DNA from: an uncultured archaeon
GTDB lineage: Archaea > Asgardarchaeota > Lokiarchaeia > Sigyniarchaeales > SOKP01
Reading direction: 5' to 3'
Assembly (NCBI GenBank): GCA_964486045.1
Contig: CAZALK010000009.1
Location: 96,001 to 160,000 of the forward strand
DNA length: 64,000 nt
This document shows positions 1-64,000 of this stretch, piece after piece (within the stretch, counting starts at the first letter, position 1; each line of letters opens with the position of its first letter). The notes under the pieces are model-generated. The model was not told the DNA's origin, did no database searches, and was given only the letters and a program-made list of their open reading frames with translations. The translations under genes and the position numbers were made by a program.

Positions 1-364
1 TTGTACGCCAATTAATTACGTCTTCGCGATATTTGAAGTTATTAATAACAGGAACTGATTCAAATCCCTTTCCCTTTAAGAAATCGGCAGCGACCTTAGC
101 AAATTTATAACCTTTTAAGTAAGCATCTCCATTATCGATAACATGATCAAATCGTCCTCTGGGTAGTTCTTTTGCTAAATAAGATTTTATTTTAGGCTTG
201 TCTAAAGGAATCGCAAAACATATAGCAGTTTCTGCTTCTGGAAGGATGTAAGTCATATCTGTGGTGGATGGTCCTCCTTCAAGTGTTTCTTTAGTTGCAA
301 ATCCTACGCTCACAGCACCTTGTTCTAATAAAATCTTTTCAATTTCATCATTTAGAGTAATAAT
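1..364 (-). CDS. QueG/reductive-dehalogenase-like protein, N-terminal part (runs off window; start uncertain)
   Basis: Not in ORF track. Open minus frame reads ITLNDEIEKILLEQGAVSVGFATKETLEGGPSTTDMTYILPEAETAICFAIPLD..., resembling QueG-like N-termini. Frame is open up to a TTG at 454; ATT at 364/361 is the likelier start. Confidence 0.55.
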   Translation of the reverse strand, partial: MITLNDEIEKILLEQGAVSVGFATKETLEGGPSTTDMTYILPEAETAICFAIPLDKPKIKSYLAKELPRGRFDHVIDNGDAYLKGYKFAKVAADFLKGKGFESVPVINNFKYREDVINWRT

Positions 365-572
365 ATCATCACTACCAAAAATTCGATATTTCCTAATTTC
401 TATACTATTAGTATTAATTAGCTTTAGTTTTAAAAATATTTTTCCATTATACAATTAAATTAACTGAATTCTCTTTATCAAGATATAAAATCACAAAGTT
501 AAGATATTATTGAATTTTTCCAAAAGTATACACACATAAGTGATTTCAAAGAAAAATGCAATTTATTAAGAG

Positions 573-1622
573 GTGGTAATCATTAGACCGTTAAACAAAT
601 TCAAAACATTCAAATATGATGCAGCACCGTTTTTCTTCTTTATTGATGTGTTTCCCGCTGATTATTCAAACAGAAACAAACCAAATTTAATTAACTTGAT
701 TAACGCAATAAAGACAAATCCAATTATACCATTGCCAATGAGAATTGATAGGGTATTCAATGGTGAAAGATCGATTCTCATCCGACCGAAAGAACCAATA
801 TCATTTTCGGTTAAAGAAGATTTAACAGCAATCATTAATCCAGCCCCGTTTCTTCGGATGGGATTTGAAAAATTATTATATTTTACTGAAGTTCGTTCTC
901 GGGAGAAATTTCTATTATCACTTTCTTCTGAAATGGCTTTAAAATGGTGGAAATACACGAGATTTCTTTATGGAAATCTTCCCAGCTTGGAAGAAGATTT
1001 CTCAGCTTTCTTGAGAGCATACTTGCATACTATTGTTCGAGCTAAGATTCTTGAAGAAGATCCTATTAAAGCCGCAAAAAATTATTGTCAGTTAATAGCT
1101 GATGTATGTGAAAAACGAATAGAACAAAATGTTATTCTGGCCGAAGTAAAAGAAAAGCAAGAAAATTTAAAAATGTATAAAATCAAAGAAGTCACCTATT
1201 ATAAAAAATTCAAGAAACAACACCAGACTCAATACCATCCTGAGCTTATTGATATCGAAATTTATGATTTAACTCAAAAAGGATTTTTAAATTTCGAAGG
1301 AGATCGCATAAAAAATATGAAAGAAATGGACACAAAGGTAATAAAATATATCCCTCTTTTAATTTACGATGATTTACTTGAATGTATGCTTCATAATTTA
1401 AAAAGACTTGAAAATGGTGATAACGATATATTAGATCCTTCTCTATTATTTGAAAAGAATATAATCATTACTTATCAATCCAAGGATTTTGAAAAAATAA
1501 ATAAGGATAAATTCACGTGGTGGAGTAGTTTTGAGAATATTGATTTAGATTTAATTGTAAGAACTATTCTAAAAATTGAGGAAGATTTCGCTTCTTCTTT
1601 TGAACTTGAAGTGCTTCGATAA
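573..1622 (+). CDS. hypothetical protein
   Basis: 349-aa ORF, no recognised motif. Confidence 0.75.
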   Translation: MVIIRPLNKFKTFKYDAAPFFFFIDVFPADYSNRNKPNLINLINAIKTNPIIPLPMRIDRVFNGERSILIRPKEPISFSVKEDLTAIINPAPFLRMGFEKLLYFTEVRSREKFLLSLSSEMALKWWKYTRFLYGNLPSLEEDFSAFLRAYLHTIVRAKILEEDPIKAAKNYCQLIADVCEKRIEQNVILAEVKEKQENLKMYKIKEVTYYKKFKKQHQTQYHPELIDIEIYDLTQKGFLNFEGDRIKNMKEMDTKVIKYIPLLIYDDLLECMLHNLKRLENGDNDILDPSLLFEKNIIITYQSKDFEKINKDKFTWWSSFENIDLDLIVRTILKIEEDFASSFELEVLR

Positions 1623-1725
1623 AACTTTTTATCTTTTAAAGTAATATGCGACCGGTTAATAATTAATTTTAAGTAAAAACATTCGTTATATTTGCTTTAA
1701 ACAGTTAAGAGAAATTATTTAGATT

Positions 1726-2865
1726 TTGCCTATGATTATTAAGGGAGAAAAACCCGCAATTTTAATGCTCCAAGATGGGCGTTATTTTCAGGGAATCGGT
1801 TTCGGATCGACAAAAATAGTTACTGGGGAACTTGTGTTTAACACTATGACTGGAGCAGGATATAATGAAACCCTTACAGATCCATCCTATCAAGGCCAGA
1901 TTGTCGTAATGACTCATCCCCTAGTTGGAAACTATGGGGTGCCTGGGTGGGAAAAGGACATATACGGGATCATCAAATATTTTGAATCCGAATCAATAAA
2001 AGTTTCTGGTTTTATAGTAAATGAGTGTTGTAAAAAACCAAGTCATTATGAATCCGTGAAGACTTTAGATGAATTTCTTCGTGAGGAAGATATACCTGGA
2101 ATTGAATGGATAGATACTCGAGCGGTAACTAAAATCTTGAGGGAAGAGGGTGTTCAAGTTGGTCTATTAGCAGTTCTTGAATCAGGAGTAAAACCAAATA
2201 TAAAGGAATTGAGAGATATAGTTAAAAATGCAGAAGATCCTAACCTGAGACATTTAGTAAGTGAAGTATCGACAAAAAAAGTTCAAACATTTTCTCCACC
2301 AAATCCAATAGGAAAAGTCGTAGTATTAGATTGTGGTGTTAAACTTAATATCTTAAGAAATTTCTTAGCAAGGGGGCTTAAAATTATTTTATTGCCCTAT
2401 AATTACGATTATGAGAAAATTATGAGTTATAGTCCCAATGGTGTCTTTATTTCTAATGGTCCAGGAGATCCTGATATGTGTATAAATGCCATTGAAGTTT
2501 GTAAGCAATTAATTCAGAATAATATTCCAACATTTGGGATTTGTTTAGGTAATCAAATTCTAGGAATTGCAGCTGGTGGATATAAATATAAATTGAAATA
2601 TGGACATAGAGGGGGAAATAAAACTGTAATAGATATTAACACTAATCAATGTTATATAACATCACAGAATCATGGATTTTGCATAAGAGACTTTGAAAAG
2701 AATGGTTTTAAAGAATTCCTAAAAAATATAGACGATGAAACTAATGAAGGTTTAATTCATGAAAATAAACCAATTATAGCTGTCCAATTTCATCCAGAAG
2801 CATGTCCAGGACCCTTAGATTCCCTATATTTATTTGATAAGTTTATAGAGCTAATGGAGTTATAA
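1726..2865 (+). CDS. carA: carbamoyl-phosphate synthase small subunit
   Basis: LTDPSYQGQIV, SNGPGDP, GICLGNQ, TSQNHGF, QFHPE motifs. Confidence 0.97.
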   Translation: MPMIIKGEKPAILMLQDGRYFQGIGFGSTKIVTGELVFNTMTGAGYNETLTDPSYQGQIVVMTHPLVGNYGVPGWEKDIYGIIKYFESESIKVSGFIVNECCKKPSHYESVKTLDEFLREEDIPGIEWIDTRAVTKILREEGVQVGLLAVLESGVKPNIKELRDIVKNAEDPNLRHLVSEVSTKKVQTFSPPNPIGKVVVLDCGVKLNILRNFLARGLKIILLPYNYDYEKIMSYSPNGVFISNGPGDPDMCINAIEVCKQLIQNNIPTFGICLGNQILGIAAGGYKYKLKYGHRGGNKTVIDINTNQCYITSQNHGFCIRDFEKNGFKEFLKNIDDETNEGLIHENKPIIAVQFHPEACPGPLDSLYLFDKFIELMEL

Positions 2866-2869
2866 TAAA

Positions 2870-5800
2870 ATGCCTTTAGATAAATCTATTAAAAAGGCTT
2901 TAATCTTAGGTTCTGGAGGAATAAAGATAGGTCAAGCTGGAGAATTTGACTATACCGGAACTCAAGTTCTTAAAGCCTTAAAAGAAGAAGGAATTGAAAC
3001 AATCTTAATTAATCCCAATATTGCCTCGGTGCAAACTGACCCAAACATTTCAGATATCGTGTATTTATTACCTATCAATGTTAAATATGTTGAGGAAATA
3101 ATAAAAAAAGAAGAACCAGATGGAATTTTATTAGCATTTGGTGGACAAACTGCTTTAAATGTTGGAGTTGAACTAAATGAGACGGGGATACTTGAAAAAT
3201 ATAATATTAGAGTACTAGGAACCCCAATAGATGCAATTGAAACAACTGAAGATAGAGAATTGTTTATCAAAGCTATGGTAGAATCAAATGTTAAAGTATG
3301 CAAAAGTCAAGCTGTTAATTCTTATACTCAAGCGCTAAAAGCCGTAGAGGATATCGGATTTCCATGCATGATAAGAGTAGCTTATACTTTGGGTGGAAGA
3401 GGATCCGGAATTGTTAATAACATTAAAGAATTCGAGAGAATTGCTAAAAAGGGTTTAGCTCAATCGCGTATCAACCAAATACTTATTGAAGAGAGCATTT
3501 GGGGCTGGAAAGAAATCGAATATGAAGTAGTAAGGGATTCTGAAGATAATTGTTTTATCAATTGTAATATGGAAAATTTCGATCCTGTAGGTATTCATAC
3601 AGGAGAATCCCTTGTCGTAAGTCCAAGTCAAACACTGACAAATGAGGAATATCAAATGCTCCGTTCTGCTTCAATTAGAGTAATACGGAACCTTGGAATT
3701 ATAGGAGAATGTAATATTCAATACGGTCTAGATCCGTTTTCAAAAGAGTTTCGCGCAATAGAAGTAAATGCACGACTCTCTAGATCATCAGCACTTGCTT
3801 CTAAAGCAACAGGGTATCCTTTAGCATATATTGCCGCAAAGCTAGCAATAGGATATACTTTACCAGAATTGAAAAATAAAATTACTGGCATTACAACAGC
3901 TTGTTTTGAACCGGCATTAGATTATCTGGTACTTAAAATTCCAAGATGGGATCTGACTAAATTCCAAAAAGTGGATCGAAGATTAGGATCTCAGATGAAA
4001 TCTGTTGGTGAAATAATGGCGATTGGGAGGACATTCGAGGAAGTTCTTCAAAAAGGATTACGAATGCTTGATATAGGCATGAAAGGATTTGTGGCTAATA
4101 ATCTAGATCCTATTGAGGATTTAAATGAATTAAAATATGCCTTAAGAAATCCGACAGACTTAAGAGTTTTTAGGATTGGTGAAGCATTAAAAAAAGGTAT
4201 CGGTATTGATGAAATTTATCGGCTTTCGAGAGTTGATAAATGGTTTTTGTATAAAATGAAAAATATAATTGAAATTGAGCATCAACTTGAAGAGCTTAAT
4301 TTATTAGAAACTTCAGATTTTGAAAAAAAGCATTGGATAGAAAAAGCTAAGCGATATGGCTTTTCTGACGGGCAAATTGGAAAGATTATAGGTGTTGACA
4401 CAATTTTCATAAGACAACTGAGAAGAAAGTTGGATATCCATCCCTTTGTTAAAAGAATCGATACTCTTGCGGCTGAATGGCCAGCGATTACAAACTATTT
4501 GTATCTTACTTACAGTGCTTCAGAGCATGATATTGATTTTGAAGAAGAACATAAAGCTAACCTCAAAAAAGTAATTGTTTTAGGATCGGGGACATATCGC
4601 ATCGGGGCTTCAGTTGAGTTTGATTGGGGTTCAGTTAATTGTTTATGGGGAATTAAGAAAATGGATATAGACCAGGCAATAATGATAAACTACAACCCAG
4701 AAACTGTTTCAACCGATTATGACGTAAGTGACAAACTCTATTTCGAGGAAATCTCTGGGGAAAGAGTCCTTGATATATGTGAGCTTGAAAAAGCAAATGG
4801 TATTGTGGTATCTGCAGGAGGTCAGATAGCAAACAACCTAGCGACAAAAATTACTAAATATTCTGAATTTTTTAGAAAAACTAACTTAAAAATACTCGGT
4901 ACTCATGGTTCCAGAATAGATATGGCAGAAGATAGAAGCAAGTTTAGCGCTTTACTAGATCAACTCGAAATAAAGCAACCAGAATGGAATGCATTGACAA
5001 ATAAAGAAGAATCTTTAAAATTTGCTAAAAAAGTAGGTTACCCTGTCTTGGTTAGACCTTCTTATGTTTTAAGTGGAGCAGCTATGAGAGTATCTTATGA
5101 TGAAAAGACACTAATGGATACTTTAGACCTTGCAGCTTCAGTTTCAAGTGAGTATCCTGTCGTTATAACTAAATTTTTTACTGATGCTAGAGAAATCGAA
5201 TGCGACGGTATATCCGATGGTGAAAATGTGTTAATCGGGGCTATTGTTGAGCATATTGAAAATGCAGGAATTCATAGCGGTGACGCTACAATGGTAATTC
5301 CTCCCCAGACAGTTAAAAAAGAAATTTTAACGAAAATAGAACAGTATACAAGGCAAATTGCCTTAGCTCTTAAAATTCAAGGACCTTTTAACGTCCAATA
5401 TCTATTAAAAAATGGAGAAGTATATGTAATTGAATGTAATTTACGTTCAAGTCGCAGTATGCCTTATGTTTCAAAAACCAGAGGTTTGAACCTTATGAGA
5501 TTAGCTGCCGAAGTGATAATGGGTAAAAAAATTCCCGAAAGACTAATGAATCTGGATTATGGAGATTATGTGTCAATCAAGGCACCAATGTTTTCATTTG
5601 TTAGGTTAGATAAAGCAGATCCTGTGTTGGGTGTCGAGATGGCATCTACGGGGGAAATTGGAATAATAGGAGATAATTTTCAAGACGCTTTAATAAAAGC
5701 TTTAGAAGCTACAGAAATGGAAATTCCGGTAGAAGGAGGGAATGTATTAATATCTGTAGGAGGAGATGAATTAAAGAAACAAGTTATTCCTCTCGCTAAA

Positions 5801-6181
5801 AAGTTAAAAATCTTAGGATTTACAATTTTTGCAACCGAAACCACAGCGTTAACCTTAAAAAACAATGGAGTTGAAGCAGTAAGATTATATAAAGTCCATG
5901 AGTTCGGAAAAGAGCCTAATATAATGGCGTGTTTACAAGAAGGTCACATAGATATGGTAATTAACATTCCTATGCCGACTACCCAAGGAGAAAAATTTAA
6001 AACTATAATGGAAGATGAATATGAAATTAGAAGGATGGCTGTAGATTATAATATACCCGTGATTATAAACTTACAGCTCGCAAAGGCTGTTGTAGATGCT
6101 ATTGAAACTGTAAGGGAAAAAAAAATTGAAATAAAGTCTCTTAACGAGTATCATAGTACTTTAAAAGAAATTTATTGGTAG
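2870..6181 (+). CDS. carB: carbamoyl-phosphate synthase large subunit
   Basis: GSGGIKIGQAGEFDY, two ATP-grasp halves, NPETVSTDYD, C-terminal MGS domain. Confidence 0.98.
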   Translation: MPLDKSIKKALILGSGGIKIGQAGEFDYTGTQVLKALKEEGIETILINPNIASVQTDPNISDIVYLLPINVKYVEEIIKKEEPDGILLAFGGQTALNVGVELNETGILEKYNIRVLGTPIDAIETTEDRELFIKAMVESNVKVCKSQAVNSYTQALKAVEDIGFPCMIRVAYTLGGRGSGIVNNIKEFERIAKKGLAQSRINQILIEESIWGWKEIEYEVVRDSEDNCFINCNMENFDPVGIHTGESLVVSPSQTLTNEEYQMLRSASIRVIRNLGIIGECNIQYGLDPFSKEFRAIEVNARLSRSSALASKATGYPLAYIAAKLAIGYTLPELKNKITGITTACFEPALDYLVLKIPRWDLTKFQKVDRRLGSQMKSVGEIMAIGRTFEEVLQKGLRMLDIGMKGFVANNLDPIEDLNELKYALRNPTDLRVFRIGEALKKGIGIDEIYRLSRVDKWFLYKMKNIIEIEHQLEELNLLETSDFEKKHWIEKAKRYGFSDGQIGKIIGVDTIFIRQLRRKLDIHPFVKRIDTLAAEWPAITNYLYLTYSASEHDIDFEEEHKANLKKVIVLGSGTYRIGASVEFDWGSVNCLWGIKKMDIDQAIMINYNPETVSTDYDVSDKLYFEEISGERVLDICELEKANGIVVSAGGQIANNLATKITKYSEFFRKTNLKILGTHGSRIDMAEDRSKFSALLDQLEIKQPEWNALTNKEESLKFAKKVGYPVLVRPSYVLSGAAMRVSYDEKTLMDTLDLAASVSSEYPVVITKFFTDAREIECDGISDGENVLIGAIVEHIENAGIHSGDATMVIPPQTVKKEILTKIEQYTRQIALALKIQGPFNVQYLLKNGEVYVIECNLRSSRSMPYVSKTRGLNLMRLAAEVIMGKKIPERLMNLDYGDYVSIKAPMFSFVRLDKADPVLGVEMASTGEIGIIGDNFQDALIKALEATEMEIPVEGGNVLISVGGDELKKQVIPLAKKLKILGFTIFATETTALTLKNNGVEAVRLYKVHEFGKEPNIMACLQEGHIDMVINIPMPTTQGEKFKTIMEDEYEIRRMAVDYNIPVIINLQLAKAVVDAIETVREKKIEIKSLNEYHSTLKEIYW

Positions 6182-6205
6182 ACCAAATTGTTGTTAGAGT
6201 TCTAT

Positions 6206-6715
6206 TTATTCCCTACCTTTTATTAATGCGATTATAATTACTAGTGCACCAAATATCAATGTGGTTACTGTACCTGTAATAAGAACTATGACAATCCCAT
6301 CAATTAATGTTGCTGTAAAACTAATATAATTTAAGTTAAAAGAATCAACAGAAATTAAAACTATCCACAAAATCATAGAACACATCGAAGTAAGAATCCA
6401 TCCTCCAAAAGATTTACCTATACTACCTCCCATGAGTCCTGCTACAATTGCTGCAATAATAAAAGATATAAATCCTCCAAAGTAAAATATTTTAAAAGCA
6501 AGACTTGCAGCAATACCACTACTTATAAGATCCCATGGAAAATAACGAGAAGGGTAAACAAATAGGTAAATACTAAAAGTTGGATGACTTGTAATATCAT
6601 CAATCAAAAAATTTAAAATATTTCCGATCGCATATGTTACAATGATTAATAAGAAATTTAATACCAAGAAAATAAGTAAACTAAATATAAAAGATCGTGA
6701 TAAACTCTTTTCCAT
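6206..6715 (-). CDS. membrane protein (~4 TM)
   Basis: hydrophobic 169-aa ORF. Confidence 0.7.
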   Translation of the reverse strand: MEKSLSRSFIFSLLIFLVLNFLLIIVTYAIGNILNFLIDDITSHPTFSIYLFVYPSRYFPWDLISSGIAASLAFKIFYFGGFISFIIAAIVAGLMGGSIGKSFGGWILTSMCSMILWIVLISVDSFNLNYISFTATLIDGIVIVLITGTVTTLIFGALVIIIALIKGRE

Positions 6716-6945
6716 TTGATAAAACCTTTTCTATATTTTTTAAAATTATAACTTATGTTTCTTAATAGAGTTGTTAATATATTTAAATGTATTATTTTTA
6801 TGGTATTTACAAAATTTTAAATTAACATTGAAGACTTAACTCGCTAGTAATTCTCTCATTAATAAAAATCTTGAAAAATCTTGAATAATATATCACAAAT
6901 TATTAAATATTCAATATCTAAAGATTTAATTTAGGTGTTACATAG

Positions 6946-7227
6946 ATTTACTACCGTGGTTATATCTTAGTTCGATTAAAAATCATCGGAACTCAATGGA
7001 AAGTCACAGAAAAACTAAAGGGTTTAAAATCGAGTAGTCAACAGGAAGATTGGGAAGTAACCTATGCTACACCGATATATGGTGGATGGGATTTAATCGC
7101 CGAATGTAAATTTACCAAACTTGAAGATTTAGATAATATAGTGTCCTATTGTAGGACAGATAAGGAATTATCTCAATGGATAGATGCAACAACTACTTTT
7201 ATCAGCACCAAAAAGAATTATCCATAA
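6946..7227 (+). CDS. stand-alone Lrp/AsnC ligand-binding (RAM-like) domain protein, probable ATT start
   Basis: Not in ORF track. 93-codon frame IYYRGYILVRLKIIGTQWKVTEKLKGL...TPIYGGWDLIAECKFTKLEDLDNIV...TTTFIS. In-frame TAG at 6943-6945 directly before ATT; AGGTG 8 nt upstream. Confidence 0.7.
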   Translation: MYYRGYILVRLKIIGTQWKVTEKLKGLKSSSQQEDWEVTYATPIYGGWDLIAECKFTKLEDLDNIVSYCRTDKELSQWIDATTTFISTKKNYP

Positions 7228-7398
7228 TATCGAAAAAAGAAGGTAGTATGATATATATCCTCAATTCAGACTCAGTTCGAAAAATCTCATCAAAGTAACA
7301 GTATGTTTATGCAACTAAAACTCTATTAAATATTTATTATTTCAATAGTAAACAAATAAGATCTTTATTTTTTATACACTTTAGGATAAGAATTTTCT

Positions 7399-9246
7399 AT
7401 GCGAGAATTAAAACTTGAGGAAATACAAACTCGTGTTGAGTATTCACCAGGAAAGGATCCTTTCGAAAAATCTCGTCAAAAAGGAACTAGGAGCTGGATT
7501 TTGAAACATATGTTTCACGGTTCTAATAAAATATTATTGATTATTGTTTTTTTTACAACAATCATAAGCGCTAACATTAATTCGATATCTTACATCGTTT
7601 TGGGGAATGCCCTTGTAGCCCTTCTTTCCCCATTGGGGAACTACACAACGCTAATATCTTATGTAATTTTGATATTAATATTAAACCTTAGTACGCCTAT
7701 CCTGAGAGTAGTCAGTTTTATGTTAAGGGAAATTGTAGCCAGTAGAATGGAGAGAGATGCCAGAAGAGAATTCTATACTAATCTTTTAGGTAAAAGCCAA
7801 TCATTTCATGAGCAACAACAAATCGGGGATTTAATGGCTAGAGTCACAAACGATGTTCGTATGTTAAATTTTTTAGTGAGTCCCGCAATTTCTTATATTT
7901 TTGAATCATTCACGACATTATTTATCCCAATTATTTATATTATTCTTTACTATCCGAGTCAATTAATATTTGCGCCCTTATTATTTGCGATTCTCTTTTT
8001 ATTTTCATTGAAGTCCTATGTTCGTAATTTGGGACCAATTACTCTAAGATTACGGAGTTTCTTTGGGATGATGAATGCCACATTGGCCGAAACACTTAAT
8101 GGAATTGAAGTTGTAAAAGCTTCCGTTCAAGAGCATTTTGAATTAAATAAGTATTTTTCAAAAGCAAGGAGTTATCGCGATGCTTATATAGATCAGGGAA
8201 AAGTTCAAGCGAAATATTTTCCCCTCTTACTTATTGCTTTAACAATAACAATTGGATTAACTCATGGTATTATATTAACGTTTATCCCATTAGTATTTTT
8301 TAGTATTGGACAATTAATTGGATATCTTGGATTAATATCACAATTACGTTTTCCGACAATGGTTTCAATGCGTGTTTTTGCCATTATTCGGGCAGCAATT
8401 TCGAGCTCACATAGGCTACTAGAATTAATGAATAGAGAAACTGAAATTGATGAAAATCTAGGAGGAACAAAGAAAATAATAGATGGAAAGATTACATTTG
8501 AAAATGTTTCATTTACTTATCCAGGAAGTGAAAAAACCGTATTAAAAAATATTTCTTTTGAAGTACAGCCAGGACAAACAATAGCAATTGTTGGGACAAC
8601 GGGTTCAGGAAAAACCACCCTCACAAAATTGATGTCTCGTTTATACGATGTGAATCAGGGCAGAATTCTTATCGATAATATTCCCATCAGAGATTACGCT
8701 TTGCATTCTTTAAGACGTCAAATTTCATATATTGAACAAGATATCTTCTTGTTTTCTGATTCTCTATTTAATAATATATCCTTTGGAAGAACCTCATCAT
8801 TAGAAGAAATTATATTTTGCGCGAAAGAAGCTCAAGCAGATGGTTTTATTCTCCAATTACCAGACCAATATGATTCAGAGGTCGGAGAAAGAGGAGTTCA
8901 GCTTAGTGGGGGAGAAAGACAACGAATTGCAATTGCTCGGGCTTTCCTCTCGGACCCAAGAATCTTGATTTTAGATGATTCAACCTCAGCAATCGATTCA
9001 AACACAGAAGATAAAATCCAAAAAGCATTTCAAAATATATTAAGAAGACGAACCACCCTTTTAATCACTCATAGACTTTCTCAGATTAGGTGGGCAGATT
9101 TGATTATAGTGTTAAAAAGCGGTGAAATAGCCAATATGGGAACTCACGAAGATTTATTAAGAACATCAGAAGAATACCGTAAAATCTTTATTAAGAAGTT
9201 TGATGTAGATATTGAACAACTTCTTAAACAAAAGGAGGTATTATAA
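7399..9246 (+). CDS. heterodimeric ABC exporter subunit (TMD+NBD, degenerate Walker B)
   Basis: GTTGSGKT, LSGGERQR, ILILDD. Confidence 0.95.
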   Translation: MRELKLEEIQTRVEYSPGKDPFEKSRQKGTRSWILKHMFHGSNKILLIIVFFTTIISANINSISYIVLGNALVALLSPLGNYTTLISYVILILILNLSTPILRVVSFMLREIVASRMERDARREFYTNLLGKSQSFHEQQQIGDLMARVTNDVRMLNFLVSPAISYIFESFTTLFIPIIYIILYYPSQLIFAPLLFAILFLFSLKSYVRNLGPITLRLRSFFGMMNATLAETLNGIEVVKASVQEHFELNKYFSKARSYRDAYIDQGKVQAKYFPLLLIALTITIGLTHGIILTFIPLVFFSIGQLIGYLGLISQLRFPTMVSMRVFAIIRAAISSSHRLLELMNRETEIDENLGGTKKIIDGKITFENVSFTYPGSEKTVLKNISFEVQPGQTIAIVGTTGSGKTTLTKLMSRLYDVNQGRILIDNIPIRDYALHSLRRQISYIEQDIFLFSDSLFNNISFGRTSSLEEIIFCAKEAQADGFILQLPDQYDSEVGERGVQLSGGERQRIAIARAFLSDPRILILDDSTSAIDSNTEDKIQKAFQNILRRRTTLLITHRLSQIRWADLIIVLKSGEIANMGTHEDLLRTSEEYRKIFIKKFDVDIEQLLKQKEVL

Positions 9247-11049
9247 ATGTGGTTTGGTTTGGAAGCCGAAGAATACGATAGAGATTATGGGGATTTAGTC
9301 CTTTTAAAACGTATAGTAAGCTACTTTGGCAAATATAAACGTCCAATGATAATTGTCATAATTTTTTTAACAATCTCCTCGACATTCAGAGCATTGATCC
9401 CTGTACTCACTACTATTGCAATAAATAATATTGGTAACACCCAAGGTATCTTTTTTATTTTTTTAATAATATTATTTATTTTTGGTTTGAACTTATCAGG
9501 ATGGGTTTTTAACTATTTTCGTCAACTCAATATGTCTCGAGTCGTTGGGGACGTAATGCTAGATTTAAGAAGGGATGCCGGAGAAGCTGTGTTAGAGCAC
9601 GACCTCTCGTTTTTCGATAAACACCCTATTGGAAAAATTGTTAGTCGAATAAATACAGATTCCCGAGATTTATCTCAAACGGTAGAATTGACCCTTGACG
9701 TGATCTCATCCCTCTTTATGATTATTTTCATTCTTATATTTATGAGTTTCATGAATCTAACACTCCTTCTAATAACAATGATCTCAGTTCCTCTCTTCTT
9801 TGCGTTAGCATTATCTTTTCGCAAAGTTGCAAGATCAAGAACTTTATTAGGACAAAGAGCTTTAGCTTCTGTTAACGCCTACGTGAAGGAAAGCTTTTCG
9901 GGAATTCAAATTGCAAAAACTTTTCGCCAAGAAGATAAGCTGTATGAAAATTTTAATGAAGTAAACAATATATCTTATAAGGTTAATCTCCGTAGAAGTT
10001 ATGTATTTAATATTATGTTTCCTGTTTTAAGTTTAATTCAAGGAACAGTTTTAACTTTAATCGTATTCTATGGAGGGGGAAGAGTTTTAGATGGAAGTAT
10101 TAGCGCTGGTGATTTGAATCTATTTCTCCAAGGATTAAGTTATCTATTTATGCCATTACTGACCATTGCTACCTTTTGGCCAGCATTTCAAACTGGTTTG
10201 GCATCATCTGAAAGGATTTTTGCCTTAATTGATACTCTACCCCTCGTTGTACAAAATGATAATATTAAACCACCTCGTCTTAAAGGTGGGATCGAATTCA
10301 AAAATGTAACCTTTAGCTATGAAGTTTCCAAGGAAGTCTTTGAGAATTTTAACCTAAAAATTAATCCTGGAGAATCTGTGGCAATAGTTGGACATACTGG
10401 TGCTGGAAAATCTAGCTTAGCAAAATTACTCGCGAGGTTTTATGAATTTCAGGAGGGAAAAATCTTAATCGATGGTGTAGATATCAGAGATTATGATTTA
10501 AAAGAATATCGGAAACAGATTGGCATAATCCCGCAAACTCCCTTTCTTTGGGCAGATACGATTGAAAACAATATAAAGTATTGTAACAAAACGGCTACAA
10601 AAGAGGATGTATATAACGTTTTAAATATTTCTAGTGGCGCCGATTGGATTGATGATACATCAAATGGACTTGAAACTAATGTTGGGGAAAGAGGAAGGCG
10701 TCTTTCTATGGGACAGCGCCAATTAGTTGTTTTTGCTCGTGTACTGTTAGAAAATCCCGCAATTCTTATTCTTGATGAAGCAACAGCTTCTGTAGATCCC
10801 TTCACTGAAACTAGAATTCAAGAGGCTCTACAAAAAACAATTGAAGGGCGTACTTCAATCATTATAGCTCATAGGCTATGGACAGTACGTCACGTTCAGA
10901 AAATAATTGTTCTCGATCATGGAAAAATTGTAGAAGTAGGCAACCATGACGAATTAATGGCTAAAGGTGGGATTTACTCTGAACTTTACAATACTTATTT
11001 CAGACATCAATCTTTAGAATACATAGAAAGACTTAAGGAATTGGCATGA
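9247..11049 (+). CDS. heterodimeric ABC exporter subunit (TMD+NBD)
   Basis: GHTGAGKS, LSMGQRQ, ILILDEAT; abuts partner gene. Confidence 0.95.
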   Translation: MWFGLEAEEYDRDYGDLVLLKRIVSYFGKYKRPMIIVIIFLTISSTFRALIPVLTTIAINNIGNTQGIFFIFLIILFIFGLNLSGWVFNYFRQLNMSRVVGDVMLDLRRDAGEAVLEHDLSFFDKHPIGKIVSRINTDSRDLSQTVELTLDVISSLFMIIFILIFMSFMNLTLLLITMISVPLFFALALSFRKVARSRTLLGQRALASVNAYVKESFSGIQIAKTFRQEDKLYENFNEVNNISYKVNLRRSYVFNIMFPVLSLIQGTVLTLIVFYGGGRVLDGSISAGDLNLFLQGLSYLFMPLLTIATFWPAFQTGLASSERIFALIDTLPLVVQNDNIKPPRLKGGIEFKNVTFSYEVSKEVFENFNLKINPGESVAIVGHTGAGKSSLAKLLARFYEFQEGKILIDGVDIRDYDLKEYRKQIGIIPQTPFLWADTIENNIKYCNKTATKEDVYNVLNISSGADWIDDTSNGLETNVGERGRRLSMGQRQLVVFARVLLENPAILILDEATASVDPFTETRIQEALQKTIEGRTSIIIAHRLWTVRHVQKIIVLDHGKIVEVGNHDELMAKGGIYSELYNTYFRHQSLEYIERLKELA

Positions 11050-11071
11050 GCGCCTTTTCCATTTAACCCCT

Positions 11072-11521
11072 ATGCCAGATGAAGAAAAAATCCTTGAAAA
11101 TTATGTAGAACCAGATATAACAGTTGAATACATCTTCATAGAAAAAGCGGATACCCAGATTAAACCGATTAATGATGATCAAGGATATCAGATGGGCTTT
11201 TTTAGTCTTTTTGTCTCTGGTGAGTTAAAAAATAACAATTTAAGTGATTTCAAGAAATTATTGTTGGATGAATTGAATTATAGCGTTAAAACCTATGACT
11301 ATTTTAAATCCAATAAAATATCTCTGGGAGATTACAAATTTGCCCTTGTAGATAATAATAAAATTGTTTCTGAATTTACTGTGTTGGATGAGAATTTTTT
11401 TCAAGCATTATTAGCATCACAAAGAAATCTAATGATTGTAGGTGAGAATTTTATTATAGAGAATTTTCTGCGTGATTCTCTATTTTACGAATGGTTTGAA
11501 GAATACACGAATAGATATTAA
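11072..11521 (+). CDS. hypothetical protein
   Basis: 149-aa acidic ORF. Confidence 0.65.
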   Translation: MPDEEKILENYVEPDITVEYIFIEKADTQIKPINDDQGYQMGFFSLFVSGELKNNNLSDFKKLLLDELNYSVKTYDYFKSNKISLGDYKFALVDNNKIVSEFTVLDENFFQALLASQRNLMIVGENFIIENFLRDSLFYEWFEEYTNRY

Positions 11522-11540
11522 TAAGATAATTTATTTTTTT

Positions 11541-13190
11541 TTAGAACTTAATTCTTTTTAATACTGGATATCTCCTACCAATTCCGAAGGCGCTTTCACT
11601 AACCTTAATTGTTTGAACTAATTGTCTCCGTTTGTATTCGGAATTTAGATAAAGATTTCTAACTCTATTAATTGTATTCACATCAAAACCTTGGTCCTTT
11701 AAATTCTGAAATTCAGAACCAATTCCATTTTCAATAATTTCTTCCAATATCACATCTAACACATCATATGGTGGAAGGGAATCACTATCTTTCTGATTTT
11801 CACGTAATTCAGCAGTGGGAGGTCTTTCTATTATTCCTTTAGGGATTATCTCTTTATCTCGATTTATCCAATCACATATATCATAAATTTGAACTTTTAA
11901 AAGATCCCCAGGAACATTCTTACCACCACAAGTATCACCATATAAAGTACAGTAACCCACTCCAATCTCAGATTTATTCCCGGTAGACACCAAAAGCCAA
12001 TTGAATTTGTTAGAGTAATACATTAATATATCTGCTCTAATTCTTGCTTGAAGGTTCTCATCTGCTATATCAAAACGTTGTTTTCCCATGTTTTTTTCTA
12101 TATTTTCTTCATAGATAGCAAATAAATCGCTAATAGGATGAATAACATATTTAAGATTTAAATTATCGCATAATTTTCGGGCAAGATCTATACTTTCTTT
12201 TGATGTGAATCTTGTAGGCATCATTATAGCAGTAACTCTTTTTGAACCGAGAGCTTTTGCACAGATATAGGCAGTAATAGCAGAATCAACTCCACCACTT
12301 AGGCCTAATACCACACCGACGAAGACACCACTTTTGTGATAATAATCAAAAAGGTTTAATTTCAAAGCATTTACGACATCTTCTCTCCAATCTGCTTTAG
12401 GATGCGATTCTTCAGTCGTTTGAGCTTCATTGACTAGTAACTCGAAAAAACGAATATCCTCTTCAAATGCTTTCGCTTTAAAAACAATCTGACCATATCT
12501 ATTTGTAATAAAACTTTGACCATCATAAACTATTTCGTCAAGCCCACCAACCATATTAACATATGCTATAGGTAGTGATAGTTCTTTGGATTTTCCTCTA
12601 ATTAGATCACTTCTTAATTTAAATTTGTTAATATGATAAGGTGAGGCATTAATAACAATCAAAATCTCAGCTCCATTTGCTTTTAAGTTCCTTGATACTT
12701 TCACATTATAATGTTCATCCCATATATCCTCACAAATTAATATTCCTACTTTGTATCCTTTAATTTCTACTGGTTCATATTGATTGTCAAATGAAAAATA
12801 TCTTCTCTCATCAAATACATCATAGTTTGGAAGTAATCGTTTATTTACGCTTTTAATAATTTTATTATTTTCAATAACAATAGCAGAATTATAGAACCGA
12901 TGTATTTTTCCTTCTATTTTTTTTGGTTCTGTAAATGTGCCCAAAATAATTGTTGATTCTGTCTCAATTTCCTTAATTTTTTTAATAGCTTCAAGATTTT
13001 TCTTTCTGATTAGGGGATCATGAATATGATCCATAATTGGATAACCCACAAGCGCCATTTCAGGAAATATGATGATCTCACTTTCTTGACTGTTTCTAAT
13101 TATCCCTATTATTTTATTAGCATTATACTCAATATCTCCTACAATTGGATTAATTTGAGCAATTTTGAGCTTTAAGCTTCCATTTAGCAT
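11541..13190 (-). CDS. nadE: glutamine-dependent NAD+ synthetase
   Basis: nitrilase domain (FPEMAL, LPNYDVFDERRYF, ICEDIW) plus GLSGGVDS, ENLQARIR, PPTAEL. Confidence 0.96.
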   Translation of the reverse strand: MLNGSLKLKIAQINPIVGDIEYNANKIIGIIRNSQESEIIIFPEMALVGYPIMDHIHDPLIRKKNLEAIKKIKEIETESTIILGTFTEPKKIEGKIHRFYNSAIVIENNKIIKSVNKRLLPNYDVFDERRYFSFDNQYEPVEIKGYKVGILICEDIWDEHYNVKVSRNLKANGAEILIVINASPYHINKFKLRSDLIRGKSKELSLPIAYVNMVGGLDEIVYDGQSFITNRYGQIVFKAKAFEEDIRFFELLVNEAQTTEESHPKADWREDVVNALKLNLFDYYHKSGVFVGVVLGLSGGVDSAITAYICAKALGSKRVTAIMMPTRFTSKESIDLARKLCDNLNLKYVIHPISDLFAIYEENIEKNMGKQRFDIADENLQARIRADILMYYSNKFNWLLVSTGNKSEIGVGYCTLYGDTCGGKNVPGDLLKVQIYDICDWINRDKEIIPKGIIERPPTAELRENQKDSDSLPPYDVLDVILEEIIENGIGSEFQNLKDQGFDVNTINRVRNLYLNSEYKRRQLVQTIKVSESAFGIGRRYPVLKRIKF

Positions 13191-13276
13191 TTTGAGTTCT
13201 ATATTAAATTAAATTTGATATTAATATTCTTTTCCTCTAAGAATTATAAAAAAAACCAAAAAAAATCTTAATTGTA

Positions 13277-14626
13277 TTATAATCTTATGTAGCGATTTCT
13301 TTCCCAGTCGCTTACAACAAGTCGATATGCATCAAATTCTTCTAATTTAGCATAATAATAATTCTTAAACGCAACTTCGCCAAATGTATCTTTCATTAAT
13401 TCAGATTTTTTGAATTCCGTGATTGCTTCACTTAGGCTTCCAGGTAAAGAAATAATCCCTTCTTTTTCCATTTCTTTTGATGATAAATGGTAAACATTTC
13501 TGTCTGTTGCCTCAGGAATTTCAATATCATCCGAGAGAAGTCCTTCTAACCCCGTTCTAATTAATACAGCAAATTGTAGATATGGATTGCCCGAAGGATC
13601 TGGACATCTTATCTCATTTCTAGCTGAATCAGGTTTTCCATGAAAGTCTGGTACTCTAATTAGGGGAGATCGATTTCTAAATCCCCAAGCTAGATAGACT
13701 GGAGCTTCATATCCCGGAACTAAACGCTTGTAAGAGTTAGGCCAACTACTTAATACAGCACACATAGCCCTAGCATGTTTTAATTGACCGGCCATCCATT
13801 TTTTCATTAATATAGAAATATTGTCTGCATCATTTTCATCATAGAAGATATTATTACCGCCTCTCCAAAGGGATTGGTGTACATGCATCCCAGATCCATT
13901 GATTCCATGAAAAGGCTTTGGCATAAATGTAGCAGTCATCTTATTTTGAGCTGCAACAGTTTTTACAATTGTTTTTATAGTAATTGTATTGTCTGCTGTA
14001 TCAACAGCTTTATCATATCGAAAGTCTATTTCATGCTGTCCATACGCTACCTCGTGGTGGACGCATTCGACATCAATTCCCATGGCATCGCAATATTCAG
14101 CAATAGTATATCTCATCAATTCGTTTATATCATATGGATCATAGTCGAAATATCCTCTCATATCTGAAGGTTTAAATTCTTGCGTAGTATCAGGAGTTAG
14201 TATAAAAAATTCCATTTCTGGAGCACATTGAAAAGTATAACCATGTTCTTCTGCTTTTCTTACAGCTCGTTGCAAAATATATCTTGGATCTCCTTCATAA
14301 CGTTTTCCATCTGGTGTATAAATGTCACAAATCACTCTTGCAACTTTTCTTTCTTTTCTCCATGGTAAAAGAAAAAATGTACTCGGGTCAGGTATAGCAA
14401 CTTTATCGGATTCCTCTATGGCTCCATAACCTGTAATGGAACTTCCGTCAAAGCTTTCGCCAATATCAAATATGTCTTCAATCCGTTTTGAGTTTATTTC
14501 AAAACTTTTGATTATCCCATGGATATCTGTAAATTGGAGATAGATAAATTTAATATCTTGTTCTTTTATCTTTTCAATTACAGCATCACATACCTGCTTC
14601 CTTTTTGGATCATCTTTTTCAATCAT
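13277..14626 (-). CDS. glnA: glutamine synthetase type I
   Basis: FDGSSITG, HHEVAYGQHEI, TFMPKP, NGSGMHVHQS, NSYKRLVPGYEAP. Confidence 0.97.
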   Translation of the reverse strand: MIEKDDPKRKQVCDAVIEKIKEQDIKFIYLQFTDIHGIIKSFEINSKRIEDIFDIGESFDGSSITGYGAIEESDKVAIPDPSTFFLLPWRKERKVARVICDIYTPDGKRYEGDPRYILQRAVRKAEEHGYTFQCAPEMEFFILTPDTTQEFKPSDMRGYFDYDPYDINELMRYTIAEYCDAMGIDVECVHHEVAYGQHEIDFRYDKAVDTADNTITIKTIVKTVAAQNKMTATFMPKPFHGINGSGMHVHQSLWRGGNNIFYDENDADNISILMKKWMAGQLKHARAMCAVLSSWPNSYKRLVPGYEAPVYLAWGFRNRSPLIRVPDFHGKPDSARNEIRCPDPSGNPYLQFAVLIRTGLEGLLSDDIEIPEATDRNVYHLSSKEMEKEGIISLPGSLSEAITEFKKSELMKDTFGEVAFKNYYYAKLEEFDAYRLVVSDWERNRYIRL

Positions 14627-14659
14627 AATTTTTAATCATTCTGTTTGTTTTTATCTATT

Positions 14660-15034
14660 TTATTCATAAAATAAAGAAGAATTGCTCTTATTTTTTATAT
14701 TAGGAGTGAAAAATTTTTTTGATGGAAAGACTATTGGGATGCTCTCCTTTTTTGGTTTAAATCTTCTAACAGCTTCACTATTCCAATCATAGAGATTTCT
14801 TTCATTTATTGCTAAGCTTTCTGGTTCAGGAGTTAAATCTTTAATTGATTCACTAGTTCTGCTTTTTCTAAATGCAGTAGTATCAATTCCTAAGAAGACT
14901 GAACAATTCCATTTGTGATTGGTTTTATCTCCAATATCTGCCACACCACTATAAACCGAATAATCCTCACAATCTTGACAGATTTTTCTGTCATAGTGGT
15001 ATTTTTTTCCGCATACGGGACATTTTATTTCCAT
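14660..15034 (-). CDS. Zn-ribbon protein, paralog of 23832..24332
   Basis: CPVC-x10-CQDC, HKWNC motif, C-terminal LFYE. Confidence 0.75.
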   Translation of the reverse strand: MEIKCPVCGKKYHYDRKICQDCEDYSVYSGVADIGDKTNHKWNCSVFLGIDTTAFRKSRTSESIKDLTPEPESLAINERNLYDWNSEAVRRFKPKKESIPIVFPSKKFFTPNIKNKSNSSLFYE

Positions 15035-15238
15035 AATTTCTTTTTCACAGTTATTAAGTTTTTGTTATAGTATTTTTATTAAAAGGAAAATTACTTGATT
15101 TCCCTAAGCAAATCATTTTTCACTTTTTAATAGGTTAATACTCATTTTATTTTCTTAAATACTATATGTGATCGTATATTTAAAAATATTAGTATTAACT
15201 TATTCAATTGTTAACATTTATGGGAATAAAGATTTATA

Positions 15239-15313
15239 AATGATCATTAATCTATAATAAGAGTGATCGATTGATTCAATTCATAATTTTTGTCGTGAAA
15301 AATAATGATCATT
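15239..15313. promoter_or_regulatory. two perfect AATGATCATT palindromes in a divergent promoter region
   Basis: 15239-15248 and 15304-15313; TGATC variants at 15169 and 15264. Confidence 0.4.
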
Positions 15314-15381
15314 CAGTTATTTTTCAGTCAAAGTTATGGACGAATGCATACTTTAATAATAAAGATTAGGCTATTAATAAT

Positions 15382-15879
15382 ATGACCTCAAATATGGATC
15401 TTTCTGATTTAGATATCAACATCCTCACTAAGCTGAGTGAAGATGGTCGATTCTCACTTCGTCAACTCGCAAAAGATTTGAATGTAGGTTCACCAGTAAC
15501 GATCAAGAATCATGTTGAGAGTTTGGAAAAAAAAGGGATTATTAAGAATTATGGTGCCCAAATTGATTATGAAAAATTGGGTTATACCATTATTGCACTT
15601 ATTGAAATTACGGTTTCAAAAGGTAAAATGATTGTTGTCGAAGAAAAGTTGGCCCAAAATCCAAATGTTTTTGCAGTGTATGACATCACAGGGACGTATG
15701 ATGCTCTTATTCTTGCTAGGTTTAAAACAAGAGCAGAACTTAGCGATATGATAAAGAAAGAGATTCATGCTTCCCCTAATGTTGAGCATACAAATACACA
15801 TATAATATTAAATATTATTAAAGAAGGGTGTTCTTTTACTGAATTGCTAGAAAAGGAAAAGGAAAAGGAAAACGAGTAA
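15382..15879 (+). CDS. Lrp/AsnC family transcriptional regulator
   Basis: LDINIL..L..DGR HTH; ITGTYDALI C-terminal domain. Confidence 0.93.
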   Translation: MTSNMDLSDLDINILTKLSEDGRFSLRQLAKDLNVGSPVTIKNHVESLEKKGIIKNYGAQIDYEKLGYTIIALIEITVSKGKMIVVEEKLAQNPNVFAVYDITGTYDALILARFKTRAELSDMIKKEIHASPNVEHTNTHIILNIIKEGCSFTELLEKEKEKENE

Positions 15880-15986
15880 ATACCCGTTTCACCTTTCATT
15901 GAAAACCTAGGAATTATAAAATAACCTTTTTTAAGTAATATGTCTATTCTTTATTCATAGAATATTTATGATCAAAACAAGAAAAA

Positions 15987-16322
15987 ATGGCGCTAAAAAT
16001 GAAACTAATAACACGAGAAGAACTAAAAAATAAAATAGACGCAAAAGAAGACTTCAAACTAGTTTTTACTCTTGGAGAATGGCCTTATAAAGCAATACAT
16101 ATACCTAGTTCGCTCAATATTAGCTCTCCTGAAAAAATTATAGAGCAACTCGAAAAAAATGATGAGATTATTGTTTATTGCTCATCTGAAGAATGTTATG
16201 CTAGCATTATGGCATATCATGCTCTGATGAACAATGGTTTCACCAATGTTAGGCGTTTTGCAGGTGGTTTGGAAGAATGGCAAAAAGCAGGTTATGAATT
16301 AGACGGAGAAATGGTGGCTTAA
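15987..16322 (+). CDS. rhodanese-like protein
   Basis: HIPSS, IIVYCSSEEC, FAGGLEEWQKAG. Confidence 0.88.
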   Translation: MALKMKLITREELKNKIDAKEDFKLVFTLGEWPYKAIHIPSSLNISSPEKIIEQLEKNDEIIVYCSSEECYASIMAYHALMNNGFTNVRRFAGGLEEWQKAGYELDGEMVA

Positions 16323-16526
16323 GAGTATATAACCTCATATTTCTTCCAGTGGTAGGATCAATGACTTTTTGAATTATTTCTTCTTCTTTGAGCATCTTGT
16401 ATTTTTCTCCTCTCAAATTATGTCTTAACTATAAAAATATTTAATAATCGAATCAATTTTCAATAGAAAAATTTTTGTTAAATCCAACTAAATATATCAA
16501 AATAAAAAAAATCTTGTGCTAAAAAT

Positions 16527-17855
16527 ATGGGAAAAGTTCTAGAACTTGCTGAAGATTTGTGGACAGGGAAGAAAGATACTTTTACTTATCATCCTTTCGG
16601 TATGCCACGAGGACTTGAGTTGATTGATGGTCGTGATACTAATCGGACTTGGTTTTACCGTGGCTTTTCAAATACGATTATTAGGGAAACAGATGAAGGA
16701 TTAATTATTGTAGATCCTGGTGCATTATTTGATATTAGAGAAAGATTCAGAGCCGTCAGAAAGGTATCCCAACAAAGATTAAATACTGCTATCTTCACGC
16801 ATGGTCATGTTGATCATGTTGGAATAAGGGATTATTTAAAAGAATCTAAGAAGAAAAATTGGCCACCACCTCAAGTAATTGGCCATAAATCAATGATCGA
16901 TCGTTTTAATCGATATAAATTAACTGAATCCTGGAATGGATACATAAATCTTAGACAATTCAGAGGAAATCAAGGTGAACCATTTTTTCCAACTGGTTTT
17001 TATTATCCTGATAAAACTTATGACGGAGAGTTAGCTTTAAAAATAGGAGGAGTCAATATCCAACTGAAGCATGCTAGGGGTGAAACAAACGATCATACTT
17101 GGGTTTTCTTTCCCGATAGTGGTGTATTATGTACTGGAGATTTATTTATTTGGGCGATACCAAACACCGGAAATCCACAAAAAGTCCAACGTTATGCTAA
17201 TGAATGGGCCATTGCCCTGCGAGAGATGAAAAGTAAAAATCCAAAGATATTGTGTCCGGGACATGGGGTTCCAATTATTGGGAAAGAAAGAGTAACAGAT
17301 GCATTGAACGACACTGCGTCGCTTCTGGAGTCACTTCATGAGCAGACGATTGATTTAATGAATAAAGGTGTTTCCCTTGATACTGTTATCCATAATGTTA
17401 AGGCTCCAGATGATCTACTCAAAAAACCTTATTTAAAACCGGTATATGACGAACCAGAATTCATCGTGAGGAATATTTGGAGATTGTATGGTGGCTGGTA
17501 TGATGGAACACCTTCACATCTTAAACCAGCTCCCGAACTTGCCCAAGCAAATGAAATAGCAAATCTATCTGGTGGAGCTAATAAGCTGGCGGAGAGAGCA
17601 AAAGAACTTCTAGAACAAGGAGAATTAAAATTGGCATGTCACCTTGCAGAATGGGCTTTTTTAAGTTCTCCTGATGATAGTTTTGTTCGCAAAATCGCTT
17701 CAGATGTTTTTACTACTCGTGCTAAAGCAGAAACATCCACGATGGCAATCGGGATATATTTATCTGCCGCTAGAGATATGAGAGGGGAGACTGAAAACGA
17801 ATCACTTGGTAATACCATCAAGTTTTCCCAAGATGAAAGAAGGGAAAAAAAATAA
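16527..17855 (+). CDS. MBL-fold alkyl/aryl sulfatase-like hydrolase
   Basis: THGHVDH, GETNDH, TGDLF, PGHG, YGGWYDGTP dimerisation region. Confidence 0.88.
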   Translation: MGKVLELAEDLWTGKKDTFTYHPFGMPRGLELIDGRDTNRTWFYRGFSNTIIRETDEGLIIVDPGALFDIRERFRAVRKVSQQRLNTAIFTHGHVDHVGIRDYLKESKKKNWPPPQVIGHKSMIDRFNRYKLTESWNGYINLRQFRGNQGEPFFPTGFYYPDKTYDGELALKIGGVNIQLKHARGETNDHTWVFFPDSGVLCTGDLFIWAIPNTGNPQKVQRYANEWAIALREMKSKNPKILCPGHGVPIIGKERVTDALNDTASLLESLHEQTIDLMNKGVSLDTVIHNVKAPDDLLKKPYLKPVYDEPEFIVRNIWRLYGGWYDGTPSHLKPAPELAQANEIANLSGGANKLAERAKELLEQGELKLACHLAEWAFLSSPDDSFVRKIASDVFTTRAKAETSTMAIGIYLSAARDMRGETENESLGNTIKFSQDERREKK

Positions 17856-18152
17856 AAAAATAAGTAAAAACTCGTTATTGTATAGCAATAATGAATTGTA
17901 ATGATAATTCCAATTAAGAGAATTGAAATAATTCCAACTTGTATTAGGAATCTTACTTTACCGAAATTTTCTGGGATTAGATATATTAACCGATAAATCG
18001 CAAAAGTTTTTATCCATACACAAGGTTAAGGAAGTCAAAACGGAGATAGTGTTAGACCTAATAAACCAAGATCACTCAACTTTTATTCCTGAATAATAAA
18101 AACCTTCTTTAAAAAGTAATAATCTGATAAAACACTTAAAAAATTGGAGCTA

Positions 18153-18377
18153 TCAAAGGAGTTCTCTTATATTTTTCTTTAAATCCTCGTTTTCTTTACC
18201 AAAAACGCGTAAATATGTCTCTTTCTCTTGATCTACATCAAATTTTGAAGTTATTCCACGATTTTTTAATTCCTCAAATAAATCCCATAAAGAAGCGCCA
18301 GAAATATTCGCTGCGCGTTCTAAGGTATCACCTTTTTGGTATAAATCAATAGCAACCTCTACTTTTTGTGAAAGCAT
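18153..18377 (-). CDS. UPF0175-like small HTH protein (antitoxin-like), possibly 5'-truncated
   Basis: AIDLYQKGDTLERAANISGASLWDLFEELKNRGI. Confidence 0.65.
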   Translation of the reverse strand: MLSQKVEVAIDLYQKGDTLERAANISGASLWDLFEELKNRGITSKFDVDQEKETYLRVFGKENEDLKKNIRELL

Positions 18378-18668
18378 ACAAAATCATTTTTGATTTTTGA
18401 AACCTTAAAATTCAGAAATTCATTCCTTTAATTATTTAATATTCATCTAGTTCAGTTTAAAATGTTTTCCTTTTTCTAGAAATAAAATTAAAATCACTAA
18501 AGCGTGAAAGGGTATTCATAAATTTTGACTTGGCTGGTCGTTGATGATGTGACTCCTTGGAATTTGGATAATTGCAAGAGATTTTTCCTTTAAATAAACT
18601 AAAAACCAAACTATTAAATGGTTTAGAAGTAAAAATACTATTGTAGATAAGATAAAAAACCTATCCAT

Positions 18669-18784
18669 GACTCCTACCAAGCACCCTGGATTTTTGTCTT
18701 TTGGCAGTGTAAGCACTTACACTCTAATTTAATCTTTACCTATATTGTCTTTAACCTTGGTTTTAGGTCTCGCTGGTAGGAGTC
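18669..18784. repeat. 116-bp element with 11-bp terminal inverted repeats and an internal hairpin
   Basis: GACTCCTACCA (18669-18679) / TGGTAGGAGTC (18774-18784); internal AGTGTAA-GCAC-TTACACT. Confidence 0.5.
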
Positions 18785-19074
18785 GCTCTTAGATATTGTT
18801 ATCCTCAAGATTCTAATTCAAGAGAAAAAGTTTACTATACAAATTGATGAAACTGAGGAACTAATGATAATTACAATTGTTACCATGAAATTCTGATCCT
18901 TTGAATAATTTCCCACAGAACCAGAAATATAATCCCGGGTAATTAAAATAAGTCTCGTTTTCTATACATTGTTTATGTTTTTAATTATATTTTTATGTAA
19001 AATTTACCTAATTTAATTTATTACCAGCGATATAAGGTATTAGATTAATCATTTATAAGTTAGAGCAAAATAAA

Positions 19075-20940
19075 ATGTCAGAGTCAATATCCGGACAAAT
19101 TGAATAAGGTTATATTCTACTCAATGAAGGAAAAATCGACCAAGCTTTCCAAATAGTACTCGAAACAGAAAACCAAGAGAGCTTAACACCTGGTGAAATG
19201 TTACAAAATCAATTACTTAAAGGAACACTTTTACTTTTTCTGGGGAAGTTGGAAGAAGCTATTAAAATAGGAGAGAAAGCCTTCCAGGAGAGTGAGGCTC
19301 TAAACAACCCATGCCAATCAATTGAAGCTATTCTCCTGAAATTTGGAGCCTTATATAACCTTGGTAGATTCGATGAAGCATTGGGAGATATTAATTATAG
19401 TAAAAAATTACTCAAAAGTAATTATAGGTGGACTTCATCTGAATTAGAAAAATGTAAAGCTATGGTTGCTTTCATGAAGGGCTCTATTCATCATCAAAGG
19501 CACGAACTAGATCTTGCATTAAAAAATCTCATGAAAAGTTTAGCTTTATTAGAAAATTCTAAGTTATATTCCTTTATGATTCCGCAGCTGTTAGTTTTCA
19601 TTGGTGACACTTATCATTGGAAAGGGGAAGTGGAAGAAGCTCGCCAATCTCACGAAAGAGCCTTGACACTTTTAAAAGGTACTAGTCCACTCATTAAAAT
19701 AATGATCGCAACTTCTCATTATGGTCTTGGTGTAATGCATCATCAACAGGGTAAACCAGATTTAGCATTAGAAAAATATAAAAAAAGTCTAAATATTTTC
19801 GAAAAGCATTGGATACCTTTTTACGTTGGTGCAGTTTACGATCGCATTATTATAGTTTACCTTGATCAGAACGATTGTGAACAAGCAAGAAATTACTTAA
19901 CTCGATTTCAGCAGTTCAATGAACAAATTAGTAATTTGAATAATAAAATCGTCTATGACACTAATTTCTATGAATTATCACGAGCAAGAATATTAAAGTC
20001 AAGTACTCGAACCCGAGATCGGGCAAAAGCTGAAAAAATTTTAAAAGGTCTAATTAAAAGAGAAATGAATATAAACTCTCCAATAAAATTCTTCTTGCGG
20101 GGGCAAGTTCAATTAGCCTTAGTAGTACTCTGTGAATTATATTTTACAGAGTTACATCTCACAAACGATTTGAGAATTCTTGATGATATTGAACCTCTAA
20201 TTGAAAAATTGACTAAAGAAGCAGAACGATCAAGTTCTAGTTTTCTATTAGCTAATGTTTACTTATTACAAGGTAAAATTGCTTTGCTTCGAATGAATAT
20301 GGGGGAGGCTCGGCGCTATTTAACACAAGCTCAGCATATTGCAGAACCTAAAGGTCTTCAGTTGCTAGCCAAAGCTATATCACGAAATCATGATAAGCTT
20401 TTGGACCAGTTGGATGAATGGGAGAACCTTAAAAAGAAAAAAGCTTCAATATCAGAACGCATGGATTTAGCCCTAGTTGATGAAACAATTGATCAGATAC
20501 AAGGAAGGCGCAATATTGAAGATTTAGAGATCAAGGATGAAGACTCGGTTCTACTAATGATATTAACTGAGGGAGGTTCGTTATTGTTTTCTTATCCTTT
20601 CGCTAAAGAATGGAAAATGGATGAAGATCTCCTTGGAAGTTTCCTGTCTGCATTCACTTCATTTAGTGAGGAATTTTTTTCGCAGGAACTGGACAGAGCT
20701 AAGTTTGGCAAATTCACCGTTCTCATAAAATCTCTCTTCAATTTTACCGTTTGCTACTTATTTAAGGGTCAGTCTTATCTGGCAATAAAAAAACTCGCAA
20801 AGTTCGTTAAGATCATCAGCGAGAATGATTCCGTCATCGAGACCTTCCGGAAATTTCAAAACACTAACCAGTTATTGGAAATCAGCGATTACCCGTTTCT
20901 CAAATCGTTCATCACTGAACTTTTTGTAAAAAATGAGTGA
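19075..20940 (+). pseudogene. TPR protein with C-terminal longin-like domain; premature TAA at codon 11
   Basis: ATG 19075 is in frame with ORF 19198: MSESISGQIE*GYILLNEGKIDQAF (TAA 19105-19107). TPR repeats; C-terminal EGGSLLFS...LLGSFLSAFTSFSEEFFS..LDRAKFG. Confidence 0.7.
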
Positions 20941-21291
20941 AAAATCAACTTGAATCAATTTGCTCATAGAAAGTAAATCTATTTATGTAATACCAACACT
21001 ATGATAATTCAGATCCTAAATCTTAAATATAAAAGTTGCTGAATATGAGTTAAAAAAGACATAAAGAATCATGAACAGAGATAAAACGCAGGAAAAAGAA
21101 AGAGAACATGCTGAGAATGAGATAAATTTTTATGATATCATGTTAGAAGCTATCAAATTCGGACTGTTGAATTATATTGAATATTATTAAAGAAAAAATT
21201 CCCTGTCAAATTAATAAATACAGAATAGATAGAGAATCTTAAAAATAGCTTTTCTGATAATTTATGTGCCTAAAATTTTAATTCCTTATTT

Positions 21292-21648
21292 TTGACGTTT
21301 TTTATTTATAATAATTTACCAAATCCTACTCATTTGTACCATTTTAAAATTAATTTTGTTCGAATATATGCAGATCATAACTTCATTCCAGAAGGTAAAA
21401 ATGGTCTAGAATTAACTATCAGACCCAGATTTCAAGAAAAGAAGGAACCTTTGAAAGTTATGGTGGATGGGAGATGTCCTTATTGTAATGGTAATAAATA
21501 TAGGAAAATAAATAAAGGTTTAATAGAAATCACAAACCAAGAAACATCAGAAAAATCCTATATCTTCGAGTATTATGAAAATTTGCTATATTGTCAAAAT
21601 CCCGAATGTCGTGAAAAATTTTTGTTAAAAAAGACTTCTGAAAGTTAA
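21292..21648 (+). CDS. Zn-ribbon protein or gene fragment
   Basis: CPYC...CQNPEC; TTG start doubtful. Confidence 0.4.
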   Translation: MTFFIYNNLPNPTHLYHFKINFVRIYADHNFIPEGKNGLELTIRPRFQEKKEPLKVMVDGRCPYCNGNKYRKINKGLIEITNQETSEKSYIFEYYENLLYCQNPECREKFLLKKTSES

Positions 21649-21657
21649 AAATGTAGA

Positions 21658-22296
21658 TTGTTGACAGAAGCTCAAAATAATGCCGAGGATCATGGCTTAA
21701 GATTATTATCTCAAAAGATCTCAATAGAACATGATAACTTACTGGGAAAATCAGAAGTTTGGCAAACTCTTAAGAACAATAAGGCCCCAATTTCAGATCG
21801 TATTAAATTGGCTTCCATTGATGGCGTTATTGGCCGATTACAAGGGAGTCGTGCGGTAGATCCTCCTGATATAATTGATGAGCAACCTACACTAATTTTA
21901 ATCATAGCTGAGGGGGGATCACTTTTGTTTTCTCATAAGTTTGTAGAAGAATTTTCATATGAAGAAGATGTAATCAGTGGTTTTTTAACCGCTTTTAGCA
22001 CCTTTAGTGGAGAAATTTTTTCCAAGGGACTCGATAGAGCCAAATTTGGCGAAGATACTATACTAATGGAATCAGTTGGCCAATTTTCTGTTTGCTATCT
22101 ATTTAAAGGGCAAACATATCCAGCAATGCAAAAACTAAGTCAGTTTAAAGGAAAAATTGAAAACTCAACCCCTATATTGCAAACGCTTGAGAAGTTTTAT
22201 AACACAAGCCAAGTTCTTGAATTAAAGGATGATCCTTTACTTAAGTCGTTAATAGATGAGATATTTATTAGGAAAAGCGTTAAATTAAATGTTTAA
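21658..22296 (+). pseudogene. 5'-truncated paralog of the TPR-longin gene
   Basis: starts mid-domain (LTEAQ vs LTQAQ) and aligns to the C-terminal ~210 aa of 19198..20940. Confidence 0.75.
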
Positions 22297-22520
22297 ATAA
22301 CTCAAAGAATTCTCTTTTTCTCAATCTTCATTTTATTTAATTTCAAAACTCTTAGGAATTGTCCCTATGCCTATTGAAAAGATTTTCAATTTAAGATTTT
22401 AAGATTTATGAAAAGAATTTATCCCATACTTCTTGTAGGCTGAACTCGATAAATAACCTTTTCACTATTTTTAATTTAATAGGGTAAATATATTTAATAA
22501 ATATGAACAATACCTATTGA

Positions 22521-22835
22521 GTGAAAAACATGAAAGTTTTAAGTAAAGAAGAGATATTCAAGCTTCTTAAGCAACATAAAGAAGAATTAAAAAAGTATTT
22601 TGTAAGAAAGATTGGAATTTTTGGCTCCGTTTTGAGAGGAGATAATACTAATGAGAGTGATATCGATTTTATAGTTGAGTTTGAGGTTGGAAAAAAAAAT
22701 TATGATAATTTTATCGAATTGGCCTTTTTATTAGAACGTCTTTTGCAGAGAAAAGTAGAATTACTCACGACTGAAGCTCTCAGTCCTTATATGAAGCCTA
22801 AGATTCTAAAGGAGGCTTATTTTGAATCAATCTAA
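22521..22835 (+). CDS. MNT minimal nucleotidyltransferase (MntA-type antitoxin)
   Basis: GIFGSVLRGDNTNESDIDF (GSx10DxD). Confidence 0.9.
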   Translation: MKNMKVLSKEEIFKLLKQHKEELKKYFVRKIGIFGSVLRGDNTNESDIDFIVEFEVGKKNYDNFIELAFLLERLLQRKVELLTTEALSPYMKPKILKEAYFESI

Positions 22836-23016
22836 AGATTATATGGACAAAATCAATCACATAATTGATGAGATTACTTATTTATTAACCAATTTAAAAG
22901 GATTAACGCATGATAAGTTCATTAAAGATGAAACGCTAAAGAGAGCATTTGTTAGAAGTTTGGAGATTATTGGAGAAGCCGTAAAAACCATTCCTAAACA
23001 TGTACGTGAACAGTAA
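22822..23016 (+). pseudogene. HEPN/DUF86 (HepT-type) toxin, truncated
   Basis: RAFVRSLEIIGEAVK then stop at 64 aa, before the Rx4H(xY) motif. Confidence 0.8.
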
Positions 23017-23494
23017 ATAATATATTTAACTATAAATAATACTTTTTAACTTCAGTTATTACTAGATCAATTAAGTCTTTAGTATTAACCGATAAATTCA
23101 TAGAGATTTTTCATAACTCTATGGCGTATTAATTATCGTCATTTTGATAATTTGTGAGTATAGCACCCAAACTGAAAGATAGTAGAAAATCAGGTTTCAG
23201 CTTTAAACATCTTTTAGAAATATCGAGTGTTGAAGATAAAAACATTGGATAATTTTGTCTATATTTGCCTACTTGATTATAAAAATGTTAGAAGTATAAA
23301 ATTTGTTCAATTAAAACCATTAATATTAAATACTAGATCTGTAGAAAAAAAAAAGTTTTCACAAATGTGAGATTTATTTAGTTATTTGTTTATTTTTTTT
23401 TGTTTTTTGTCGCTTATGTTTAGCAGATCGCTGATTTTATTAAACAAATATCAATAACTTTATTAGGTACAATGTGTATTTATAATATAAAAAG

Positions 23495-23516
23495 ATATGG
23501 GATCCATTTCCCATAT
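23495..23516. promoter_or_regulatory. palindromic operator candidate ATATGGGA-N6-TCCCATAT
   Basis: perfect 8-bp arms just downstream of TATA-like TTTATAATATAA. Confidence 0.45.
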
Positions 23517-23591
23517 TATAAAAAAATGAGATAATTAAGCGTAAGAGGAAAAGTAAGGCTATAAAAAATTTTTAAATAGGAGGTTTTAAAA

Positions 23592-23807
23592 ATAACAGTT
23601 CAAGAGTATTTTCGAACATGGGAAGAAATTTGCTTAGAAAAACTAAAAGAAATAGGAAGATCATCAGCCTCAGAATGGGCAAGGGCAATGGGATATGGAG
23701 AAAATCGTAATGGAGTAACAACCGTCATTAAAAGAATTAGAAAAACGATGCCAGAGAAATTGGTAATTTATTATAAACAAAGGCCTAGATTATACGAGGC
23801 TCAATAA
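23592..23807 (+). CDS. small winged-helix-like protein, probable ATA start
   Basis: Not in ORF track. 71 codons ITVQEYFRTWEEICLEKLKEIGRSSASEWARAMGY...TVIKRI...RPRLYEAQ. AGGAGG 8 nt upstream; in-frame TAG at 23577. Confidence 0.7.
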   Translation: MTVQEYFRTWEEICLEKLKEIGRSSASEWARAMGYGENRNGVTTVIKRIRKTMPEKLVIYYKQRPRLYEAQ

Positions 23808-23831
23808 ATAAGAAAAAGGATGTGAACAAAA

Positions 23832-24332
23832 ATATCATTAAAATGTCATCTTTGCGGAAAAGAGATTTATCATGACAGCAAGATATGTCAAATATGTGAA
23901 GAAACAGCTACCAAAAGTGCATTATCCCACAGTGGAAGAGAAGTCAAGAAGTGGAGATGTGATAACTTTTTAGAATTAAAAAGTTTACCATTTGGATGTA
24001 ATCTAGGTTCAGGAATCGAAATTGGCCCGAAAATGATTAATTGCCCTGAGTGCGGAGAGGAATACTCATATGGAAGAAAAATTAGCCATATTTGCCAGGA
24101 CAATTCAATTGAGTTTGGTAAAATATTCGAATTTGAACACCAAGGCCATAAGTGGAATTGTGATACGGCAATGGCATGCATGGAATTATTAACATCCAAT
24201 CTAGATTCAGTTGAATCATTTGTAGAAAAAATCCCGCGTATTGAAAAACTCGAGACAAACGATCATAAATGGAATGATTTAAAATTGAACATTGAGATAG
24301 ATGTGAAGAAGAACCATCTAATTTATGAATAA
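23832..24332 (+). CDS. double Zn-ribbon protein, probable ATA start (track ORF 24033 is the 3' part)
   Basis: Frame is open 67 codons upstream of ATG 24033. ISLKCHLCGKEIYHDSKICQICEE aligns to MEIKCPVCGKKYHYDRKICQDCED of the paralog. In-frame TGA at 23823; ends LIYE. Confidence 0.8.
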   Translation: MSLKCHLCGKEIYHDSKICQICEETATKSALSHSGREVKKWRCDNFLELKSLPFGCNLGSGIEIGPKMINCPECGEEYSYGRKISHICQDNSIEFGKIFEFEHQGHKWNCDTAMACMELLTSNLDSVESFVEKIPRIEKLETNDHKWNDLKLNIEIDVKKNHLIYE

Positions 24333-24523
24333 TAATTTACAAATTTTTTAATTATTAATTCAATAATAAAAGGATTTAAGTAAAAAAGAGAGAAGTATTA
24401 CATAGATAACTCAAAGTAAATGTGAGTATATTGTAGTAGAGAAGAAAATTTAGTCAAGCAATTAAGATTAAGTTATTTCCTTAGCTTTTTTACGTAAGAT
24501 TTTCAAAAATTTTATAGAATTGA

Positions 24524-25891
24524 TTGATAAAATTAAAGAGGTTTAAAAAAATTCAGCAAGAGATTGTATTATTCCCGGGATGTGTAATTACTTATCGGCT
24601 CCCTTTTATTGAAGTTTCAATAAGAAAGGCTTTCGATTATTTAGGGATCGCATTCACAGAAAATTCAAAGTTTTCCTGTTGTCCTGAACCTAATGGAATC
24701 AAAAACTCGAATAAGTTATTATTTTCCATAGCTGCTGCACGGAATCTTGCTCTTGCTGAGAAGGAGAATAAATCTATTTTAACACCCTGTAATGGGTGTT
24801 TTACAACTTTCAAAAAAATAAAAGGTGAAATTGAGGAGGATCACCACTTCAGGAGGAAAGTTAATGATTATTTAGATAAAATTGATCTTAAAGTTCAGGG
24901 AGATTTAGAAGTTTATCATATGGTCGAATTCTTTTCTAAATTCAGAAGAGAAGCAATTAAGGATAATTTAAATTATACCTTGACTGGTTTAAGAGTTGCT
25001 GTGTTTTATGGTTGTCACTTCCTCAGACCAAGTAATATGGTGCAGATAGATGACCCGCTAGAGCCAACCATATTTGATAATTTAATTGAGGATTTAGGTG
25101 CTCAAAGTATTGATTATGATCTCAAGATGGAGTGTTGTGGGGGAAGCCTTGGGAGAGCAGGGAATCCAGCCCTATCATTAGAGATAATAAATGCGAAATT
25201 AGCCAGCATGAAGGAGAATAAAGTTGATTGCATAGTCGTGTGCTGTCCTCAATGTTTTATTCAGTTTGATCATTTACAACATGACTTAAAAAAAGATGAT
25301 CATAATTACGATATTCCCGTTTTATATTATTCAGAAATTGTTTGTATCGCATTAGGGATTGACATTCGAGAAATTATGAAAAAAAACCACAGAACACAAG
25401 TTGAATCCCTTTTTAACAAATTAGAAATCATCCAAGAGAAAAATAGTGAGATAAGAAAACATTTCGATCTTAATTTCTTACTCAAGTGTTATTCATGTAA
25501 AGCATGTGATGATGACTGTATTATTTCAACTAAGACTGAATTCAAACCGAGTGAAATTGTTGGTAGACTTCTTGAGGGAAAAGTTGAGGATGTAATATCA
25601 GATCCTTCAATTTGGTTGTGCCTTGATTGCTATTTATGTTATGAGCTGTGTCCTATGAGGGTTGGGGTGATTGAAATTTTTTCAATATTACGAAACCTTG
25701 CGACAGAACGAGGTCATACTACCAAGGGATATAAGGGTGAATTTGAATCCTTTTATCAAAAAGGAACTGTGGGTATGTTTTCAAAGTCAGCCCGTAAAAG
25801 AGTGGGCTTAGAATCTACAAAACCAAACGTTGGAGATTTGAAAGAATTATTTAATATTATTGAAAGAGAAAATGTAAAACCAGATTCTTAA
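24524..25891 (+). CDS. HdrB-HdrC-like fusion (two CCG domains + 2x[4Fe-4S])
   Basis: FPGC, SCCP, TPCNGC, FYGCH, ECCGG, CCPQC; CYSCKACDDDC, CLDCYLCYELCP. Confidence 0.9.
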   Translation: MIKLKRFKKIQQEIVLFPGCVITYRLPFIEVSIRKAFDYLGIAFTENSKFSCCPEPNGIKNSNKLLFSIAAARNLALAEKENKSILTPCNGCFTTFKKIKGEIEEDHHFRRKVNDYLDKIDLKVQGDLEVYHMVEFFSKFRREAIKDNLNYTLTGLRVAVFYGCHFLRPSNMVQIDDPLEPTIFDNLIEDLGAQSIDYDLKMECCGGSLGRAGNPALSLEIINAKLASMKENKVDCIVVCCPQCFIQFDHLQHDLKKDDHNYDIPVLYYSEIVCIALGIDIREIMKKNHRTQVESLFNKLEIIQEKNSEIRKHFDLNFLLKCYSCKACDDDCIISTKTEFKPSEIVGRLLEGKVEDVISDPSIWLCLDCYLCYELCPMRVGVIEIFSILRNLATERGHTTKGYKGEFESFYQKGTVGMFSKSARKRVGLESTKPNVGDLKELFNIIERENVKPDS

Positions 25892-25909
25892 AAAATAAAA
25901 AGGAGAAAA

Positions 25910-27103
25910 GTGATGAGATGGGAAAATTATACATCCTTACCGGAACAATTTAGGAATCAGAGGGTGTTTGATGGATGTGGAATCTCCGGTTTCATTAATA
26001 TTGATGGCAGCAGAGTTTCAGGGGATAAAGTAATTGATATGTTATGTATTTTAAAAGACAGAGAAAATGGCCTTGGTGCTGGTTTTGCAGGATATGGAAT
26101 TTATCCTGAGTTTAAAGATTATTATGCTTTTCATTTTCTTTTTGACAACGATAATGCTAAATTAAAATCATTAAAATATCTTGAAAAAAATGGCAGAATA
26201 ATAAAATCTGAGGTAATACCTACAAATCTACCATCTGGTATTGATAATCCTCCTATTATCTGGAGAGTATTTTTTGATCCTGAGAATTGCAAAAACCAAG
26301 ATTGCGATGAGAAAATCGTTCAATTAGTTATGGAAATCAATTCAAATATAGAAAATGCCTTTGTAATGTCATCTGGAAAAGATCTGGGTGTGTTTAAAGG
26401 GAATGGCTGGTCATATGAAATAGCTGATTTTTATAAAATTTCAGATTATGACGGATATATGTGGTTAGGACATTCAAGGTTCCCAACAAATACACCTGGA
26501 TGGTGGGGTGGTGCACATCCATTTAATCTGTTAAATTGTTCGGTGGTTCATAATGGGGAGATAACGTCTTATGGAACGAATAAAAGGTATTTAGATTCAT
26601 TTGGATATAAATGTACTCTTTTTACCGATACAGAAGTTATCGCATACTTATTTGATCTCTTATGTCGTAAACATAATATTCCGGTATATCTCGCTGCTAT
26701 TGCTTTAGCACCTCCATTATATAAAGATATTGAAAAATTAGATAAAAAATCTCAAATAATATTTAAAAACATAAGAGCGACTTATAAGAGCGCCATGTTG
26801 AACGGTCCGTTTTCTATTGTTGTTGGCTATTCAAATCCCGTCCCTACAATGATAGGATTGTCGGATAGAAAAAAGTTACGACCCTTAGTGGCGGGAATTT
26901 CTGAAGATAGAAACACAGTTTACATGAGTAGCGAGGAAGCCTCTTTCAAAAGATTGATGCTTAAAGATAGTGATTTTAATTTACAAGATATTTGGCACCC
27001 AAAAAGTGGGACTGCTGTTATAGCCAAAGTTGGGAAAGGATTAATAAGTGATGGACTCGAAATTCCGTTAAAAAAAGAAAAATTTTCTACAGTAGAGGTG
27101 TGA
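25910..27103 (+). CDS. glutamate synthase amidotransferase subunit (GltB1-like, class II GATase)
   Basis: DGCGISG, HSRFPTNT, GAHPF, HNGEI, DTEV. Confidence 0.93.
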   Translation: MMRWENYTSLPEQFRNQRVFDGCGISGFINIDGSRVSGDKVIDMLCILKDRENGLGAGFAGYGIYPEFKDYYAFHFLFDNDNAKLKSLKYLEKNGRIIKSEVIPTNLPSGIDNPPIIWRVFFDPENCKNQDCDEKIVQLVMEINSNIENAFVMSSGKDLGVFKGNGWSYEIADFYKISDYDGYMWLGHSRFPTNTPGWWGGAHPFNLLNCSVVHNGEITSYGTNKRYLDSFGYKCTLFTDTEVIAYLFDLLCRKHNIPVYLAAIALAPPLYKDIEKLDKKSQIIFKNIRATYKSAMLNGPFSIVVGYSNPVPTMIGLSDRKKLRPLVAGISEDRNTVYMSSEEASFKRLMLKDSDFNLQDIWHPKSGTAVIAKVGKGLISDGLEIPLKKEKFSTVEV

Positions 27104-27115
27104 AAACTGGCATTA

Positions 27116-28627
27116 GTGCATGAAATTCTTCCATATTATCGAGTAAATGTTGATCGAGAATATTGCAAGAAATGCAAAAGATGTATAACTCACTGTTCAT
27201 TCGGAGCGTTGTCTTTTAATGGAGAAAGAATTGTTGCGACTGATAATAAGTGTGTAGCATGCCAAAGATGTGTGGTAATGTGCCCAGGTAAGGCAATACG
27301 CATTGTTAAAAATGATGCCTATTTACCTCAACATGGTAATTACACAAGAAAGATTCGAAATATGATATGGGCTCAATCTGGAAGCGGAGGTGTTTTACTT
27401 TCTGCAACTGGAAACGATAGACCAATTAGATCTATTTTTGACGATTTACTTCTTGATGCCTGCCAAGTAACAAATCCCAGTATCGATCCCTTAAGAGAAA
27501 CAATTGAGACTAAAATAGTTTTTGGGCGAAAACCAAAACAACTTGAATTCATTGGTGAATCAGATGATATAAATGAGATATCATTAAAGACCAAACTTTT
27601 TCCAAATTTTGATATAGATATGCCAATTATGGTTGGTCATATGTCTTTAGGGTCAATTAGCTACAATGCATGTCAAGCAATATATCAAGCAGCAAGTGAA
27701 TTAAATATTGTTGCAGGTTCAGGAGAAGGTGGTCTACATCAAGATTTTTATGAATATGCCCCAAATATCATTACAGAAGTTGCATCGGGAAGGTTTGGGG
27801 TAGATATTAATTATTTACACAACGCTGCGGGCTTAGAAATTAAGATAGGCCAAGGAGCTAAACCTGGTCACGGTGGTCATTTACCTGGTGAGAAAGTGAG
27901 TAGTTTAATTTCGCAAACACGAATGATTCCTCAAGGAAGTGATGCGTTATCTCCCTATCCTCATCATGATATTTATTCAATAGAGGATTTAGCCCAATTA
28001 ATAGCAGCATTAAAAGAAGCAACAAGATATAATGTTCCTGTGGGAGTAAAAATTGCTGCAGTTCATAACTCCGCTCCCATAGCTGTAGGAATTGTTAGAG
28101 GTGGTGCTGATTTTCTAACAATTGATGGTTTTAGAGGTGGAACAGGAGCTGCTCCAAGAATTATTCGAGATCATGCAGGAATTCCTATAGAATTAGCAAT
28201 TGCTGCCGTGGATGAAAGATTAAGACAAGAAGGATTACGAGAAGAGATAACATTAATTGCTGGAGGTTCAATTCGATATTCTGCCGACCTAATCAAAGCT
28301 ATTGCGTTAGGAGCTGATGTAGCAATGTGTTGTATGCCAGTATTAATAGCAATGGGATGTCGAGTTTGTCAACAATGTTTTAAAGGTACTTGCTCATGGG
28401 GAATCGCAACTCAACAAGAATATTTAGTGAAGAGATTAGATATTGATGTTGCGAAAAAAAGAATTATAAATTTATTTCATTCTTGGAATGAAGAATTAAA
28501 AGAAGTATTAGGAGCGATGGGTATTGATTCTGTAGAGTCGCTCCGTTCAAATAGGGATCGGTTAAGATATATCGGTCCTAATCCGCGTATTGCGGATATA
28601 TTGGGAGTAAAACATGCTGGGGAATAA
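27116..28627 (+). CDS. glutamate synthase FMN subunit with N-terminal ferredoxin (GltB2-like)
   Basis: two CxxCxxCxxxC, SGEGG, VASGRFGV, EIKIGQGAKPGHGGHLPGEKV, CRVCQQC..GTC. Confidence 0.95.
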   Translation: MHEILPYYRVNVDREYCKKCKRCITHCSFGALSFNGERIVATDNKCVACQRCVVMCPGKAIRIVKNDAYLPQHGNYTRKIRNMIWAQSGSGGVLLSATGNDRPIRSIFDDLLLDACQVTNPSIDPLRETIETKIVFGRKPKQLEFIGESDDINEISLKTKLFPNFDIDMPIMVGHMSLGSISYNACQAIYQAASELNIVAGSGEGGLHQDFYEYAPNIITEVASGRFGVDINYLHNAAGLEIKIGQGAKPGHGGHLPGEKVSSLISQTRMIPQGSDALSPYPHHDIYSIEDLAQLIAALKEATRYNVPVGVKIAAVHNSAPIAVGIVRGGADFLTIDGFRGGTGAAPRIIRDHAGIPIELAIAAVDERLRQEGLREEITLIAGGSIRYSADLIKAIALGADVAMCCMPVLIAMGCRVCQQCFKGTCSWGIATQQEYLVKRLDIDVAKKRIINLFHSWNEELKEVLGAMGIDSVESLRSNRDRLRYIGPNPRIADILGVKHAGE

Positions 28628-29465
28628 AAAAATGGTAGTAAATGGAATTGAAGAAAGGAAGTTTGATATAGGAATTAACGAAACAGTTGAGATAAACGCT
28701 GCTCCAAATGGAGAACCATTGGAATATAAAGAATTAAATGAACAAATTCATCAAGCAGTTAATGCGCATAATAAAAAAATCATTTTACATAATGTATGCG
28801 GTCAAAGATTCATAGGAGCTGCCTTACAAGGAGACATTGAAATTGAAATTGATGGGATCCCTGGAAATGATCTGGGTATTTTCATGGATGGTCCAAAAAT
28901 TTTTGTTGATGGAAATTGTGAAGATCAATCTGGGAATACTATGAACGATGGAACAATGATAATTAACGGAGATGGTGGCGACGTCATAGGATTATCTTCG
29001 AGAGGAGGAAAAATTTATATTAAAGGAGACGTCGGATATCGTGTAGGGATTCATATGAAAGAGTATGAGGATAAACATCCTGTGATAATTATTGGTGGCA
29101 CAGCTAAAGACTTTTTGGGTGAATATATGGCCGGTGGAATCATTATTGTACTTGGTTTAACATTCTTGAAAGATGGAATTATACTTGAAAATGGTCGGAC
29201 AGTATGTGGTAATGAATTGGGAACTGGAATTCATAGAGGAAGTATTTTTTTGAGAACAAATGAGAACTTAGAAGAGAAGCTTGGCGTTGGGGCAAAAATT
29301 TCAGATTATGGAGATAATGAACAGGCTGAAATTATGCCTTACTTAATTGACTACTGTAAAACATTCAACATTCCATTAGATCTAGTTATTAATAAATCGT
29401 TTAAAGTAATCAAACCAATATCAAAAAGACCTTTTGGAGGTACCTATTGTAGTCAATTAATTTAA
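28614..29465 (+). CDS. glutamate synthase GXGXG subunit (GltB3-like)
   Basis: GQRFIG, GNDLGIFM, DFLGEYMAGG. Confidence 0.93.
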   Translation: MLGNKKMVVNGIEERKFDIGINETVEINAAPNGEPLEYKELNEQIHQAVNAHNKKIILHNVCGQRFIGAALQGDIEIEIDGIPGNDLGIFMDGPKIFVDGNCEDQSGNTMNDGTMIINGDGGDVIGLSSRGGKIYIKGDVGYRVGIHMKEYEDKHPVIIIGGTAKDFLGEYMAGGIIIVLGLTFLKDGIILENGRTVCGNELGTGIHRGSIFLRTNENLEEKLGVGAKISDYGDNEQAEIMPYLIDYCKTFNIPLDLVINKSFKVIKPISKRPFGGTYCSQLI

Positions 29466-29546
29466 TCCTAATTTTTCTAAAAATCAAAAAGGAGACTTAT
29501 TCTGGAAATTAATAGCTCTTCTTCCGATTTTTTTTGATTTTGAAAA

Positions 29547-30182
29547 CTATTTTTCTGCAAACACAAATAGATGAGATGAATCTCCCCACTTCGGAGATTC
29601 TTTTACAGATTTAGACCAGATTATTTTAAATCCAATATTTTTGAGCATGATTAAGTTAGTTTTTTTATCGAAACCACTCCAATACATCTTCACTCCTCTA
29701 TCAAAGAAATCTTTTGCATAAGATTCAGGATCATCACTTATATGAAATACCAAAATAACAACACCCTTAATTTTTAACATCCGATAGAAATTACTCAATA
29801 AATCAAAATGTTCATCTCGGGGCACATGAATTATCGAATAATAAGACAATATACCATCAAAATTTTCATCAGGATAGTTGATTTTAGTCATATCTTTACA
29901 AATAAACTCAGCTTTAGGTGCATTTTTTCTTGCTAATTTGATTTGCTTTTCAGAAATATCTACGCCTGTAACTTTAAATTTATCACTTAAATAGTGAGAA
30001 TAAACACCATTCCCACAACCAGCATCTAAAACTAGACCACCTGGGGGTATTCTTGAGCTAAAGTTTGCTAAGTAGTGTAATTCTTCATTTCCCTCTTTTT
30101 CTAAACCAGATATTTCCTGCAGCCTTTCAGCTACCTTATTGTATCCTGTACGAACAATTTCTTTTTTTTCCATATGAACCAC
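29547..30182 (-). CDS. class I SAM-dependent methyltransferase
   Basis: VLDAGCGNG, GVDIS, YSIIHVP. Confidence 0.9.
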   Translation of the reverse strand: MVHMEKKEIVRTGYNKVAERLQEISGLEKEGNEELHYLANFSSRIPPGGLVLDAGCGNGVYSHYLSDKFKVTGVDISEKQIKLARKNAPKAEFICKDMTKINYPDENFDGILSYYSIIHVPRDEHFDLLSNFYRMLKIKGVVILVFHISDDPESYAKDFFDRGVKMYWSGFDKKTNLIMLKNIGFKIIWSKSVKESPKWGDSSHLFVFAEK

Positions 30183-30262
30183 TTAATATACCACTCTCAA
30201 TTAATTTAGAGCCATTGACTGAAATCAATGAATTATAACAGAATAAAATACGAAAGAATTAT

Positions 30263-32053
30263 TTAATCCATAAGACTTTCTAATTGATTTACAAAATCTT
30301 CATATTGTTTTATCCCGAGTTTCCAAAAGTCAGGTTTTGTAATATCTAACCCAACAATTCTTCCTAACTCTTCTGGAGATAAACTTCCACCTGAAGAAAG
30401 CAATTTTTTAAATTTAGGAACGAAGCTTTTCCCTTCTTTCTTATATGTTTGATATAAGGCATACACAAATAACTGAGCATAAACATATGGATAATTATAA
30501 AACCTATGATTAGGCATGTAATAATGTTGTTTCATTGTCCATTCCCAATCCATTTCTTCAAACCATTCAACAGAATCACCGTAAATTTTGTCTCTCCCAG
30601 CACACCAATATTTTGACACCGTTTTTCCATCCAGGTGTACACCATTCTCGATAGCATCATAAAGGCTTTGTTCAAACCATACACGAGCACTCACTTGAAA
30701 AGCCGCTTGACCAGCTTCATCTAAAACATGTGCTATAATCACCATCTTTTCTTCTTTTGTTTCGGCCTTTTCAAGTAGTAAATCCGTCATAAGCAATTCT
30801 CCAAATGTAGAGGCTGTTTCCGCCACGGTAGATCCGTAATGAGAATTAATATATGTCTGATTTCGTGAGACTAAGTATTCATGTATAGCATGGCCAAGTT
30901 CATGAGTCAGTGTATATACTTGTCGTAAAGCACCACCAAAGGATAATAATATAAACGCAGTTTTCCCTCTATACCATCCAGAACAATATGCACCGTTTCT
31001 TTTGCCCTTTCTTGGGCTACCATCAATATGATTCTTTTCAAACATATCTTTAGCATACTCTAAGAACGATTCATCAAAACGACTGAAAGATTCAAATACA
31101 AGGTCTTTTACCTCTTCCCACTCATATTTTTTGTGGGGGGCATTTAGAAGTGGAGCAACAACATCTGCACAAGTTAATTTAGGCAAACTAAGAAGTTTAG
31201 CTTTAATTTTTAGATATTTTTGGTAGACTCCCACGTTCTTTTCAATAGCTTGTATTAAACTATCTATGATTTCTTGAGTGGTATCATTTCCTATAAGACT
31301 GGCGTGCATAGGGCTATTATATTCTCTACGTTTAGAAATTTTAACCCAATCAGCACAAACATTTCGTAGAGCAGAAGTAAAAATTTCTTCATCTTTTCCT
31401 AATAATCCATATATAGATTTATTTGCTGAAATTCTTGTGTTTCTATCTGGATGAGTAAATAAATTGTTTGCTTCCCCATAAGGGAGAATTTTTTCCTCTC
31501 CCTCAACATTTACTTTTATTTCTCTTGTATTTAGCCAGGCACCCTGTAATTGGCTCCATGCTCTCACGCCATGTTGATCTTTTTCAAGAATTATTTGTTC
31601 TTCAATTTCTGATAGTTTATGAGGAAAAGCTCTGTAAATCTTTTTTAAATGATGTTTATAATTTGATATTGTTGGATCAGAAATTATATCCTTGTTTTCA
31701 TAGATATATTTCCCTATTTCTAAATCCAAAAATGTCAGCTTCTTGGATATTTGAGTTTGAAATTCTCTATATTTATTATTGAGGGCTTGAGTTTCCGGAA
31801 GTGTCATATTAGCATTAAAAGAGTTTGTTGCAAATACTCCTAAACCACCAGTTCTGGCTGAAAAATCTTCTATTTTTTTAAATAGTTTATTCAAATCATC
31901 TGCATTAAAATTTTTAATATCTATTTTGCCTTTATATTCCGTTACAAATTGGTCTGCCTCTTTACTTACAGATTGCATCAAGTCTTGTATCTTTGGGTCG
32001 TTATAGTCTGAAAAAATTTCCGATAGATCCCATTTTATTTCTTTTTCTGTCAT
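30263..32053 (-). CDS. pepF: M3B oligoendopeptidase F
   Basis: WDLS N-terminus, GKRNGAYC, TLTHELGH, AETAS, FYNYPY. Confidence 0.93.
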   Translation of the reverse strand: MTEKEIKWDLSEIFSDYNDPKIQDLMQSVSKEADQFVTEYKGKIDIKNFNADDLNKLFKKIEDFSARTGGLGVFATNSFNANMTLPETQALNNKYREFQTQISKKLTFLDLEIGKYIYENKDIISDPTISNYKHHLKKIYRAFPHKLSEIEEQIILEKDQHGVRAWSQLQGAWLNTREIKVNVEGEEKILPYGEANNLFTHPDRNTRISANKSIYGLLGKDEEIFTSALRNVCADWVKISKRREYNSPMHASLIGNDTTQEIIDSLIQAIEKNVGVYQKYLKIKAKLLSLPKLTCADVVAPLLNAPHKKYEWEEVKDLVFESFSRFDESFLEYAKDMFEKNHIDGSPRKGKRNGAYCSGWYRGKTAFILLSFGGALRQVYTLTHELGHAIHEYLVSRNQTYINSHYGSTVAETASTFGELLMTDLLLEKAETKEEKMVIIAHVLDEAGQAAFQVSARVWFEQSLYDAIENGVHLDGKTVSKYWCAGRDKIYGDSVEWFEEMDWEWTMKQHYYMPNHRFYNYPYVYAQLFVYALYQTYKKEGKSFVPKFKKLLSSGGSLSPEELGRIVGLDITKPDFWKLGIKQYEDFVNQLESLMD

Positions 32054-32109
32054 GATAATCGAGAGTTTTAAATTTAATATAAATTAGAATCATTTCCTTG
32101 TTAAAAAAA

Positions 32110-33669
32110 TTATTCATATTCGATTGTGCTTGGTGGTTTATTAGAGATATCATAAACCACACGGTTAAAACCTTGTACTTCGTTAATTATTCGTGTGCTA
32201 ATTTTCTCTAACAGGTTCATATCTAACTTCGCAAAATTAGCTGTCATAACATCAAGAGATTCTACAGCTCTGATAGCACAAATATTTTCATATGTACGAA
32301 AATCTCCCATAACCCCGACTGTTTTTAATGGAAGAAAAACACAAAATACTTGCCAAAGGCTTTCATACAAGCCAGCATTTCTTATTTCTTCAATTAATAT
32401 CTCATCAGCATCTCGTAAAATCTTCAGTTTCTCTTTATCTACAGAACCAATTATCCTTACGGCTAATCCTGGTCCTGGGAAGGGATGTCGATTGATTATC
32501 TCTTTAGGTAATCCTAAGCTTAGCCCTATCCTTCTAACTTCGTCCTTATATAAATCTTTTAGCGGTTCTATAATTTCTAACATCATATTTTCGGGTAGAG
32601 TTAAGTTATGATGAGATTTAATTTTTGCAGAAGTGTTGCTTGTAGCACTTGATTCAACACGATCTGGATAAATCGTTCCTTGAGCAAGAAATTTTATATT
32701 AGGAAATTCTTTCTCTAATTCAATGGTCTTATTCTCAAAGACTTCAATGAATGTATGGCCTATTACTCGTCGCTTTTCCTCAGGATCTTCTATTCCATTA
32801 AGTCTATTAAGAAATAAATCCTCCGCATCCATATAGTGGAAGTTCTTAAACTTTAATTTCTTTCTAAAAGTTTCTTGAACCTCAACCACTTCATTTTTGC
32901 GTAATACTCCATTATTTACAAAAATACTATGTAATCGATCTCCAATAGCCTTATGCAATAATACTGCAGTAACAGAAGAATCTACCCCACCACTTAATCC
33001 CAAAATAACTTTTTTATCTGGACCAACCGTTTCTCTTATATTCTCTATTGTTTGATCAACCCAGTTCTCTAATTTCCATTGCCTTTTAGCTTTAGCATAT
33101 TTAATAGCAAAATTTTCGAGTACTACTCTACCCTTAGGTGTGTGGTCTACTTCTGGGTGGAATTGAACACCAAATAAATTTTCTTGGTTATTAGCAAAGA
33201 CTGCAATTGGACATGTTGCCGTTCTCGCCAAAACGTTAAAGCCCTTAGGTAATTCTTCTATTTGATCTCCATGAGACATCCACACTGTTTCAATATTGTT
33301 AAAACCTTCAAGTAGACTGTCACCAATTAACATATTCAGATCTGACTGACCATATTCCTTATGGTCATGTGATTCAATTTTTCCTTTTAATTGGTGTACT
33401 ATAAGATGATGCCCATAACAAATACCTAATACTGGTATCTCTTTTTCAGAAACATAATTATAAAAATCCTCAGGTAATTGTGGGCTTCCTTCGTCATAGA
33501 CACTATTAGGACCACCCGATAAAATGATACCTTTGGGATTTATGGCTTTAATCTTTTCAAGAGCAACATTATAGGGTAATATTTCTGAATACACACCTAA
33601 ATCTCTGATTCTTCTCGCGATTAAGTGACAATATTGACCCCCGAAATCTAACACGAGTATTGTATCCAT
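32110..33669 (-). CDS. guaA: GMP synthase, fused GATase+synthase
   Basis: LDFGGQY, LSGGP, GICYG, SGGVDS, IKSHHN, HPFPGPGL, KPPSTIEYE; ATG 33669 preferred start. Confidence 0.97.
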   Translation of the reverse strand: MDTILVLDFGGQYCHLIARRIRDLGVYSEILPYNVALEKIKAINPKGIILSGGPNSVYDEGSPQLPEDFYNYVSEKEIPVLGICYGHHLIVHQLKGKIESHDHKEYGQSDLNMLIGDSLLEGFNNIETVWMSHGDQIEELPKGFNVLARTATCPIAVFANNQENLFGVQFHPEVDHTPKGRVVLENFAIKYAKAKRQWKLENWVDQTIENIRETVGPDKKVILGLSGGVDSSVTAVLLHKAIGDRLHSIFVNNGVLRKNEVVEVQETFRKKLKFKNFHYMDAEDLFLNRLNGIEDPEEKRRVIGHTFIEVFENKTIELEKEFPNIKFLAQGTIYPDRVESSATSNTSAKIKSHHNLTLPENMMLEIIEPLKDLYKDEVRRIGLSLGLPKEIINRHPFPGPGLAVRIIGSVDKEKLKILRDADEILIEEIRNAGLYESLWQVFCVFLPLKTVGVMGDFRTYENICAIRAVESLDVMTANFAKLDMNLLEKISTRIINEVQGFNRVVYDISNKPPSTIEYE

Positions 33670-33801
33670 GATTAAATATATAAATCTTTCATTTGTCAAA
33701 AATATTATTATCCAATCTTTAACTTGCCATTAATAATCAAAAATTTAAAATTTATACAATCTTTTAAAAATCTAAAGTAGAAATCATGGTATTGCGATAA
33801 A

Positions 33802-34302
33802 TTGACCCAAGAAATTCTCAATGAAATAAACGGTGAGGAGAAAAGCAAGATTAAGGAAATCTTGAAAATTTACGAGAACGAAAGAGGAAATGTAATTTCA
33901 ATATTACAAAAAATTCAAGAAACCTATCAATATTTACCTTCAAACGTCTTATTTTACATATCTAAGAGATTAAATATTTCTCCTGCTGAAATATTTGGAG
34001 TAGCAACTTTCTATACACAGTTTAAATTTAAAAAAATGGGTAAAAATTCCCTTATATGCTGTGATGGTACTGCTTGTCATGTTAATGGTAGTCCAATTTT
34101 ATTAAGTTTCGTTGAAAATGAACTAGGGATAAAATCTGGTGAAATAACTGAAAATAAGATGTTTTCCATAGAATCTGTTGCGTGTTTGGGGTGTTGTGCA
34201 ATCTCTCCTGTGTGTGTAATTAATGGGCAGATTTATGGAGATTTAACATTGAAAAGGTTCAGAACAATATTAAAGAATTTGATGAAAAACCAAAACATAT
34301 AG
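33802..34302 (+). CDS. NuoE/HydC-like [2Fe-2S] subunit
   Basis: GVATFY, CDGTACHVNG, ACLGCC. Confidence 0.93.
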   Translation: MTQEILNEINGEEKSKIKEILKIYENERGNVISILQKIQETYQYLPSNVLFYISKRLNISPAEIFGVATFYTQFKFKKMGKNSLICCDGTACHVNGSPILLSFVENELGIKSGEITENKMFSIESVACLGCCAISPVCVINGQIYGDLTLKRFRTILKNLMKNQNI

Positions 34303-34313
34303 TTTTTTAAACA

Positions 34314-36134
34314 ATGAGTAAAACCTTGAATGAAAGAACAATCTTAGTTTGCAGGGGTAGTGGATGTAATTCGATGAATGCACTGGGAATTAACTCTACA
34401 TTGAAAAATTTAATTCAAGACTTAAATTTATCCGATTACTTGAAAATTAAATTGACAGGGTGTCAAGGTTTCTGCCAATTTGGCCCACAATTGATAATAA
34501 AACCAGACAATGTTTTATATGTTAAGTTAAAGACAAAAGATATTGAAGAAATTGTTGAGTCTCATTTAATTGGAAATAATATTGTTGAACGTCTGTTATA
34601 TGAGGATCCCACCTCGGGGAAACGGATCAGAAACATGGATGAAATTCTATTCTATAAGGAACAAATGCCAATTTTAAGGAAGTATTGTGGGAGGATTAAT
34701 CCTGAAGATATCAACGAGTATATTCATGTAGGGGGCTATTTATCACTAAAAAAAGCGCTTGAGGACATGAATCCGGAGGAAGTTATTACTGAAATAAAAA
34801 ATTCTGGATTACGTGGAAGGGGAGGAGCTGGTTTTCTAACAGGACAAAAATGGTGGGCATGTCGAAATGCTATTGGTCTCCCCAAATATTTAATCGCTAA
34901 TGGAGATGAGGGAGATCCAGGAGCATTTATGGATAGGTCACTATTAGAAGCTGATCCCCATAGCGTTATAGAAGGGATGATTATTGCTGCCTATGCGATA
35001 GGTGCTAATTATGGATACATATATGTTCGTGCCGAATATCCTCTTGCCATCAAACGTCTTGAGATAGCACTAAATCAAGCAAGAAAGGAAAATCTCCTTG
35101 GAAAAAATATTCTTAATTATGAACTTGATTTTGATATAATATTAAAAAAAGGGGCTGGAGCATTTGTTTGTGGTGAAGAAACAGCGTTAATGGCAGCTAT
35201 TACCGGTAAACGTGGAATGCCTCGACCTAGGCCTCCCTATCCATCTACCTCAGGTGTATGGGATAAACCAACAAATATCAATAATGTTAAAACTTATGCT
35301 TATATTCCAAGAATTATTAAGAATGGTTCAAACTGGTTTAATTCAATAGGATCTGAGAATGCTTCTGGAACATTTGTCGTCGCTTTAACTGGAAAAATTA
35401 ATAATTCAGGATTAGTAGAAGTTCCTATGGGAACTAAAATAAATAAACTAGTTTTCGAGATTGGTGGAGGTATCCCTAATGGCAAAAAATTTAAAGCGGT
35501 TCAAATTGGTGGTCCCTCTGGAGGATGCATTCCAGAAGAACTGTCAGATACTAAAATGGATTATGAGAGCATTACCTCTTTAGGCTCTATAATGGGTTCA
35601 GGAGGTTTTATTGTATTAGATGAAGATACTTGTATGGTAGAATTAGCCCATTATTTTATAGCTTTTACTCAAGACGAATCTTGTGGAAAGTGTGTTCCAT
35701 GTAGAATAGGGACTAAAAGAATGCTAGATCTCCTTACAGATATTAGAGAGGGTAAAGCAAATCTAACAGATTTAGATAGTTTAGAAAAATTAGCAAAAAT
35801 TGTAAAGAAAACTAGTTTATGTGGATTAGGTCAAACAGCACCCAATCCGGTTCTTACAACCCTTAAGTATTTTAGAGATGAATATGAAGCGCATATAGTA
35901 GAAAAAAGTTGCCCGGCTCTTGTTTGCAAAAATCTAATTTCATTTTTAATAGATAAAAACACGTGTACAGGTTGTGAAATTTGTAAAAATAGTTGTCCTT
36001 CTAAGGCGATAACAGGCATTGCTAAAGAATCTCATCTCATTAATTCTGATTTATGTGTCAGATGTGAAATATGTTTTAATTTATGTCCATATAATTCAAT
36101 TTCTAAAGTGCCAAAATATAGAATAAACGGGTGA
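34314..36134 (+). CDS. NuoF/HydB-like FMN/NADH subunit
   Basis: N-terminal 2Fe-2S, SGLRGRGGAGF, NGDEGDPGAFMDR, CGEETAL, GGPSGG, ESCGKCVPCR, C-terminal 2x[4Fe-4S]. Confidence 0.95.
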   Translation: MSKTLNERTILVCRGSGCNSMNALGINSTLKNLIQDLNLSDYLKIKLTGCQGFCQFGPQLIIKPDNVLYVKLKTKDIEEIVESHLIGNNIVERLLYEDPTSGKRIRNMDEILFYKEQMPILRKYCGRINPEDINEYIHVGGYLSLKKALEDMNPEEVITEIKNSGLRGRGGAGFLTGQKWWACRNAIGLPKYLIANGDEGDPGAFMDRSLLEADPHSVIEGMIIAAYAIGANYGYIYVRAEYPLAIKRLEIALNQARKENLLGKNILNYELDFDIILKKGAGAFVCGEETALMAAITGKRGMPRPRPPYPSTSGVWDKPTNINNVKTYAYIPRIIKNGSNWFNSIGSENASGTFVVALTGKINNSGLVEVPMGTKINKLVFEIGGGIPNGKKFKAVQIGGPSGGCIPEELSDTKMDYESITSLGSIMGSGGFIVLDEDTCMVELAHYFIAFTQDESCGKCVPCRIGTKRMLDLLTDIREGKANLTDLDSLEKLAKIVKKTSLCGLGQTAPNPVLTTLKYFRDEYEAHIVEKSCPALVCKNLISFLIDKNTCTGCEICKNSCPSKAITGIAKESHLINSDLCVRCEICFNLCPYNSISKVPKYRING

Positions 36135-36141
36135 ATCAACG

Positions 36142-38817
36142 ATGAACGATAAAAAGTCTTTAAAAATCAATGAAACAATTATTGAATTTTCAGATGGACC
36201 AACGATTTTAGAAGTCGCTACAAAGGCAGGCATATACATTCCTACACTCTGTTACATAGAAAACTTGACGCCTTATGGAGGTTGTAGACTTTGCATAATA
36301 AAAGTTGAAGGTATGAAAGGATATCCTACAGCCTGTTCAACTCTTGCCAAAAATGATATGAAAATTATCACTGATGATGAGGAGCTTCAAGAATTAAGAA
36401 GAGAAGTAGTAAAACTTACCTTGAGTGAGCACCCTTTCTCTTGCCTTGTTTGTGACAATAACGGTAAGTGTGAGGAAGACAGAAGGAATGAGGGTAAAGC
36501 AGGTCGTTCCTTTGGATGTTTTTTTTGCTCAAGTAAGACCAATTGTGATTTGAGGAAAATAACTAATTTCCTTGGAATAAATGATATTGAATATCAATTA
36601 GAGTACAGAAATTCACCTTTAAAGAGAAAAGATCCATTTATTGAAATAGACCCAAATATGTGTATTTTATGCGGTAAATGTGTTAGGACTTGTAATGAAT
36701 TGAGAAACATTGGTGCAATTAATTTTACTCAACGAGGGCATGATACAAAAGTATCGACTGCTTTTGACTTATCACTCATCGATACGAATTGCCAATTTTG
36801 TGGTGCTTGTATAGATATTTGCCCCACGGGAGCGATAACCTCCAAAAATACAAAATGGTTTGACAAAGATAGTAATGTGACAGCATCTATATGTGGATTT
36901 TGTAGCATAGGATGTAAATTTGACTATTATTCTCATAATGGATTGTTAGTTGAATCAATTCCAAATAAAATTAATTATAATAGTAACAAATACCCTTGTA
37001 TGTTTGGCAGATTCTGTATAGTTCCATTTAACAATGGAAATAACAGATTAAAGTATCCTTTAATCAAAAAAAATGATGAATTAATCCCAAGTCAGTGGGA
37101 TGAGGCTTACTACGTTATTAAAGAAAGTTTAATGAAATATGAACCTGAAGAAATTGCTGTTTTGGCTTCAGTAGATTTATCTAATGAATCTGCTTATATT
37201 TTAAATAAACTTTCCCGAAGAGTCCTAAAAACTGACAATATTGGTATAATTCCTAATAGTAATCACTCAGATCATCTCTGGAGAAATGCAAATATCATCG
37301 GTGTTTGTAAAAATTTAAATTTAGGCAACAGGAAATCTCACGAAGAAATTATCAAGAATATTAAAGGAGGGAAAATAAAAGCTCTTTACCTTACCGAGAG
37401 AGTGGTTAATCCAGATTTCCTGAAGGATGTTGAATTTCTAATTTTACAAGATATATATCCTTCAGACTGCTTTCAATATGCCAATGTAATTCTTCCAACA
37501 TGTACATTTATAGAGGACTCAGGATCAATTTTAAGTACTGAGCAATCAATCAGTCAATTTTTTAAAGCCTCTTCAAATGTAGGTGAATCAAAACCAGACT
37601 GGAAAATTTTTTGTGAATTAGCAAAGCAATACGATAGTTTGATGGGTGAAGATTTCAATTTCTCCAATTCTGATGGAATTTTTGAAGAAATGAAGAAAGA
37701 GTACTCTGATAATAATGTACATAATTTTGAAGGTTTTATAGAAAATTTAAAAATACCTCTACTTTCTTTTGAGGAGAAAATTTATGAATATATTAACCAA
37801 CCCTCAAAATTGGAATTGTTTAAATATCGAGGGGAATCGATATCAGATCAAGTAAAAGATCTAAAGCATTTAATTGACTATCGCGGTTTTAAAAAAGATA
37901 GTAAAGAATCTAATGTTCCGCTCATAGAATTAATTGAAACTAGATTTAAAGTTATATCAAATAACGAAATTGCGATCAACTTCTTCCAATTAGTGATAGA
38001 AGCACCTTTAATTGCTAAAAAAGCAAAACCAAGCAATTTTGTCATTTTAATGAAGGATGAGAAGAGTGAAAGAATTCCAATAACTATCTCCAGTTGGGAC
38101 CCAAATAAAGGAATTATAACTCTTTTCTTCCAGGAAGCAGGATATTCCACAATGAAATTAACAGATCTTAATGCGGGGGATTATTTATATAGCATAGTTG
38201 GTCCATTAGGAAAGGATATCGAAATTAAAAATTTTGGCACGGTTTTATTGGCAGGCGGATGTTATGGAAATGGGGCAATTTATCCTATAGCTAAAGCTTT
38301 AAAATCCGCTGGAAATAAAGTAAATGTAATTCTAGAGGCTCGAAATGAGAATTTATTTTATTTAGAAGAGGAATTTGAAGAAATTTCAGACTTTATAATT
38401 TACTGCACCTCAGATGGTTCTAAAGGTTTGAAAGGTAAAATTCAAGTAGGATTAAAGCACATGTTCAACCGGGGTATTGATGTAGACAGAGCTTATTTTA
38501 TTGGATGCACTTATATGATGAGAGATGCTTCAATCTATACTAAAGAAAACGGAAACATCCCTACTTTTGTAAGTTTGAATACTATCATGATTGATGGGAC
38601 AGGAATGTGTGGGTGCTGTCGCCTAACATTACTTCAGGATGGAAAAGAGTTGACCAAATTTGCATGTATAGATGGTCCAATGTTCAATGGTCATCAAATC
38701 AAATGGGATGAATTATTATCTCGTAATGAAAGGTTTGAAGAGCCTGAGATCTCCATTTATCAAAACCACTCTTGTAAAGCTATAGAAAAATTCAATAAAG
38801 GTGGTAGCAATGGGTGA
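36142..38817 (+). CDS. fusion of NuoG/FdhA-like FeS module (shortened Mo-bisPGD fold) and NfnA/SudB-like FAD/[2Fe-2S] domain
   Basis: IPTLC..GGCRLC, HPFSCLVC, CILCGKC, CQFCGAC, CGFCSIGC; C-terminal SERIPITI, GPLGK, DGTGMCGCCR, FACIDGP. Confidence 0.88.
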   Translation: MNDKKSLKINETIIEFSDGPTILEVATKAGIYIPTLCYIENLTPYGGCRLCIIKVEGMKGYPTACSTLAKNDMKIITDDEELQELRREVVKLTLSEHPFSCLVCDNNGKCEEDRRNEGKAGRSFGCFFCSSKTNCDLRKITNFLGINDIEYQLEYRNSPLKRKDPFIEIDPNMCILCGKCVRTCNELRNIGAINFTQRGHDTKVSTAFDLSLIDTNCQFCGACIDICPTGAITSKNTKWFDKDSNVTASICGFCSIGCKFDYYSHNGLLVESIPNKINYNSNKYPCMFGRFCIVPFNNGNNRLKYPLIKKNDELIPSQWDEAYYVIKESLMKYEPEEIAVLASVDLSNESAYILNKLSRRVLKTDNIGIIPNSNHSDHLWRNANIIGVCKNLNLGNRKSHEEIIKNIKGGKIKALYLTERVVNPDFLKDVEFLILQDIYPSDCFQYANVILPTCTFIEDSGSILSTEQSISQFFKASSNVGESKPDWKIFCELAKQYDSLMGEDFNFSNSDGIFEEMKKEYSDNNVHNFEGFIENLKIPLLSFEEKIYEYINQPSKLELFKYRGESISDQVKDLKHLIDYRGFKKDSKESNVPLIELIETRFKVISNNEIAINFFQLVIEAPLIAKKAKPSNFVILMKDEKSERIPITISSWDPNKGIITLFFQEAGYSTMKLTDLNAGDYLYSIVGPLGKDIEIKNFGTVLLAGGCYGNGAIYPIAKALKSAGNKVNVILEARNENLFYLEEEFEEISDFIIYCTSDGSKGLKGKIQVGLKHMFNRGIDVDRAYFIGCTYMMRDASIYTKENGNIPTFVSLNTIMIDGTGMCGCCRLTLLQDGKELTKFACIDGPMFNGHQIKWDELLSRNERFEEPEISIYQNHSCKAIEKFNKGGSNG

Positions 38818-40228
38818 GAGTGCACCAAAGAAGAAACTTATTCGAATTCCTCGTCATGAAATGCCAACACAAGATCCTAACCTAAGAGTTAGAAACTTTG
38901 AAGAAGTTAATTTAGGTTATAATACTGAAACTGCAAAAGAGGAAGCAAAAAGATGTTTACAATGCGCAAAACCCCTCTGCGTTGAAGGATGTCCAGTTAA
39001 TATCAATATTCCAGAATTTATCAGACTGGTAAAAGATGGAGAAATTCAAGAAGCCATCAGGAGCTTAAAAGAATATAATATCTTACCTGCAATATGTGGG
39101 AGAGTATGTCAACAAGAACGCCAATGTGAATCAAAATGTGTTATGCGAAAGCGGTTTAAATCTGTAGCTATAGGAAATCTTGAGAGATTTATAGCAGATT
39201 GGGAAAGAGCAAATCAACTTAAGGAATGTCCTGATTGTGAGCCCCCAAACAATATTAAAGTGGCTATAATAGGTTCGGGTCCAGCAGGACTTACTTGTGC
39301 AGCAGATATGGCTAGATTTGGATATAATGTTACGATCTTTGAAGCTTTCCATAAGGGTGGTGGAGTTTTGGTATACGGAATTCCAGAGTTTAGACTCCCA
39401 AAAGAAGTAGTGGAAGAAGAAATTGAAACCCTCAAAATGTTGGGCGTAACTATTGAATATAATATGATTATTGGAAAAATCTTAACGATTGAGGACTTAC
39501 AATCTATGGGATTTAAGGCAATTTTTATAGGGATTGGTGCCGGTAGCCCAAGATTTTTAGGTATCTCTGGAGAAAATTTAAAAGGAATAGTATCTGCTAA
39601 TGAATATTTAACTAGAACCAACTTAATGAAGGCTTATGAATTTCCCAAATATAAAACACCTATTGTGAAAGGTAAAAATATAGTTGTCATTGGTGGAGGG
39701 AATACTGCTATGGATTCAGCGAGAACAGCATTAAGACTTGGGGCGAAGACAGTTACAATTGTATATCGACGGGCTATGGAACAACTGCCAGCAAGATTAG
39801 AAGAGGTACATCATGGGGAAGAAGAGGGAATCGTTTTCAAACTTTTAACAAATCCTGTTAGATTTAATGGGAATGAAGAAGGCAAGGTCAAAGAATTAGA
39901 AGTAGTTAAAATGAAACTAGGAGAACATGACAGTTCTGGAAGGGCGCGACCACTACCAATTGAAAACTCAGAATTTATTATAAAAACCGATTTAGTTATT
40001 ATAGGGATAGGAAACAATGCCAATCCTTTACTAACTTCAACTTATCCCGCTCTTGAATTAAATAAGTGGGGGAATATTATAGCGGATGAAAATGGTCAAA
40101 CAAATATCGAAGCGATTTATGCTGGGGGAGATATAGTTTCAGGAGCAGCAACAGTGATATCTGCAATGGGTGCCGGGAGAATCGCAGCTAAAGCTATGAA
40201 CCAATATCTAAAATTAAAATATCTATAA
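38801..40228 (+). CDS. NfnB/SudA (GltD-like) NADPH-dependent flavoprotein
   Basis: RCLQCAKPLCVEGCPV, CGRVC, GSGPAG, GIPEFRLPK, GGGNTAMD, AGGDIVSG. Confidence 0.93.
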   Translation: MVAMGESAPKKKLIRIPRHEMPTQDPNLRVRNFEEVNLGYNTETAKEEAKRCLQCAKPLCVEGCPVNINIPEFIRLVKDGEIQEAIRSLKEYNILPAICGRVCQQERQCESKCVMRKRFKSVAIGNLERFIADWERANQLKECPDCEPPNNIKVAIIGSGPAGLTCAADMARFGYNVTIFEAFHKGGGVLVYGIPEFRLPKEVVEEEIETLKMLGVTIEYNMIIGKILTIEDLQSMGFKAIFIGIGAGSPRFLGISGENLKGIVSANEYLTRTNLMKAYEFPKYKTPIVKGKNIVVIGGGNTAMDSARTALRLGAKTVTIVYRRAMEQLPARLEEVHHGEEEGIVFKLLTNPVRFNGNEEGKVKELEVVKMKLGEHDSSGRARPLPIENSEFIIKTDLVIIGIGNNANPLLTSTYPALELNKWGNIIADENGQTNIEAIYAGGDIVSGAATVISAMGAGRIAAKAMNQYLKLKYL

Positions 40229-40405
40229 ATGTATTAACATTTATTACTTACTTTAAAATTTTTGATGATTTCCCAGATCTTTCCCGCTTTACTCATGTAT
40301 TAGAAGTGTTTTATATAATGAATTATTATTCAAATTATCCTAAATAAAATACAGATTTCTTCAGATATTTTATTATTATTTCTTAAAAATTGAAAAAAAT
40401 TCATT

Positions 40406-41671
40406 TTGAGACTGAATAATATGAGTGAAAATTTAGATCCATTTCAAATAGCCCAAAAACAACTTTACGATGCTTGCAAGCTGATTAATTATGATAGTGA
40501 AATCTATGAAGCCTTAAGCGTTCCAGAACGATTCATACAAATTAAAATAACCATGAAGATGGATAACGGATCAATTAAAACATTTCAAGGTTTTCGATGT
40601 CAGTATAATTCTGCTAGAGGGCCTATGAAAGGGGGGATTAGATGGCATCCTGATGAATCTGCTTCTCTTATAAAAGCCTTATCTGCGTGGATGACATGGA
40701 AAACAGCCTGTGTTGATATCCCCTTGGGTGGTGCTAAGGGTGGAATAATTTGTAATCCAAAAGAGATGAGTAAAAGAGAGCTCGAAACTCTAGCAAGAAG
40801 CTATATTAGACGGCTTGCTGATGTTATTGGACCAAATATTGATGTTCCTGCTCCTGACGTTTACACAAATCCCCAGATAATGGGGTGGATGCTCGATGAA
40901 TACGAAACCATAGTCCGTAGGCATGCACCTTCAGTCATTACGGGAAAACCCTTACCGTTAGGTGGTAGTGCTGGAAGGTCAATTGCAACGGCTAAAGGCG
41001 GAGTTTTTACTATCAGAGAAGCAGCAAAAGACTTGAACTTAAATTTAAATGGTGCGAAAGTAGTAGTCCAAGGTTATGGAAATGCTGGTTCCTGGGTTGC
41101 AAAGATTTTACATGATGATTTTAATTGTAATATCATTGCAGTTTCTGATTCTAAAGGAGGGATTTTCAATAAAAATGGTATTGATCCCTATGAAGTAGCC
41201 TCTTTTAAAGAAAAGACATCAACTGTTGTTGGATTAAAAGGTTCTGAAGAAATTTCAAATAAAGAATTGTTAGAGCTAGAATGTGATGTATTAGTTCCTG
41301 CGGCTTTAGAAAATGTCATAACTAGGAAGAATGCTGAAAATATTAACTGTAAAATTGTAGCTGAACTTGCTAATGGTCCAACTACTCCAGATGCTGATCA
41401 AAAACTTTCTGAGAAGGGAATTCTCGTAATTCCTGATTTTTTATGTAATGCAGGAGGAGTTACTGTATCATATTTTGAGATGGTACAAGGCTATTATCGC
41501 TATTTTTGGACAGAAGCAGAAGTTTTTGAAGCATTAGATAGAGTTATGACACGAGCTTATCGTTCTACTGTTGACGAAGCGGCAAAATTCGATACAAACA
41601 ACAGAATGGGCGCTTATATCATTTCTATAGAGAGAGTTTTAACGGCAATGCGACTTAGAGGATGGATTTAA
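40406..41671 (+). CDS. gdhA: glutamate dehydrogenase
   Basis: GPMKGGIRWHP, MTWKTA, GGAKGG, DVPAPD, QGYGNAG, ELANGP, NAGGVTVSYFE. Confidence 0.96.
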   Translation: MRLNNMSENLDPFQIAQKQLYDACKLINYDSEIYEALSVPERFIQIKITMKMDNGSIKTFQGFRCQYNSARGPMKGGIRWHPDESASLIKALSAWMTWKTACVDIPLGGAKGGIICNPKEMSKRELETLARSYIRRLADVIGPNIDVPAPDVYTNPQIMGWMLDEYETIVRRHAPSVITGKPLPLGGSAGRSIATAKGGVFTIREAAKDLNLNLNGAKVVVQGYGNAGSWVAKILHDDFNCNIIAVSDSKGGIFNKNGIDPYEVASFKEKTSTVVGLKGSEEISNKELLELECDVLVPAALENVITRKNAENINCKIVAELANGPTTPDADQKLSEKGILVIPDFLCNAGGVTVSYFEMVQGYYRYFWTEAEVFEALDRVMTRAYRSTVDEAAKFDTNNRMGAYIISIERVLTAMRLRGWI

Positions 41672-41737
41672 CCCAAAAAACTTTATTTAACATTTCTTCA
41701 ATTCACATATCATTTCAATAATTCCTATAGTGATTTT

Positions 41738-43054
41738 CTATCCAAAAAATGGGACTAAGATCAATAAATACAATATCGCTATACCGATGTGAACAAAAGC
41801 AAATATAGCTCCCATCTTTAACAACCGTTTGTAATTGAAATTTTCTACTCCTGAATCTCGTGCAATTTTTAGAGTCATCATATCGCAAGCTGCTCCTGAA
41901 GGCAAGAAATTTCCACCAAGATTGATACCGATTACAAGTGAAAAAAACAAGGGAATTGATGAGAAACCAAAACCACCGTTGGACACTGGTTCTATTAATA
42001 ATCCAATTATCGGGATAAAAATTAACGCTGTTGGAGTATTTGCAACAACACCAGAGATAAAACTAATGATTATTAATATAAGAAAAGCTAAAACAAATGG
42101 ATTTAAAGCCTCAAACGGGATCAATTCAAAAAGCTCTCCAAATCCAGCTTCTATAAGGCAACCAACGACTACATATAGTGAAATGAAAAAGAACAGGATT
42201 TCCCATTCAATATCTTTTAACATTTCACTCATAGATTTTTTTGTATAACTTTTATTAGCGAGAACCAATATTATCGCAGAAATTACCGCGGTTAAATATA
42301 GTAGTGGGAGAATACCAAACAGAATAATTGTTATTATTATAGCCGTTCCATTAAAATAAAACATCCTTTTATTTTTTACCATAGTATCAGTATCTATTAA
42401 ATCTAGAACATATTTTTTTTGTAACTCTTCTATTTTTGGCTCTTTACTTAAAACAAATTTATCTAAAAGAAAAATTGTGCCAAACAATAAAAGGAATGAA
42501 AATATCCAATAAAACTGAATAAAATAAAGTGTGTTGAGCTCGGAAAATGCAGTAGAAATAATAATGTTTTCTCCACTTGAGAAAGGAGTTAATATTGAGC
42601 CAATATTAATACAAATCGTCATTCCTAGAAGGTAAGTTCCAGCTTTTATTTTAAGAAAGTGGCAAAGTCGAATTACTATAGGTGCTAATATTAAAACCAC
42701 AACTACATCGCTTATAATTGAAGCTAGAAGAGTAGTAATTATACAGAGAAGCCAAAAAAATATTCTTTGGTTACCTTTTGATAATTTAAAAAGCTTTACA
42801 GCTATAAATTCTAAAATATTCGAATCCTGAGCTATCTTTGTTATCAGGCTCATGCTTAATATTATAATAATTGCTTCCCATTCAATAAATCCAATAAAAG
42901 TATCAAATCCTATCCCTATGACTGCACCAGTGATAGTTGCTGCAATAAAACAACATAAAAGTGAAATTGCTACAACATCTAAATTAGATTTCGAATAGCT
43001 TAGAATTATTAATCCAAACAATATAAAAAGAATGATGAGAAGGATAATATTCAT
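41738..43054 (-). CDS. ArsB/NhaD (ion transporter superfamily) permease
   Basis: multi-TM; NIGSILTPFSSGENII, NLGGNFLPSGAAC. Confidence 0.85.
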   Translation of the reverse strand: MNIILLIILFILFGLIILSYSKSNLDVVAISLLCCFIAATITGAVIGIGFDTFIGFIEWEAIIIILSMSLITKIAQDSNILEFIAVKLFKLSKGNQRIFFWLLCIITTLLASIISDVVVVLILAPIVIRLCHFLKIKAGTYLLGMTICINIGSILTPFSSGENIIISTAFSELNTLYFIQFYWIFSFLLLFGTIFLLDKFVLSKEPKIEELQKKYVLDLIDTDTMVKNKRMFYFNGTAIIITIILFGILPLLYLTAVISAIILVLANKSYTKKSMSEMLKDIEWEILFFFISLYVVVGCLIEAGFGELFELIPFEALNPFVLAFLILIIISFISGVVANTPTALIFIPIIGLLIEPVSNGGFGFSSIPLFFSLVIGINLGGNFLPSGAACDMMTLKIARDSGVENFNYKRLLKMGAIFAFVHIGIAILYLLILVPFFG

Positions 43055-43236
43055 AATTGTTTAAGATTGTTTTCATTTAATTAGATAATAATTCTAATAA
43101 ATACATTTTAATAAATCTATTTAAACTTAACTAAATGAATTTTGAGGTTTGTATCGTTAAGTTTTAGTGCGAATTAATCGAGATCTTCTTTATTTTTATC
43201 AATTGAAAAAAACTAATTGAGAAATTTGATTTTAAA

Positions 43237-44091
43237 TTATTTAATTAGAAATAAGCGAAGGAAAAATAAAAACAAATTCAAATCGTTTAATAGAGAATAA
43301 TTAGAGAGTAGGTAATCAAAAATGTTCTCTTCAATGAAAAATTTTAAACTTGTGAAATACCCTTCTTCAATCTTGAGGATTTCAACCATATTTTTAATCA
43401 AATTTATAAGTTCCTTTTCTACTACATGCATATCACAATTCATAGGATTTATGCTAATGATATCCATACCAATTTTTCTCTGAAATGTTACTTGACTCAA
43501 TTCTGGATTTTTTATAACGTTATCTAACTTTGAATAATTATCGAACATTTCTTCAATTTTATTATAAACTTCTTCTTTTATTTTATCAGATAAATGTACT
43601 TCAATTACATTAATAACTAAATTTAATGTCTGTTGAAAAATACCTAACATATCGAAAAATTCAGCAACAGTAGTTATTCTCTCAGCTTGTTTCCATTGTG
43701 TATAATATTCGTCAATAATGCTCTCAAATGGCTTATAAATCTCCACATTCCCCGTCCATTTACCTTGCCAGCTGGTTTTTCTCTCAGCATATTTTTGAAT
43801 AAATGTATGTCTAATAACATCAAGCCTTGATCTTAACATATCACTCTTGACTTCTTTCGAATCAGCCCCAATGAAAAGGAGGTTTGTGTCCTTATCTTGT
43901 ATATAAACCCATCGAAGTCCACCCATCTCAATTGAATCAATTCCTTGCTTAAATTCCACTATTGTAAACTGGTTAAGTGCCGTTAAGAGTCCAGAAACAA
44001 GATCCTCATTAACAGGAAAATCCATGTATGCCTTATATACCAGTGTAATCCCTGAGTCAGATTCCATGATCCATATATTAATCCTTAACAC
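43237..44091 (-). CDS. longin-like domain protein
   Basis: IWIMESDSGITLV..DLVSGLLTALNQF...IDSIEMGGLRWVY pattern. Confidence 0.65.
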   Translation of the reverse strand: MLRINIWIMESDSGITLVYKAYMDFPVNEDLVSGLLTALNQFTIVEFKQGIDSIEMGGLRWVYIQDKDTNLLFIGADSKEVKSDMLRSRLDVIRHTFIQKYAERKTSWQGKWTGNVEIYKPFESIIDEYYTQWKQAERITTVAEFFDMLGIFQQTLNLVINVIEVHLSDKIKEEVYNKIEEMFDNYSKLDNVIKNPELSQVTFQRKIGMDIISINPMNCDMHVVEKELINLIKNMVEILKIEEGYFTSLKFFIEENIFDYLLSNYSLLNDLNLFLFFLRLFLIK

Positions 44092-44134
44092 CTCTTTAAT
44101 TAATTTCCCTTTTATAATCTAACTACGAGTTAAA

Positions 44135-44626
44135 TTAAAATAGATCATTTAAAGAATTATTTTTAACCCAATGTTTTAATTTTCTTACCATTTCTGTTAT
44201 TTTATTTCTTAAAGTAAGTTCTGAAGCATTTTTTCCAATCAAATTAAGAAAATCGCTATCCATTTTAAAACTGCTTACAAATACTCCAAATTTTGTTCGA
44301 TTTGTTGATAGTTCTTTTATTCTCAATCTTCCTTCAAGTTCTTTTACATCTTTATTATTCCGAACATTAATCTCAATCAATCGTCCCTTTCCATCTTCCT
44401 GTTCACCCTGATCTTGTAAAACTAGTTCACCTTCCATTTCGACGGGAATTTTCACAATCTCATCTATTACCTTAGTATATAAGACATTGGGAGAGATAAA
44501 TTTTGCTTCCATTTTTTTAGCTGGATTCACTGTTTCCCAAAATTTTGCTGTGTAGAGTGCCTTTACTAGCAAATCTTTGTTACAATTTTCTAATTCTACA
44601 ACTTTTGAAATTATGCTTGTAGTCAA
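44135..44626 (-). CDS. hypothetical protein (possible SRPBCC/CoxG-like fold)
   Basis: 163-aa ORF; fold guessed from strand/helix pattern only. Confidence 0.55.
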   Translation of the reverse strand: MTTSIISKVVELENCNKDLLVKALYTAKFWETVNPAKKMEAKFISPNVLYTKVIDEIVKIPVEMEGELVLQDQGEQEDGKGRLIEINVRNNKDVKELEGRLRIKELSTNRTKFGVFVSSFKMDSDFLNLIGKNASELTLRNKITEMVRKLKHWVKNNSLNDLF

Positions 44627-44816
44627 AGGAATCTAATAACATAATAATTATCTTAAGTATTAAAATACAGAAGGCTTATAATAGTTTATATCTTTACTAT
44701 TTTTGAATTTTAAACATTTTATACAAATAATCGTCTCTCTCAGACTTCCTCAATTTAATCATTTTTGATCATTACTTTTTTATTTTCATCATCGACGATT
44801 ATTTGAAAATAAATTA

Positions 44817-45020
44817 TTATGTAGACCTAAATAATTTACTTTGCTCAAGATTATTTTCTTCTTTACAATGAGGACAAACCCAAATGTTCTTATTTTTCTT
44901 AACGGAGTTAATGCAATCACTACAAATTGCGATGTCGCAAATACAATAATAGGTATCCTCCATTGAACTTTCACAGTTCTTACTACAAATATAGCATATA
45001 GGTGGGGGCTTTTCAGACAT
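44817..45020 (-). CDS. small C4C4 RING-finger protein
   Basis: C-x2-C-x13-C-x-C-x4-C-x2-C-x12-C-x2-C. Confidence 0.75.
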   Translation of the reverse strand: MSEKPPPICYICSKNCESSMEDTYYCICDIAICSDCINSVKKNKNIWVCPHCKEENNLEQSKLFRST

Positions 45021-45101
45021 TATTCAAACCTAATTTATTTGGTGTATATTATACTTTTAATTTTAAGTAATATATTACTTTAATGCATAAATCGAAATTT
45101 A

Positions 45102-45308
45102 TTGTGTATCATGGACAGGTCAAGATCGGGAATTCGGTTATTGGCACTATTTAGTGTTTTTTTTATCTATAAAGCTATCATGGGAATGATTGAAAATAAT
45201 ACCAACGAAGTTATTTTATGGTTTCTGATAACCGTAGTGTATATTATCTCTCTAATTATTTTGAATCTTGTTATTACCAGATGGAAGAAGGAAGCGAAAA
45301 TGGAATAG
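45102..45308 (+). CDS. small 2-TM membrane protein
   Basis: two hydrophobic segments. Confidence 0.6.
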   Translation: MCIMDRSRSGIRLLALFSVFFIYKAIMGMIENNTNEVILWFLITVVYIISLIILNLVITRWKKEAKME

Positions 45309-45326
45309 AAATAAAATAACTGATGT

Positions 45327-45593
45327 TTATTTTTTTTTCCTAAGGAAATCCGGAATTATCTCATCAAGTCCAAGACTTTTTAATACAGTATCTCTTACAT
45401 TCATCTGAATAGTTAAATCTGACATTGTTTTCATTGTATTATCTAAAGATCTGCTCATCTCTTTTATAGTTTCAGAAGTAATTTTTAAGGAATCTCTTAT
45501 AGTAATATTTGTTTCATGCAATTCTTTCGTTAAATTATCCACACTGTTCCTCAGTTCAGAGATTTCTTTTTTAAATTCTTTAAAACCCGCCAT
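45327..45593 (-). CDS. small coiled-coil protein
   Basis: heptad pattern over ~60 aa. Confidence 0.65.
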   Translation of the reverse strand: MAGFKEFKKEISELRNSVDNLTKELHETNITIRDSLKITSETIKEMSRSLDNTMKTMSDLTIQMNVRDTVLKSLGLDEIIPDFLRKKK

Positions 45594-45709
45594 TATGTTT
45601 AATCTGTGAATTATTACTTAAATAGTATACTTAAAGCTATTTAAAATTGTTAAATAAACGAGGCTTTCAGCTTATTTTTATACAATAAGAAAAAAAAATG
45701 TTATTAATA

Positions 45710-46414
45710 TTAAAGGATATTAAATCCGAATATACTTACACCAAAAATCCATAAAGCGAATCCCTGAACCAAGCAGAATATCATGATTACAAAGGCAATA
45801 GGAGGCCAACTGAGAAATTTAGATATAGCTTTTAAAACACCTATATAAAATTTAACTGATATCGCAACTATGACTGTTATTATGATAAATATTATCACTA
45901 ATATCCATTTTGGATTTATAACTCCTGCAATTAAATTTACAGCCCAATCTGGAACAATTAAAGATATTACAAAAGCTGTAGCTGTGCCTGCTAAAAGACC
46001 AATTATACTAGCAAGAGGCAAATCAGAAATAGGCTTGAAAAACATTGCTGTTCCTATCACAATCAAGAATATACTTGTAAAGTGGTTAGCCTCTCCATCA
46101 CCAGGAGGGTTTACCCCAGGGTTTAATCTTGCATAGTCAAAACTGGGAGAAATATCTAAAATTAAGCTTGTTACCCCGCTCCATACAACAAATATTCCTA
46201 GAATTAATCCTAAATAAGATAACCCTCTAAGAAATTTAGTTACATTGAATTCCTCTTCTGCCTTTCTTTTCGTAAATGATCCTCTCCGTTTTCTTTCAAA
46301 ACCCAACCAAGTAATAGCCATGAATCCTGAAAGAACCATCATTATAGCACCAGATTCGGCAACCCAATTAAAAAAACTTCCGATAATAGCCCAATAATCT
46401 ATTTGTAAAATCAT
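45710..46414 (-). CDS. multi-pass membrane protein
   Basis: ~6 hydrophobic segments. Confidence 0.75.
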   Translation of the reverse strand: MILQIDYWAIIGSFFNWVAESGAIMMVLSGFMAITWLGFERKRRGSFTKRKAEEEFNVTKFLRGLSYLGLILGIFVVWSGVTSLILDISPSFDYARLNPGVNPPGDGEANHFTSIFLIVIGTAMFFKPISDLPLASIIGLLAGTATAFVISLIVPDWAVNLIAGVINPKWILVIIFIIITVIVAISVKFYIGVLKAISKFLSWPPIAFVIMIFCLVQGFALWIFGVSIFGFNIL

Positions 46415-46608
46415 ATTTTCCCAACAATTCTATGAAATTTTTAGATTTTAAATAAAAGTAGGATTATGGTTATAAAAATTTATTTATTATTATGAGATCA
46501 CACGAATTTAGGGTAAGCTGAAATTTCTTTATATTTATTACCATAATCATAATATACTAGTTCTTTTTTCTATCATTTAATCAAATAACATTATTTTAAA
46601 AGATTCAA

Positions 46609-46827
46609 ATGTCTGAATGGAAATATAGAATTAATAACAATTCGGGATATAACGACTGTTATCGTTATGGATGAAACGTGGTAGATGACATCATAAATAG
46701 TATTAGAGCAATGAAATTAATGAAATTAAAACGACAACAAAAAAAATTAAAAAAAAAAAAATCTCAAAGATTAGATCGACAAATGATAGGGTTTAACCTT
46801 AAGAATTCCGCAAAGAATTCGAGATAA
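46609..46827 (+). CDS. small ORF with in-frame TGA (possible Sec), 72 aa if read through
   Basis: MSEWKYRINNNSGYNDCYRYG(TGA 46672)NVVDDIINSIRAMKLMKLKRQQKK... Confidence 0.4.
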
Positions 46828-46990
46828 TCATACGAATTAAAATTTACTCTACATTCATGTTCAATTAACAAAAAATAAGCTTTAATTATAAAAAGTTCAA
46901 TTACTTGTGATGGTTTTTATCTTTTATAATAGCCACTCTTTTATCTGTTATTAACTACAGATAAATTAAGAAATTGAGAGGTATATTAAA

Positions 46991-47134
46991 ATGGAAGATG
47001 AAGAAGATTTTCTAAATTTAGATTTTGATGATAGTTGTTATACTACAACTTGATCACTGATTGGAATGTGGTATCGAAGAGCACAACAAATAAAAAAACG
47101 AGAAGAAAAACAGGCAAGAAAAAACCAAAAATAA
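46991..47134 (+). CDS. small ORF with in-frame TGA (possible Sec), 47 aa if read through
   Basis: GAGAGG upstream; MEDEEDFLNLDFDDSCYTTT(TGA 47051)SLIGMWYRRAQQIKKREEKQARKNQK. Confidence 0.45.
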
Positions 47135-47228
47135 TTAAATCTCAAGAAATTAAATTGTAAAATGTTAGGATTTAATTTTAAGTTCTGCGAGAACAAGAGA
47201 TTAGAAAATTAATATTCTTTTCTTTAAT

Positions 47229-48599
47229 TTATTTTGTCCTATCTTGACCTTCTCCTATCTTTCTATAGATAAAACCTTTACTCTCTACCACTTCTTTACC
47301 AAAGATATTACGACCATCGATTATAATTGGATTAATATTCATATTTTTTCTAAGTTCATCAAGGTTAGTGGAATAGTATTGTTTATGATTCGTAACAAAT
47401 ATTAAGGCATCAGCGTTTTTACTTACCTTGTTAAAATCAGATGTTAATTCCGTTTCTTTATAATCTCTTTCTGTAACCCATGGATCATGTGCTATATATT
47501 CGATATTATGGGAATGATAACGATTTTTTAAAAAGAGAATGATTTTTTCTGTTGGAGTATTTCTAGTATCATCGCAATCAGCTTTATACGCAACACCCAT
47601 TAAAGCAATTTTTAAATTGTCATATTTATCTGCCACTTTAAGTGCTTCTTCTAACAATTCAACCATATGTTCTGGCATGAAATCGTTAAGGTTTCTCGAT
47701 TTTAATAAAATTTCGGAATTATATTTGTTTTCAGTATAAGTACGATGACCATATACAAGGAGATGTGGATCCTTTGTTAAACAATGTCCACCTACACCAG
47801 AACCAGGATAAAGCATCATCCTATCATGCCTTTTATTTATTAACTCGACAATTTCAAAAATATTTCTATTAAAATCTTCAACAACCAAGGCCATCTCGTT
47901 GGCAAATGCGATATTAACATCCCTGTATGTGTTTTCTATACATTTTGTTAATTCTGCTGTTAAAGTGTCAGTTATTTGGAGCTCTTTTTTTACTACTTTG
48001 TTATATAAAAATAGGGCATTTTTATTTGCTATATCGCAGCCTCCTCCAATTACTCTCGGAAGATCTATTATATATTCGAGTAGTTTTCCTGGCATTACCC
48101 GTTCAAACGAATAAACTAAGTAGAAATCTTCTCCTCTTTTCATTCCACTACGTTTTTCTAAGATTGGTGCGACTATATTATCTGTAGTTCCAGGGGCAAC
48201 CGTTGATTCAATAATAACTGTGGCTCCTTTTTTCATGTGTGGTGCTACCAATTTTGATACATCTTTTAATGATTCGTAACGGGGTATCCTTTTTTCGTCA
48301 ACTGGAGTCTGGACATCAATTAAAATAAAATCCGCGTCATCTACTACATCATATTTATCTGTAACGTTAAACTTTCCATTCTTTACCACACGAGTTATCA
48401 AATCATCTAAACCTGGCTCATCTCCTTCAAAAGGGTTTTTTCCACTATTTAACCATTCTATTTTCCAACCTGAACGCTTTGATTGTCTTTGGATACCAGT
48501 GACGTATAGATTCTCCACATCAGCAAGTAATACCGCCATTGGAATTCCAACGTAACCCATTCCAATAACAACTATTTTTACTGTCATTTTAGTTCTCAA
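47229..48599 (-). CDS. nucleotide-sugar dehydrogenase (UDP-ManNAc dehydrogenase/WecC-like)
   Basis: GMGYVG, ESTVAPGTT, ENTYRDVNIAFANE, GVGGHC, DDTRNTP. Confidence 0.92.
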   Translation of the reverse strand: MRTKMTVKIVVIGMGYVGIPMAVLLADVENLYVTGIQRQSKRSGWKIEWLNSGKNPFEGDEPGLDDLITRVVKNGKFNVTDKYDVVDDADFILIDVQTPVDEKRIPRYESLKDVSKLVAPHMKKGATVIIESTVAPGTTDNIVAPILEKRSGMKRGEDFYLVYSFERVMPGKLLEYIIDLPRVIGGGCDIANKNALFLYNKVVKKELQITDTLTAELTKCIENTYRDVNIAFANEMALVVEDFNRNIFEIVELINKRHDRMMLYPGSGVGGHCLTKDPHLLVYGHRTYTENKYNSEILLKSRNLNDFMPEHMVELLEEALKVADKYDNLKIALMGVAYKADCDDTRNTPTEKIILFLKNRYHSHNIEYIAHDPWVTERDYKETELTSDFNKVSKNADALIFVTNHKQYYSTNLDELRKNMNINPIIIDGRNIFGKEVVESKGFIYRKIGEGQDRTK

Positions 48600-48856
48600 T
48601 AAATTTTAATGAATTTTAATAAATGATGGTGATTACTTATTGAAATAATTCATGCTAGAAAAATATTAAGATAACATTAGGATTAAAAGAATAAATAAAA
48701 TTTTAAAAGCTCTTTACATGAAAAAGTTTAACATCTCTTAAGAGATATATTAGACCACCATTTCAATGTTCTACATTCAGAAATCTTTGCGATAAAAATT
48801 ATGGACCTAGAATAAATATTGGCTATTGTTATTTTTTTCTTTATTATTAAAAATCT

Positions 48857-48945
48857 TGTTAAAATATGTTCAAGAAATGCTTAAATAGCCTTCATTAGTA
48901 AAGACCATCGGATCTTGGGTTTTAGCTGTTGATTTCTCTTTGAGT
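48857..48945. repeat. left arm of 89-bp inverted repeat
   Basis: reverse complement of 50226-50314 with 2 mismatches. Confidence 0.92.
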
Positions 48946-48979
48946 AATTGAACCTGAGAAATTTTCTTTTCTTTATTTA

Positions 48980-50146
48980 TTAAAAATCTTTTCTTTTTAG
49001 TGATAAGCTAACAATCCGTTTAGAAACTTTCTTAAAAAGGTTATCTCCTAAGAATAAGGCTTCAAGAAAATTTAAGTTTGAAAGACCTTCTGGTAGGCTC
49101 ATTAATTTATTACTATTAAGAGACAGATCTTTAAGAGATTTCAGTAGACAAATTGAATCAGGAAGACATCTTAACCGATTGTGAGAGAGGATTAATAATT
49201 CGAGATTTGTTAATTGCCCTAACTCTTTTGGAAGACATCTTAGTCGATTATTAGAAAGCTTTAATGATTTGAGATTTGTTAATTGCCCTAGCTCTTTTGG
49301 AAGGCAACTCAATTTATTACCTCCAATCCAGAATTCTTCAAGATATTCTAACTGGCATATAGAATTAGGAAGGAATCTTAATTTATTAGAGCCAAGAAAT
49401 AATTTTCTTAACAATTTAAGCTTGAAAATTTTGCTAGGAAGCTCCTTTATTTTATTACTATAGAGTATTAAAACTTGTAATGCATCAAACTTTAGAATCG
49501 CTTTTGGAAAATATTCAAGCTGATGCTCGTGAAGATCTATTTCTACTACTCTTTTATTGTCAATTCCTACTCTATAAAGCAATTCTTCCATTGTTAGATT
49601 GTATCCTAGAGCGTTTAACTGATCTAATAAATCCATTAGAAAGATAAAGTCCTTTTGAATGAGTATCAAATCCATAACTTCGTCAAAACTCAGGAATTTT
49701 AAAAATCCCTCAATCTCAAGAAATTTCATTGTCGCTTTATGCCCGCTTTTATATCTCTGGATAATTTCTGTTTTGAATACTTGTTTCGCCAACGGATCCC
49801 CTACCTCGCTTAATTTTTTCAATAACGGAAACGCAAGGTTGCTGTGTAAAAGACGCGTGTCATAATTATTCTCTGCCCAAACTTGCAAGTTGGAGCTGTG
49901 TGCCCAGAATTGCACTCCAGGAGGTATTTCAAGCTCAATTGCGTGGTCATCATGTTCTAAAGAATTATCTAATTCTTCAGCCGCTTCATCAATCGAGTTA
50001 ATTTCATCAAGTGAGGTAATTTGATCAACGGGAATATTTAACAGTAAAAATTTGCATTGAATAAATTGTTGCTTTTTTACATAAATAATCGTCTCATCGC
50101 TTTCAAGCTTAAGTGTGATGTAATCATTGACTCTAAATTCTTTCAT
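48980..50146 (-). CDS. leucine-rich repeat protein
   Basis: LxxLxLxxNxLxxLP 23-aa repeats after a non-repeat N-terminal domain; 69-nt internal duplication (49202-49234 / 49271-49303). Confidence 0.92.
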   Translation of the reverse strand: MKEFRVNDYITLKLESDETIIYVKKQQFIQCKFLLLNIPVDQITSLDEINSIDEAAEELDNSLEHDDHAIELEIPPGVQFWAHSSNLQVWAENNYDTRLLHSNLAFPLLKKLSEVGDPLAKQVFKTEIIQRYKSGHKATMKFLEIEGFLKFLSFDEVMDLILIQKDFIFLMDLLDQLNALGYNLTMEELLYRVGIDNKRVVEIDLHEHQLEYFPKAILKFDALQVLILYSNKIKELPSKIFKLKLLRKLFLGSNKLRFLPNSICQLEYLEEFWIGGNKLSCLPKELGQLTNLKSLKLSNNRLRCLPKELGQLTNLELLILSHNRLRCLPDSICLLKSLKDLSLNSNKLMSLPEGLSNLNFLEALFLGDNLFKKVSKRIVSLSLKRKDF

Positions 50147-50225
50147 TTACTTCTTATTTAAAGAATATATCCCTAACTATTTAAATCAAGTCTCTCTCTA
50201 AATAAATAAAAAAAGATTGCTCATA

Positions 50226-50314
50226 ACTCAAAGAGAAATCAACAGCTAAAACCCAAAATCCGATGGTCTTTACTAATGAAGGCTATTTAAGCATTTCTTG
50301 AACATAATTTAACA
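50226..50314. repeat. right arm of 89-bp inverted repeat, overlapping the 3' end of the response regulator gene
   Basis: see 48857-48945. Confidence 0.92.
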
Positions 50315-50657
50315 GGTCTTTACCCGAAAAGGGTTTTGTAATGTACCCATCTGCACCTAATCTCTTGCCTTTTTGGATATCTTCAGCAAAACTCTTAACT
50401 GTGAAAAGTACAACTAAAATATGCTTGAAGCGTTCTTCCTCCTTTACTTGACGTAATACATCCATTCCTGACTTTCCCGGCATCATAACATCGAGGAGGA
50501 TTAGGGCAATACTCTTGTATTGTTCTTCTATAACTCTCATTGCATCTTTTGCATTAGCACTTGTAAGAGTTTTAAAGTCTCCTAAATTTAAGAACTTTTC
50601 TGTTAGATTCAAAATGTCTGGTTCATCGTCGACCACGAGTACGACTTTACTCATCAT
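50283..50657 (-). CDS. single-domain response regulator (receiver)
   Basis: VLVVDDE, LLDVMMP, GADGYITKPF. Confidence 0.95.
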   Translation of the reverse strand: MMSKVVLVVDDEPDILNLTEKFLNLGDFKTLTSANAKDAMRVIEEQYKSIALILLDVMMPGKSGMDVLRQVKEEERFKHILVVLFTVKSFAEDIQKGKRLGADGYITKPFSGKDLLNYVQEMLK

Positions 50658-50818
50658 TTACTCACCAATATCTCATCGCTTTTCTTAATTAAAATTTTCT
50701 GAGTCATAATCCTACTATTTTTTGTCTTGATTAAGTATAAATTAATTTACTATATTTAATTGAATTTAGTCATTTATTAATATTTAAATAACCGTTTTTT
50801 TTAGAATTGTGATCCCAA

Positions 50819-51475
50819 ATGGTAAGACACCGTTTACCTAGATTTCCATTTGATTATATTAATGACAAGGCTGATGAATATAATAATTCAAGATGGATGG
50901 AGCGTAATCAAAAGAGAGCTACTATGTTAAGCATCCAATATCTTTTTGATGAAAAATTAGATAATAGTGAAGTGGATGGGATACAAATGGAAGATTCATC
51001 ACTAATTTTAGAGTTAGGGTGTGGGACGGGTTTTTCTTCCGAGGTCTTAATTGAAAATGGTTTTATTGTAATAGGCGTAGATATTTTACCTGATATGTTA
51101 TTAAAAGCAAGAGAAAAGAAGAAAGATATGAAATTTGAAAAATCATTATTATTAATTTTAGCTGATATTAATTATCTACCGATTAGAGCAAATGTTATTG
51201 ATCATATCATTTCGATCTCCTCCTATAACTTTATTATCCATGGAAATAAGAATTTTGGTGAAAAAATTAAGCTTCTCAATAATACAGCAAAATATTTAGG
51301 CAAAATTTTGAAGAAGGAGGGGAGAACAATCATTGAATTTTATCCTATAGATGATCAAGAATTAACTATTTTTAATAATTCATTTACTAAAAATGGGTTT
51401 GAAGGATTCATGGTGAAAAGCAACCCAAAACAAAAATCTGGTCAAACCTTTTTGCTATTAAAGAAAAGAGTATAA
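50819..51475 (+). CDS. SAM methyltransferase, Bud23/WBSCR22-like
   Basis: LELGCGTG plus ISIS, EFYP.DDQ, GFEG..V..NP segments recalled from Bud23. Confidence 0.7.
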   Translation: MVRHRLPRFPFDYINDKADEYNNSRWMERNQKRATMLSIQYLFDEKLDNSEVDGIQMEDSSLILELGCGTGFSSEVLIENGFIVIGVDILPDMLLKAREKKKDMKFEKSLLLILADINYLPIRANVIDHIISISSYNFIIHGNKNFGEKIKLLNNTAKYLGKILKKEGRTIIEFYPIDDQELTIFNNSFTKNGFEGFMVKSNPKQKSGQTFLLLKKRV

Positions 51476-51477
51476 AA

Positions 51478-52620
51478 ATGGGAACCTGTAAGTTTTGTGG
51501 GGAAAAAGATAGTGCAATATCTGAGATCCTTCAAGTGTGCAGAAAATGTGTTTTGGAAGGAGATTGGACCAAAGTAAAGCCACATATTTATACAGTTCAT
51601 GAGCAAGTGAGAAAACTTGTAGAATTACCTAAAGAACCACCAAAAGCACAAAAACCGTATATAAAGTTAAAATGCAATTATTGTATAAATGAATGTTCCC
51701 TCTCTCAAAATGATGTAAGTTATTGTGGATTAAGGAATATCCACAGAGAGAAAACTGGTGATTTACCTTTTCCATCTAAATCTAAAGGATATATTCATGG
51801 TTATATTGATCCAAATCCAACAAACTGTTGTAATGCCTGGTTTTGCCCAGCAGGGTCATCAGTTGGATTTCCGGAATATTCAGATTATGAAGACCCTGAG
51901 TTTGGGACATATAGTTATGCTGCATTTTTGTATGGTTGTACCTTTAATTGTTTATTCTGCCAGAATTCCTCTCATAAACATTTTTCAAAAAGAAATCTAT
52001 TTAACGCTGAAATGCTCGCAAATCAGATTGTTAATAATAAGGATATCACATGCATCTGCTACTTTGGTGGTACCCCAGAAGCTCAGCTGCCTTTTTCAAT
52101 TAATTTATCTAACAAAATACTAGAAAAAATTAAACAAGAAAAGAAAAAACGTAAATTTCGAGTATGCTTCGAATGGAATGGTTCAGGAAACAGAAATTTA
52201 ATTGAAAAATGCATGCAAATTGCTATTAATTCAGGAGGAAATATTAAATTTGATTTAAAGACATTCCATGAAAAATTAAATCTTGCTTTATGTGGAGTAA
52301 GTAATAAACGAACCCTTGATAATTTTAAATTTCTAGCTGAAAACTATTTTGGAACGAGAGGTCAAGATATGCCAGAGATGAGTGCTTGCACCCTATTAGT
52401 CCCGGGATATACTACCTATGAAGAAGTTGAGTTAATTGCGAAATTCATCAGTTCTATTAATAAAAATATTCCTTATAGCTTATTAATATTCCACGGAGAT
52501 TATCAAATGAGAGATTTAAGAGTTACAGCTCGAGAGCAGGCTTTAAAATGTTTGGAAGTTGCAAAAAAATATCTAAAAAGAGTAAATTTAGGAAATAAAT
52601 TCTTATTGGGAATAGCTTAA
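51478..52620 (+). CDS. radical SAM protein (PFL-activase/AmmeMemoRadiSam-like)
   Basis: GCTFNCLFCQN, YFGGTPE, KFDLK, LLVPG; N-terminal Zn motifs. Confidence 0.88.
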   Translation: MGTCKFCGEKDSAISEILQVCRKCVLEGDWTKVKPHIYTVHEQVRKLVELPKEPPKAQKPYIKLKCNYCINECSLSQNDVSYCGLRNIHREKTGDLPFPSKSKGYIHGYIDPNPTNCCNAWFCPAGSSVGFPEYSDYEDPEFGTYSYAAFLYGCTFNCLFCQNSSHKHFSKRNLFNAEMLANQIVNNKDITCICYFGGTPEAQLPFSINLSNKILEKIKQEKKKRKFRVCFEWNGSGNRNLIEKCMQIAINSGGNIKFDLKTFHEKLNLALCGVSNKRTLDNFKFLAENYFGTRGQDMPEMSACTLLVPGYTTYEEVELIAKFISSINKNIPYSLLIFHGDYQMRDLRVTAREQALKCLEVAKKYLKRVNLGNKFLLGIA

Positions 52621-52733
52621 TATAATACATATACCCTTTAAAAACTCAGATTTCAAGAACTAAAATAATAAAATTTAATTTGAACTACTCTTTTTAGATA
52701 ATAATATGATTAAAAGATTTGGTGAGTAAAAAA

Positions 52734-53070
52734 ATACAAAAAGCTAGAATAAGGCTTTCTTCTACTCAATTAGACGCACTTAAGTCGGTATGCGGACAAA
52801 TTGAGTCTGTGTGCAAAACACTTTCAAACCTCTTGTTAGTGGTGCGACTCACAGGGTATTAGAAAGAACGGACCTATTCCTCTTCCCACAAAAAGATTAC
52901 GTGTGCCAATATTAAAAGCGCCCTCTGGACAAGGAACTGCTACCTGGGCAAAATTTGAGATGCGTATTCATAAACGTCTTTTTGAAATAATTGCTAATGA
53001 AAGAAGCATGCATCTCATTATGAAGATTCAAATTCCCGAGTCAGTGCTTGTAGAAATTGAACTAATGTAA
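52734..53070 (+). CDS. rps10: ribosomal protein uS10, split gene: join(52734..52817,52849..53070)
   Basis: Exon 1 (I/M)QKARIRLSSTQLDALKSVCGQIESVCK; exon 2 SQGIRKNGPIPLPTKRLRVPILKAPSGQGTATWAKFEMRIHKRL...IQIPESVLVEIELM. Spliced product 101 aa. Start ATA 52734 (GTG 52722 alternative). Confidence 0.93.
52818..52848 (+). other. predicted 31-nt bulge-helix-bulge intron in rps10 mRNA
   Basis: outer helix CUGUG/CACAG, central helix UGCA/UGCG, 3-nt bulges AAA (52816-18) and ACU (52847-49); removal restores frame and length. Confidence 0.85.
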
Positions 53071-53074
53071 ATGT

Positions 53075-53833
53075 TTATAAATCATCTATTTTAATCTGAA
53101 CCGGATCTTTCGGTAATTTTGCTTTCTCATTAATTTCGATATTATCGACATAGTAAATAGTGCCAAGAACTTCCGTATTTTTACCAATTGTTACATCTCT
53201 GCCTTTAATATCACCTTCAACATGCGCCCTCCCAATGTTTACAATGTTTTTAGCGAAAACACTCCCGTGGATTATATAATGTTGCTTTTTTCTTATAGTT
53301 TCTGAAGCTCCAATTAGGATATCTTCAGCAACGACATTTCCTTCTATATGTGTTTTCCCTTCTATTCTAATCTTTTTTTCAGAAGATAAGTTTCCGTTAA
53401 CATTTGAAGAACCAGAAAAGGTTACACCTTGTTCTCCTCTCACAAAATGTCCTGCTTTGAAAGAACCAGATGCAATTAAAGAACCTTGGATATTAACAAG
53501 ATTACCTATTTGCGTTGAACCAGAAAAATCCGCATTTTCATCTCCATAAAGAAATCCAGCAATATTAAAAGAACCCGAGCTACTTACATCTCCATGCGCG
53601 TTTATATTACCTGATCCTTTTAAAGATCCTGATGAAGTAAGCCCATTACATTCCAAATCCCCATTAATTCGACCTGAACCTGAAACTCGTATGGATTTAT
53701 TTATTTTTCCACCCGAGATTTTTGCTGAGCCAGATACGCTTATATGTTCTTCATATTCTTTTAGGCTCCCTGAGCTACTGATTATTGCTCTTTTCTCATT
53801 TTGCTTTACAGATTCACCCTCTTTTTTTTCCAT
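53075..53833 (-). CDS. bactofilin-like (polymer-forming) beta-helix protein
   Basis: repeated (V/F)SGS.xIxG units; IEGNVVAEDI, VEGDIKGRDV. Confidence 0.75.
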   Translation of the reverse strand: MEKKEGESVKQNEKRAIISSSGSLKEYEEHISVSGSAKISGGKINKSIRVSGSGRINGDLECNGLTSSGSLKGSGNINAHGDVSSSGSFNIAGFLYGDENADFSGSTQIGNLVNIQGSLIASGSFKAGHFVRGEQGVTFSGSSNVNGNLSSEKKIRIEGKTHIEGNVVAEDILIGASETIRKKQHYIIHGSVFAKNIVNIGRAHVEGDIKGRDVTIGKNTEVLGTIYYVDNIEINEKAKLPKDPVQIKIDDL

Positions 53834-54018
53834 TTTTAATCACAACTAATAGAATTGATATACAGTAATATAAAATCAAGTTTAATAAAACATTTACTTA
53901 TTTCTTTATTCTAGAAGAAAACTTGAGTTTAATTAATCAGATTTAAATCAATATATAATTATAATTCTATTAGTTAATTAGAAGCTTACTTAACAAAATA
54001 AAACGAGAATGTATTGTA

Positions 54019-54744
54019 ATGGGAGATTTTCACACAAAAACGTTTTATGGGCAAAAATCAAGTTTATTAATTTCTAGCCCAGCAAAAATTACTCCTTACG
54101 TTTTCCTTAGTTGTATTAATAGGAAGGATGATGGGGCTTGGGAGAGGCCAGTTAAGGGGGAAGGGAAAACTGTTAAACTATCAATTGAAGAAATAATATG
54201 TATTTTAGAAGTTCTATATAGAAGAAGTGCAAATTGGAGAGGATTTCATGTATTTAAAGATCGCAAAACAGAGATTTATGCCGGATGGGAAGATAAAAGT
54301 CGTCAAGTATTGCTGATAAAGATCGGGAATTATATGAAGAAACTCAGATTTCCTAATTTGAATTTTTTAACGTTACTGCTTGAGCATCTATTATCTGAGA
54401 AAATAGAGTTTGCTACGAGTGGGACATTCGAATCTGAGAGGAAGGAAAAACAAGAAGTTGATGAGGAATCTGAATACGGGGTTTTTGCAGAATATATTAC
54501 GGCTAGAGATGGTTTACATATTGTAGAAACTACTGAATATGATACTTCTATAGATACCTTCGATATAAATGCTAAAATAAAAGTTGATAGTCCTAAGGCT
54601 TTAATGATTACGTTAGAATCTGGTGAGGAGTATTGGATACCTAAATCAACAGTACATTCAGTATATGATGTAAATAATAAAGAGATGTTTCAGAGGTTTG
54701 TAGTAGATAAATGGATAATTGAAAAATATAAGATTTCAAAATAA
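54019..54744 (+). CDS. hypothetical protein
   Basis: 241-aa ORF; C-terminal KAL...WIPKS motif. Confidence 0.7.
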   Translation: MGDFHTKTFYGQKSSLLISSPAKITPYVFLSCINRKDDGAWERPVKGEGKTVKLSIEEIICILEVLYRRSANWRGFHVFKDRKTEIYAGWEDKSRQVLLIKIGNYMKKLRFPNLNFLTLLLEHLLSEKIEFATSGTFESERKEKQEVDEESEYGVFAEYITARDGLHIVETTEYDTSIDTFDINAKIKVDSPKALMITLESGEEYWIPKSTVHSVYDVNNKEMFQRFVVDKWIIEKYKISK

Positions 54745-54825
54745 AGGATCTAGTAAAAACCATAATTTCAAGAAACGAAAAAAGATAATAACTAATTTTT
54801 ACTTCTTTATCTAATAATTCTCTGT

Positions 54826-55665
54826 TTGATTCAAATGGGATTCACTATTAATTTTTTGAAACAAATCACTTTAAATGTATTTGATGTAGTTTCTCCCCTT
54901 TTGGGGACAAAAGAAGCTGCTATAAAATCTAAAAGAGGTGCTGGGGGAGATATATCAATGAATATTGATATTGTTGCTGAAAATGCTATAATTGAAACGT
55001 TAGAGGAAGCCAGTATTGATTTATTATTAATTAGTGAAGAAGTGGGGGAAAAATTTATAGGTGATAAAGAAAAAGCAAAGGAGAATCAATTAACTTTAAT
55101 CGTGGATCCATTAGATGGGTCAAATAATGCGGTTAGAGGTGTACCCTACTGTTCTGTATCAATAGCATCAGCGATTGGTACAAAAATAAGTGATATCAGA
55201 AAAGCTACTGTCCTTAATTTGAACACTAAAGATATTTATTGGGCAGAGAAAGGAAAGGGTGCTTTTCTTAATGATAAAAAAATCCAAGTCTCTAATTTAG
55301 ATATTTCTCAAAAATGCTTTTTTGAACTCAACCTCCCTAAGGAAAATTTTATGAAAGTTTTTCAAGATCTAATGCCAATAATAAGAAAATTTTATCGAAT
55401 GAGAATATTGGGAAGCAGTGCACTAACTTTATGTCAAGTAGCAGGTGGTAATATGGAAGCCTTTATTAACATGAGGAATAGTAATAGGTTAGTTGATGTA
55501 GCAGCAGGATTGTTGATTTTAAAGGAAGCCGGAGGAAAATTTTTTTCGTTAAACGGGACTGAGATTGATTTTCCATTATCAATAGATGTTAGATTTCCAT
55601 TTGTAGCTTGTAATGCAAACTTAGAACCTTTCCTTAAAACAGAAATCCAAAATAAAATAAACTGA
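54826..55665 (+). CDS. inositol monophosphatase / FBPase (archaeal type)
   Basis: GAGGD, SEE, DPLDGSNN, RILGSSAL, DVAAG. Confidence 0.93.
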   Translation: MIQMGFTINFLKQITLNVFDVVSPLLGTKEAAIKSKRGAGGDISMNIDIVAENAIIETLEEASIDLLLISEEVGEKFIGDKEKAKENQLTLIVDPLDGSNNAVRGVPYCSVSIASAIGTKISDIRKATVLNLNTKDIYWAEKGKGAFLNDKKIQVSNLDISQKCFFELNLPKENFMKVFQDLMPIIRKFYRMRILGSSALTLCQVAGGNMEAFINMRNSNRLVDVAAGLLILKEAGGKFFSLNGTEIDFPLSIDVRFPFVACNANLEPFLKTEIQNKIN

Positions 55666-55682
55666 AATGTAAGCCGAATATA

Positions 55683-56843
55683 ATGAATTCAAGAGAAAGG
55701 GTACGGATTACATTAAACCATAAGGAACCCGATAGTGTTCCATTGGATTTAGGTGGAAACCAATCAGGAATTCATATAAAAGCATATAAAAGACTTATTG
55801 ATTATCTTGGAATCGAAGATAAAGAAATTAAAACCTACGATTATATACAGCAACTTGCAACTCCATCTGAGATATTATTAGAACGTTTTAACATCGATAC
55901 GAGGTATATTCGACCTCTTGGTGGCATGGTTAAAATTGATGATTTCGAAGTAGAATATGAAGGAAATTATGTTGGTGTTTATGATCAATTTGGATGTTTT
56001 TGGGGAAATAATGCTAATAAAGATTTAAAGAACATCTTGTATTACGATCCTGTTTTTCATCCCTTTGAGGATTTTAAGACAGTTCAAGATATTAAGGGAT
56101 TTGATTGGCCTGATGGAACCGATAAATCCCCATTTGAAGGATTAAAAGAATATGCTAAAGGATTACACGACCGAACTAATTTTGCATTAGGATCTGCGCC
56201 AACAGGGTGCATTTACGAGTACACAACTTTTCTTTTTGGTTTCACTAGAGCTTTAAGATATCTAAAGAAAAAACCAGAATTAATAACTGCTGCAATGGAA
56301 GGACTTTTACAATATTGGGTTGATTACAACATCACATTTTTGAATGAAGTTGGTCAATACTTAGATTTTCTGTGTATCAATGGAGATCTCGCAGAACAAG
56401 CTGGCCCTATAATGGACTTGAGGACATATAAAGATTTGATAAAGCCCATTGAGAGGAAACTTTCTGAAAAAGTTCATTCTTTAGCAAACCTAAAGATAAA
56501 TTATCATTGTTGTGGTTCAATCCCACAATTTATCCCCCATTTTGCAGAAATTAAATATAACGCAGTTAATCCCGTTCAAATTTCGGCATATGATATGGAG
56601 CCTTGTAGCCTAAAAAAACGTTTTGGGAAAAAAATTGCTTTTTGGGGTGGTATGTGTAACTCACAAGCTACGCTACCTTTTGGTAATCCTAAACAAATAA
56701 GAAAAGAAGTTAAAAGAAATTTTTGGTGCTTGAAACCTGGTGGTGGTTTTGTAGCAGCAAATATTCATAATATCACAGCAGAAGTTCCCCCTCAAAATAT
56801 AGTAGCTATGTTTGACGCTGCAAATGAATTTAGAAATTACTAA
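55683..56843 (+). CDS. uroporphyrinogen decarboxylase / MtaA-like family protein
   Basis: MNSRERV..HKEPD, YHCCGS, NPVQ, PGGGFV..HNI. Confidence 0.88.
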   Translation: MNSRERVRITLNHKEPDSVPLDLGGNQSGIHIKAYKRLIDYLGIEDKEIKTYDYIQQLATPSEILLERFNIDTRYIRPLGGMVKIDDFEVEYEGNYVGVYDQFGCFWGNNANKDLKNILYYDPVFHPFEDFKTVQDIKGFDWPDGTDKSPFEGLKEYAKGLHDRTNFALGSAPTGCIYEYTTFLFGFTRALRYLKKKPELITAAMEGLLQYWVDYNITFLNEVGQYLDFLCINGDLAEQAGPIMDLRTYKDLIKPIERKLSEKVHSLANLKINYHCCGSIPQFIPHFAEIKYNAVNPVQISAYDMEPCSLKKRFGKKIAFWGGMCNSQATLPFGNPKQIRKEVKRNFWCLKPGGGFVAANIHNITAEVPPQNIVAMFDAANEFRNY

Positions 56844-56846
56844 AAT

Positions 56847-57923
56847 TTAAGCAGGTACGTTGATTGGATAATTACCATATTTTCTCCGAATGTTTTGCAT
56901 CGATTCAAATCGATCTACTGTAACTGCGGGATTAATACTATGCCCCGAACCAAAAATATAGCCCCCATTTGGTCCTAACTCGCGAATTAGCCTTTTTGCA
57001 TTAGCTTCGATTTCAGAAATCTTTCCCATTGCTAATAATACAGGGCTTAAATTACCAGAAAATGTTATTTGATCACCATATTTTTGATGTAACTTAAAAA
57101 TATCATATTCTGGATTTGCGGTCATCGGTTCAATTGGATTTATTATATCGACCCCACATTTTATAATATCTTCAAAAATATCTAATAGATCGCCATCAGA
57201 GTGTAACATTATCTTACAATTTCTTTTATGGGCAACCTCACAAATTTGTTTTAACCACGAAAAGACGTATTTTCTGTAATTTTGAGGGCTCATAAATAAC
57301 CCATTCTTAAACCCATAGTCATCCCATAATAGAATTATCTGAGCATCATTATCCGCTAAAATTTTAACAAGTTCTACAGTGAATTTTCCCCTATCGTCAA
57401 AAACTTTCTTTGCTTGTTTTGGTTTTTTCATTATTCTTGAGAAAGTCTCAATTCCAAATCCCTCCCAAGTACATTCCATCATTGCTCCTGTAGCTGGAAT
57501 AGAAAAAACTTCATTATTTAATTCTTCCTGAGTTTTTCTACCTAACTTAAATTGTTCAATTCTTGTATTTAAATAAGGATCTGGTTGTTCCCAACTCTCA
57601 TATTCTTCAAAGGATTGAAATTCTCCTCCATGATATCCTGATAATGTTGTTCCATCTTTGTATGATTCAAACTTCATTATTCTTCCATATTCATCTACAT
57701 ATCCTCCTTTGAAAAATTTCCGTGGGAAGAGACTTACATAACTTAAAACTAAGTCTATACCGACTCTCCTAAAAAAATCATAAATTATTTTGTAACCACG
57801 ACCAACACTCTCCATACGATAATATTTCAAAATTGTATCGTTTGTAAAAGCGCTTTCAAACGCAGGAATTCTATCTGGTTCTTCATGATTTATGACTTTT
57901 AATATTCTTTCTGGTGCTCTCAT
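56847..57923 (-). CDS. uroporphyrinogen decarboxylase / MtaA-like family protein
   Basis: HEEPDRIP, DDYG, LHSDG, NPIEP, GGYIFGSGHSI. Confidence 0.88.
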   Translation of the reverse strand: MRAPERILKVINHEEPDRIPAFESAFTNDTILKYYRMESVGRGYKIIYDFFRRVGIDLVLSYVSLFPRKFFKGGYVDEYGRIMKFESYKDGTTLSGYHGGEFQSFEEYESWEQPDPYLNTRIEQFKLGRKTQEELNNEVFSIPATGAMMECTWEGFGIETFSRIMKKPKQAKKVFDDRGKFTVELVKILADNDAQIILLWDDYGFKNGLFMSPQNYRKYVFSWLKQICEVAHKRNCKIMLHSDGDLLDIFEDIIKCGVDIINPIEPMTANPEYDIFKLHQKYGDQITFSGNLSPVLLAMGKISEIEANAKRLIRELGPNGGYIFGSGHSINPAVTVDRFESMQNIRRKYGNYPINVPA

Positions 57924-58017
57924 TATCCCCTAATTCTTAAGAAGTAATTAGAATTAATATAATTAATAACATAGTTCTTGCTAAATAAATTATTCTTTAA
58001 AGAAGGGATATTGATAA

Positions 58018-58614
58018 TTGACAAATTTTAAACGGTTGAATCGGGAGTTTTTCAGTAGAAATACCATAACAGTGGCAAAGGAGTTATTAGGGAAGTATTT
58101 AATAAGAGAAACAGATAAAGGTACCATGGTAGGAGAAATTATAGAAGTTGAAGCATATCTCGGAACTGAGGATAAAGCTTGTCATTCTTATAATTATAAA
58201 AAAACCGAAAGAATAAAGATTATGTATGAAAAACCCGGAACTTTTTATGTTTATTTAATATATGGTATGTATCATTGTTTAAACGTTATCACTGAACCTG
58301 AAGCAATACCTTGCGCGGTGTTAATCAGACAATTATACCCAATTGATGGGATTGAACTAATAGTCGAAAATCGGAAGATTAGGAAGAGTAAAAAACCTAA
58401 AAATTTAACCAATGGTCCAGGAAAATTATGTATGGCTTTTAATATTACTAAAGATGAATTCAATGGAAATGATTCGGTTGCAAATGACTCAAAATTATTT
58501 TTTGCCCATACTGAGAAACAATTTGATAAAACTTTTATCTCTCTTAAAAGAATCGGGGTTGAATATGCCGAGGAAGATAAAGACAAGCTACTCCGGTTTA
58601 AATTAACTAAATAA
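58018..58614 (+). CDS. mpg: DNA-3-methyladenine glycosylase (AAG/MPG family)
   Basis: EVEAYLG, YVYLIYGMYHCLNV, AVLIR, NGPGKLC, RIG. Confidence 0.94.
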   Translation: MTNFKRLNREFFSRNTITVAKELLGKYLIRETDKGTMVGEIIEVEAYLGTEDKACHSYNYKKTERIKIMYEKPGTFYVYLIYGMYHCLNVITEPEAIPCAVLIRQLYPIDGIELIVENRKIRKSKKPKNLTNGPGKLCMAFNITKDEFNGNDSVANDSKLFFAHTEKQFDKTFISLKRIGVEYAEEDKDKLLRFKLTK

Positions 58615-58803
58615 CACGGATATATATCAAAAAAATAGTGTCTTTTATTTGAATTCAATGAGGAGTTTTCTATTTTTTTCTATTACAAATTTGACATTAA
58701 TGGATACATTTAAATATTAGAATTCTTCAAATATACATTGTAGAAAGGGATATTGGTTGTAGGTTTATTATACATTTATTATAAAATTTAGTAAGGTGAT
58801 TCT

Positions 58804-59256
58804 ATCGTAAAAGATGCCTTGAAGTTTTTTCAAGCATATATTAAAGAAATGATTGATATTGGTGGAAATAATTTACCAAAAGCAATTTCTACTAAATCTG
58901 GTGCAAAATTAGGTAAAATATATAAAGGAAAAAGTTTAGTTTCAGATATTGAAAGTGCTCTGAAACAAATTTATATTGCTTTGAAAGCAAAACCAATTGT
59001 AAAAAAGCTAAACGATAATCACTATGAAGTAATAGTTAAATACTCTAAAGGATTCTGCTTAATAGGAGGATCTAATAATTCCTCGCGATCGCATGTTTTT
59101 CAAGAAAATATATGTATCCCTTATACAAAGGGATTCTTAAATGAACTTTTCCCACAATACAAGTTTGAAGAGGATATCATTAACTGTATCCCGTTAAATG
59201 GACAAAAAACATGCCATTATAAGCTAAAAGTTTCAAACAGACGAAACTTCGTATAA
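58804..59256 (+). CDS. V4R-like domain protein, probable ATC start
   Basis: paralog of 59390; shared KDAL lies upstream of the track TTG; conserved C..G, ICIPY, C..CHY. Confidence 0.7.
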   Translation: MVKDALKFFQAYIKEMIDIGGNNLPKAISTKSGAKLGKIYKGKSLVSDIESALKQIYIALKAKPIVKKLNDNHYEVIVKYSKGFCLIGGSNNSSRSHVFQENICIPYTKGFLNELFPQYKFEEDIINCIPLNGQKTCHYKLKVSNRRNFV

Positions 59257-59389
59257 TACTTATTTTTTAAATCTTGGTTGGACAACTCTAATTAATAATA
59301 AAAGAATATAAAATATTAAATACTTTTAATCCGAGATTTATATAATTCTTTTTTAAGGTTATCACAACATAGTAGGTCTTAATAGTATC

Positions 59390-59842
59390 ATGTCAAAAAA
59401 TAAAGATGCTCTGAAGTTTTTTCAGGCATATATTAACGAGATGATTGATGTGGGGGGTCCTAATCTTCCTAAATCAATATCTGTCAGCTTAGGTGCGAAG
59501 TTAGGCAAATTATTAAGAGAACGCGGAGTTTCTGGTGTTGAAAATAGTTTAAGGAAAATACATAAGGTTTTAAAGGCTAAAACTAAAATCGTAGCAAATG
59601 ATAATAGTGCGTTAGATATCTATCTAAGATATTCAAAACGATTTTGCCCTATAGGGGGGAAAATCAATCCTGAACGGGCAAGAGTAATCCAAGATACAAT
59701 TTGTATCCCGTATATATCATCTATTTTGAATTCTCTACATCCAGATTTAAAATTTTTCCCCGTAATAAAAGAATGCATTCTCAATTCTAATGAAAAAACT
59801 TGCCATTATGAATTAAGAATGGAGGATAAAAAAGGGAAGTAA
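59390..59842 (+). CDS. V4R-like domain protein
   Basis: FCPIGG, ICIPY, ECI...TCHY. Confidence 0.75.
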   Translation: MSKNKDALKFFQAYINEMIDVGGPNLPKSISVSLGAKLGKLLRERGVSGVENSLRKIHKVLKAKTKIVANDNSALDIYLRYSKRFCPIGGKINPERARVIQDTICIPYISSILNSLHPDLKFFPVIKECILNSNEKTCHYELRMEDKKGK

Positions 59843-59860
59843 ACTTTATGTAATAAAAAA

Positions 59861-60154
59861 CCCAAGCCTCGAATCCTCAATTCTAGTGCTATAGCCGATA
59901 GTCATGCCTCTCCACACCCTTACTATAAAGCGTAAATACCTATAGTTACGGTTGTTCCATCCCTGGCCTAGCCGGTTTTCTAATTACAAGCTTATATCTT
60001 TCCTTCAAAAGACACTGCTCTGATACCTACCATTATAGGGAATGCTTCGCCGAGAACATAACGCTGGATAACAATAATCATGAAGCCTTGACCTGGGCAA
60101 TTTCCGCTGTGAGGATTTTACGGTCCGTCCAGCAATGGGACTTCAGACCACCCC
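59861..60154 (-). ncRNA. ffs: signal recognition particle (7S) RNA; ends approximate
   Basis: GC-enriched ~295 nt. Helix 8 CGGC-UAGG-CCA-GGGA-UGG-AACA-ACCG; helix 6 GUGUCUUUU-GAAG-GAAAGAUAU; 5' Alu-like hairpins with complementary GCUG/CAGC; poly-U downstream. Confidence 0.88.
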
Positions 60155-60261
60155 AAAAGGTCCATATTATTAAAATGAACCTACAGTTAAAAATTTATTG
60201 TCCTAAGAAACATAAGTTAATTATTGCTGAAATCACTGCGAATATTTGATGTTTATATTCT

Positions 60262-60420
60262 TTATTTTAAAACAATTTCTTTATTTAATTTTCGTCTTAG
60301 AATTGAAATAAATTCTTTTGTATCTGGAAAAATGTAAACAACTTCTTCCCCATCATCTTCAATAATAATTTCTCTTGAAAAAGTTCCGTTAACTTTAACC
60401 TTTAAATCGTTCAAAATCAT
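60262..60420 (-). CDS. small hypothetical protein (52 aa)
   Basis: MILNDLKVKVNGTFSREIIIEDDGEEVVYIFPDTKEFISILRRKLNKEIVLK; below track cutoff. Confidence 0.5.
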   Translation of the reverse strand: MILNDLKVKVNGTFSREIIIEDDGEEVVYIFPDTKEFISILRRKLNKEIVLK

Positions 60421-60534
60421 AAATGAAATATATGAAGCCTAAGTTCAAAAATTCTTATAACATGGCGATGATATCATAATCTGTAATCTCATAAGAAGAA
60501 AAAGTAAAAAAATTGAATAAGTTCTCACTTATTT

Positions 60535-61392
60535 TTAGTTTAATAAAAGCTGATCTAGATAAGTTCTTATCTGAGTTTCTGAGGTGCTTCCATTTTTAAT
60601 AATTTTACTGAAATACCCATTTAAATGCATTTTTATTTCAGTATTAAGATCTCGAATATCAATGTAGTTATATCTACTTTTAAGCTTTTTACTATCAATT
60701 AAAGGTTTTATGTGTTTCTCCACTAAATTTAAGATAAAACCAACTACAGCTCTATTCACTTTATTTTCATCATTCCTAGATAATTCATAATCACTGTGAA
60801 TTGCCATATCTCGAATTTCATTCAATTCTAAAAGAATTTTCTCCATACCAACCGATAGCTCAAGAGCTTTTATTTTATTTTCAAGATCCTTATTATTCTC
60901 AGCTGAAAACTGAGAGTTGCAATAATTCTCTAAATTTGCATAAAACCGTACTAAGAGTTTAAAAGCATCTTTAATTTCGTACATATTTTCAAAAGCTGCT
61001 AAATCTAAATCTTTCAATGAGGTATCGATTTCCACCTTAATTTTTTCCACAGCCATTGCTAAATATTGTGAATAATCTTCAAATGGAAATCCAAAATAAT
61101 AATTATTATATTTTTCTGTAATTTCCTTAACCTCTGGCCTTTGAGCTTGAATTTTTTCTTTCTTTACAATTTCCTTAACAAACTTTAAAACATAATTACA
61201 TTTAGGACAGTATGTAATCCACGAGCTTAAAATAACTTCTATAGGCTTAACACCTCTTGAGCTAATATAACCATTAAATCCTGATAAATTTTTTCCATCC
61301 GAAGTCGAAAATATTGATTCTTCTGGATAAAACGTTCTTGGAATGAATTTACTATTACACACTGGGCATTTTAATTTATCTTTTTGTTTCAT
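60535..61392 (-). CDS. Zn-ribbon + HEPN-like domain protein
   Basis: CPVC...CPKC; LNEIRDMAIH (Rx4H). Confidence 0.65.
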   Translation of the reverse strand: MKQKDKLKCPVCNSKFIPRTFYPEESIFSTSDGKNLSGFNGYISSRGVKPIEVILSSWITYCPKCNYVLKFVKEIVKKEKIQAQRPEVKEITEKYNNYYFGFPFEDYSQYLAMAVEKIKVEIDTSLKDLDLAAFENMYEIKDAFKLLVRFYANLENYCNSQFSAENNKDLENKIKALELSVGMEKILLELNEIRDMAIHSDYELSRNDENKVNRAVVGFILNLVEKHIKPLIDSKKLKSRYNYIDIRDLNTEIKMHLNGYFSKIIKNGSTSETQIRTYLDQLLLN

Positions 61393-61442
61393 AACTCAAT
61401 GATCAACGTATTTTAATTTATCTTTTTGTTTCATGACTCAAT
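61368..61442. repeat. 33-bp direct repeat (period 42) duplicating a gene start
   Basis: 61368-61400 and 61410-61442, 1 mismatch. Confidence 0.9.
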
Positions 61443-61648
61443 AATACCTTAAATGCAAGTATAATTCCTAATATATATACGGAAATAATATATAGAACAT
61501 ACTATATTTTTAGATAGATATAGTTTTAGCATAAAGGATTATTTATCGGATACCAATAATTATATTTTAATCTAAAAAGCTTAATATTTGTGTTATTTTA
61601 ATAGTAAGTTCGTTTGTATTTCTTAATTATAGATGTGTAGGATAAAAT

Positions 61649-62752
61649 ATGTCAGAAAAAATCGTATATGTTGATGCAAAAACTCTTGAAAATTTCATGA
61701 GAGATGTTTTCATTGGACTTGAGGTGCCATACGAAGATGCAAAAATAATAGCTGAAGTTCTAATAACTTCTGATTTACGCGGAATTGATTCTCATGGTAT
61801 TCAGCGATGTAAAATGTACTATGACAGGATTAAGGCTGGTATTTATGAAGTAATTACGAAGATTGATATTATTAAAGAGGGGCCGACTACAGCTATATTG
61901 GATGGAAACTGCGGAATGGGGCACGTTATTGCCTATAAAGCAATGAAACTAGCAATAGATAAAGCAAAAAAATATGGTCTTGGAGCTGTAGCTGTACGTA
62001 ACGGTTCTCATTTTGGTATTGCAGGGTACTATTCCTTAATGGCAATTAAAGAGGGTATGATTGGTTTAGCTGTAACAAATGCACGACCTTCTATTCCTCC
62101 AACTTTTGGTGTAGAGCCAATGTTAGGTACCAATCCATTGACAATCGGGGCTCCTACAGACGAGATGTTTCCATTCCTATTAGATGCAGCAACTTCAATC
62201 ATTCAACGAGGTAAAGTTGAAGTATATGAAAGAATTAATAAAAATCTCCCCAAAAACACTGTTATTGACGAGAAAGGTGAATTCCTTACAGATGCGGGGA
62301 AAGTGTTACAAAAAATGGGTGAAAAAAAAGCTGCTTTGCTACCTTTAGGGGGAAAAGGGGAAGATACTGCAGGGTATAAAGGTTATGGGTATGCGACCGT
62401 TGTCGAATTATTATCTGCTGCTTTACAAAATGGAATTTTTTTGAGAGACACTATTGGTATTGTTGAGAATGGTCAAAAAAGGTTAAAAGTTGGACATTTC
62501 TTTTTAGCAATTAATATTGAAAGCTTCAACGGGCTTGATTCATTTAAGAAAACCGCAGGAAGCATTATGAAAGATTTAAGAGAATCTCCAAAGGAACCAG
62601 GAGCAAAGAAAATATATACAGCAGGAGAAAAGGAGTATATGATAGAAGAAGAAAGGAAAAAAACCGGGATCCCACTTAATAAGAGTTTGCAACAAGATAT
62701 AAAAACAATGAAAGAAGAACTCGGGTTAGATAATTATACTTTTAACTTTTAA
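61649..62752 (+). CDS. Ldh2/ComC-type malate/L-lactate dehydrogenase family
   Basis: DLRGIDSHG, SHFGIAG, GTNP, LDAATS, YKGYG. Confidence 0.92.
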   Translation: MSEKIVYVDAKTLENFMRDVFIGLEVPYEDAKIIAEVLITSDLRGIDSHGIQRCKMYYDRIKAGIYEVITKIDIIKEGPTTAILDGNCGMGHVIAYKAMKLAIDKAKKYGLGAVAVRNGSHFGIAGYYSLMAIKEGMIGLAVTNARPSIPPTFGVEPMLGTNPLTIGAPTDEMFPFLLDAATSIIQRGKVEVYERINKNLPKNTVIDEKGEFLTDAGKVLQKMGEKKAALLPLGGKGEDTAGYKGYGYATVVELLSAALQNGIFLRDTIGIVENGQKRLKVGHFFLAINIESFNGLDSFKKTAGSIMKDLRESPKEPGAKKIYTAGEKEYMIEEERKKTGIPLNKSLQQDIKTMKEELGLDNYTFNF

Positions 62753-62757
62753 TTGTA

Positions 62758-64000
62758 TTAAAAAATAATCCCTTGAGTTTGTCCCTCAATTGGTTCAGAA
62801 TGAAGAAATATTGTTTCTAGATTATCTATGCCTAATTCTTCTCTAATAATTTTCTCTAATTCAGAGATATAACTATGAATTTGTAATATATTTAATGACC
62901 CATCAAAAAAAACGTGCATCTCTAATATGCAATAGTCCATTGTAGCCCAAAATTCTAACCCATGATAACCCTTTACTTGCGAATGTTTTTTTAGCACTTC
63001 TTCAATTATCTCTCCTATTTGTTTTATCATTTCTGGTCCCACATCTGCACATTTAATTTGATTTGAGGACATTGGTTCACCATGTCTTTGACCTTCAATA
63101 TGAGTAATAACTCGTGATATATATGGTGCTTGTTTCTTTAATTCACTTTCAAAATGAGATGTTATCTCATGCGCCTTTGTGAGTGAAAGTGAATCATTCA
63201 TTACAACAATTAAGGAAATAAAATGTTCATCCTCAAGTCTGAAAACATTTAGATCTTTAAAATTAATAATATCTGGGTACTCTGATTTCATTGAATAAAT
63301 TAAATTAATCAATCCCTCTCCTATTGATTTCTCGCTAGCCAAAGGATTCATCTCGACTATACATTCAACATTATAAAAAGGAAAGAGTTTATTACTTGAA
63401 TTACGAATCGATTTTATTATTTCATTTGCATGTACAATAGAGATATGGTCTTCTACTGATAGATTAACTTCTAAAAATAAAGTTTTACCGGTTACTCGCA
63501 CTTTCAAATTATGGACACCAACTACATGTTCAAGGGCAAATATATCCGTCCTTAATTTTTCAATTATTATTACACTTACCGGATTTGTATCTGTTAAATC
63601 CTTTACACCACCTTTTGCAAGCTTAAACGCGCCGATAATGATCCATATTGAAAGAATAACACTAAATATTGGATCTAGAAATAATATATTAAAATAAGAG
63701 AAGATGAAACTAAAAATGACAATTACAGCTCGCATGGAATCTTGAAACAAATTTAATCCTTGAATCTCCATAGTAAGACTTTTCTGTTCCCTTCCTTCTG
63801 AAATTAATAATCGTGAAAATACTAAGTTCACTATAAATGAAATTACTAGAATTATTATCCCAACTTCGGGATTAAATACTTCCAACCTATTTGAAAGGAC
63901 TACTTGAATGGCGTTGTATATCAATAAACCATATATATTAATTAGAATTACACCTTGAATCAATCCAGAAATAGAATCTATTTTGCTGTGACCATACATA
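62758..64000 (-). CDS. cation diffusion facilitator with repeated C-terminal domains (5' end outside window)
   Basis: YGHSKID, LDPI, three dimerisation-like repeats. Confidence 0.88.
   Translation of the reverse strand, partial: MYGHSKIDSISGLIQGVILINIYGLLIYNAIQVVLSNRLEVFNPEVGIIILVISFIVNLVFSRLLISEGREQKSLTMEIQGLNLFQDSMRAVIVIFSFIFSYFNILFLDPIFSVILSIWIIIGAFKLAKGGVKDLTDTNPVSVIIIEKLRTDIFALEHVVGVHNLKVRVTGKTLFLEVNLSVEDHISIVHANEIIKSIRNSSNKLFPFYNVECIVEMNPLASEKSIGEGLINLIYSMKSEYPDIINFKDLNVFRLEDEHFISLIVVMNDSLSLTKAHEITSHFESELKKQAPYISRVITHIEGQRHGEPMSSNQIKCADVGPEMIKQIGEIIEEVLKKHSQVKGYHGLEFWATMDYCILEMHVFFDGSLNILQIHSYISELEKIIREELGIDNLETIFLHSEPIEGQTQGIIF

Follow-up and report, generated by a model that had tools for sequence, protein, structure and literature searches.

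In Escherichia coli, infC (the gene of initiation factor IF3) and pcnB start at AUU codons led by a Shine–Dalgarno (SD) motif, and infC is under translational autocontrol. Translation table 11 lists ATT, ATC, ATA and CTG among the possible starts. Many mitochondria use AUA and AUU as start codons, read AUA as methionine in elongation too, and carry a tRNA with f5C34. Start-codon choice in eukaryotes is thought to be very strict. The autocontrol of infC has been summarized together with two eukaryotic cases: eIF1, which regulates itself by way of a poor start context, and initiation at CUG, ACG, AUU and other near-cognate codons (PMC4705826). For archaea, initiation is described as restricted to AUG, GUG and UUG (review PMC7531240); in Haloferax ribosome profiling, ~30% of the putative alternative initiation sites were near-cognate and were set aside (PMC7261190). 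In the literature that we searched, starts at AUH, CUG or ACG are not described for Asgard archaea.

The window analyzed here, a stretch of 64,000 nucleotides from a Loki-type Asgard archaeon (Promethearchaeota), holds seven genes that most likely begin at AUA, AUU or AUC, a few bases 3' of a strong ribosome-binding site (Table 1). Five of these codons (sites 1 to 5) had been singled out in a preliminary description as isoleucine codons with an SD-like motif 4–8 nt upstream, and ATT 24551 and ATT 364 had been listed as weaker cases. All the coordinates were accurate, the five sites are confirmed by conservation and by alignment to canonical starts, and the in-frame stop reported within five codons upstream of four sites is present at sites 1, 2, 3 and 5. 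A usable ATG, GTG or TTG is absent at all seven sites, and the counterpart of each in orthologues or paralogues is either a canonical start or an ATH codon (ATA, ATT or ATC) that is conserved. The SD motifs are 4- to 7-mers of the GGTGA or AGGAGG type; as read from the DNA, they lie 4–8 nt upstream at every site, which is not the arrangement of leaderless genes. The genes resemble infC and pcnB in placing a near-cognate codon behind an SD motif, with no in-frame canonical start before the conserved N-terminus and with the codon in the canonical-start column of homologues. Unlike the infC/pcnB cases, known as a handful, the phenomenon would extend to ~3% of genes, ribosomal proteins included, and its conservation spans an entire class or family of archaea. 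The lineage shares aIF1, aIF1A, aIF2, Met-tRNAi and SD-led mRNAs with the archaea described so far, but its near-cognate codons appear to be the main, conserved starts of annotated-type genes rather than minor alternative sites.

Table 1. Features of the window at and around the putative near-cognate starts
Feature	Site	Coordinates	Strand	Basis or remark
Gene running off the window start; start plausibly ATT 364 or ATT 361	weaker case	2..364	-	
SD motif AGGTGTT	1	6933..6939	+	conserved in orthologues; 6 nt upstream of ATT
93-codon gene starting ATT 6946	1	6946..7227	+	no Pfam family; paralogues start MYYRGYIL; dN/dS 0.04–0.10
SD motif AGGAGGT	2	23578..23584	+	7 nt upstream of ATA
71-codon gene starting ATA 23592	2	23592..23807	+	dN/dS 0.06–0.34
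166-codon zinc-ribbon-like gene starting ATA 23832	3	23832..24332	+	GTGA 6 nt upstream; dN/dS 0.18–0.30
SD motif AAGAGGT before ATT 24551	weaker case	24536..24542	+	conserved with ATT in orthologues
CCG/4Fe-4S (HdrB/GlcF-like) gene	weaker case	24551..25891	+	Pfam; ATT and SD conserved
SD motif GGTGA of uS10	4	52721..52725	+	read in sequence; conserved in relatives
uS10 exon 1, 28 codons, starting ATA 52734	4	52734..52817	+	alignment to orthologues
Predicted bulge-helix-bulge intron in uS10, 31 nt	4	52818..52848	+	predicted fold and alignment
uS10 exon 2, 73 codons and stop	4	52849..53070	+	alignment to orthologues
SD motif GGTGA	5	58795..58799	+	read in sequence
150-codon gene starting ATC 58804	5	58804..59256	+	paralogue of gene at 59390-59842; dN/dS 0.11–0.12

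The ATT of site 1 stands directly 3' of a TAG, and no canonical start occurs in frame before codon 65 of 93; a gene finder restricted to ATG, GTG and TTG would cut the gene to 28 codons. Two paralogues in the source genome begin ATG TAT TAT CGA GGT TAT, in exact alignment with ATT TAC TAC CGT GGT TAT at site 1, and nine orthologues keep ATT or ATC in this column, never ATG. At site 2, with an in-frame TAG four codons upstream and the next canonical start at codon 36 of 75, two relatives (G004, G018) likewise have ATA and two others (G009, G003) have ATG. Site 3 follows a TGA by two codons, its next canonical start is codon 69 of 168, and its column, occupied by ATG in both G004 and G018, coincides with the Met of a paralogue at 15034(-). 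The ATA of site 3 is confined to the source genome and is possibly a recent weakening mutation.

The source genome is a metagenome-assembled genome of 45 contigs with 31% GC and 7.8% estimated contamination, a background against which the frames might be taken for pseudogenes, or the ATH codons for sequencing or assembly errors. Identical ATH codons nevertheless recur in independently assembled genomes, in 9 to 49 species per site. Decay of the frames had been named beforehand as an outcome that would overturn the reading, and the dN/dS of 0.04–0.34 across sites 1, 2, 3 and 5, far below 1, indicates that these are not pseudogenes. Moreover, uS10, aIF1, eL21 and eL34 are essential, and uS10 and aIF1 have a single match each in the genome. 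We consider this explanation hardly credible.

The most extensive comparison concerns ribosomal protein uS10 (site 4). GGTGA precedes the ATA by eight nucleotides here and by six to seven in relatives, CAA AAA GC follows, and the arrangement is kept in all 12 species aligned, among which only the source genome has the in-frame GTG 52722. Across 80 Promethearchaeota genomes—related, and hence not independent samples—the uS10 start codon is ATA in 49, ATT in 1, ATG in 20, TTG in 6 and GTG in 4. GGTGA is found upstream in 49 of the 50 genes with ATA or ATT, as opposed to GGTG in 1 of the 20 with ATG. An in-frame canonical start lies upstream of the ATA or ATT in a single genome of the 50, a stop lies one codon upstream in 27, and the next canonical start comes only at codon 13–66 in 21. 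The gene is also interrupted by a 31-nt insert. In the minimum free energy fold of 52805-52865, a 6-bp outer helix, a bulge ACU, a 4-bp central helix, a bulge AAA and an inner helix follow one another, the two 3-nt bulges lying on opposite strands, and the predicted cuts would excise exactly the 31 nt missing from 11 relatives, restoring the frame. The insert has the features of a canonical archaeal bulge-helix-bulge intron, as judged from fold and alignment, and the joined product of 101 aa matches the orthologue length.

At site 5, the start codon is ATC in three relatives (G009, G003, G006) and GTG in G018, while TTG 58819 of the source genome is replaced by TTA or CTT/CTA. The most likely start of the CCG/4Fe-4S gene is ATT 24551 and not TTG 24524: six orthologues keep the ATT behind AAGAGGT and eight further nucleotides, and in three of the six an in-frame stop separates the upstream frame from the ATT. 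For the minus-strand gene at the window edge, the orthologue in G018 has TAA, then GGTGAG, then ATT; TTG 454 is a possible alternative start. Both weaker cases thus gain support from conserved ATT and SD in orthologues, ATT 364 only to the level of plausibility. Gene callers assume that translation begins at the next downstream ATG, GTG or TTG, with the conserved N-terminal stretches untranslated, and many public uS10 entries follow this rule: they begin at a TTG, codon 8, and at 94 aa lose seven residues of the 101. The source genome offers such TTGs at 58819 and 24524 as well, and these, like GTG 52722, are perhaps also used. None of the three is conserved in relatives, however, and the next canonical codon often lies deep in the gene, as at sites 1 to 3, in uS10 of many genomes and in the aIF1 gene of the source genome, where it comes past the zinc knuckle, at codon 57 of 108. 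The parts that would be skipped are conserved as protein, and they match the N-terminal ends of paralogues and, for aIF1, of the solved protein. Downstream initiation is therefore very improbable, and the expectation that such starts truncate genes is borne out by the public uS10 entries.

To compare starts genome-wide, as the preliminary description had suggested, we used 796 reciprocal-best pairs with a complete genome of the same genus (G006), a single partner of which 36% is covered, and located start columns by ungapped extension of BLAST alignments. Among the codons aligned to canonical starts of the partner, ATH is enriched (18/57; background 11%, p=2.6e-5), and so are CTG (5; background 0.46%, p=7e-6) and ACG (2; p=0.02); of the 25 near-cognate columns, ~4 are expected by chance. 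In about ten other pairs, ATH is conserved between the two genomes. Judged by binomial and Fisher tests, the pattern exceeds chance. TTA (6) and GTA (3) also occur at start columns, most of them in alignment with internal Leu or Val codons. From these sequence comparisons, near-cognate starts most likely account for ~2.5–3% of genes per genome, mostly AUA, AUU and AUC, sometimes CUG or ACG, and they include the ribosomal proteins uS10, eL21 and eL34 (all ATH) and the start-codon proofreader aIF1.

An SD 4-mer precedes 17 of 24 near-cognate starts (71%) compared with 35% of starts at ATG (p=7.6e-4, Fisher test). The SD motifs are complementary to the 16S tail, GGAUCACCUCCU, and at confident ATG starts the motif is GGTGA, its A at position -7. 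Near the 5' ends of ORFs with no canonical start nearby, an SD is found at 5.4% of ATH and 3.3% of other codons (p=1.5e-6). This ATH excess, modest but significant, came from a sharper form of SD-anchored test; scans of the genome with exact 5-mers or a position weight matrix had little power, a 5-mer SD being present at only ~10–14% of ATG starts. Enrichment was only modest in all these tests because a clear SD is uncommon among the genes here. Several candidates were discarded along the way. The ORF at 59929-60249, which has protein-like similarity and no start codon, is SRP RNA on the opposite strand; an upstream extension of the radical-SAM gene (51403-51477) is an overlap with the preceding gene; an apparent ATC start of uL11 was rejected for a frame break; and many pairs in which neither genome has a canonical start within five codons of the alignment start reflect conserved 5' UTRs, with the ATG 6–8 codons downstream.

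With considerable confidence, we read these comparisons as pointing to intact, expressed genes whose translation would start at near-cognate codons, mostly AUA, AUU and AUC, with a minority of CUG and ACG genome-wide. The 30S subunit would be placed by strong SD pairing (GGUGA or AGGAGGU with the 16S tail ...GAUCACCUCCU) ~4–8 nt 5' of the start codon, and the ordinary initiator Met-tRNA (CAU) would tolerate a single mismatched base in the P site and give the protein its N-terminal Met. The habit is probably old and clade-wide in the Promethearchaeota (Lokiarchaeia), at the genomic frequency given above, highly expressed ribosomal proteins included.

A special decoding device could do the same work: a modified C34 on the initiator, like mitochondrial f5C, a second initiator tRNA, RNA editing that converts AUH into AUG, or a 5' exon joined by splicing that carries the AUG. 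In this lineage, tRNA genes are mostly interrupted and difficult to detect (31 with default ARAGORN and 29 with Rfam, relaxed ARAGORN yielding only noise), so a second initiator could be hidden, and the uS10 fold predicts that mini-introns are spliced from mRNAs in this genome. However, the only initiator-like tRNA found in the genome, recovered through its acceptor stem after a search for the anticodon-arm motif gave no match, has the canonical features: anticodon CAU, A1:U72 and three G:C pairs. CTG and ACG starts go beyond a third-position device, and an extra exon would find no space where the ATH codon stands exactly at the Met column of paralogues and the SD lies at its normal distance; neither tRNA modification nor RNA editing is visible in DNA. 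We regard such a device as improbable. Nor does the genetic code appear altered: of 2665 internal ATA codons, 71% stand opposite Ile in orthologues and 2.3% opposite Met, which indicates that internal ATA is read as Ile. The lineage shares third-position variants of AUG as starts with mitochondria, but differs from them in the reading of internal ATA and in the use of CUG and ACG.

Near-cognate initiation also reaches the aIF1 gene itself, identified by Pfam SUI1 and alignment to 4MO0. In the source genome it starts with ATT behind AAGGTTGTGA and a stop codon. All 30 family genomes with a readable gene start have ATT or ATC (the source, and 29 relatives with ATT in 26 and ATC in 3), and other families of the class also use ATA or ATT, with TTG in some genomes. 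Initiation at AUA, AUU and AUC is thus supported, by these alignments, as recurrent, conserved and lineage-wide—across the genus and family and, for aIF1, across several families of the class. In S. solfataricus, aIF1 rejects AUU on SD-led mRNA in vitro (PMC4705826). The Loki gene therefore carries a start codon of the kind its product discriminates against, as autoregulation would entail at the sequence level, and this suggests a feedback loop in which less aIF1 would allow more near-cognate initiation and hence more aIF1. As in infC, the gene of a fidelity factor carries a weak start, although aIF1 (SUI1 fold) is unrelated to IF3. The parallel with eIF1 is that a homologous factor would be made from a start site it discriminates against; the eIF1 gene, however, keeps its AUG, whereas in Loki aIF1 the codon itself is AUU, AUC or AUA. 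The near-cognate codon set is the same as in eukaryotes, but the site is fixed here by the SD motif instead of scanning and Kozak context.

The preliminary description had ascribed the starts to relaxed discrimination of the third position. Recurrent and conserved AUA, AUU and AUC starts agree with the first part of this claim, but CUG (5) and ACG (1–2), far above background at start columns, look like general near-cognate initiation and not a third-position effect alone. Relaxation itself lies beyond proof from sequence. The initiator tRNA is of the canonical type, and strong SD motifs fit compensated weak starts equally well. Initiation fidelity may be ordinary, with AT-biased mutation turning ATG into ATA or ATT and such codons surviving only behind a strong SD, or where low expression is tolerated or useful. 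The SD being twice as likely at near-cognate as at ATG starts, the excess of ATH (G-to-A/T/C changes from ATG) over CTG and ACG, and the restriction of the site 3 ATA to one genome all suit such an account. Against it, 49 species have a fixed ATA in the highly expressed uS10, ATH is likewise the start of eL21 and eL34, CTG and ACG are strongly enriched despite being GC-richer than background, and the retention of ATT, ATC or ATA by aIF1 across several families looks tuned rather than drifting. We hold ordinary fidelity to be rather unlikely. Somewhat better placed, though still short of an even chance, is a lineage-wide low start stringency governed by aIF1 in Lokiarchaeia, under which SD-led AUA, AUU, AUC, CUG and ACG would be regular starts for ~3% of genes, ribosomal proteins among them, and the making of aIF1 from AUU or AUA would add to IF3 and eIF1 a third, independent instance of autoregulation by a fidelity factor.

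Gene finders limited to ATG, GTG and TTG would miss or shorten a few percent of Asgard genes, and such losses would distort predicted structures, sets of orthologues and surveys of eukaryote-like proteins. A lineage adjoining the eukaryotic root appears to use the eukaryote-like set of near-cognate codons routinely, and its homologue of eIF1 carries such a codon. The evolution of start-site stringency and its feedback may therefore be directly testable in cultured Asgard strains.

The window contains recurrent starts at AUA, AUU and AUC, as the preliminary description proposed; orthologue and paralogue columns, Shine-Dalgarno (SD) motifs and upstream stops confirm them at the window sites. Site 1 directly follows a TAG and has AGGTGTT 6 nt upstream, and the next canonical start (ATG, GTG or TTG) of this 93-codon gene is codon 65. 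Two paralogues in the same genome (G000) open with ATG TAT TAT CGA GGT TAT, matched column by column to ATT TAC TAC CGT GGT TAT. The nine orthologues read from other species have ATT or ATC in the start column, keep the SD and show a stop or sense codon just 5' of the start. Site 2 lies 7 nt downstream of AGGAGGT; its column is ATA in two relatives (G004, G018) and ATG in two others (G009, G003). The site 3 column holds ATG in G004 and G018, and the codon lines up with the paralogue's Met. At site 5 the column is ATC in G009, G003 and G006 and GTG in G018, and the downstream TTG of G000 is TTA or CTT/CTA in relatives. For the weaker sites, ATT with AAGAGGT N8 is kept in six orthologues, three of which have in-frame stops that rule out an upstream start, and the G018 orthologue of the other reads TAA, then GGTGAG, then ATT. 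The first gene of the window has a G018 orthologue that consists of two adjoining in-frame ORFs divided by a single stop. These seven starts among ~59 ORFs exceed the genome-wide rate. Decayed pseudogenes are not indicated at sites 1, 2, 3 and 5: dN/dS values of 0.04-0.34, with dS near or >1, show purifying selection on these frames and persistence of the odd codons over long divergence.

The start of uS10 (site 4) offers the deepest comparison. GGTGA, a 6-8-nt spacer and ATA CAA AAA GC are invariant across 12 aligned species, and the GTG within this SD is in frame in G000 only. The start column, read across 80 Promethearchaeota genomes, holds ATA in 49, ATT in 1, ATG in 20, TTG in 6 and GTG in 4. 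An in-frame canonical start lies upstream in only one of the 50 ATA/ATT genes, a stop lies one codon upstream in 27, and in 21 the next canonical start is codon 13-66 of ~101. GGTG precedes 49/50 ATA/ATT starts vs 1/20 ATG starts; since the genomes are related, the p value overstates this association. In public databases, many of these genes are entered as 94-aa proteins that begin at the codon-8 TTG; those annotated by NCBI have 101 aa and the N-terminus MQKARI, so NCBI annotation has already put some starts on ATA.

A 31-nt insert separates codons 28 and 29 of uS10; unless it is spliced out, the ORF that opens with ATA closes after 43 codons. The insert is absent from 11 same-genus orthologues, and uS10 is an essential gene with a single match in G000. 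The insert folds as a canonical bulge-helix-bulge (BHB) whose predicted cuts excise exactly the 31 nt, and is thus a predicted canonical BHB intron. The uS10 of another genus of the family (G056) is 30 nt longer, with three in-frame stops, and may carry an independent mini-intron. An EF-2-like GTPase has a 30-nt insert, absent from G006, with three stop codons inside the AHIDHGKT P-loop motif; its boundaries fit a relaxed BHB (4-bp central helix, cuts 2 nt beyond on each strand). The uL11 ORF and its G006 counterpart lack the first ~24 positions of the L11 N-terminal domain. In each genome these positions (VGPTGINVN...) are encoded immediately upstream in a different frame, owing either to a frame break that is conserved or to an intron of length not a multiple of three.

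Features and their coordinates (contigs C1 to C15 belong to G000)
Feature	Position	Strand	Start codon
Start site 1	window 6946		ATT
Start site 2	window 23592		ATA
Start site 3	window 23832		ATA
Paralogue of site 3	window 15034	-	
Start site 4 (uS10)	window 52734		ATA
Start site 5	window 58804		ATC
Weaker site	window 24551		ATT
Weaker site	window 364/361	-	ATT
First gene of the window	window 2-454	-	
Its orthologue, split	G018:C88, offsets 69852-70107 and 70110-70572	-	
uS10 insert	window 52818-52848	+	
EF-2-like GTPase insert	C13:92018-92047	+	
uS10 with 30 extra nt	G056:C135:24551-24883	-	
uL11 ORF	C5:238668-239084	+	
ORFs with in-frame TGA	C7|-|25255|25528 and C7|-|23223|23673 (ORF labels)	-	
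tRNA-Sec	C15:137829-137921		
Initiator tRNA	C1:583602-583725	+	
aIF1	C1:612451-612774	-	ATT
SRP RNA partial match	window 59907-60055	-	
Conserved GC-rich block around it	window ~59843-60260		

G000 is an archaeal metagenome-assembled genome of 5.18 Mb in 45 contigs (31% GC), and the window corresponds to C9:96001-160000. Its 16S rRNA ends in ...GGAUCACCUCCU, so the full SD complement is AGGAGGTGAT. At confident ATG starts a GGTGA signal stands out, its A falling at position -7; an exact SD 5-mer occurs on only ~10-14% of ATG starts and a 4-mer on ~35%. We compared G000 with 1.2 Mb of G006 (CP070831.1), a complete genome of the same genus, selecting non-overlapping stop-to-stop ORFs in both. 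This yielded 796 reciprocal best pairs (median identity 67%), of which we scored those whose alignment starts close to the upstream stop in G000 and G006 alike. A canonical start was present in both members of 591 pairs, missing from one in 57, and missing from both within 5 codons of the alignment start in 41. The codon facing the partner's canonical start in the 57 pairs was ATT in 9, ATA in 6, ATC in 3, CTG in 5 and ACG in 2. Each class is over-represented (binomial tests): ATA/ATT/ATC at 18/57 vs 11% background (p=2.6e-5), CTG at 5/57 vs 0.46% (p=7e-6) and ACG at 2/57 vs 0.39% (p=0.02). Chance alone would supply ~4 of the 25 columns, and ~22 look clean by eye, with shared downstream residues, an SD and an in-frame stop upstream. 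About 10 of the 41 doubly non-canonical pairs have an SD-led ATA, ATT or ATC conserved in both members; the remainder are mostly conserved 5' UTRs instead. Near-cognate starts would thus account for about 2.5-3% of genes per genome, roughly 120-150 in G000. An SD 4-mer precedes 17/24 of them vs 35% of ATG starts (p=7.6e-4). The genes include eL21 (ATA in G000, ATC in G006) and eL34 (ATT in both) and, in G000, POR alpha subunit and polyprenyl synthase (both CTG), an ACT protein (ACG), and RsmB/F methyltransferase, DUF255, PhoU-like, THUMP and Fer4 proteins.

A partial match to archaeal SRP RNA (RF01857; 47.6 bits and E=1e-9, a score under the gathering cutoff) lies in a conserved GC-rich block and covers model positions 109-263 only; the gene may carry insertions. 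A conserved start-less plus-strand ORF at this block is a mimic produced by the minus-strand RNA gene. In-frame TGA codons common to G000 and G006, with protein sequence conserved on both sides, probably encode selenocysteine; a tRNA-Sec gene is detected in G000 by ARAGORN.

The genetic code is standard: inside genes, ATA lines up with Ile (71%) and not Met (2.3%). The initiator tRNA is canonical, with A1:U72, three G:C pairs and anticodon CAU. Its gene has a 48-nt intron at canonical position 37/38 and was missed by ARAGORN and the Rfam tRNA model. No second initiator tRNA was seen in G000, in a lineage where tRNA detection is poor. The single SUI1 match is aIF1, the start-codon proofreading factor, which aligns with a solved aIF1 (4MO0) from the zinc knuckle onward. 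Its gene itself starts with ATT, preceded by AAGGTTGTGA and an in-frame stop, and none of its first 56 codons is ATG, GTG or TTG. The column is ATT in 26 and ATC in 3 of 29 relatives; aIF1 also starts with ATA or ATT in families f5, f7 and part of f2, and with TTG in f6 and another part of f2.

Reviews of archaeal initiation give AUG, GUG and UUG as the only starts (PMC7531240), and Haloferax ribosome profiling detected near-cognate alternative sites that were then set aside (PMC7261190). Our literature searches found no paper describing AUA/AUU/AUC, CUG or ACG starts in Asgard archaea. Judged from sequence comparison, the near-cognate starts are real and lineage-wide. The proposal of relaxed third-position discrimination is partly supported: the starts form a general near-cognate set, with CTG and ACG too, reliant on strong SDs. 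In S. solfataricus, aIF1 rejects AUU on an SD-led mRNA, and IF3 and eIF1 autoregulate via their own weak start sites (PMC4705826); it is therefore a reasonable inference that aIF1 here would exert feedback on its own weak start. The initiation machinery of this lineage may be truly less strict, or these codons may be tuned weak starts.

What the first reader, a model, noticed from the sequence alone, without database searches (positions are those of the whole stretch)
52806..52855. Bulge-helix-bulge intron in the mRNA of ribosomal protein uS10
Seen: uS10 homology sits in two frames. The 5' frame stops at TAG 52860 and the 3' frame has a TAG at 52837. The junction folds as outer helix CUGUG(52807-11)/CACAG(52850-54), central helix UGCA(52812-15)/UGCG(52843-46), 3-nt bulges AAA(52816-18) and ACU(52847-49), closed by C52819-G52842 or by CACU/AGUG. 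Established: the archaeal tRNA splicing endonuclease EndA cuts after the second nucleotide of each BHB bulge; the best-known mRNA case is crenarchaeal cbf5. Applying that rule excises 52818-52848, exactly 31 nt. The product reads ...VCGQIESVCK|SQGIRKNGPIPLPTK..., 101 aa, with the spacing I recall for archaeal uS10. The structure independently predicts the frame-restoring length. Inference: EndA/RtcB-type splicing of an essential ribosomal-protein mRNA in an Asgard archaeon, invisible to gene callers. I am not aware of it being described.
Basis: partly seen in the sequence, partly recalled or inferred. Interest (0 to 1): 0.96.

Follow-up and report, generated by a model that had tools for sequence, protein, structure and literature searches.

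The report
tRNA-type intron splitting Asgard uS10 gene
The only gene for the essential ribosomal protein uS10 in this Asgard (Promethearchaeota/Loki-type) archaeon is interrupted by a 31-base insert shaped like a tRNA intron. It is one of at least 18 such mini-introns in the genome's protein genes, so these mRNAs are probably cut and rejoined, something published for only one archaeal coding sequence (cbf5).

Summary
uS10 (PF00338) lies in two frames, and removing 52818-52848 (31 nt) restores the protein found in 41 uninterrupted congeners. The junction folds as a canonical helix-bulge-helix-bulge-helix motif, and cutting after the second bulge nucleotide gives exactly that excision.

- **Gene status:** this is the only rps10 in a 99%-complete genome.
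- **DNA support:** the insert is present at 83x and 261x depth in two runs of the probable source study. It is also present in two independent cold-seep studies.
- **Sister lineage:** a diverged relative (JGI contig, L036) keeps the same 31-nt insert. Exon dN/dS is 0.08 and the intron hairpin is invariant, so the split gene is alive.
- **Enzymes:** the genome encodes two EndA subunits and RtcB.
- **Genome context:** a motif-free comparison with a congener found about 18 further 30-32-nt inserts, in EF-2, RpoA', cdhA, small GTPases and others. Nearly all have BHB geometry at borders defined by homology alone.
- **Missing evidence:** no RNA data exist, so splicing is inferred. The splice register is uncertain by 1 nt.

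The scan has flagged this same stretch before, and similar mRNA introns on other DNA (radA, EF-1alpha, ychF, fbp, carB, EF-2). I found no publication describing Asgard mRNA BHB introns.

Verdict: a new member of a known kind, of high interest.

The parts
52734..52817 (+). rps10 (uS10) exon 1. The open frame begins at TTG 52719 / GTG 52722. The likely start is ATA 52734, about 10 nt after GGTGA 52720-24.
   Evidence: Translation. Weak PF00338 match to profile positions 1-27. 97% identical to congeners' N-termini. Congeners have an in-frame stop just before K/N-IQKAR.
52806..52811 (+). 5' strand of the outer (exon-exon) helix UCUGUG, pairing with 52850-52855
   Evidence: MFE fold. Identical in L036. 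Only 4 of these 6 pairs can form in the nearest intron-less relatives.
52812..52815 (+). 5' strand (exon) of the 4-bp central helix UGCA
52816..52818 (+). 5' three-nucleotide bulge AAA. Predicted EndA cut between 52817 and 52818.
   Evidence: Geometry. Cut rule from PMC2738675. The cut coincides with the alignment gap.
52818..52848 (+). 31-nt BHB intron. The alternative register is 52817-52847.
   Evidence: Absent from 41 congeners and from 80 archaeal rps10 loci. Present in X1-X4 contigs and in L036. Unique in the genome.
52819..52842 (+). Intron hairpin (h'): CACU/AGUG plus CAA/UUG around a 5-nt loop
   Evidence: Pair probabilities above 0.83 in every context. 0 of 24 differences from L036 against a synonymous divergence of 0.30 (P 1.7e-4).
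52843..52846 (+). 3' strand (intron) of the central helix UGCG
   Evidence: In L036 it reads AGCA, so U.G becomes U-A and A-U becomes A.A.
52847..52849 (+). 3' three-nucleotide bulge ACU. Predicted cut between 52848 and 52849.
   Evidence: The first bulge nucleotide is A, as in all the other mini-introns of the genome.
52850..52855 (+). 3' strand of the outer helix CACAGG (exon 2)
52849..53070 (+). rps10 exon 2, including the TAA stop at 53068-70
   Evidence: PF00338 positions 27-98, E 9.5e-19. 95-97% identical to congeners.
52788..52814 (+). Competing exon-1 hairpin (52788-97 / 52805-14) that sequesters the 5' half of the BHB in long-context folds of this allele
   Evidence: It is weaker in L036, where the BHB remains the MFE fold in the whole transcript.

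Best explanation
The 31 nt at 52818-52848 are an archaeal bulge-helix-bulge intron inside the coding sequence of the single rps10 gene. In the pre-mRNA, exon bases 52806-15 pair with 52843-55 to present two 3-nt bulges either side of a 4-bp helix. The heteromeric (alpha-beta)2 splicing endonuclease EndA cuts after the second nucleotide of each bulge, and RtcB joins the exons (...GUGUGCAAA|UCACAGGGU...). The resulting mRNA encodes a normal uS10 of about 101 aa. Shown here: the geometry, exact frame restoration, gene essentiality and single copy, purifying selection on the split gene, the presence of the enzymes, and a genome-wide family of like inserts. Inferred: the cleavage and ligation themselves.
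For: (1) The MFE fold is a canonical hBHBh'. Its cut sites equal the 31-nt gap in the alignment with 19 congeners. The spliced product reads ...SVCK|SQGIRKNG..., identical to the nearest relatives. The chance of such a motif at a given site is about 1e-4.
(2) There is only one PF00338 match in a 99%-complete genome.
(3) The insert is real DNA. Independent Logan contigs at depth 83 and 261 carry it, as do contigs from two other studies (X3 record 7, X4 record 15). Intron-less relatives in those runs join exactly at 52849 or are 31 nt shorter.
(4) L036 is the closest rps10 relative (90.4% against 82.5% or less) and its flanking genes are about 82% identical. It keeps a 31-nt intron at the same site. 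Exons show dN/dS 0.08 at dS 0.39, the P of that few nonsynonymous changes under neutrality is 1.3e-8, and the intron hairpin has 0 of 24 changes. The L036 BHB is the MFE fold even in the 436-nt transcript.
(5) The genome has two roughly 200-aa EndA-family ORFs and a full-length RtcB. Asgard EndA is published as the broad-specificity (alpha-beta)2 type (PMC5829648).
(6) In a motif-free census against congener G006, 18-19 inserts of 30-32 nt break conserved genes. At homology-defined borders, 12 have a 4/4 central helix and 6 have 3/4, against backgrounds of 2.8% and 17.9%.
Against: No RNA evidence exists for this organism. The local fold is not more stable than shuffled sequences (z -0.85). In contexts of 141 nt or more, the window's allele is predicted to prefer a competing exon-1 hairpin, with BHB pair probabilities of 0.1 or less. 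The one diverged homologue breaks one central pair (A-U to A.A), so covariation support is thin, at one compensating and one disrupting change. Register 52817-52847 also gives a 4/4 central helix (GUGC/GUGC) and a plausible product (N). The genome also contains about 15 plain in-frame stops in conserved genes, so some gene decay or consensus error does occur in it.
Confidence: 0.85

Rival explanations
1. The insert stays in the mRNA and the ribosome gets past it, either by programmed bypassing (T4 gene 60 / mitochondrial byp type) or by a +1 frameshift within 52840-52859.
For: The insert is short and hairpin-forming, as byp elements are. In L036 the codon before the resume site happens to be AAA, matching the take-off codon AAA.
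Against: In the window the would-be landing codon is GAC, not AAA. No stop follows the take-off codon. A frameshift would leave 8-10 foreign residues in a spacing that is invariant across archaeal uS10. Frameshifting cannot rescue the sister inserts of the genome, which are in frame and carry 1-3 stops. None of them has matching take-off and landing codons, whereas all have BHB geometry.
Confidence: 0.04
2. The gene is a recently inactivated pseudogene or a tolerated lesion. uS10 would then be supplied by an unassembled copy, or the bin is chimeric.
For: The genome is a MAG with 7.8% estimated contamination. It shows about 15 simple nonsense codons in otherwise conserved genes.
Against: There is a single PF00338 hit at 99% completeness. 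dN/dS is 0.08 between two intron-bearing lineages separated by dS 0.39. The same allele occurs in three studies plus a JGI contig. EF-2, RpoA' and cdhA would all have to be dead as well.
Confidence: 0.04
3. The 31 nt are removed from the RNA by a mechanism other than EndA/RtcB, such as another endonuclease or ligase, or an unknown editing or self-cleaving activity.
For: In three of the four context lengths folded for the window's allele (141, 261 and 436 nt), the BHB is not the predicted structure. Several sister inserts have weak or no outer helix and only 3/4 central pairs.
Against: The borders coincide with the BHB cut rule far above background. There is no Rfam ribozyme or intron match. 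At 31 nt the insert is too small for group I or group II introns. Relaxed BHB motifs are known substrates of (alpha-beta)2 EndA (PMC5829648, PMC2738675).
Confidence: 0.05
4. The insert is an assembly or sequencing artefact.
For: It occurs in only one species-level genome of the 54 genomes searched in the genus.
Against: Independent contigs from four runs in three studies contain it without gaps. A diverged JGI contig has it with three substitutions.
Confidence: 0.01

Closest known systems
cbf5 pre-mRNA intron of Crenarchaeota (Desulfurococcales, Sulfolobales; Watanabe 2002; Yokobori 2009, PMC2738675)
   Same: It is a short BHB(-like) intron inside a protein-coding sequence, cut between the 2nd and 3rd bulge residues by a heteromeric EndA. 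It shows lineage-specific gain and loss, and gene callers do not see it.
   Different: The host gene differs (uS10, not Cbf5), as does the phylum (Asgard/Promethearchaeota). Here the motif is strict hBHBh' rather than mostly relaxed. This intron is one of at least 18 uniform 30-32-nt introns in many genes of one genome rather than a single case. Splicing is not yet shown at the RNA level.
BHB intron in the 5' UTR of Haloferax volcanii HVO_1309 mRNA (PMC7714728)
   Same: It is an mRNA substrate of the tRNA splicing endonuclease, confirmed there in vivo and in vitro.
   Different: That intron lies in a UTR, so the reading frame does not depend on it. Here the coding frame of an essential gene depends on exact excision.
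Archaeal tRNA and rRNA BHB introns, including the intron-rich tRNA genes of Asgard archaea (PMC11291895; bioRxiv 10.64898/2026.10.13.758758)
   Same: The motif and the enzymes are the same. This genome also looks tRNA-intron-rich: ARAGORN finds only 31 tRNAs, 20 with intron calls.
   Different: The host RNA here is an mRNA. The size class is very narrow, at 30-32 nt.
Translational bypass elements (T4 gene 60; Magnusiomyces mitochondrial byps)
   Same: These are short hairpin-forming inserts with stops inside essential coding sequences, present at many sites per genome.
   Different: Bypass elements need matching take-off and landing codons and are not removed from the RNA. Those features are absent here, and BHB geometry is present instead.

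Membership tests
Archaeal BHB (EndA/RtcB-spliced) intron | Two 3-nt bulges on opposite strands separated by a 4-bp helix | tested here: met
   AAA 52816-18 and ACU 52847-49 flank UGCA/UGCG. This is the MFE of the local fold.
Archaeal BHB (EndA/RtcB-spliced) intron | Flanking helices h and h' (strict hBHBh') | tested here: met
   The outer helix is 6 bp (52806-11/52850-55). The inner helix is CACU/AGUG with a 1-nt bulge, or C52819-G52842.
Archaeal BHB (EndA/RtcB-spliced) intron | Cutting after the 2nd nucleotide of each bulge yields the functional RNA | tested here: met
   Excision of 52818-52848 reproduces the uninterrupted uS10 of congeners residue for residue at the junction. The cut rule comes from PMC2738675.
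Archaeal BHB (EndA/RtcB-spliced) intron | The host encodes the splicing endonuclease EndA | tested here: met
   Two PF01974 matches lie in intact ORFs of 201 and 200 aa (G000:C7:36262-36867 and C10:136871-137473). This is consistent with the (alpha-beta)2 type.
Archaeal BHB (EndA/RtcB-spliced) intron | The host encodes the RNA ligase RtcB | tested here: met
   PF01139 matches full length (positions 1-426), E 3.6e-167, at G000:C1:512216-513523.
Archaeal BHB (EndA/RtcB-spliced) intron | The motif is kept in homologous introns (conservation or covariation) | tested here: inconclusive
   There is one diverged homologue (L036). Length, outer helix, hairpin and 3-nt 3' bulge are kept. U.G becomes U-A, but A-U becomes A.A. 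The BHB is the MFE in all contexts there. Too few sequences exist for covariation statistics.
Archaeal BHB (EndA/RtcB-spliced) intron | Spliced junction, or excised or circular intron, observed in RNA | not testable with these tools
   No RNA run is listed for this DNA.
cbf5 intron lineage of Crenarchaeota | Located in the cbf5 gene at the homologous site | tested here: not met
   The host gene is rps10. The resemblance is one of mechanism, not shared descent.
Programmed translational bypass element | Matching take-off and landing codons, with a stop directly after take-off | tested here: not met
   The take-off codon AAA is followed by ACA. The codon before the resume site is GAC. The sister inserts also lack matching codons.
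Group I / group II self-splicing intron | Ribozyme core | tested here: not met
   The insert is only 31 nt, and no Rfam match at E of 1 or less was found in 52500-53200.

The most novel reading that the evidence does not exclude
The rps10 intron is one visible member of an expanding population of 30-32-nt BHB mini-introns that are unrelated in sequence. They colonise coding sequences, often inside the most conserved motifs, in this Promethearchaeial (Loki-type Asgard) genus. Over the same ortholog set there are at least 18 in this genome and about 5, at other sites, in a congener. That would mean routine, obligatory mRNA splicing of core genes (uS10, EF-2, RpoA', cdhA, small GTPases). It would also mean an active intron-gain process in the archaeal lineage closest to eukaryotes.
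Probability: 0.6. Interest if true: 0.93.

Novelty: new member of a known kind. Interest (0 to 1): 0.82.

Why it matters
Published archaeal mRNA splicing by the tRNA endonuclease rests on one coding-sequence case (cbf5, Crenarchaeota) and one UTR case (Haloferax). Here an essential ribosomal protein gene, and with it EF-2, RNA polymerase A' and more than a dozen other genes of an Asgard archaeon, can only be expressed if a mini-intron is removed precisely.

- **Annotation:** standard gene callers mis-annotate these genes as broken or split. That affects completeness estimates, marker-gene phylogenies and metabolic reconstructions of Asgard MAGs.
- **Evolution:** intron gain and loss in protein-coding genes becomes directly testable in the closest archaeal relatives of eukaryotes.
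- **Experiment:** the work offers defined substrates and cognate enzymes for in vitro tests.

Tried and rejected
- **RNA evidence:** no RNA holder was listed for this stretch, so expression and splicing could not be examined.
- **Genome-wide BHB plus ORF-joining scanners:** background from gene boundaries and off-frame ORFs swamped any signal, and no peak appeared at 30-32 nt. I abandoned them for the homology census.
- **Degenerate exon-flank pattern with a 10-40-nt gap:** there were no hits in JGI metagenome contigs or in GTDB genome contigs. Own-genome records may be left out of those collections.
- **Intron-core search in metagenome contigs:** this gave the single useful hit, L036.
- **Exon-2 protein search in five congeners that lack an rps10 match:** nothing was found, and these are incomplete bins, so the result is uninformative.
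- **Rfam on 52500-53200:** nothing. **ARAGORN on the window:** nothing.
- **All-against-all comparison of the mini-introns:** similarity was no greater than in shuffled controls, so they are not copies of one mobile element.
- **Rest of congener G006:** The census covers 84% of it.
- **Event C1:550433 (about 33 nt) and the second insert of the histone-like gene at C11:~93300:** neither could be resolved to clean borders.
- **Structure prediction and complex prediction:** not used. They would not bear on the claim.

Full report
**Observation**

The window sequence at 52500-53200 and its ORFs show uS10 homology in two frames. The 5' frame reads ...KIQKARIRLSSTQLDALKSVCGQIESVCK and continues as TLSNLLLVVRLTGY to TAG 52860. 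The 3' frame, closed upstream by TAG 52837, reads SQGIRKNGPIPLPTK...EIELM to TAA 53068. Pfam places the 3' piece on Ribosomal_S10 positions 27-98 (E 9.5e-19) and the 5' piece weakly on positions 1-27.

- a 6-bp outer helix (52806-11/52850-55)
- a 3-nt bulge ACU (52847-49)
- a 4-bp central helix UGCA/UGCG
- a 3-nt bulge AAA (52816-18)
- an intron hairpin

The published rule is that EndA cleaves between the second and third residues of each bulge (PMC2738675). Applying it excises 52818-52848, which is 31 nt.

**Is the excision the right one?**

A search of the own genome (5.18 Mb, 99% complete) finds a single PF00338 match, this one. In the genus, 41 of the 53 other species genomes have an uninterrupted rps10 covering the whole profile. 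None is split, and 12 bins lack the gene.

tblastn with the spliced product shows the junction ...SVCK|SQGIRKNG... is identical to the nearest relatives. A MAFFT alignment of the DNA puts one gap of exactly 31 columns at 52818-52848. All 80 archaeal rps10 loci fetched from GTDB genomes are continuous at this site. The nearest are named Promethearchaeota or Promethearchaeia archaeon, which confirms the Asgard/Loki-type affiliation.

In this genome, a 4/4 central helix with an outer helix of at least 6 bp occurs at a given position with L=31 at a frequency of 1.1e-4. The frequency is 7.7e-6 if an inner helix of 4 bp is also required. The coincidence with the homology-defined borders is therefore not chance.

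**Is the insert real DNA, and is the gene alive?**

Logan contigs of two runs of the probable source study carry the whole stretch without any difference, at depths 83 and 261. Two cold-seep metagenomes from other studies hold contigs that span the insert without gaps: X3 record 7 (52768-52918, 5 differences) and X4 record 15 (52629-52858, 6 differences). Intron-less relatives in the same runs join exactly at 52849 or are 31 nt shorter.

A search of JGI metagenome contigs with the intron core found one contig, Ga0114920_10014133 (L036). It is syntenic over 3 kb. Its flanking genes are only about 82-83% identical, yet it has a 31-nt insert at the same site with three substitutions (52843 T>A, 52846 G>A, 52848 C>A). 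It is the closest rps10 relative of the window (90.4% CDS identity against 82.5% or less for all intron-less species). This indicates one gain in their common ancestor.

Between the two intron-bearing alleles, dS is 0.39 and dN is 0.032, so dN/dS is 0.08. The probability of so few nonsynonymous changes under neutrality is 1.3e-8. The intron hairpin 52819-52842 has 0 of 24 differences, with P 1.7e-4 at the synonymous rate. The split gene has therefore been under purifying selection, and the intron itself is constrained. The 31 nt must be dealt with after transcription.

**Structure in the sister allele, and caveats**

In L036 the central helix changes U.G to U-A but A-U to A.A. The 3' bulge stays at 3 nt (AAU), and the outer helix and hairpin are unchanged. 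The BHB is the MFE structure of L036 in every context up to the 436-nt transcript, with pair probabilities of 0.6-0.9.

In the window's allele the BHB is the MFE only in the 72-nt context. In contexts of 141-436 nt, an exon-1 hairpin (52788-97/52805-14) captures the 5' strand and BHB pair probabilities fall to 0.1 or less. The local fold is also no more stable than shuffled sequences (z -0.85). Thermodynamic folds of long AU-rich mRNAs are weak evidence either way, but this is a real caveat and possibly a regulatory feature.

A second register, 52817-52847, gives a 4/4 central helix (GUGC/GUGC) without an outer helix, and the product VCN-SQG. One congener has N at that position. The canonical register, which gives K and has the 6-bp outer helix, is preferred. 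Only RNA can settle this.

Compared with the nearest intron-less relatives, the intron-bearing alleles have synonymous changes (AGT to TCT Ser, CAA to CAG Gln) that extend the outer helix from 4 to 6 bp. This is suggestive, but it is a single case.

**Machinery**

The genome encodes two EndA-family proteins in intact ORFs of 201 and 200 aa, and one full-length RtcB. Asgard archaea are reported to have the (alpha-beta)2 EndA with the L1 loop that confers broad substrate specificity (PMC5829648). ARAGORN finds only 31 tRNA genes, 20 with intron calls and several mis-typed. This fits the heavily interrupted tRNA genes described for Asgard archaea (PMC11291895).

**Genome-wide context**

Notes from other first readers of this scan listed candidate BHB introns in other genes of the same genome. 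I tested this independently of the motif.

*Method.* I fetched 2.8 Mb (84%) of a single-contig congener, G006, translated its 2799 non-overlapping ORFs, and ran tblastn against the own genome. 1858 ORFs were well matched.

*Result.* 18-19 short inserts carrying stops or frameshifts interrupt otherwise conserved G000 genes and are absent from G006. By length:

| Length | Number of inserts |
|---|---|
| 30 nt | 13 |
| 31 nt | 2 |
| 32 nt | 2 |
| ~36 nt | 1 (doubtful) |
| unresolved | 1 |

*Host genes.*
- EF-2, inside the P-loop (C13:92018-92047)
- RpoA' (C13:44101-44130)
- cdhA, twice (C22:24549-24580 and 24748-24777)
- three small GTPases (C1:29542, C1:354340, C17:96895)
- an fwdA-like gene (C20:4147)
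- an AIR-synthase-like gene (C1:759271)
- a Zn-finger protein (C21:17232)
- a MoxR-like ATPase (C3:187694)
- others

*BHB geometry at homology-defined borders.* Borders were defined only by the best protein match to G006. At those borders, 12 events have a 4/4 central helix with 3-nt bulges in the canonical register and 6 have 3/4. The background within 40 nt either side is 2.8% and 17.9%. In every case the first nucleotide of the 3' bulge is A, as in rps10.

*Other properties.* The inserts share no sequence similarity beyond shuffled controls, and their GC content is that of the genome. The reverse comparison finds about 5 such 30-nt inserts in G006 that G000 lacks.

*Conclusion.* The rps10 intron belongs to a size-uniform, structure-defined class that is gained and lost within the genus and is more abundant in this genome. 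An organism cannot have EF-2, RpoA' and uS10 all dead, which supports removal at the RNA level.

**Rivals**

- **Ribosomal bypass or frameshifting.** Both fail on the missing take-off and landing match (AAA against GAC in the window). A frameshift would also insert foreign residues into an invariant spacing. The in-frame, multi-stop sister inserts cannot be rescued by frameshifting.
- **Pseudogene.** This is contradicted by the single copy, dN/dS of 0.08 and persistence across lineages and sites. I do note about 15 plain nonsense codons in other conserved genes of this MAG.
- **Artefact.** This is excluded by independent contigs.
- **A non-EndA removal mechanism.** This cannot be excluded without biochemistry. 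It is disfavoured by the fit of the borders to the BHB rule and by the absence of any Rfam match.

**Novelty**

Full-text searches found no report of BHB introns in Asgard mRNAs. A 2020 study states that cbf5 is the only coding-sequence example besides its own 5'-UTR case (PMC7714728).

Within this scan, the same stretch was read by other first readers. Follow-up agents have reported similar introns on other DNA: radA in a Lokiarchaeon, EF-1alpha in Njordarchaeales, ychF, fbp, cbf5, carB and EF-2. I used those notes as leads only.

I class the finding as a new member of a known kind, namely an EndA-type intron in an mRNA. Its interest is high because of the host gene, the lineage and the genome-wide family it belongs to. 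The main gap is direct RNA evidence.

Noticed in passing
G000:C13:92018-92047(+), C13:44101-44130(+), C22:24549-24580(-), C22:24748-24777(-), C1:29542-29571(+), C1:354340-354369(+), C17:96895-96924(-), C20:4147-4176(-), C1:759271-759300(+), C21:17232-17261(+), C3:187694-187725(+), C23:7064-7094(-), C5:195271-195300(+), C7:186723-186752(-), C11:93206-93235(-): Fifteen further inserts of 30-32 nt, each with a stop or a frameshift, lie in conserved genes: EF-2 P-loop, RpoA', cdhA twice, three small GTPases, an fwdA-like gene, an AIR-synthase-like gene, a Zn-finger protein, a MoxR-like ATPase and others. All are absent from congener G006. All have BHB geometry at homology-defined borders, and the first nucleotide of the 3' bulge is always A.
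   Followed up: partly
G006:C1 about 337487(+), 691070(+), 1410049(-), 1505071(+), 2599625(+) (loci L037-L176): The congener has about five 30-nt stop-containing inserts of its own in genes that are continuous in G000. One sits inside the DGNRRW motif of a UPP-synthase-like gene and one in an NAD-synthetase-like gene. The phenomenon is therefore genus-wide, with lineage-specific sites.
   Followed up: partly
window 52706-52736: rps10 seems to lack a canonical start. In congeners an in-frame stop directly precedes K/N-IQKAR, so the start is probably ATA (52734), about 10 nt after GGTGA (52720-24). A 7-codon uORF (ATG 52706 to TAA 52729) overlaps this region. The upstream 80 nt are 95% identical to L036, against about 83% for neighbouring DNA.
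   Followed up: partly
window 52788-52814: In long-context folds of this allele, the exon-1 hairpin (52788-97/52805-14) competes with the BHB. It is weaker in L036, where the BHB dominates. It could be incidental or could modulate splicing.
   Followed up: partly
G000, e.g. C20:10052(-) TGA vs R, C14:34656(+) TGA vs G, C1:565839(+) TGA vs G, C20:72070(+) TAA vs Q, C2:12161(-) TAA vs E, C24:47822(+) TGA vs C: About 15 single in-frame stop codons (a mix of TAA, TGA and TAG) align to ordinary residues of well-conserved G006 orthologues. These may be pseudogenes, decayed paralogues, MAG consensus errors or, for TGA opposite Cys, selenocysteine. There is no sign of a uniform recoding.
   Followed up: partly
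G000 whole genome: ARAGORN finds only 31 tRNA genes in a 99%-complete genome. Twenty have intron calls, and several are mis-typed as Pyl or Stop tRNAs. This suggests many multi-intron or non-canonically interrupted tRNA genes.
   Followed up: no
window 50819-52620: rps10 is not next to tuf. It follows a 218-aa SAM-methyltransferase-like ORF (50819-51475) and a 380-aa Cys-rich, radical-SAM-like ORF (51478-52620). Other readers of the scan noted the same Bud23-like / radical SAM / rps10 neighbourhood in relatives. I did not verify this with Pfam.
   Followed up: no
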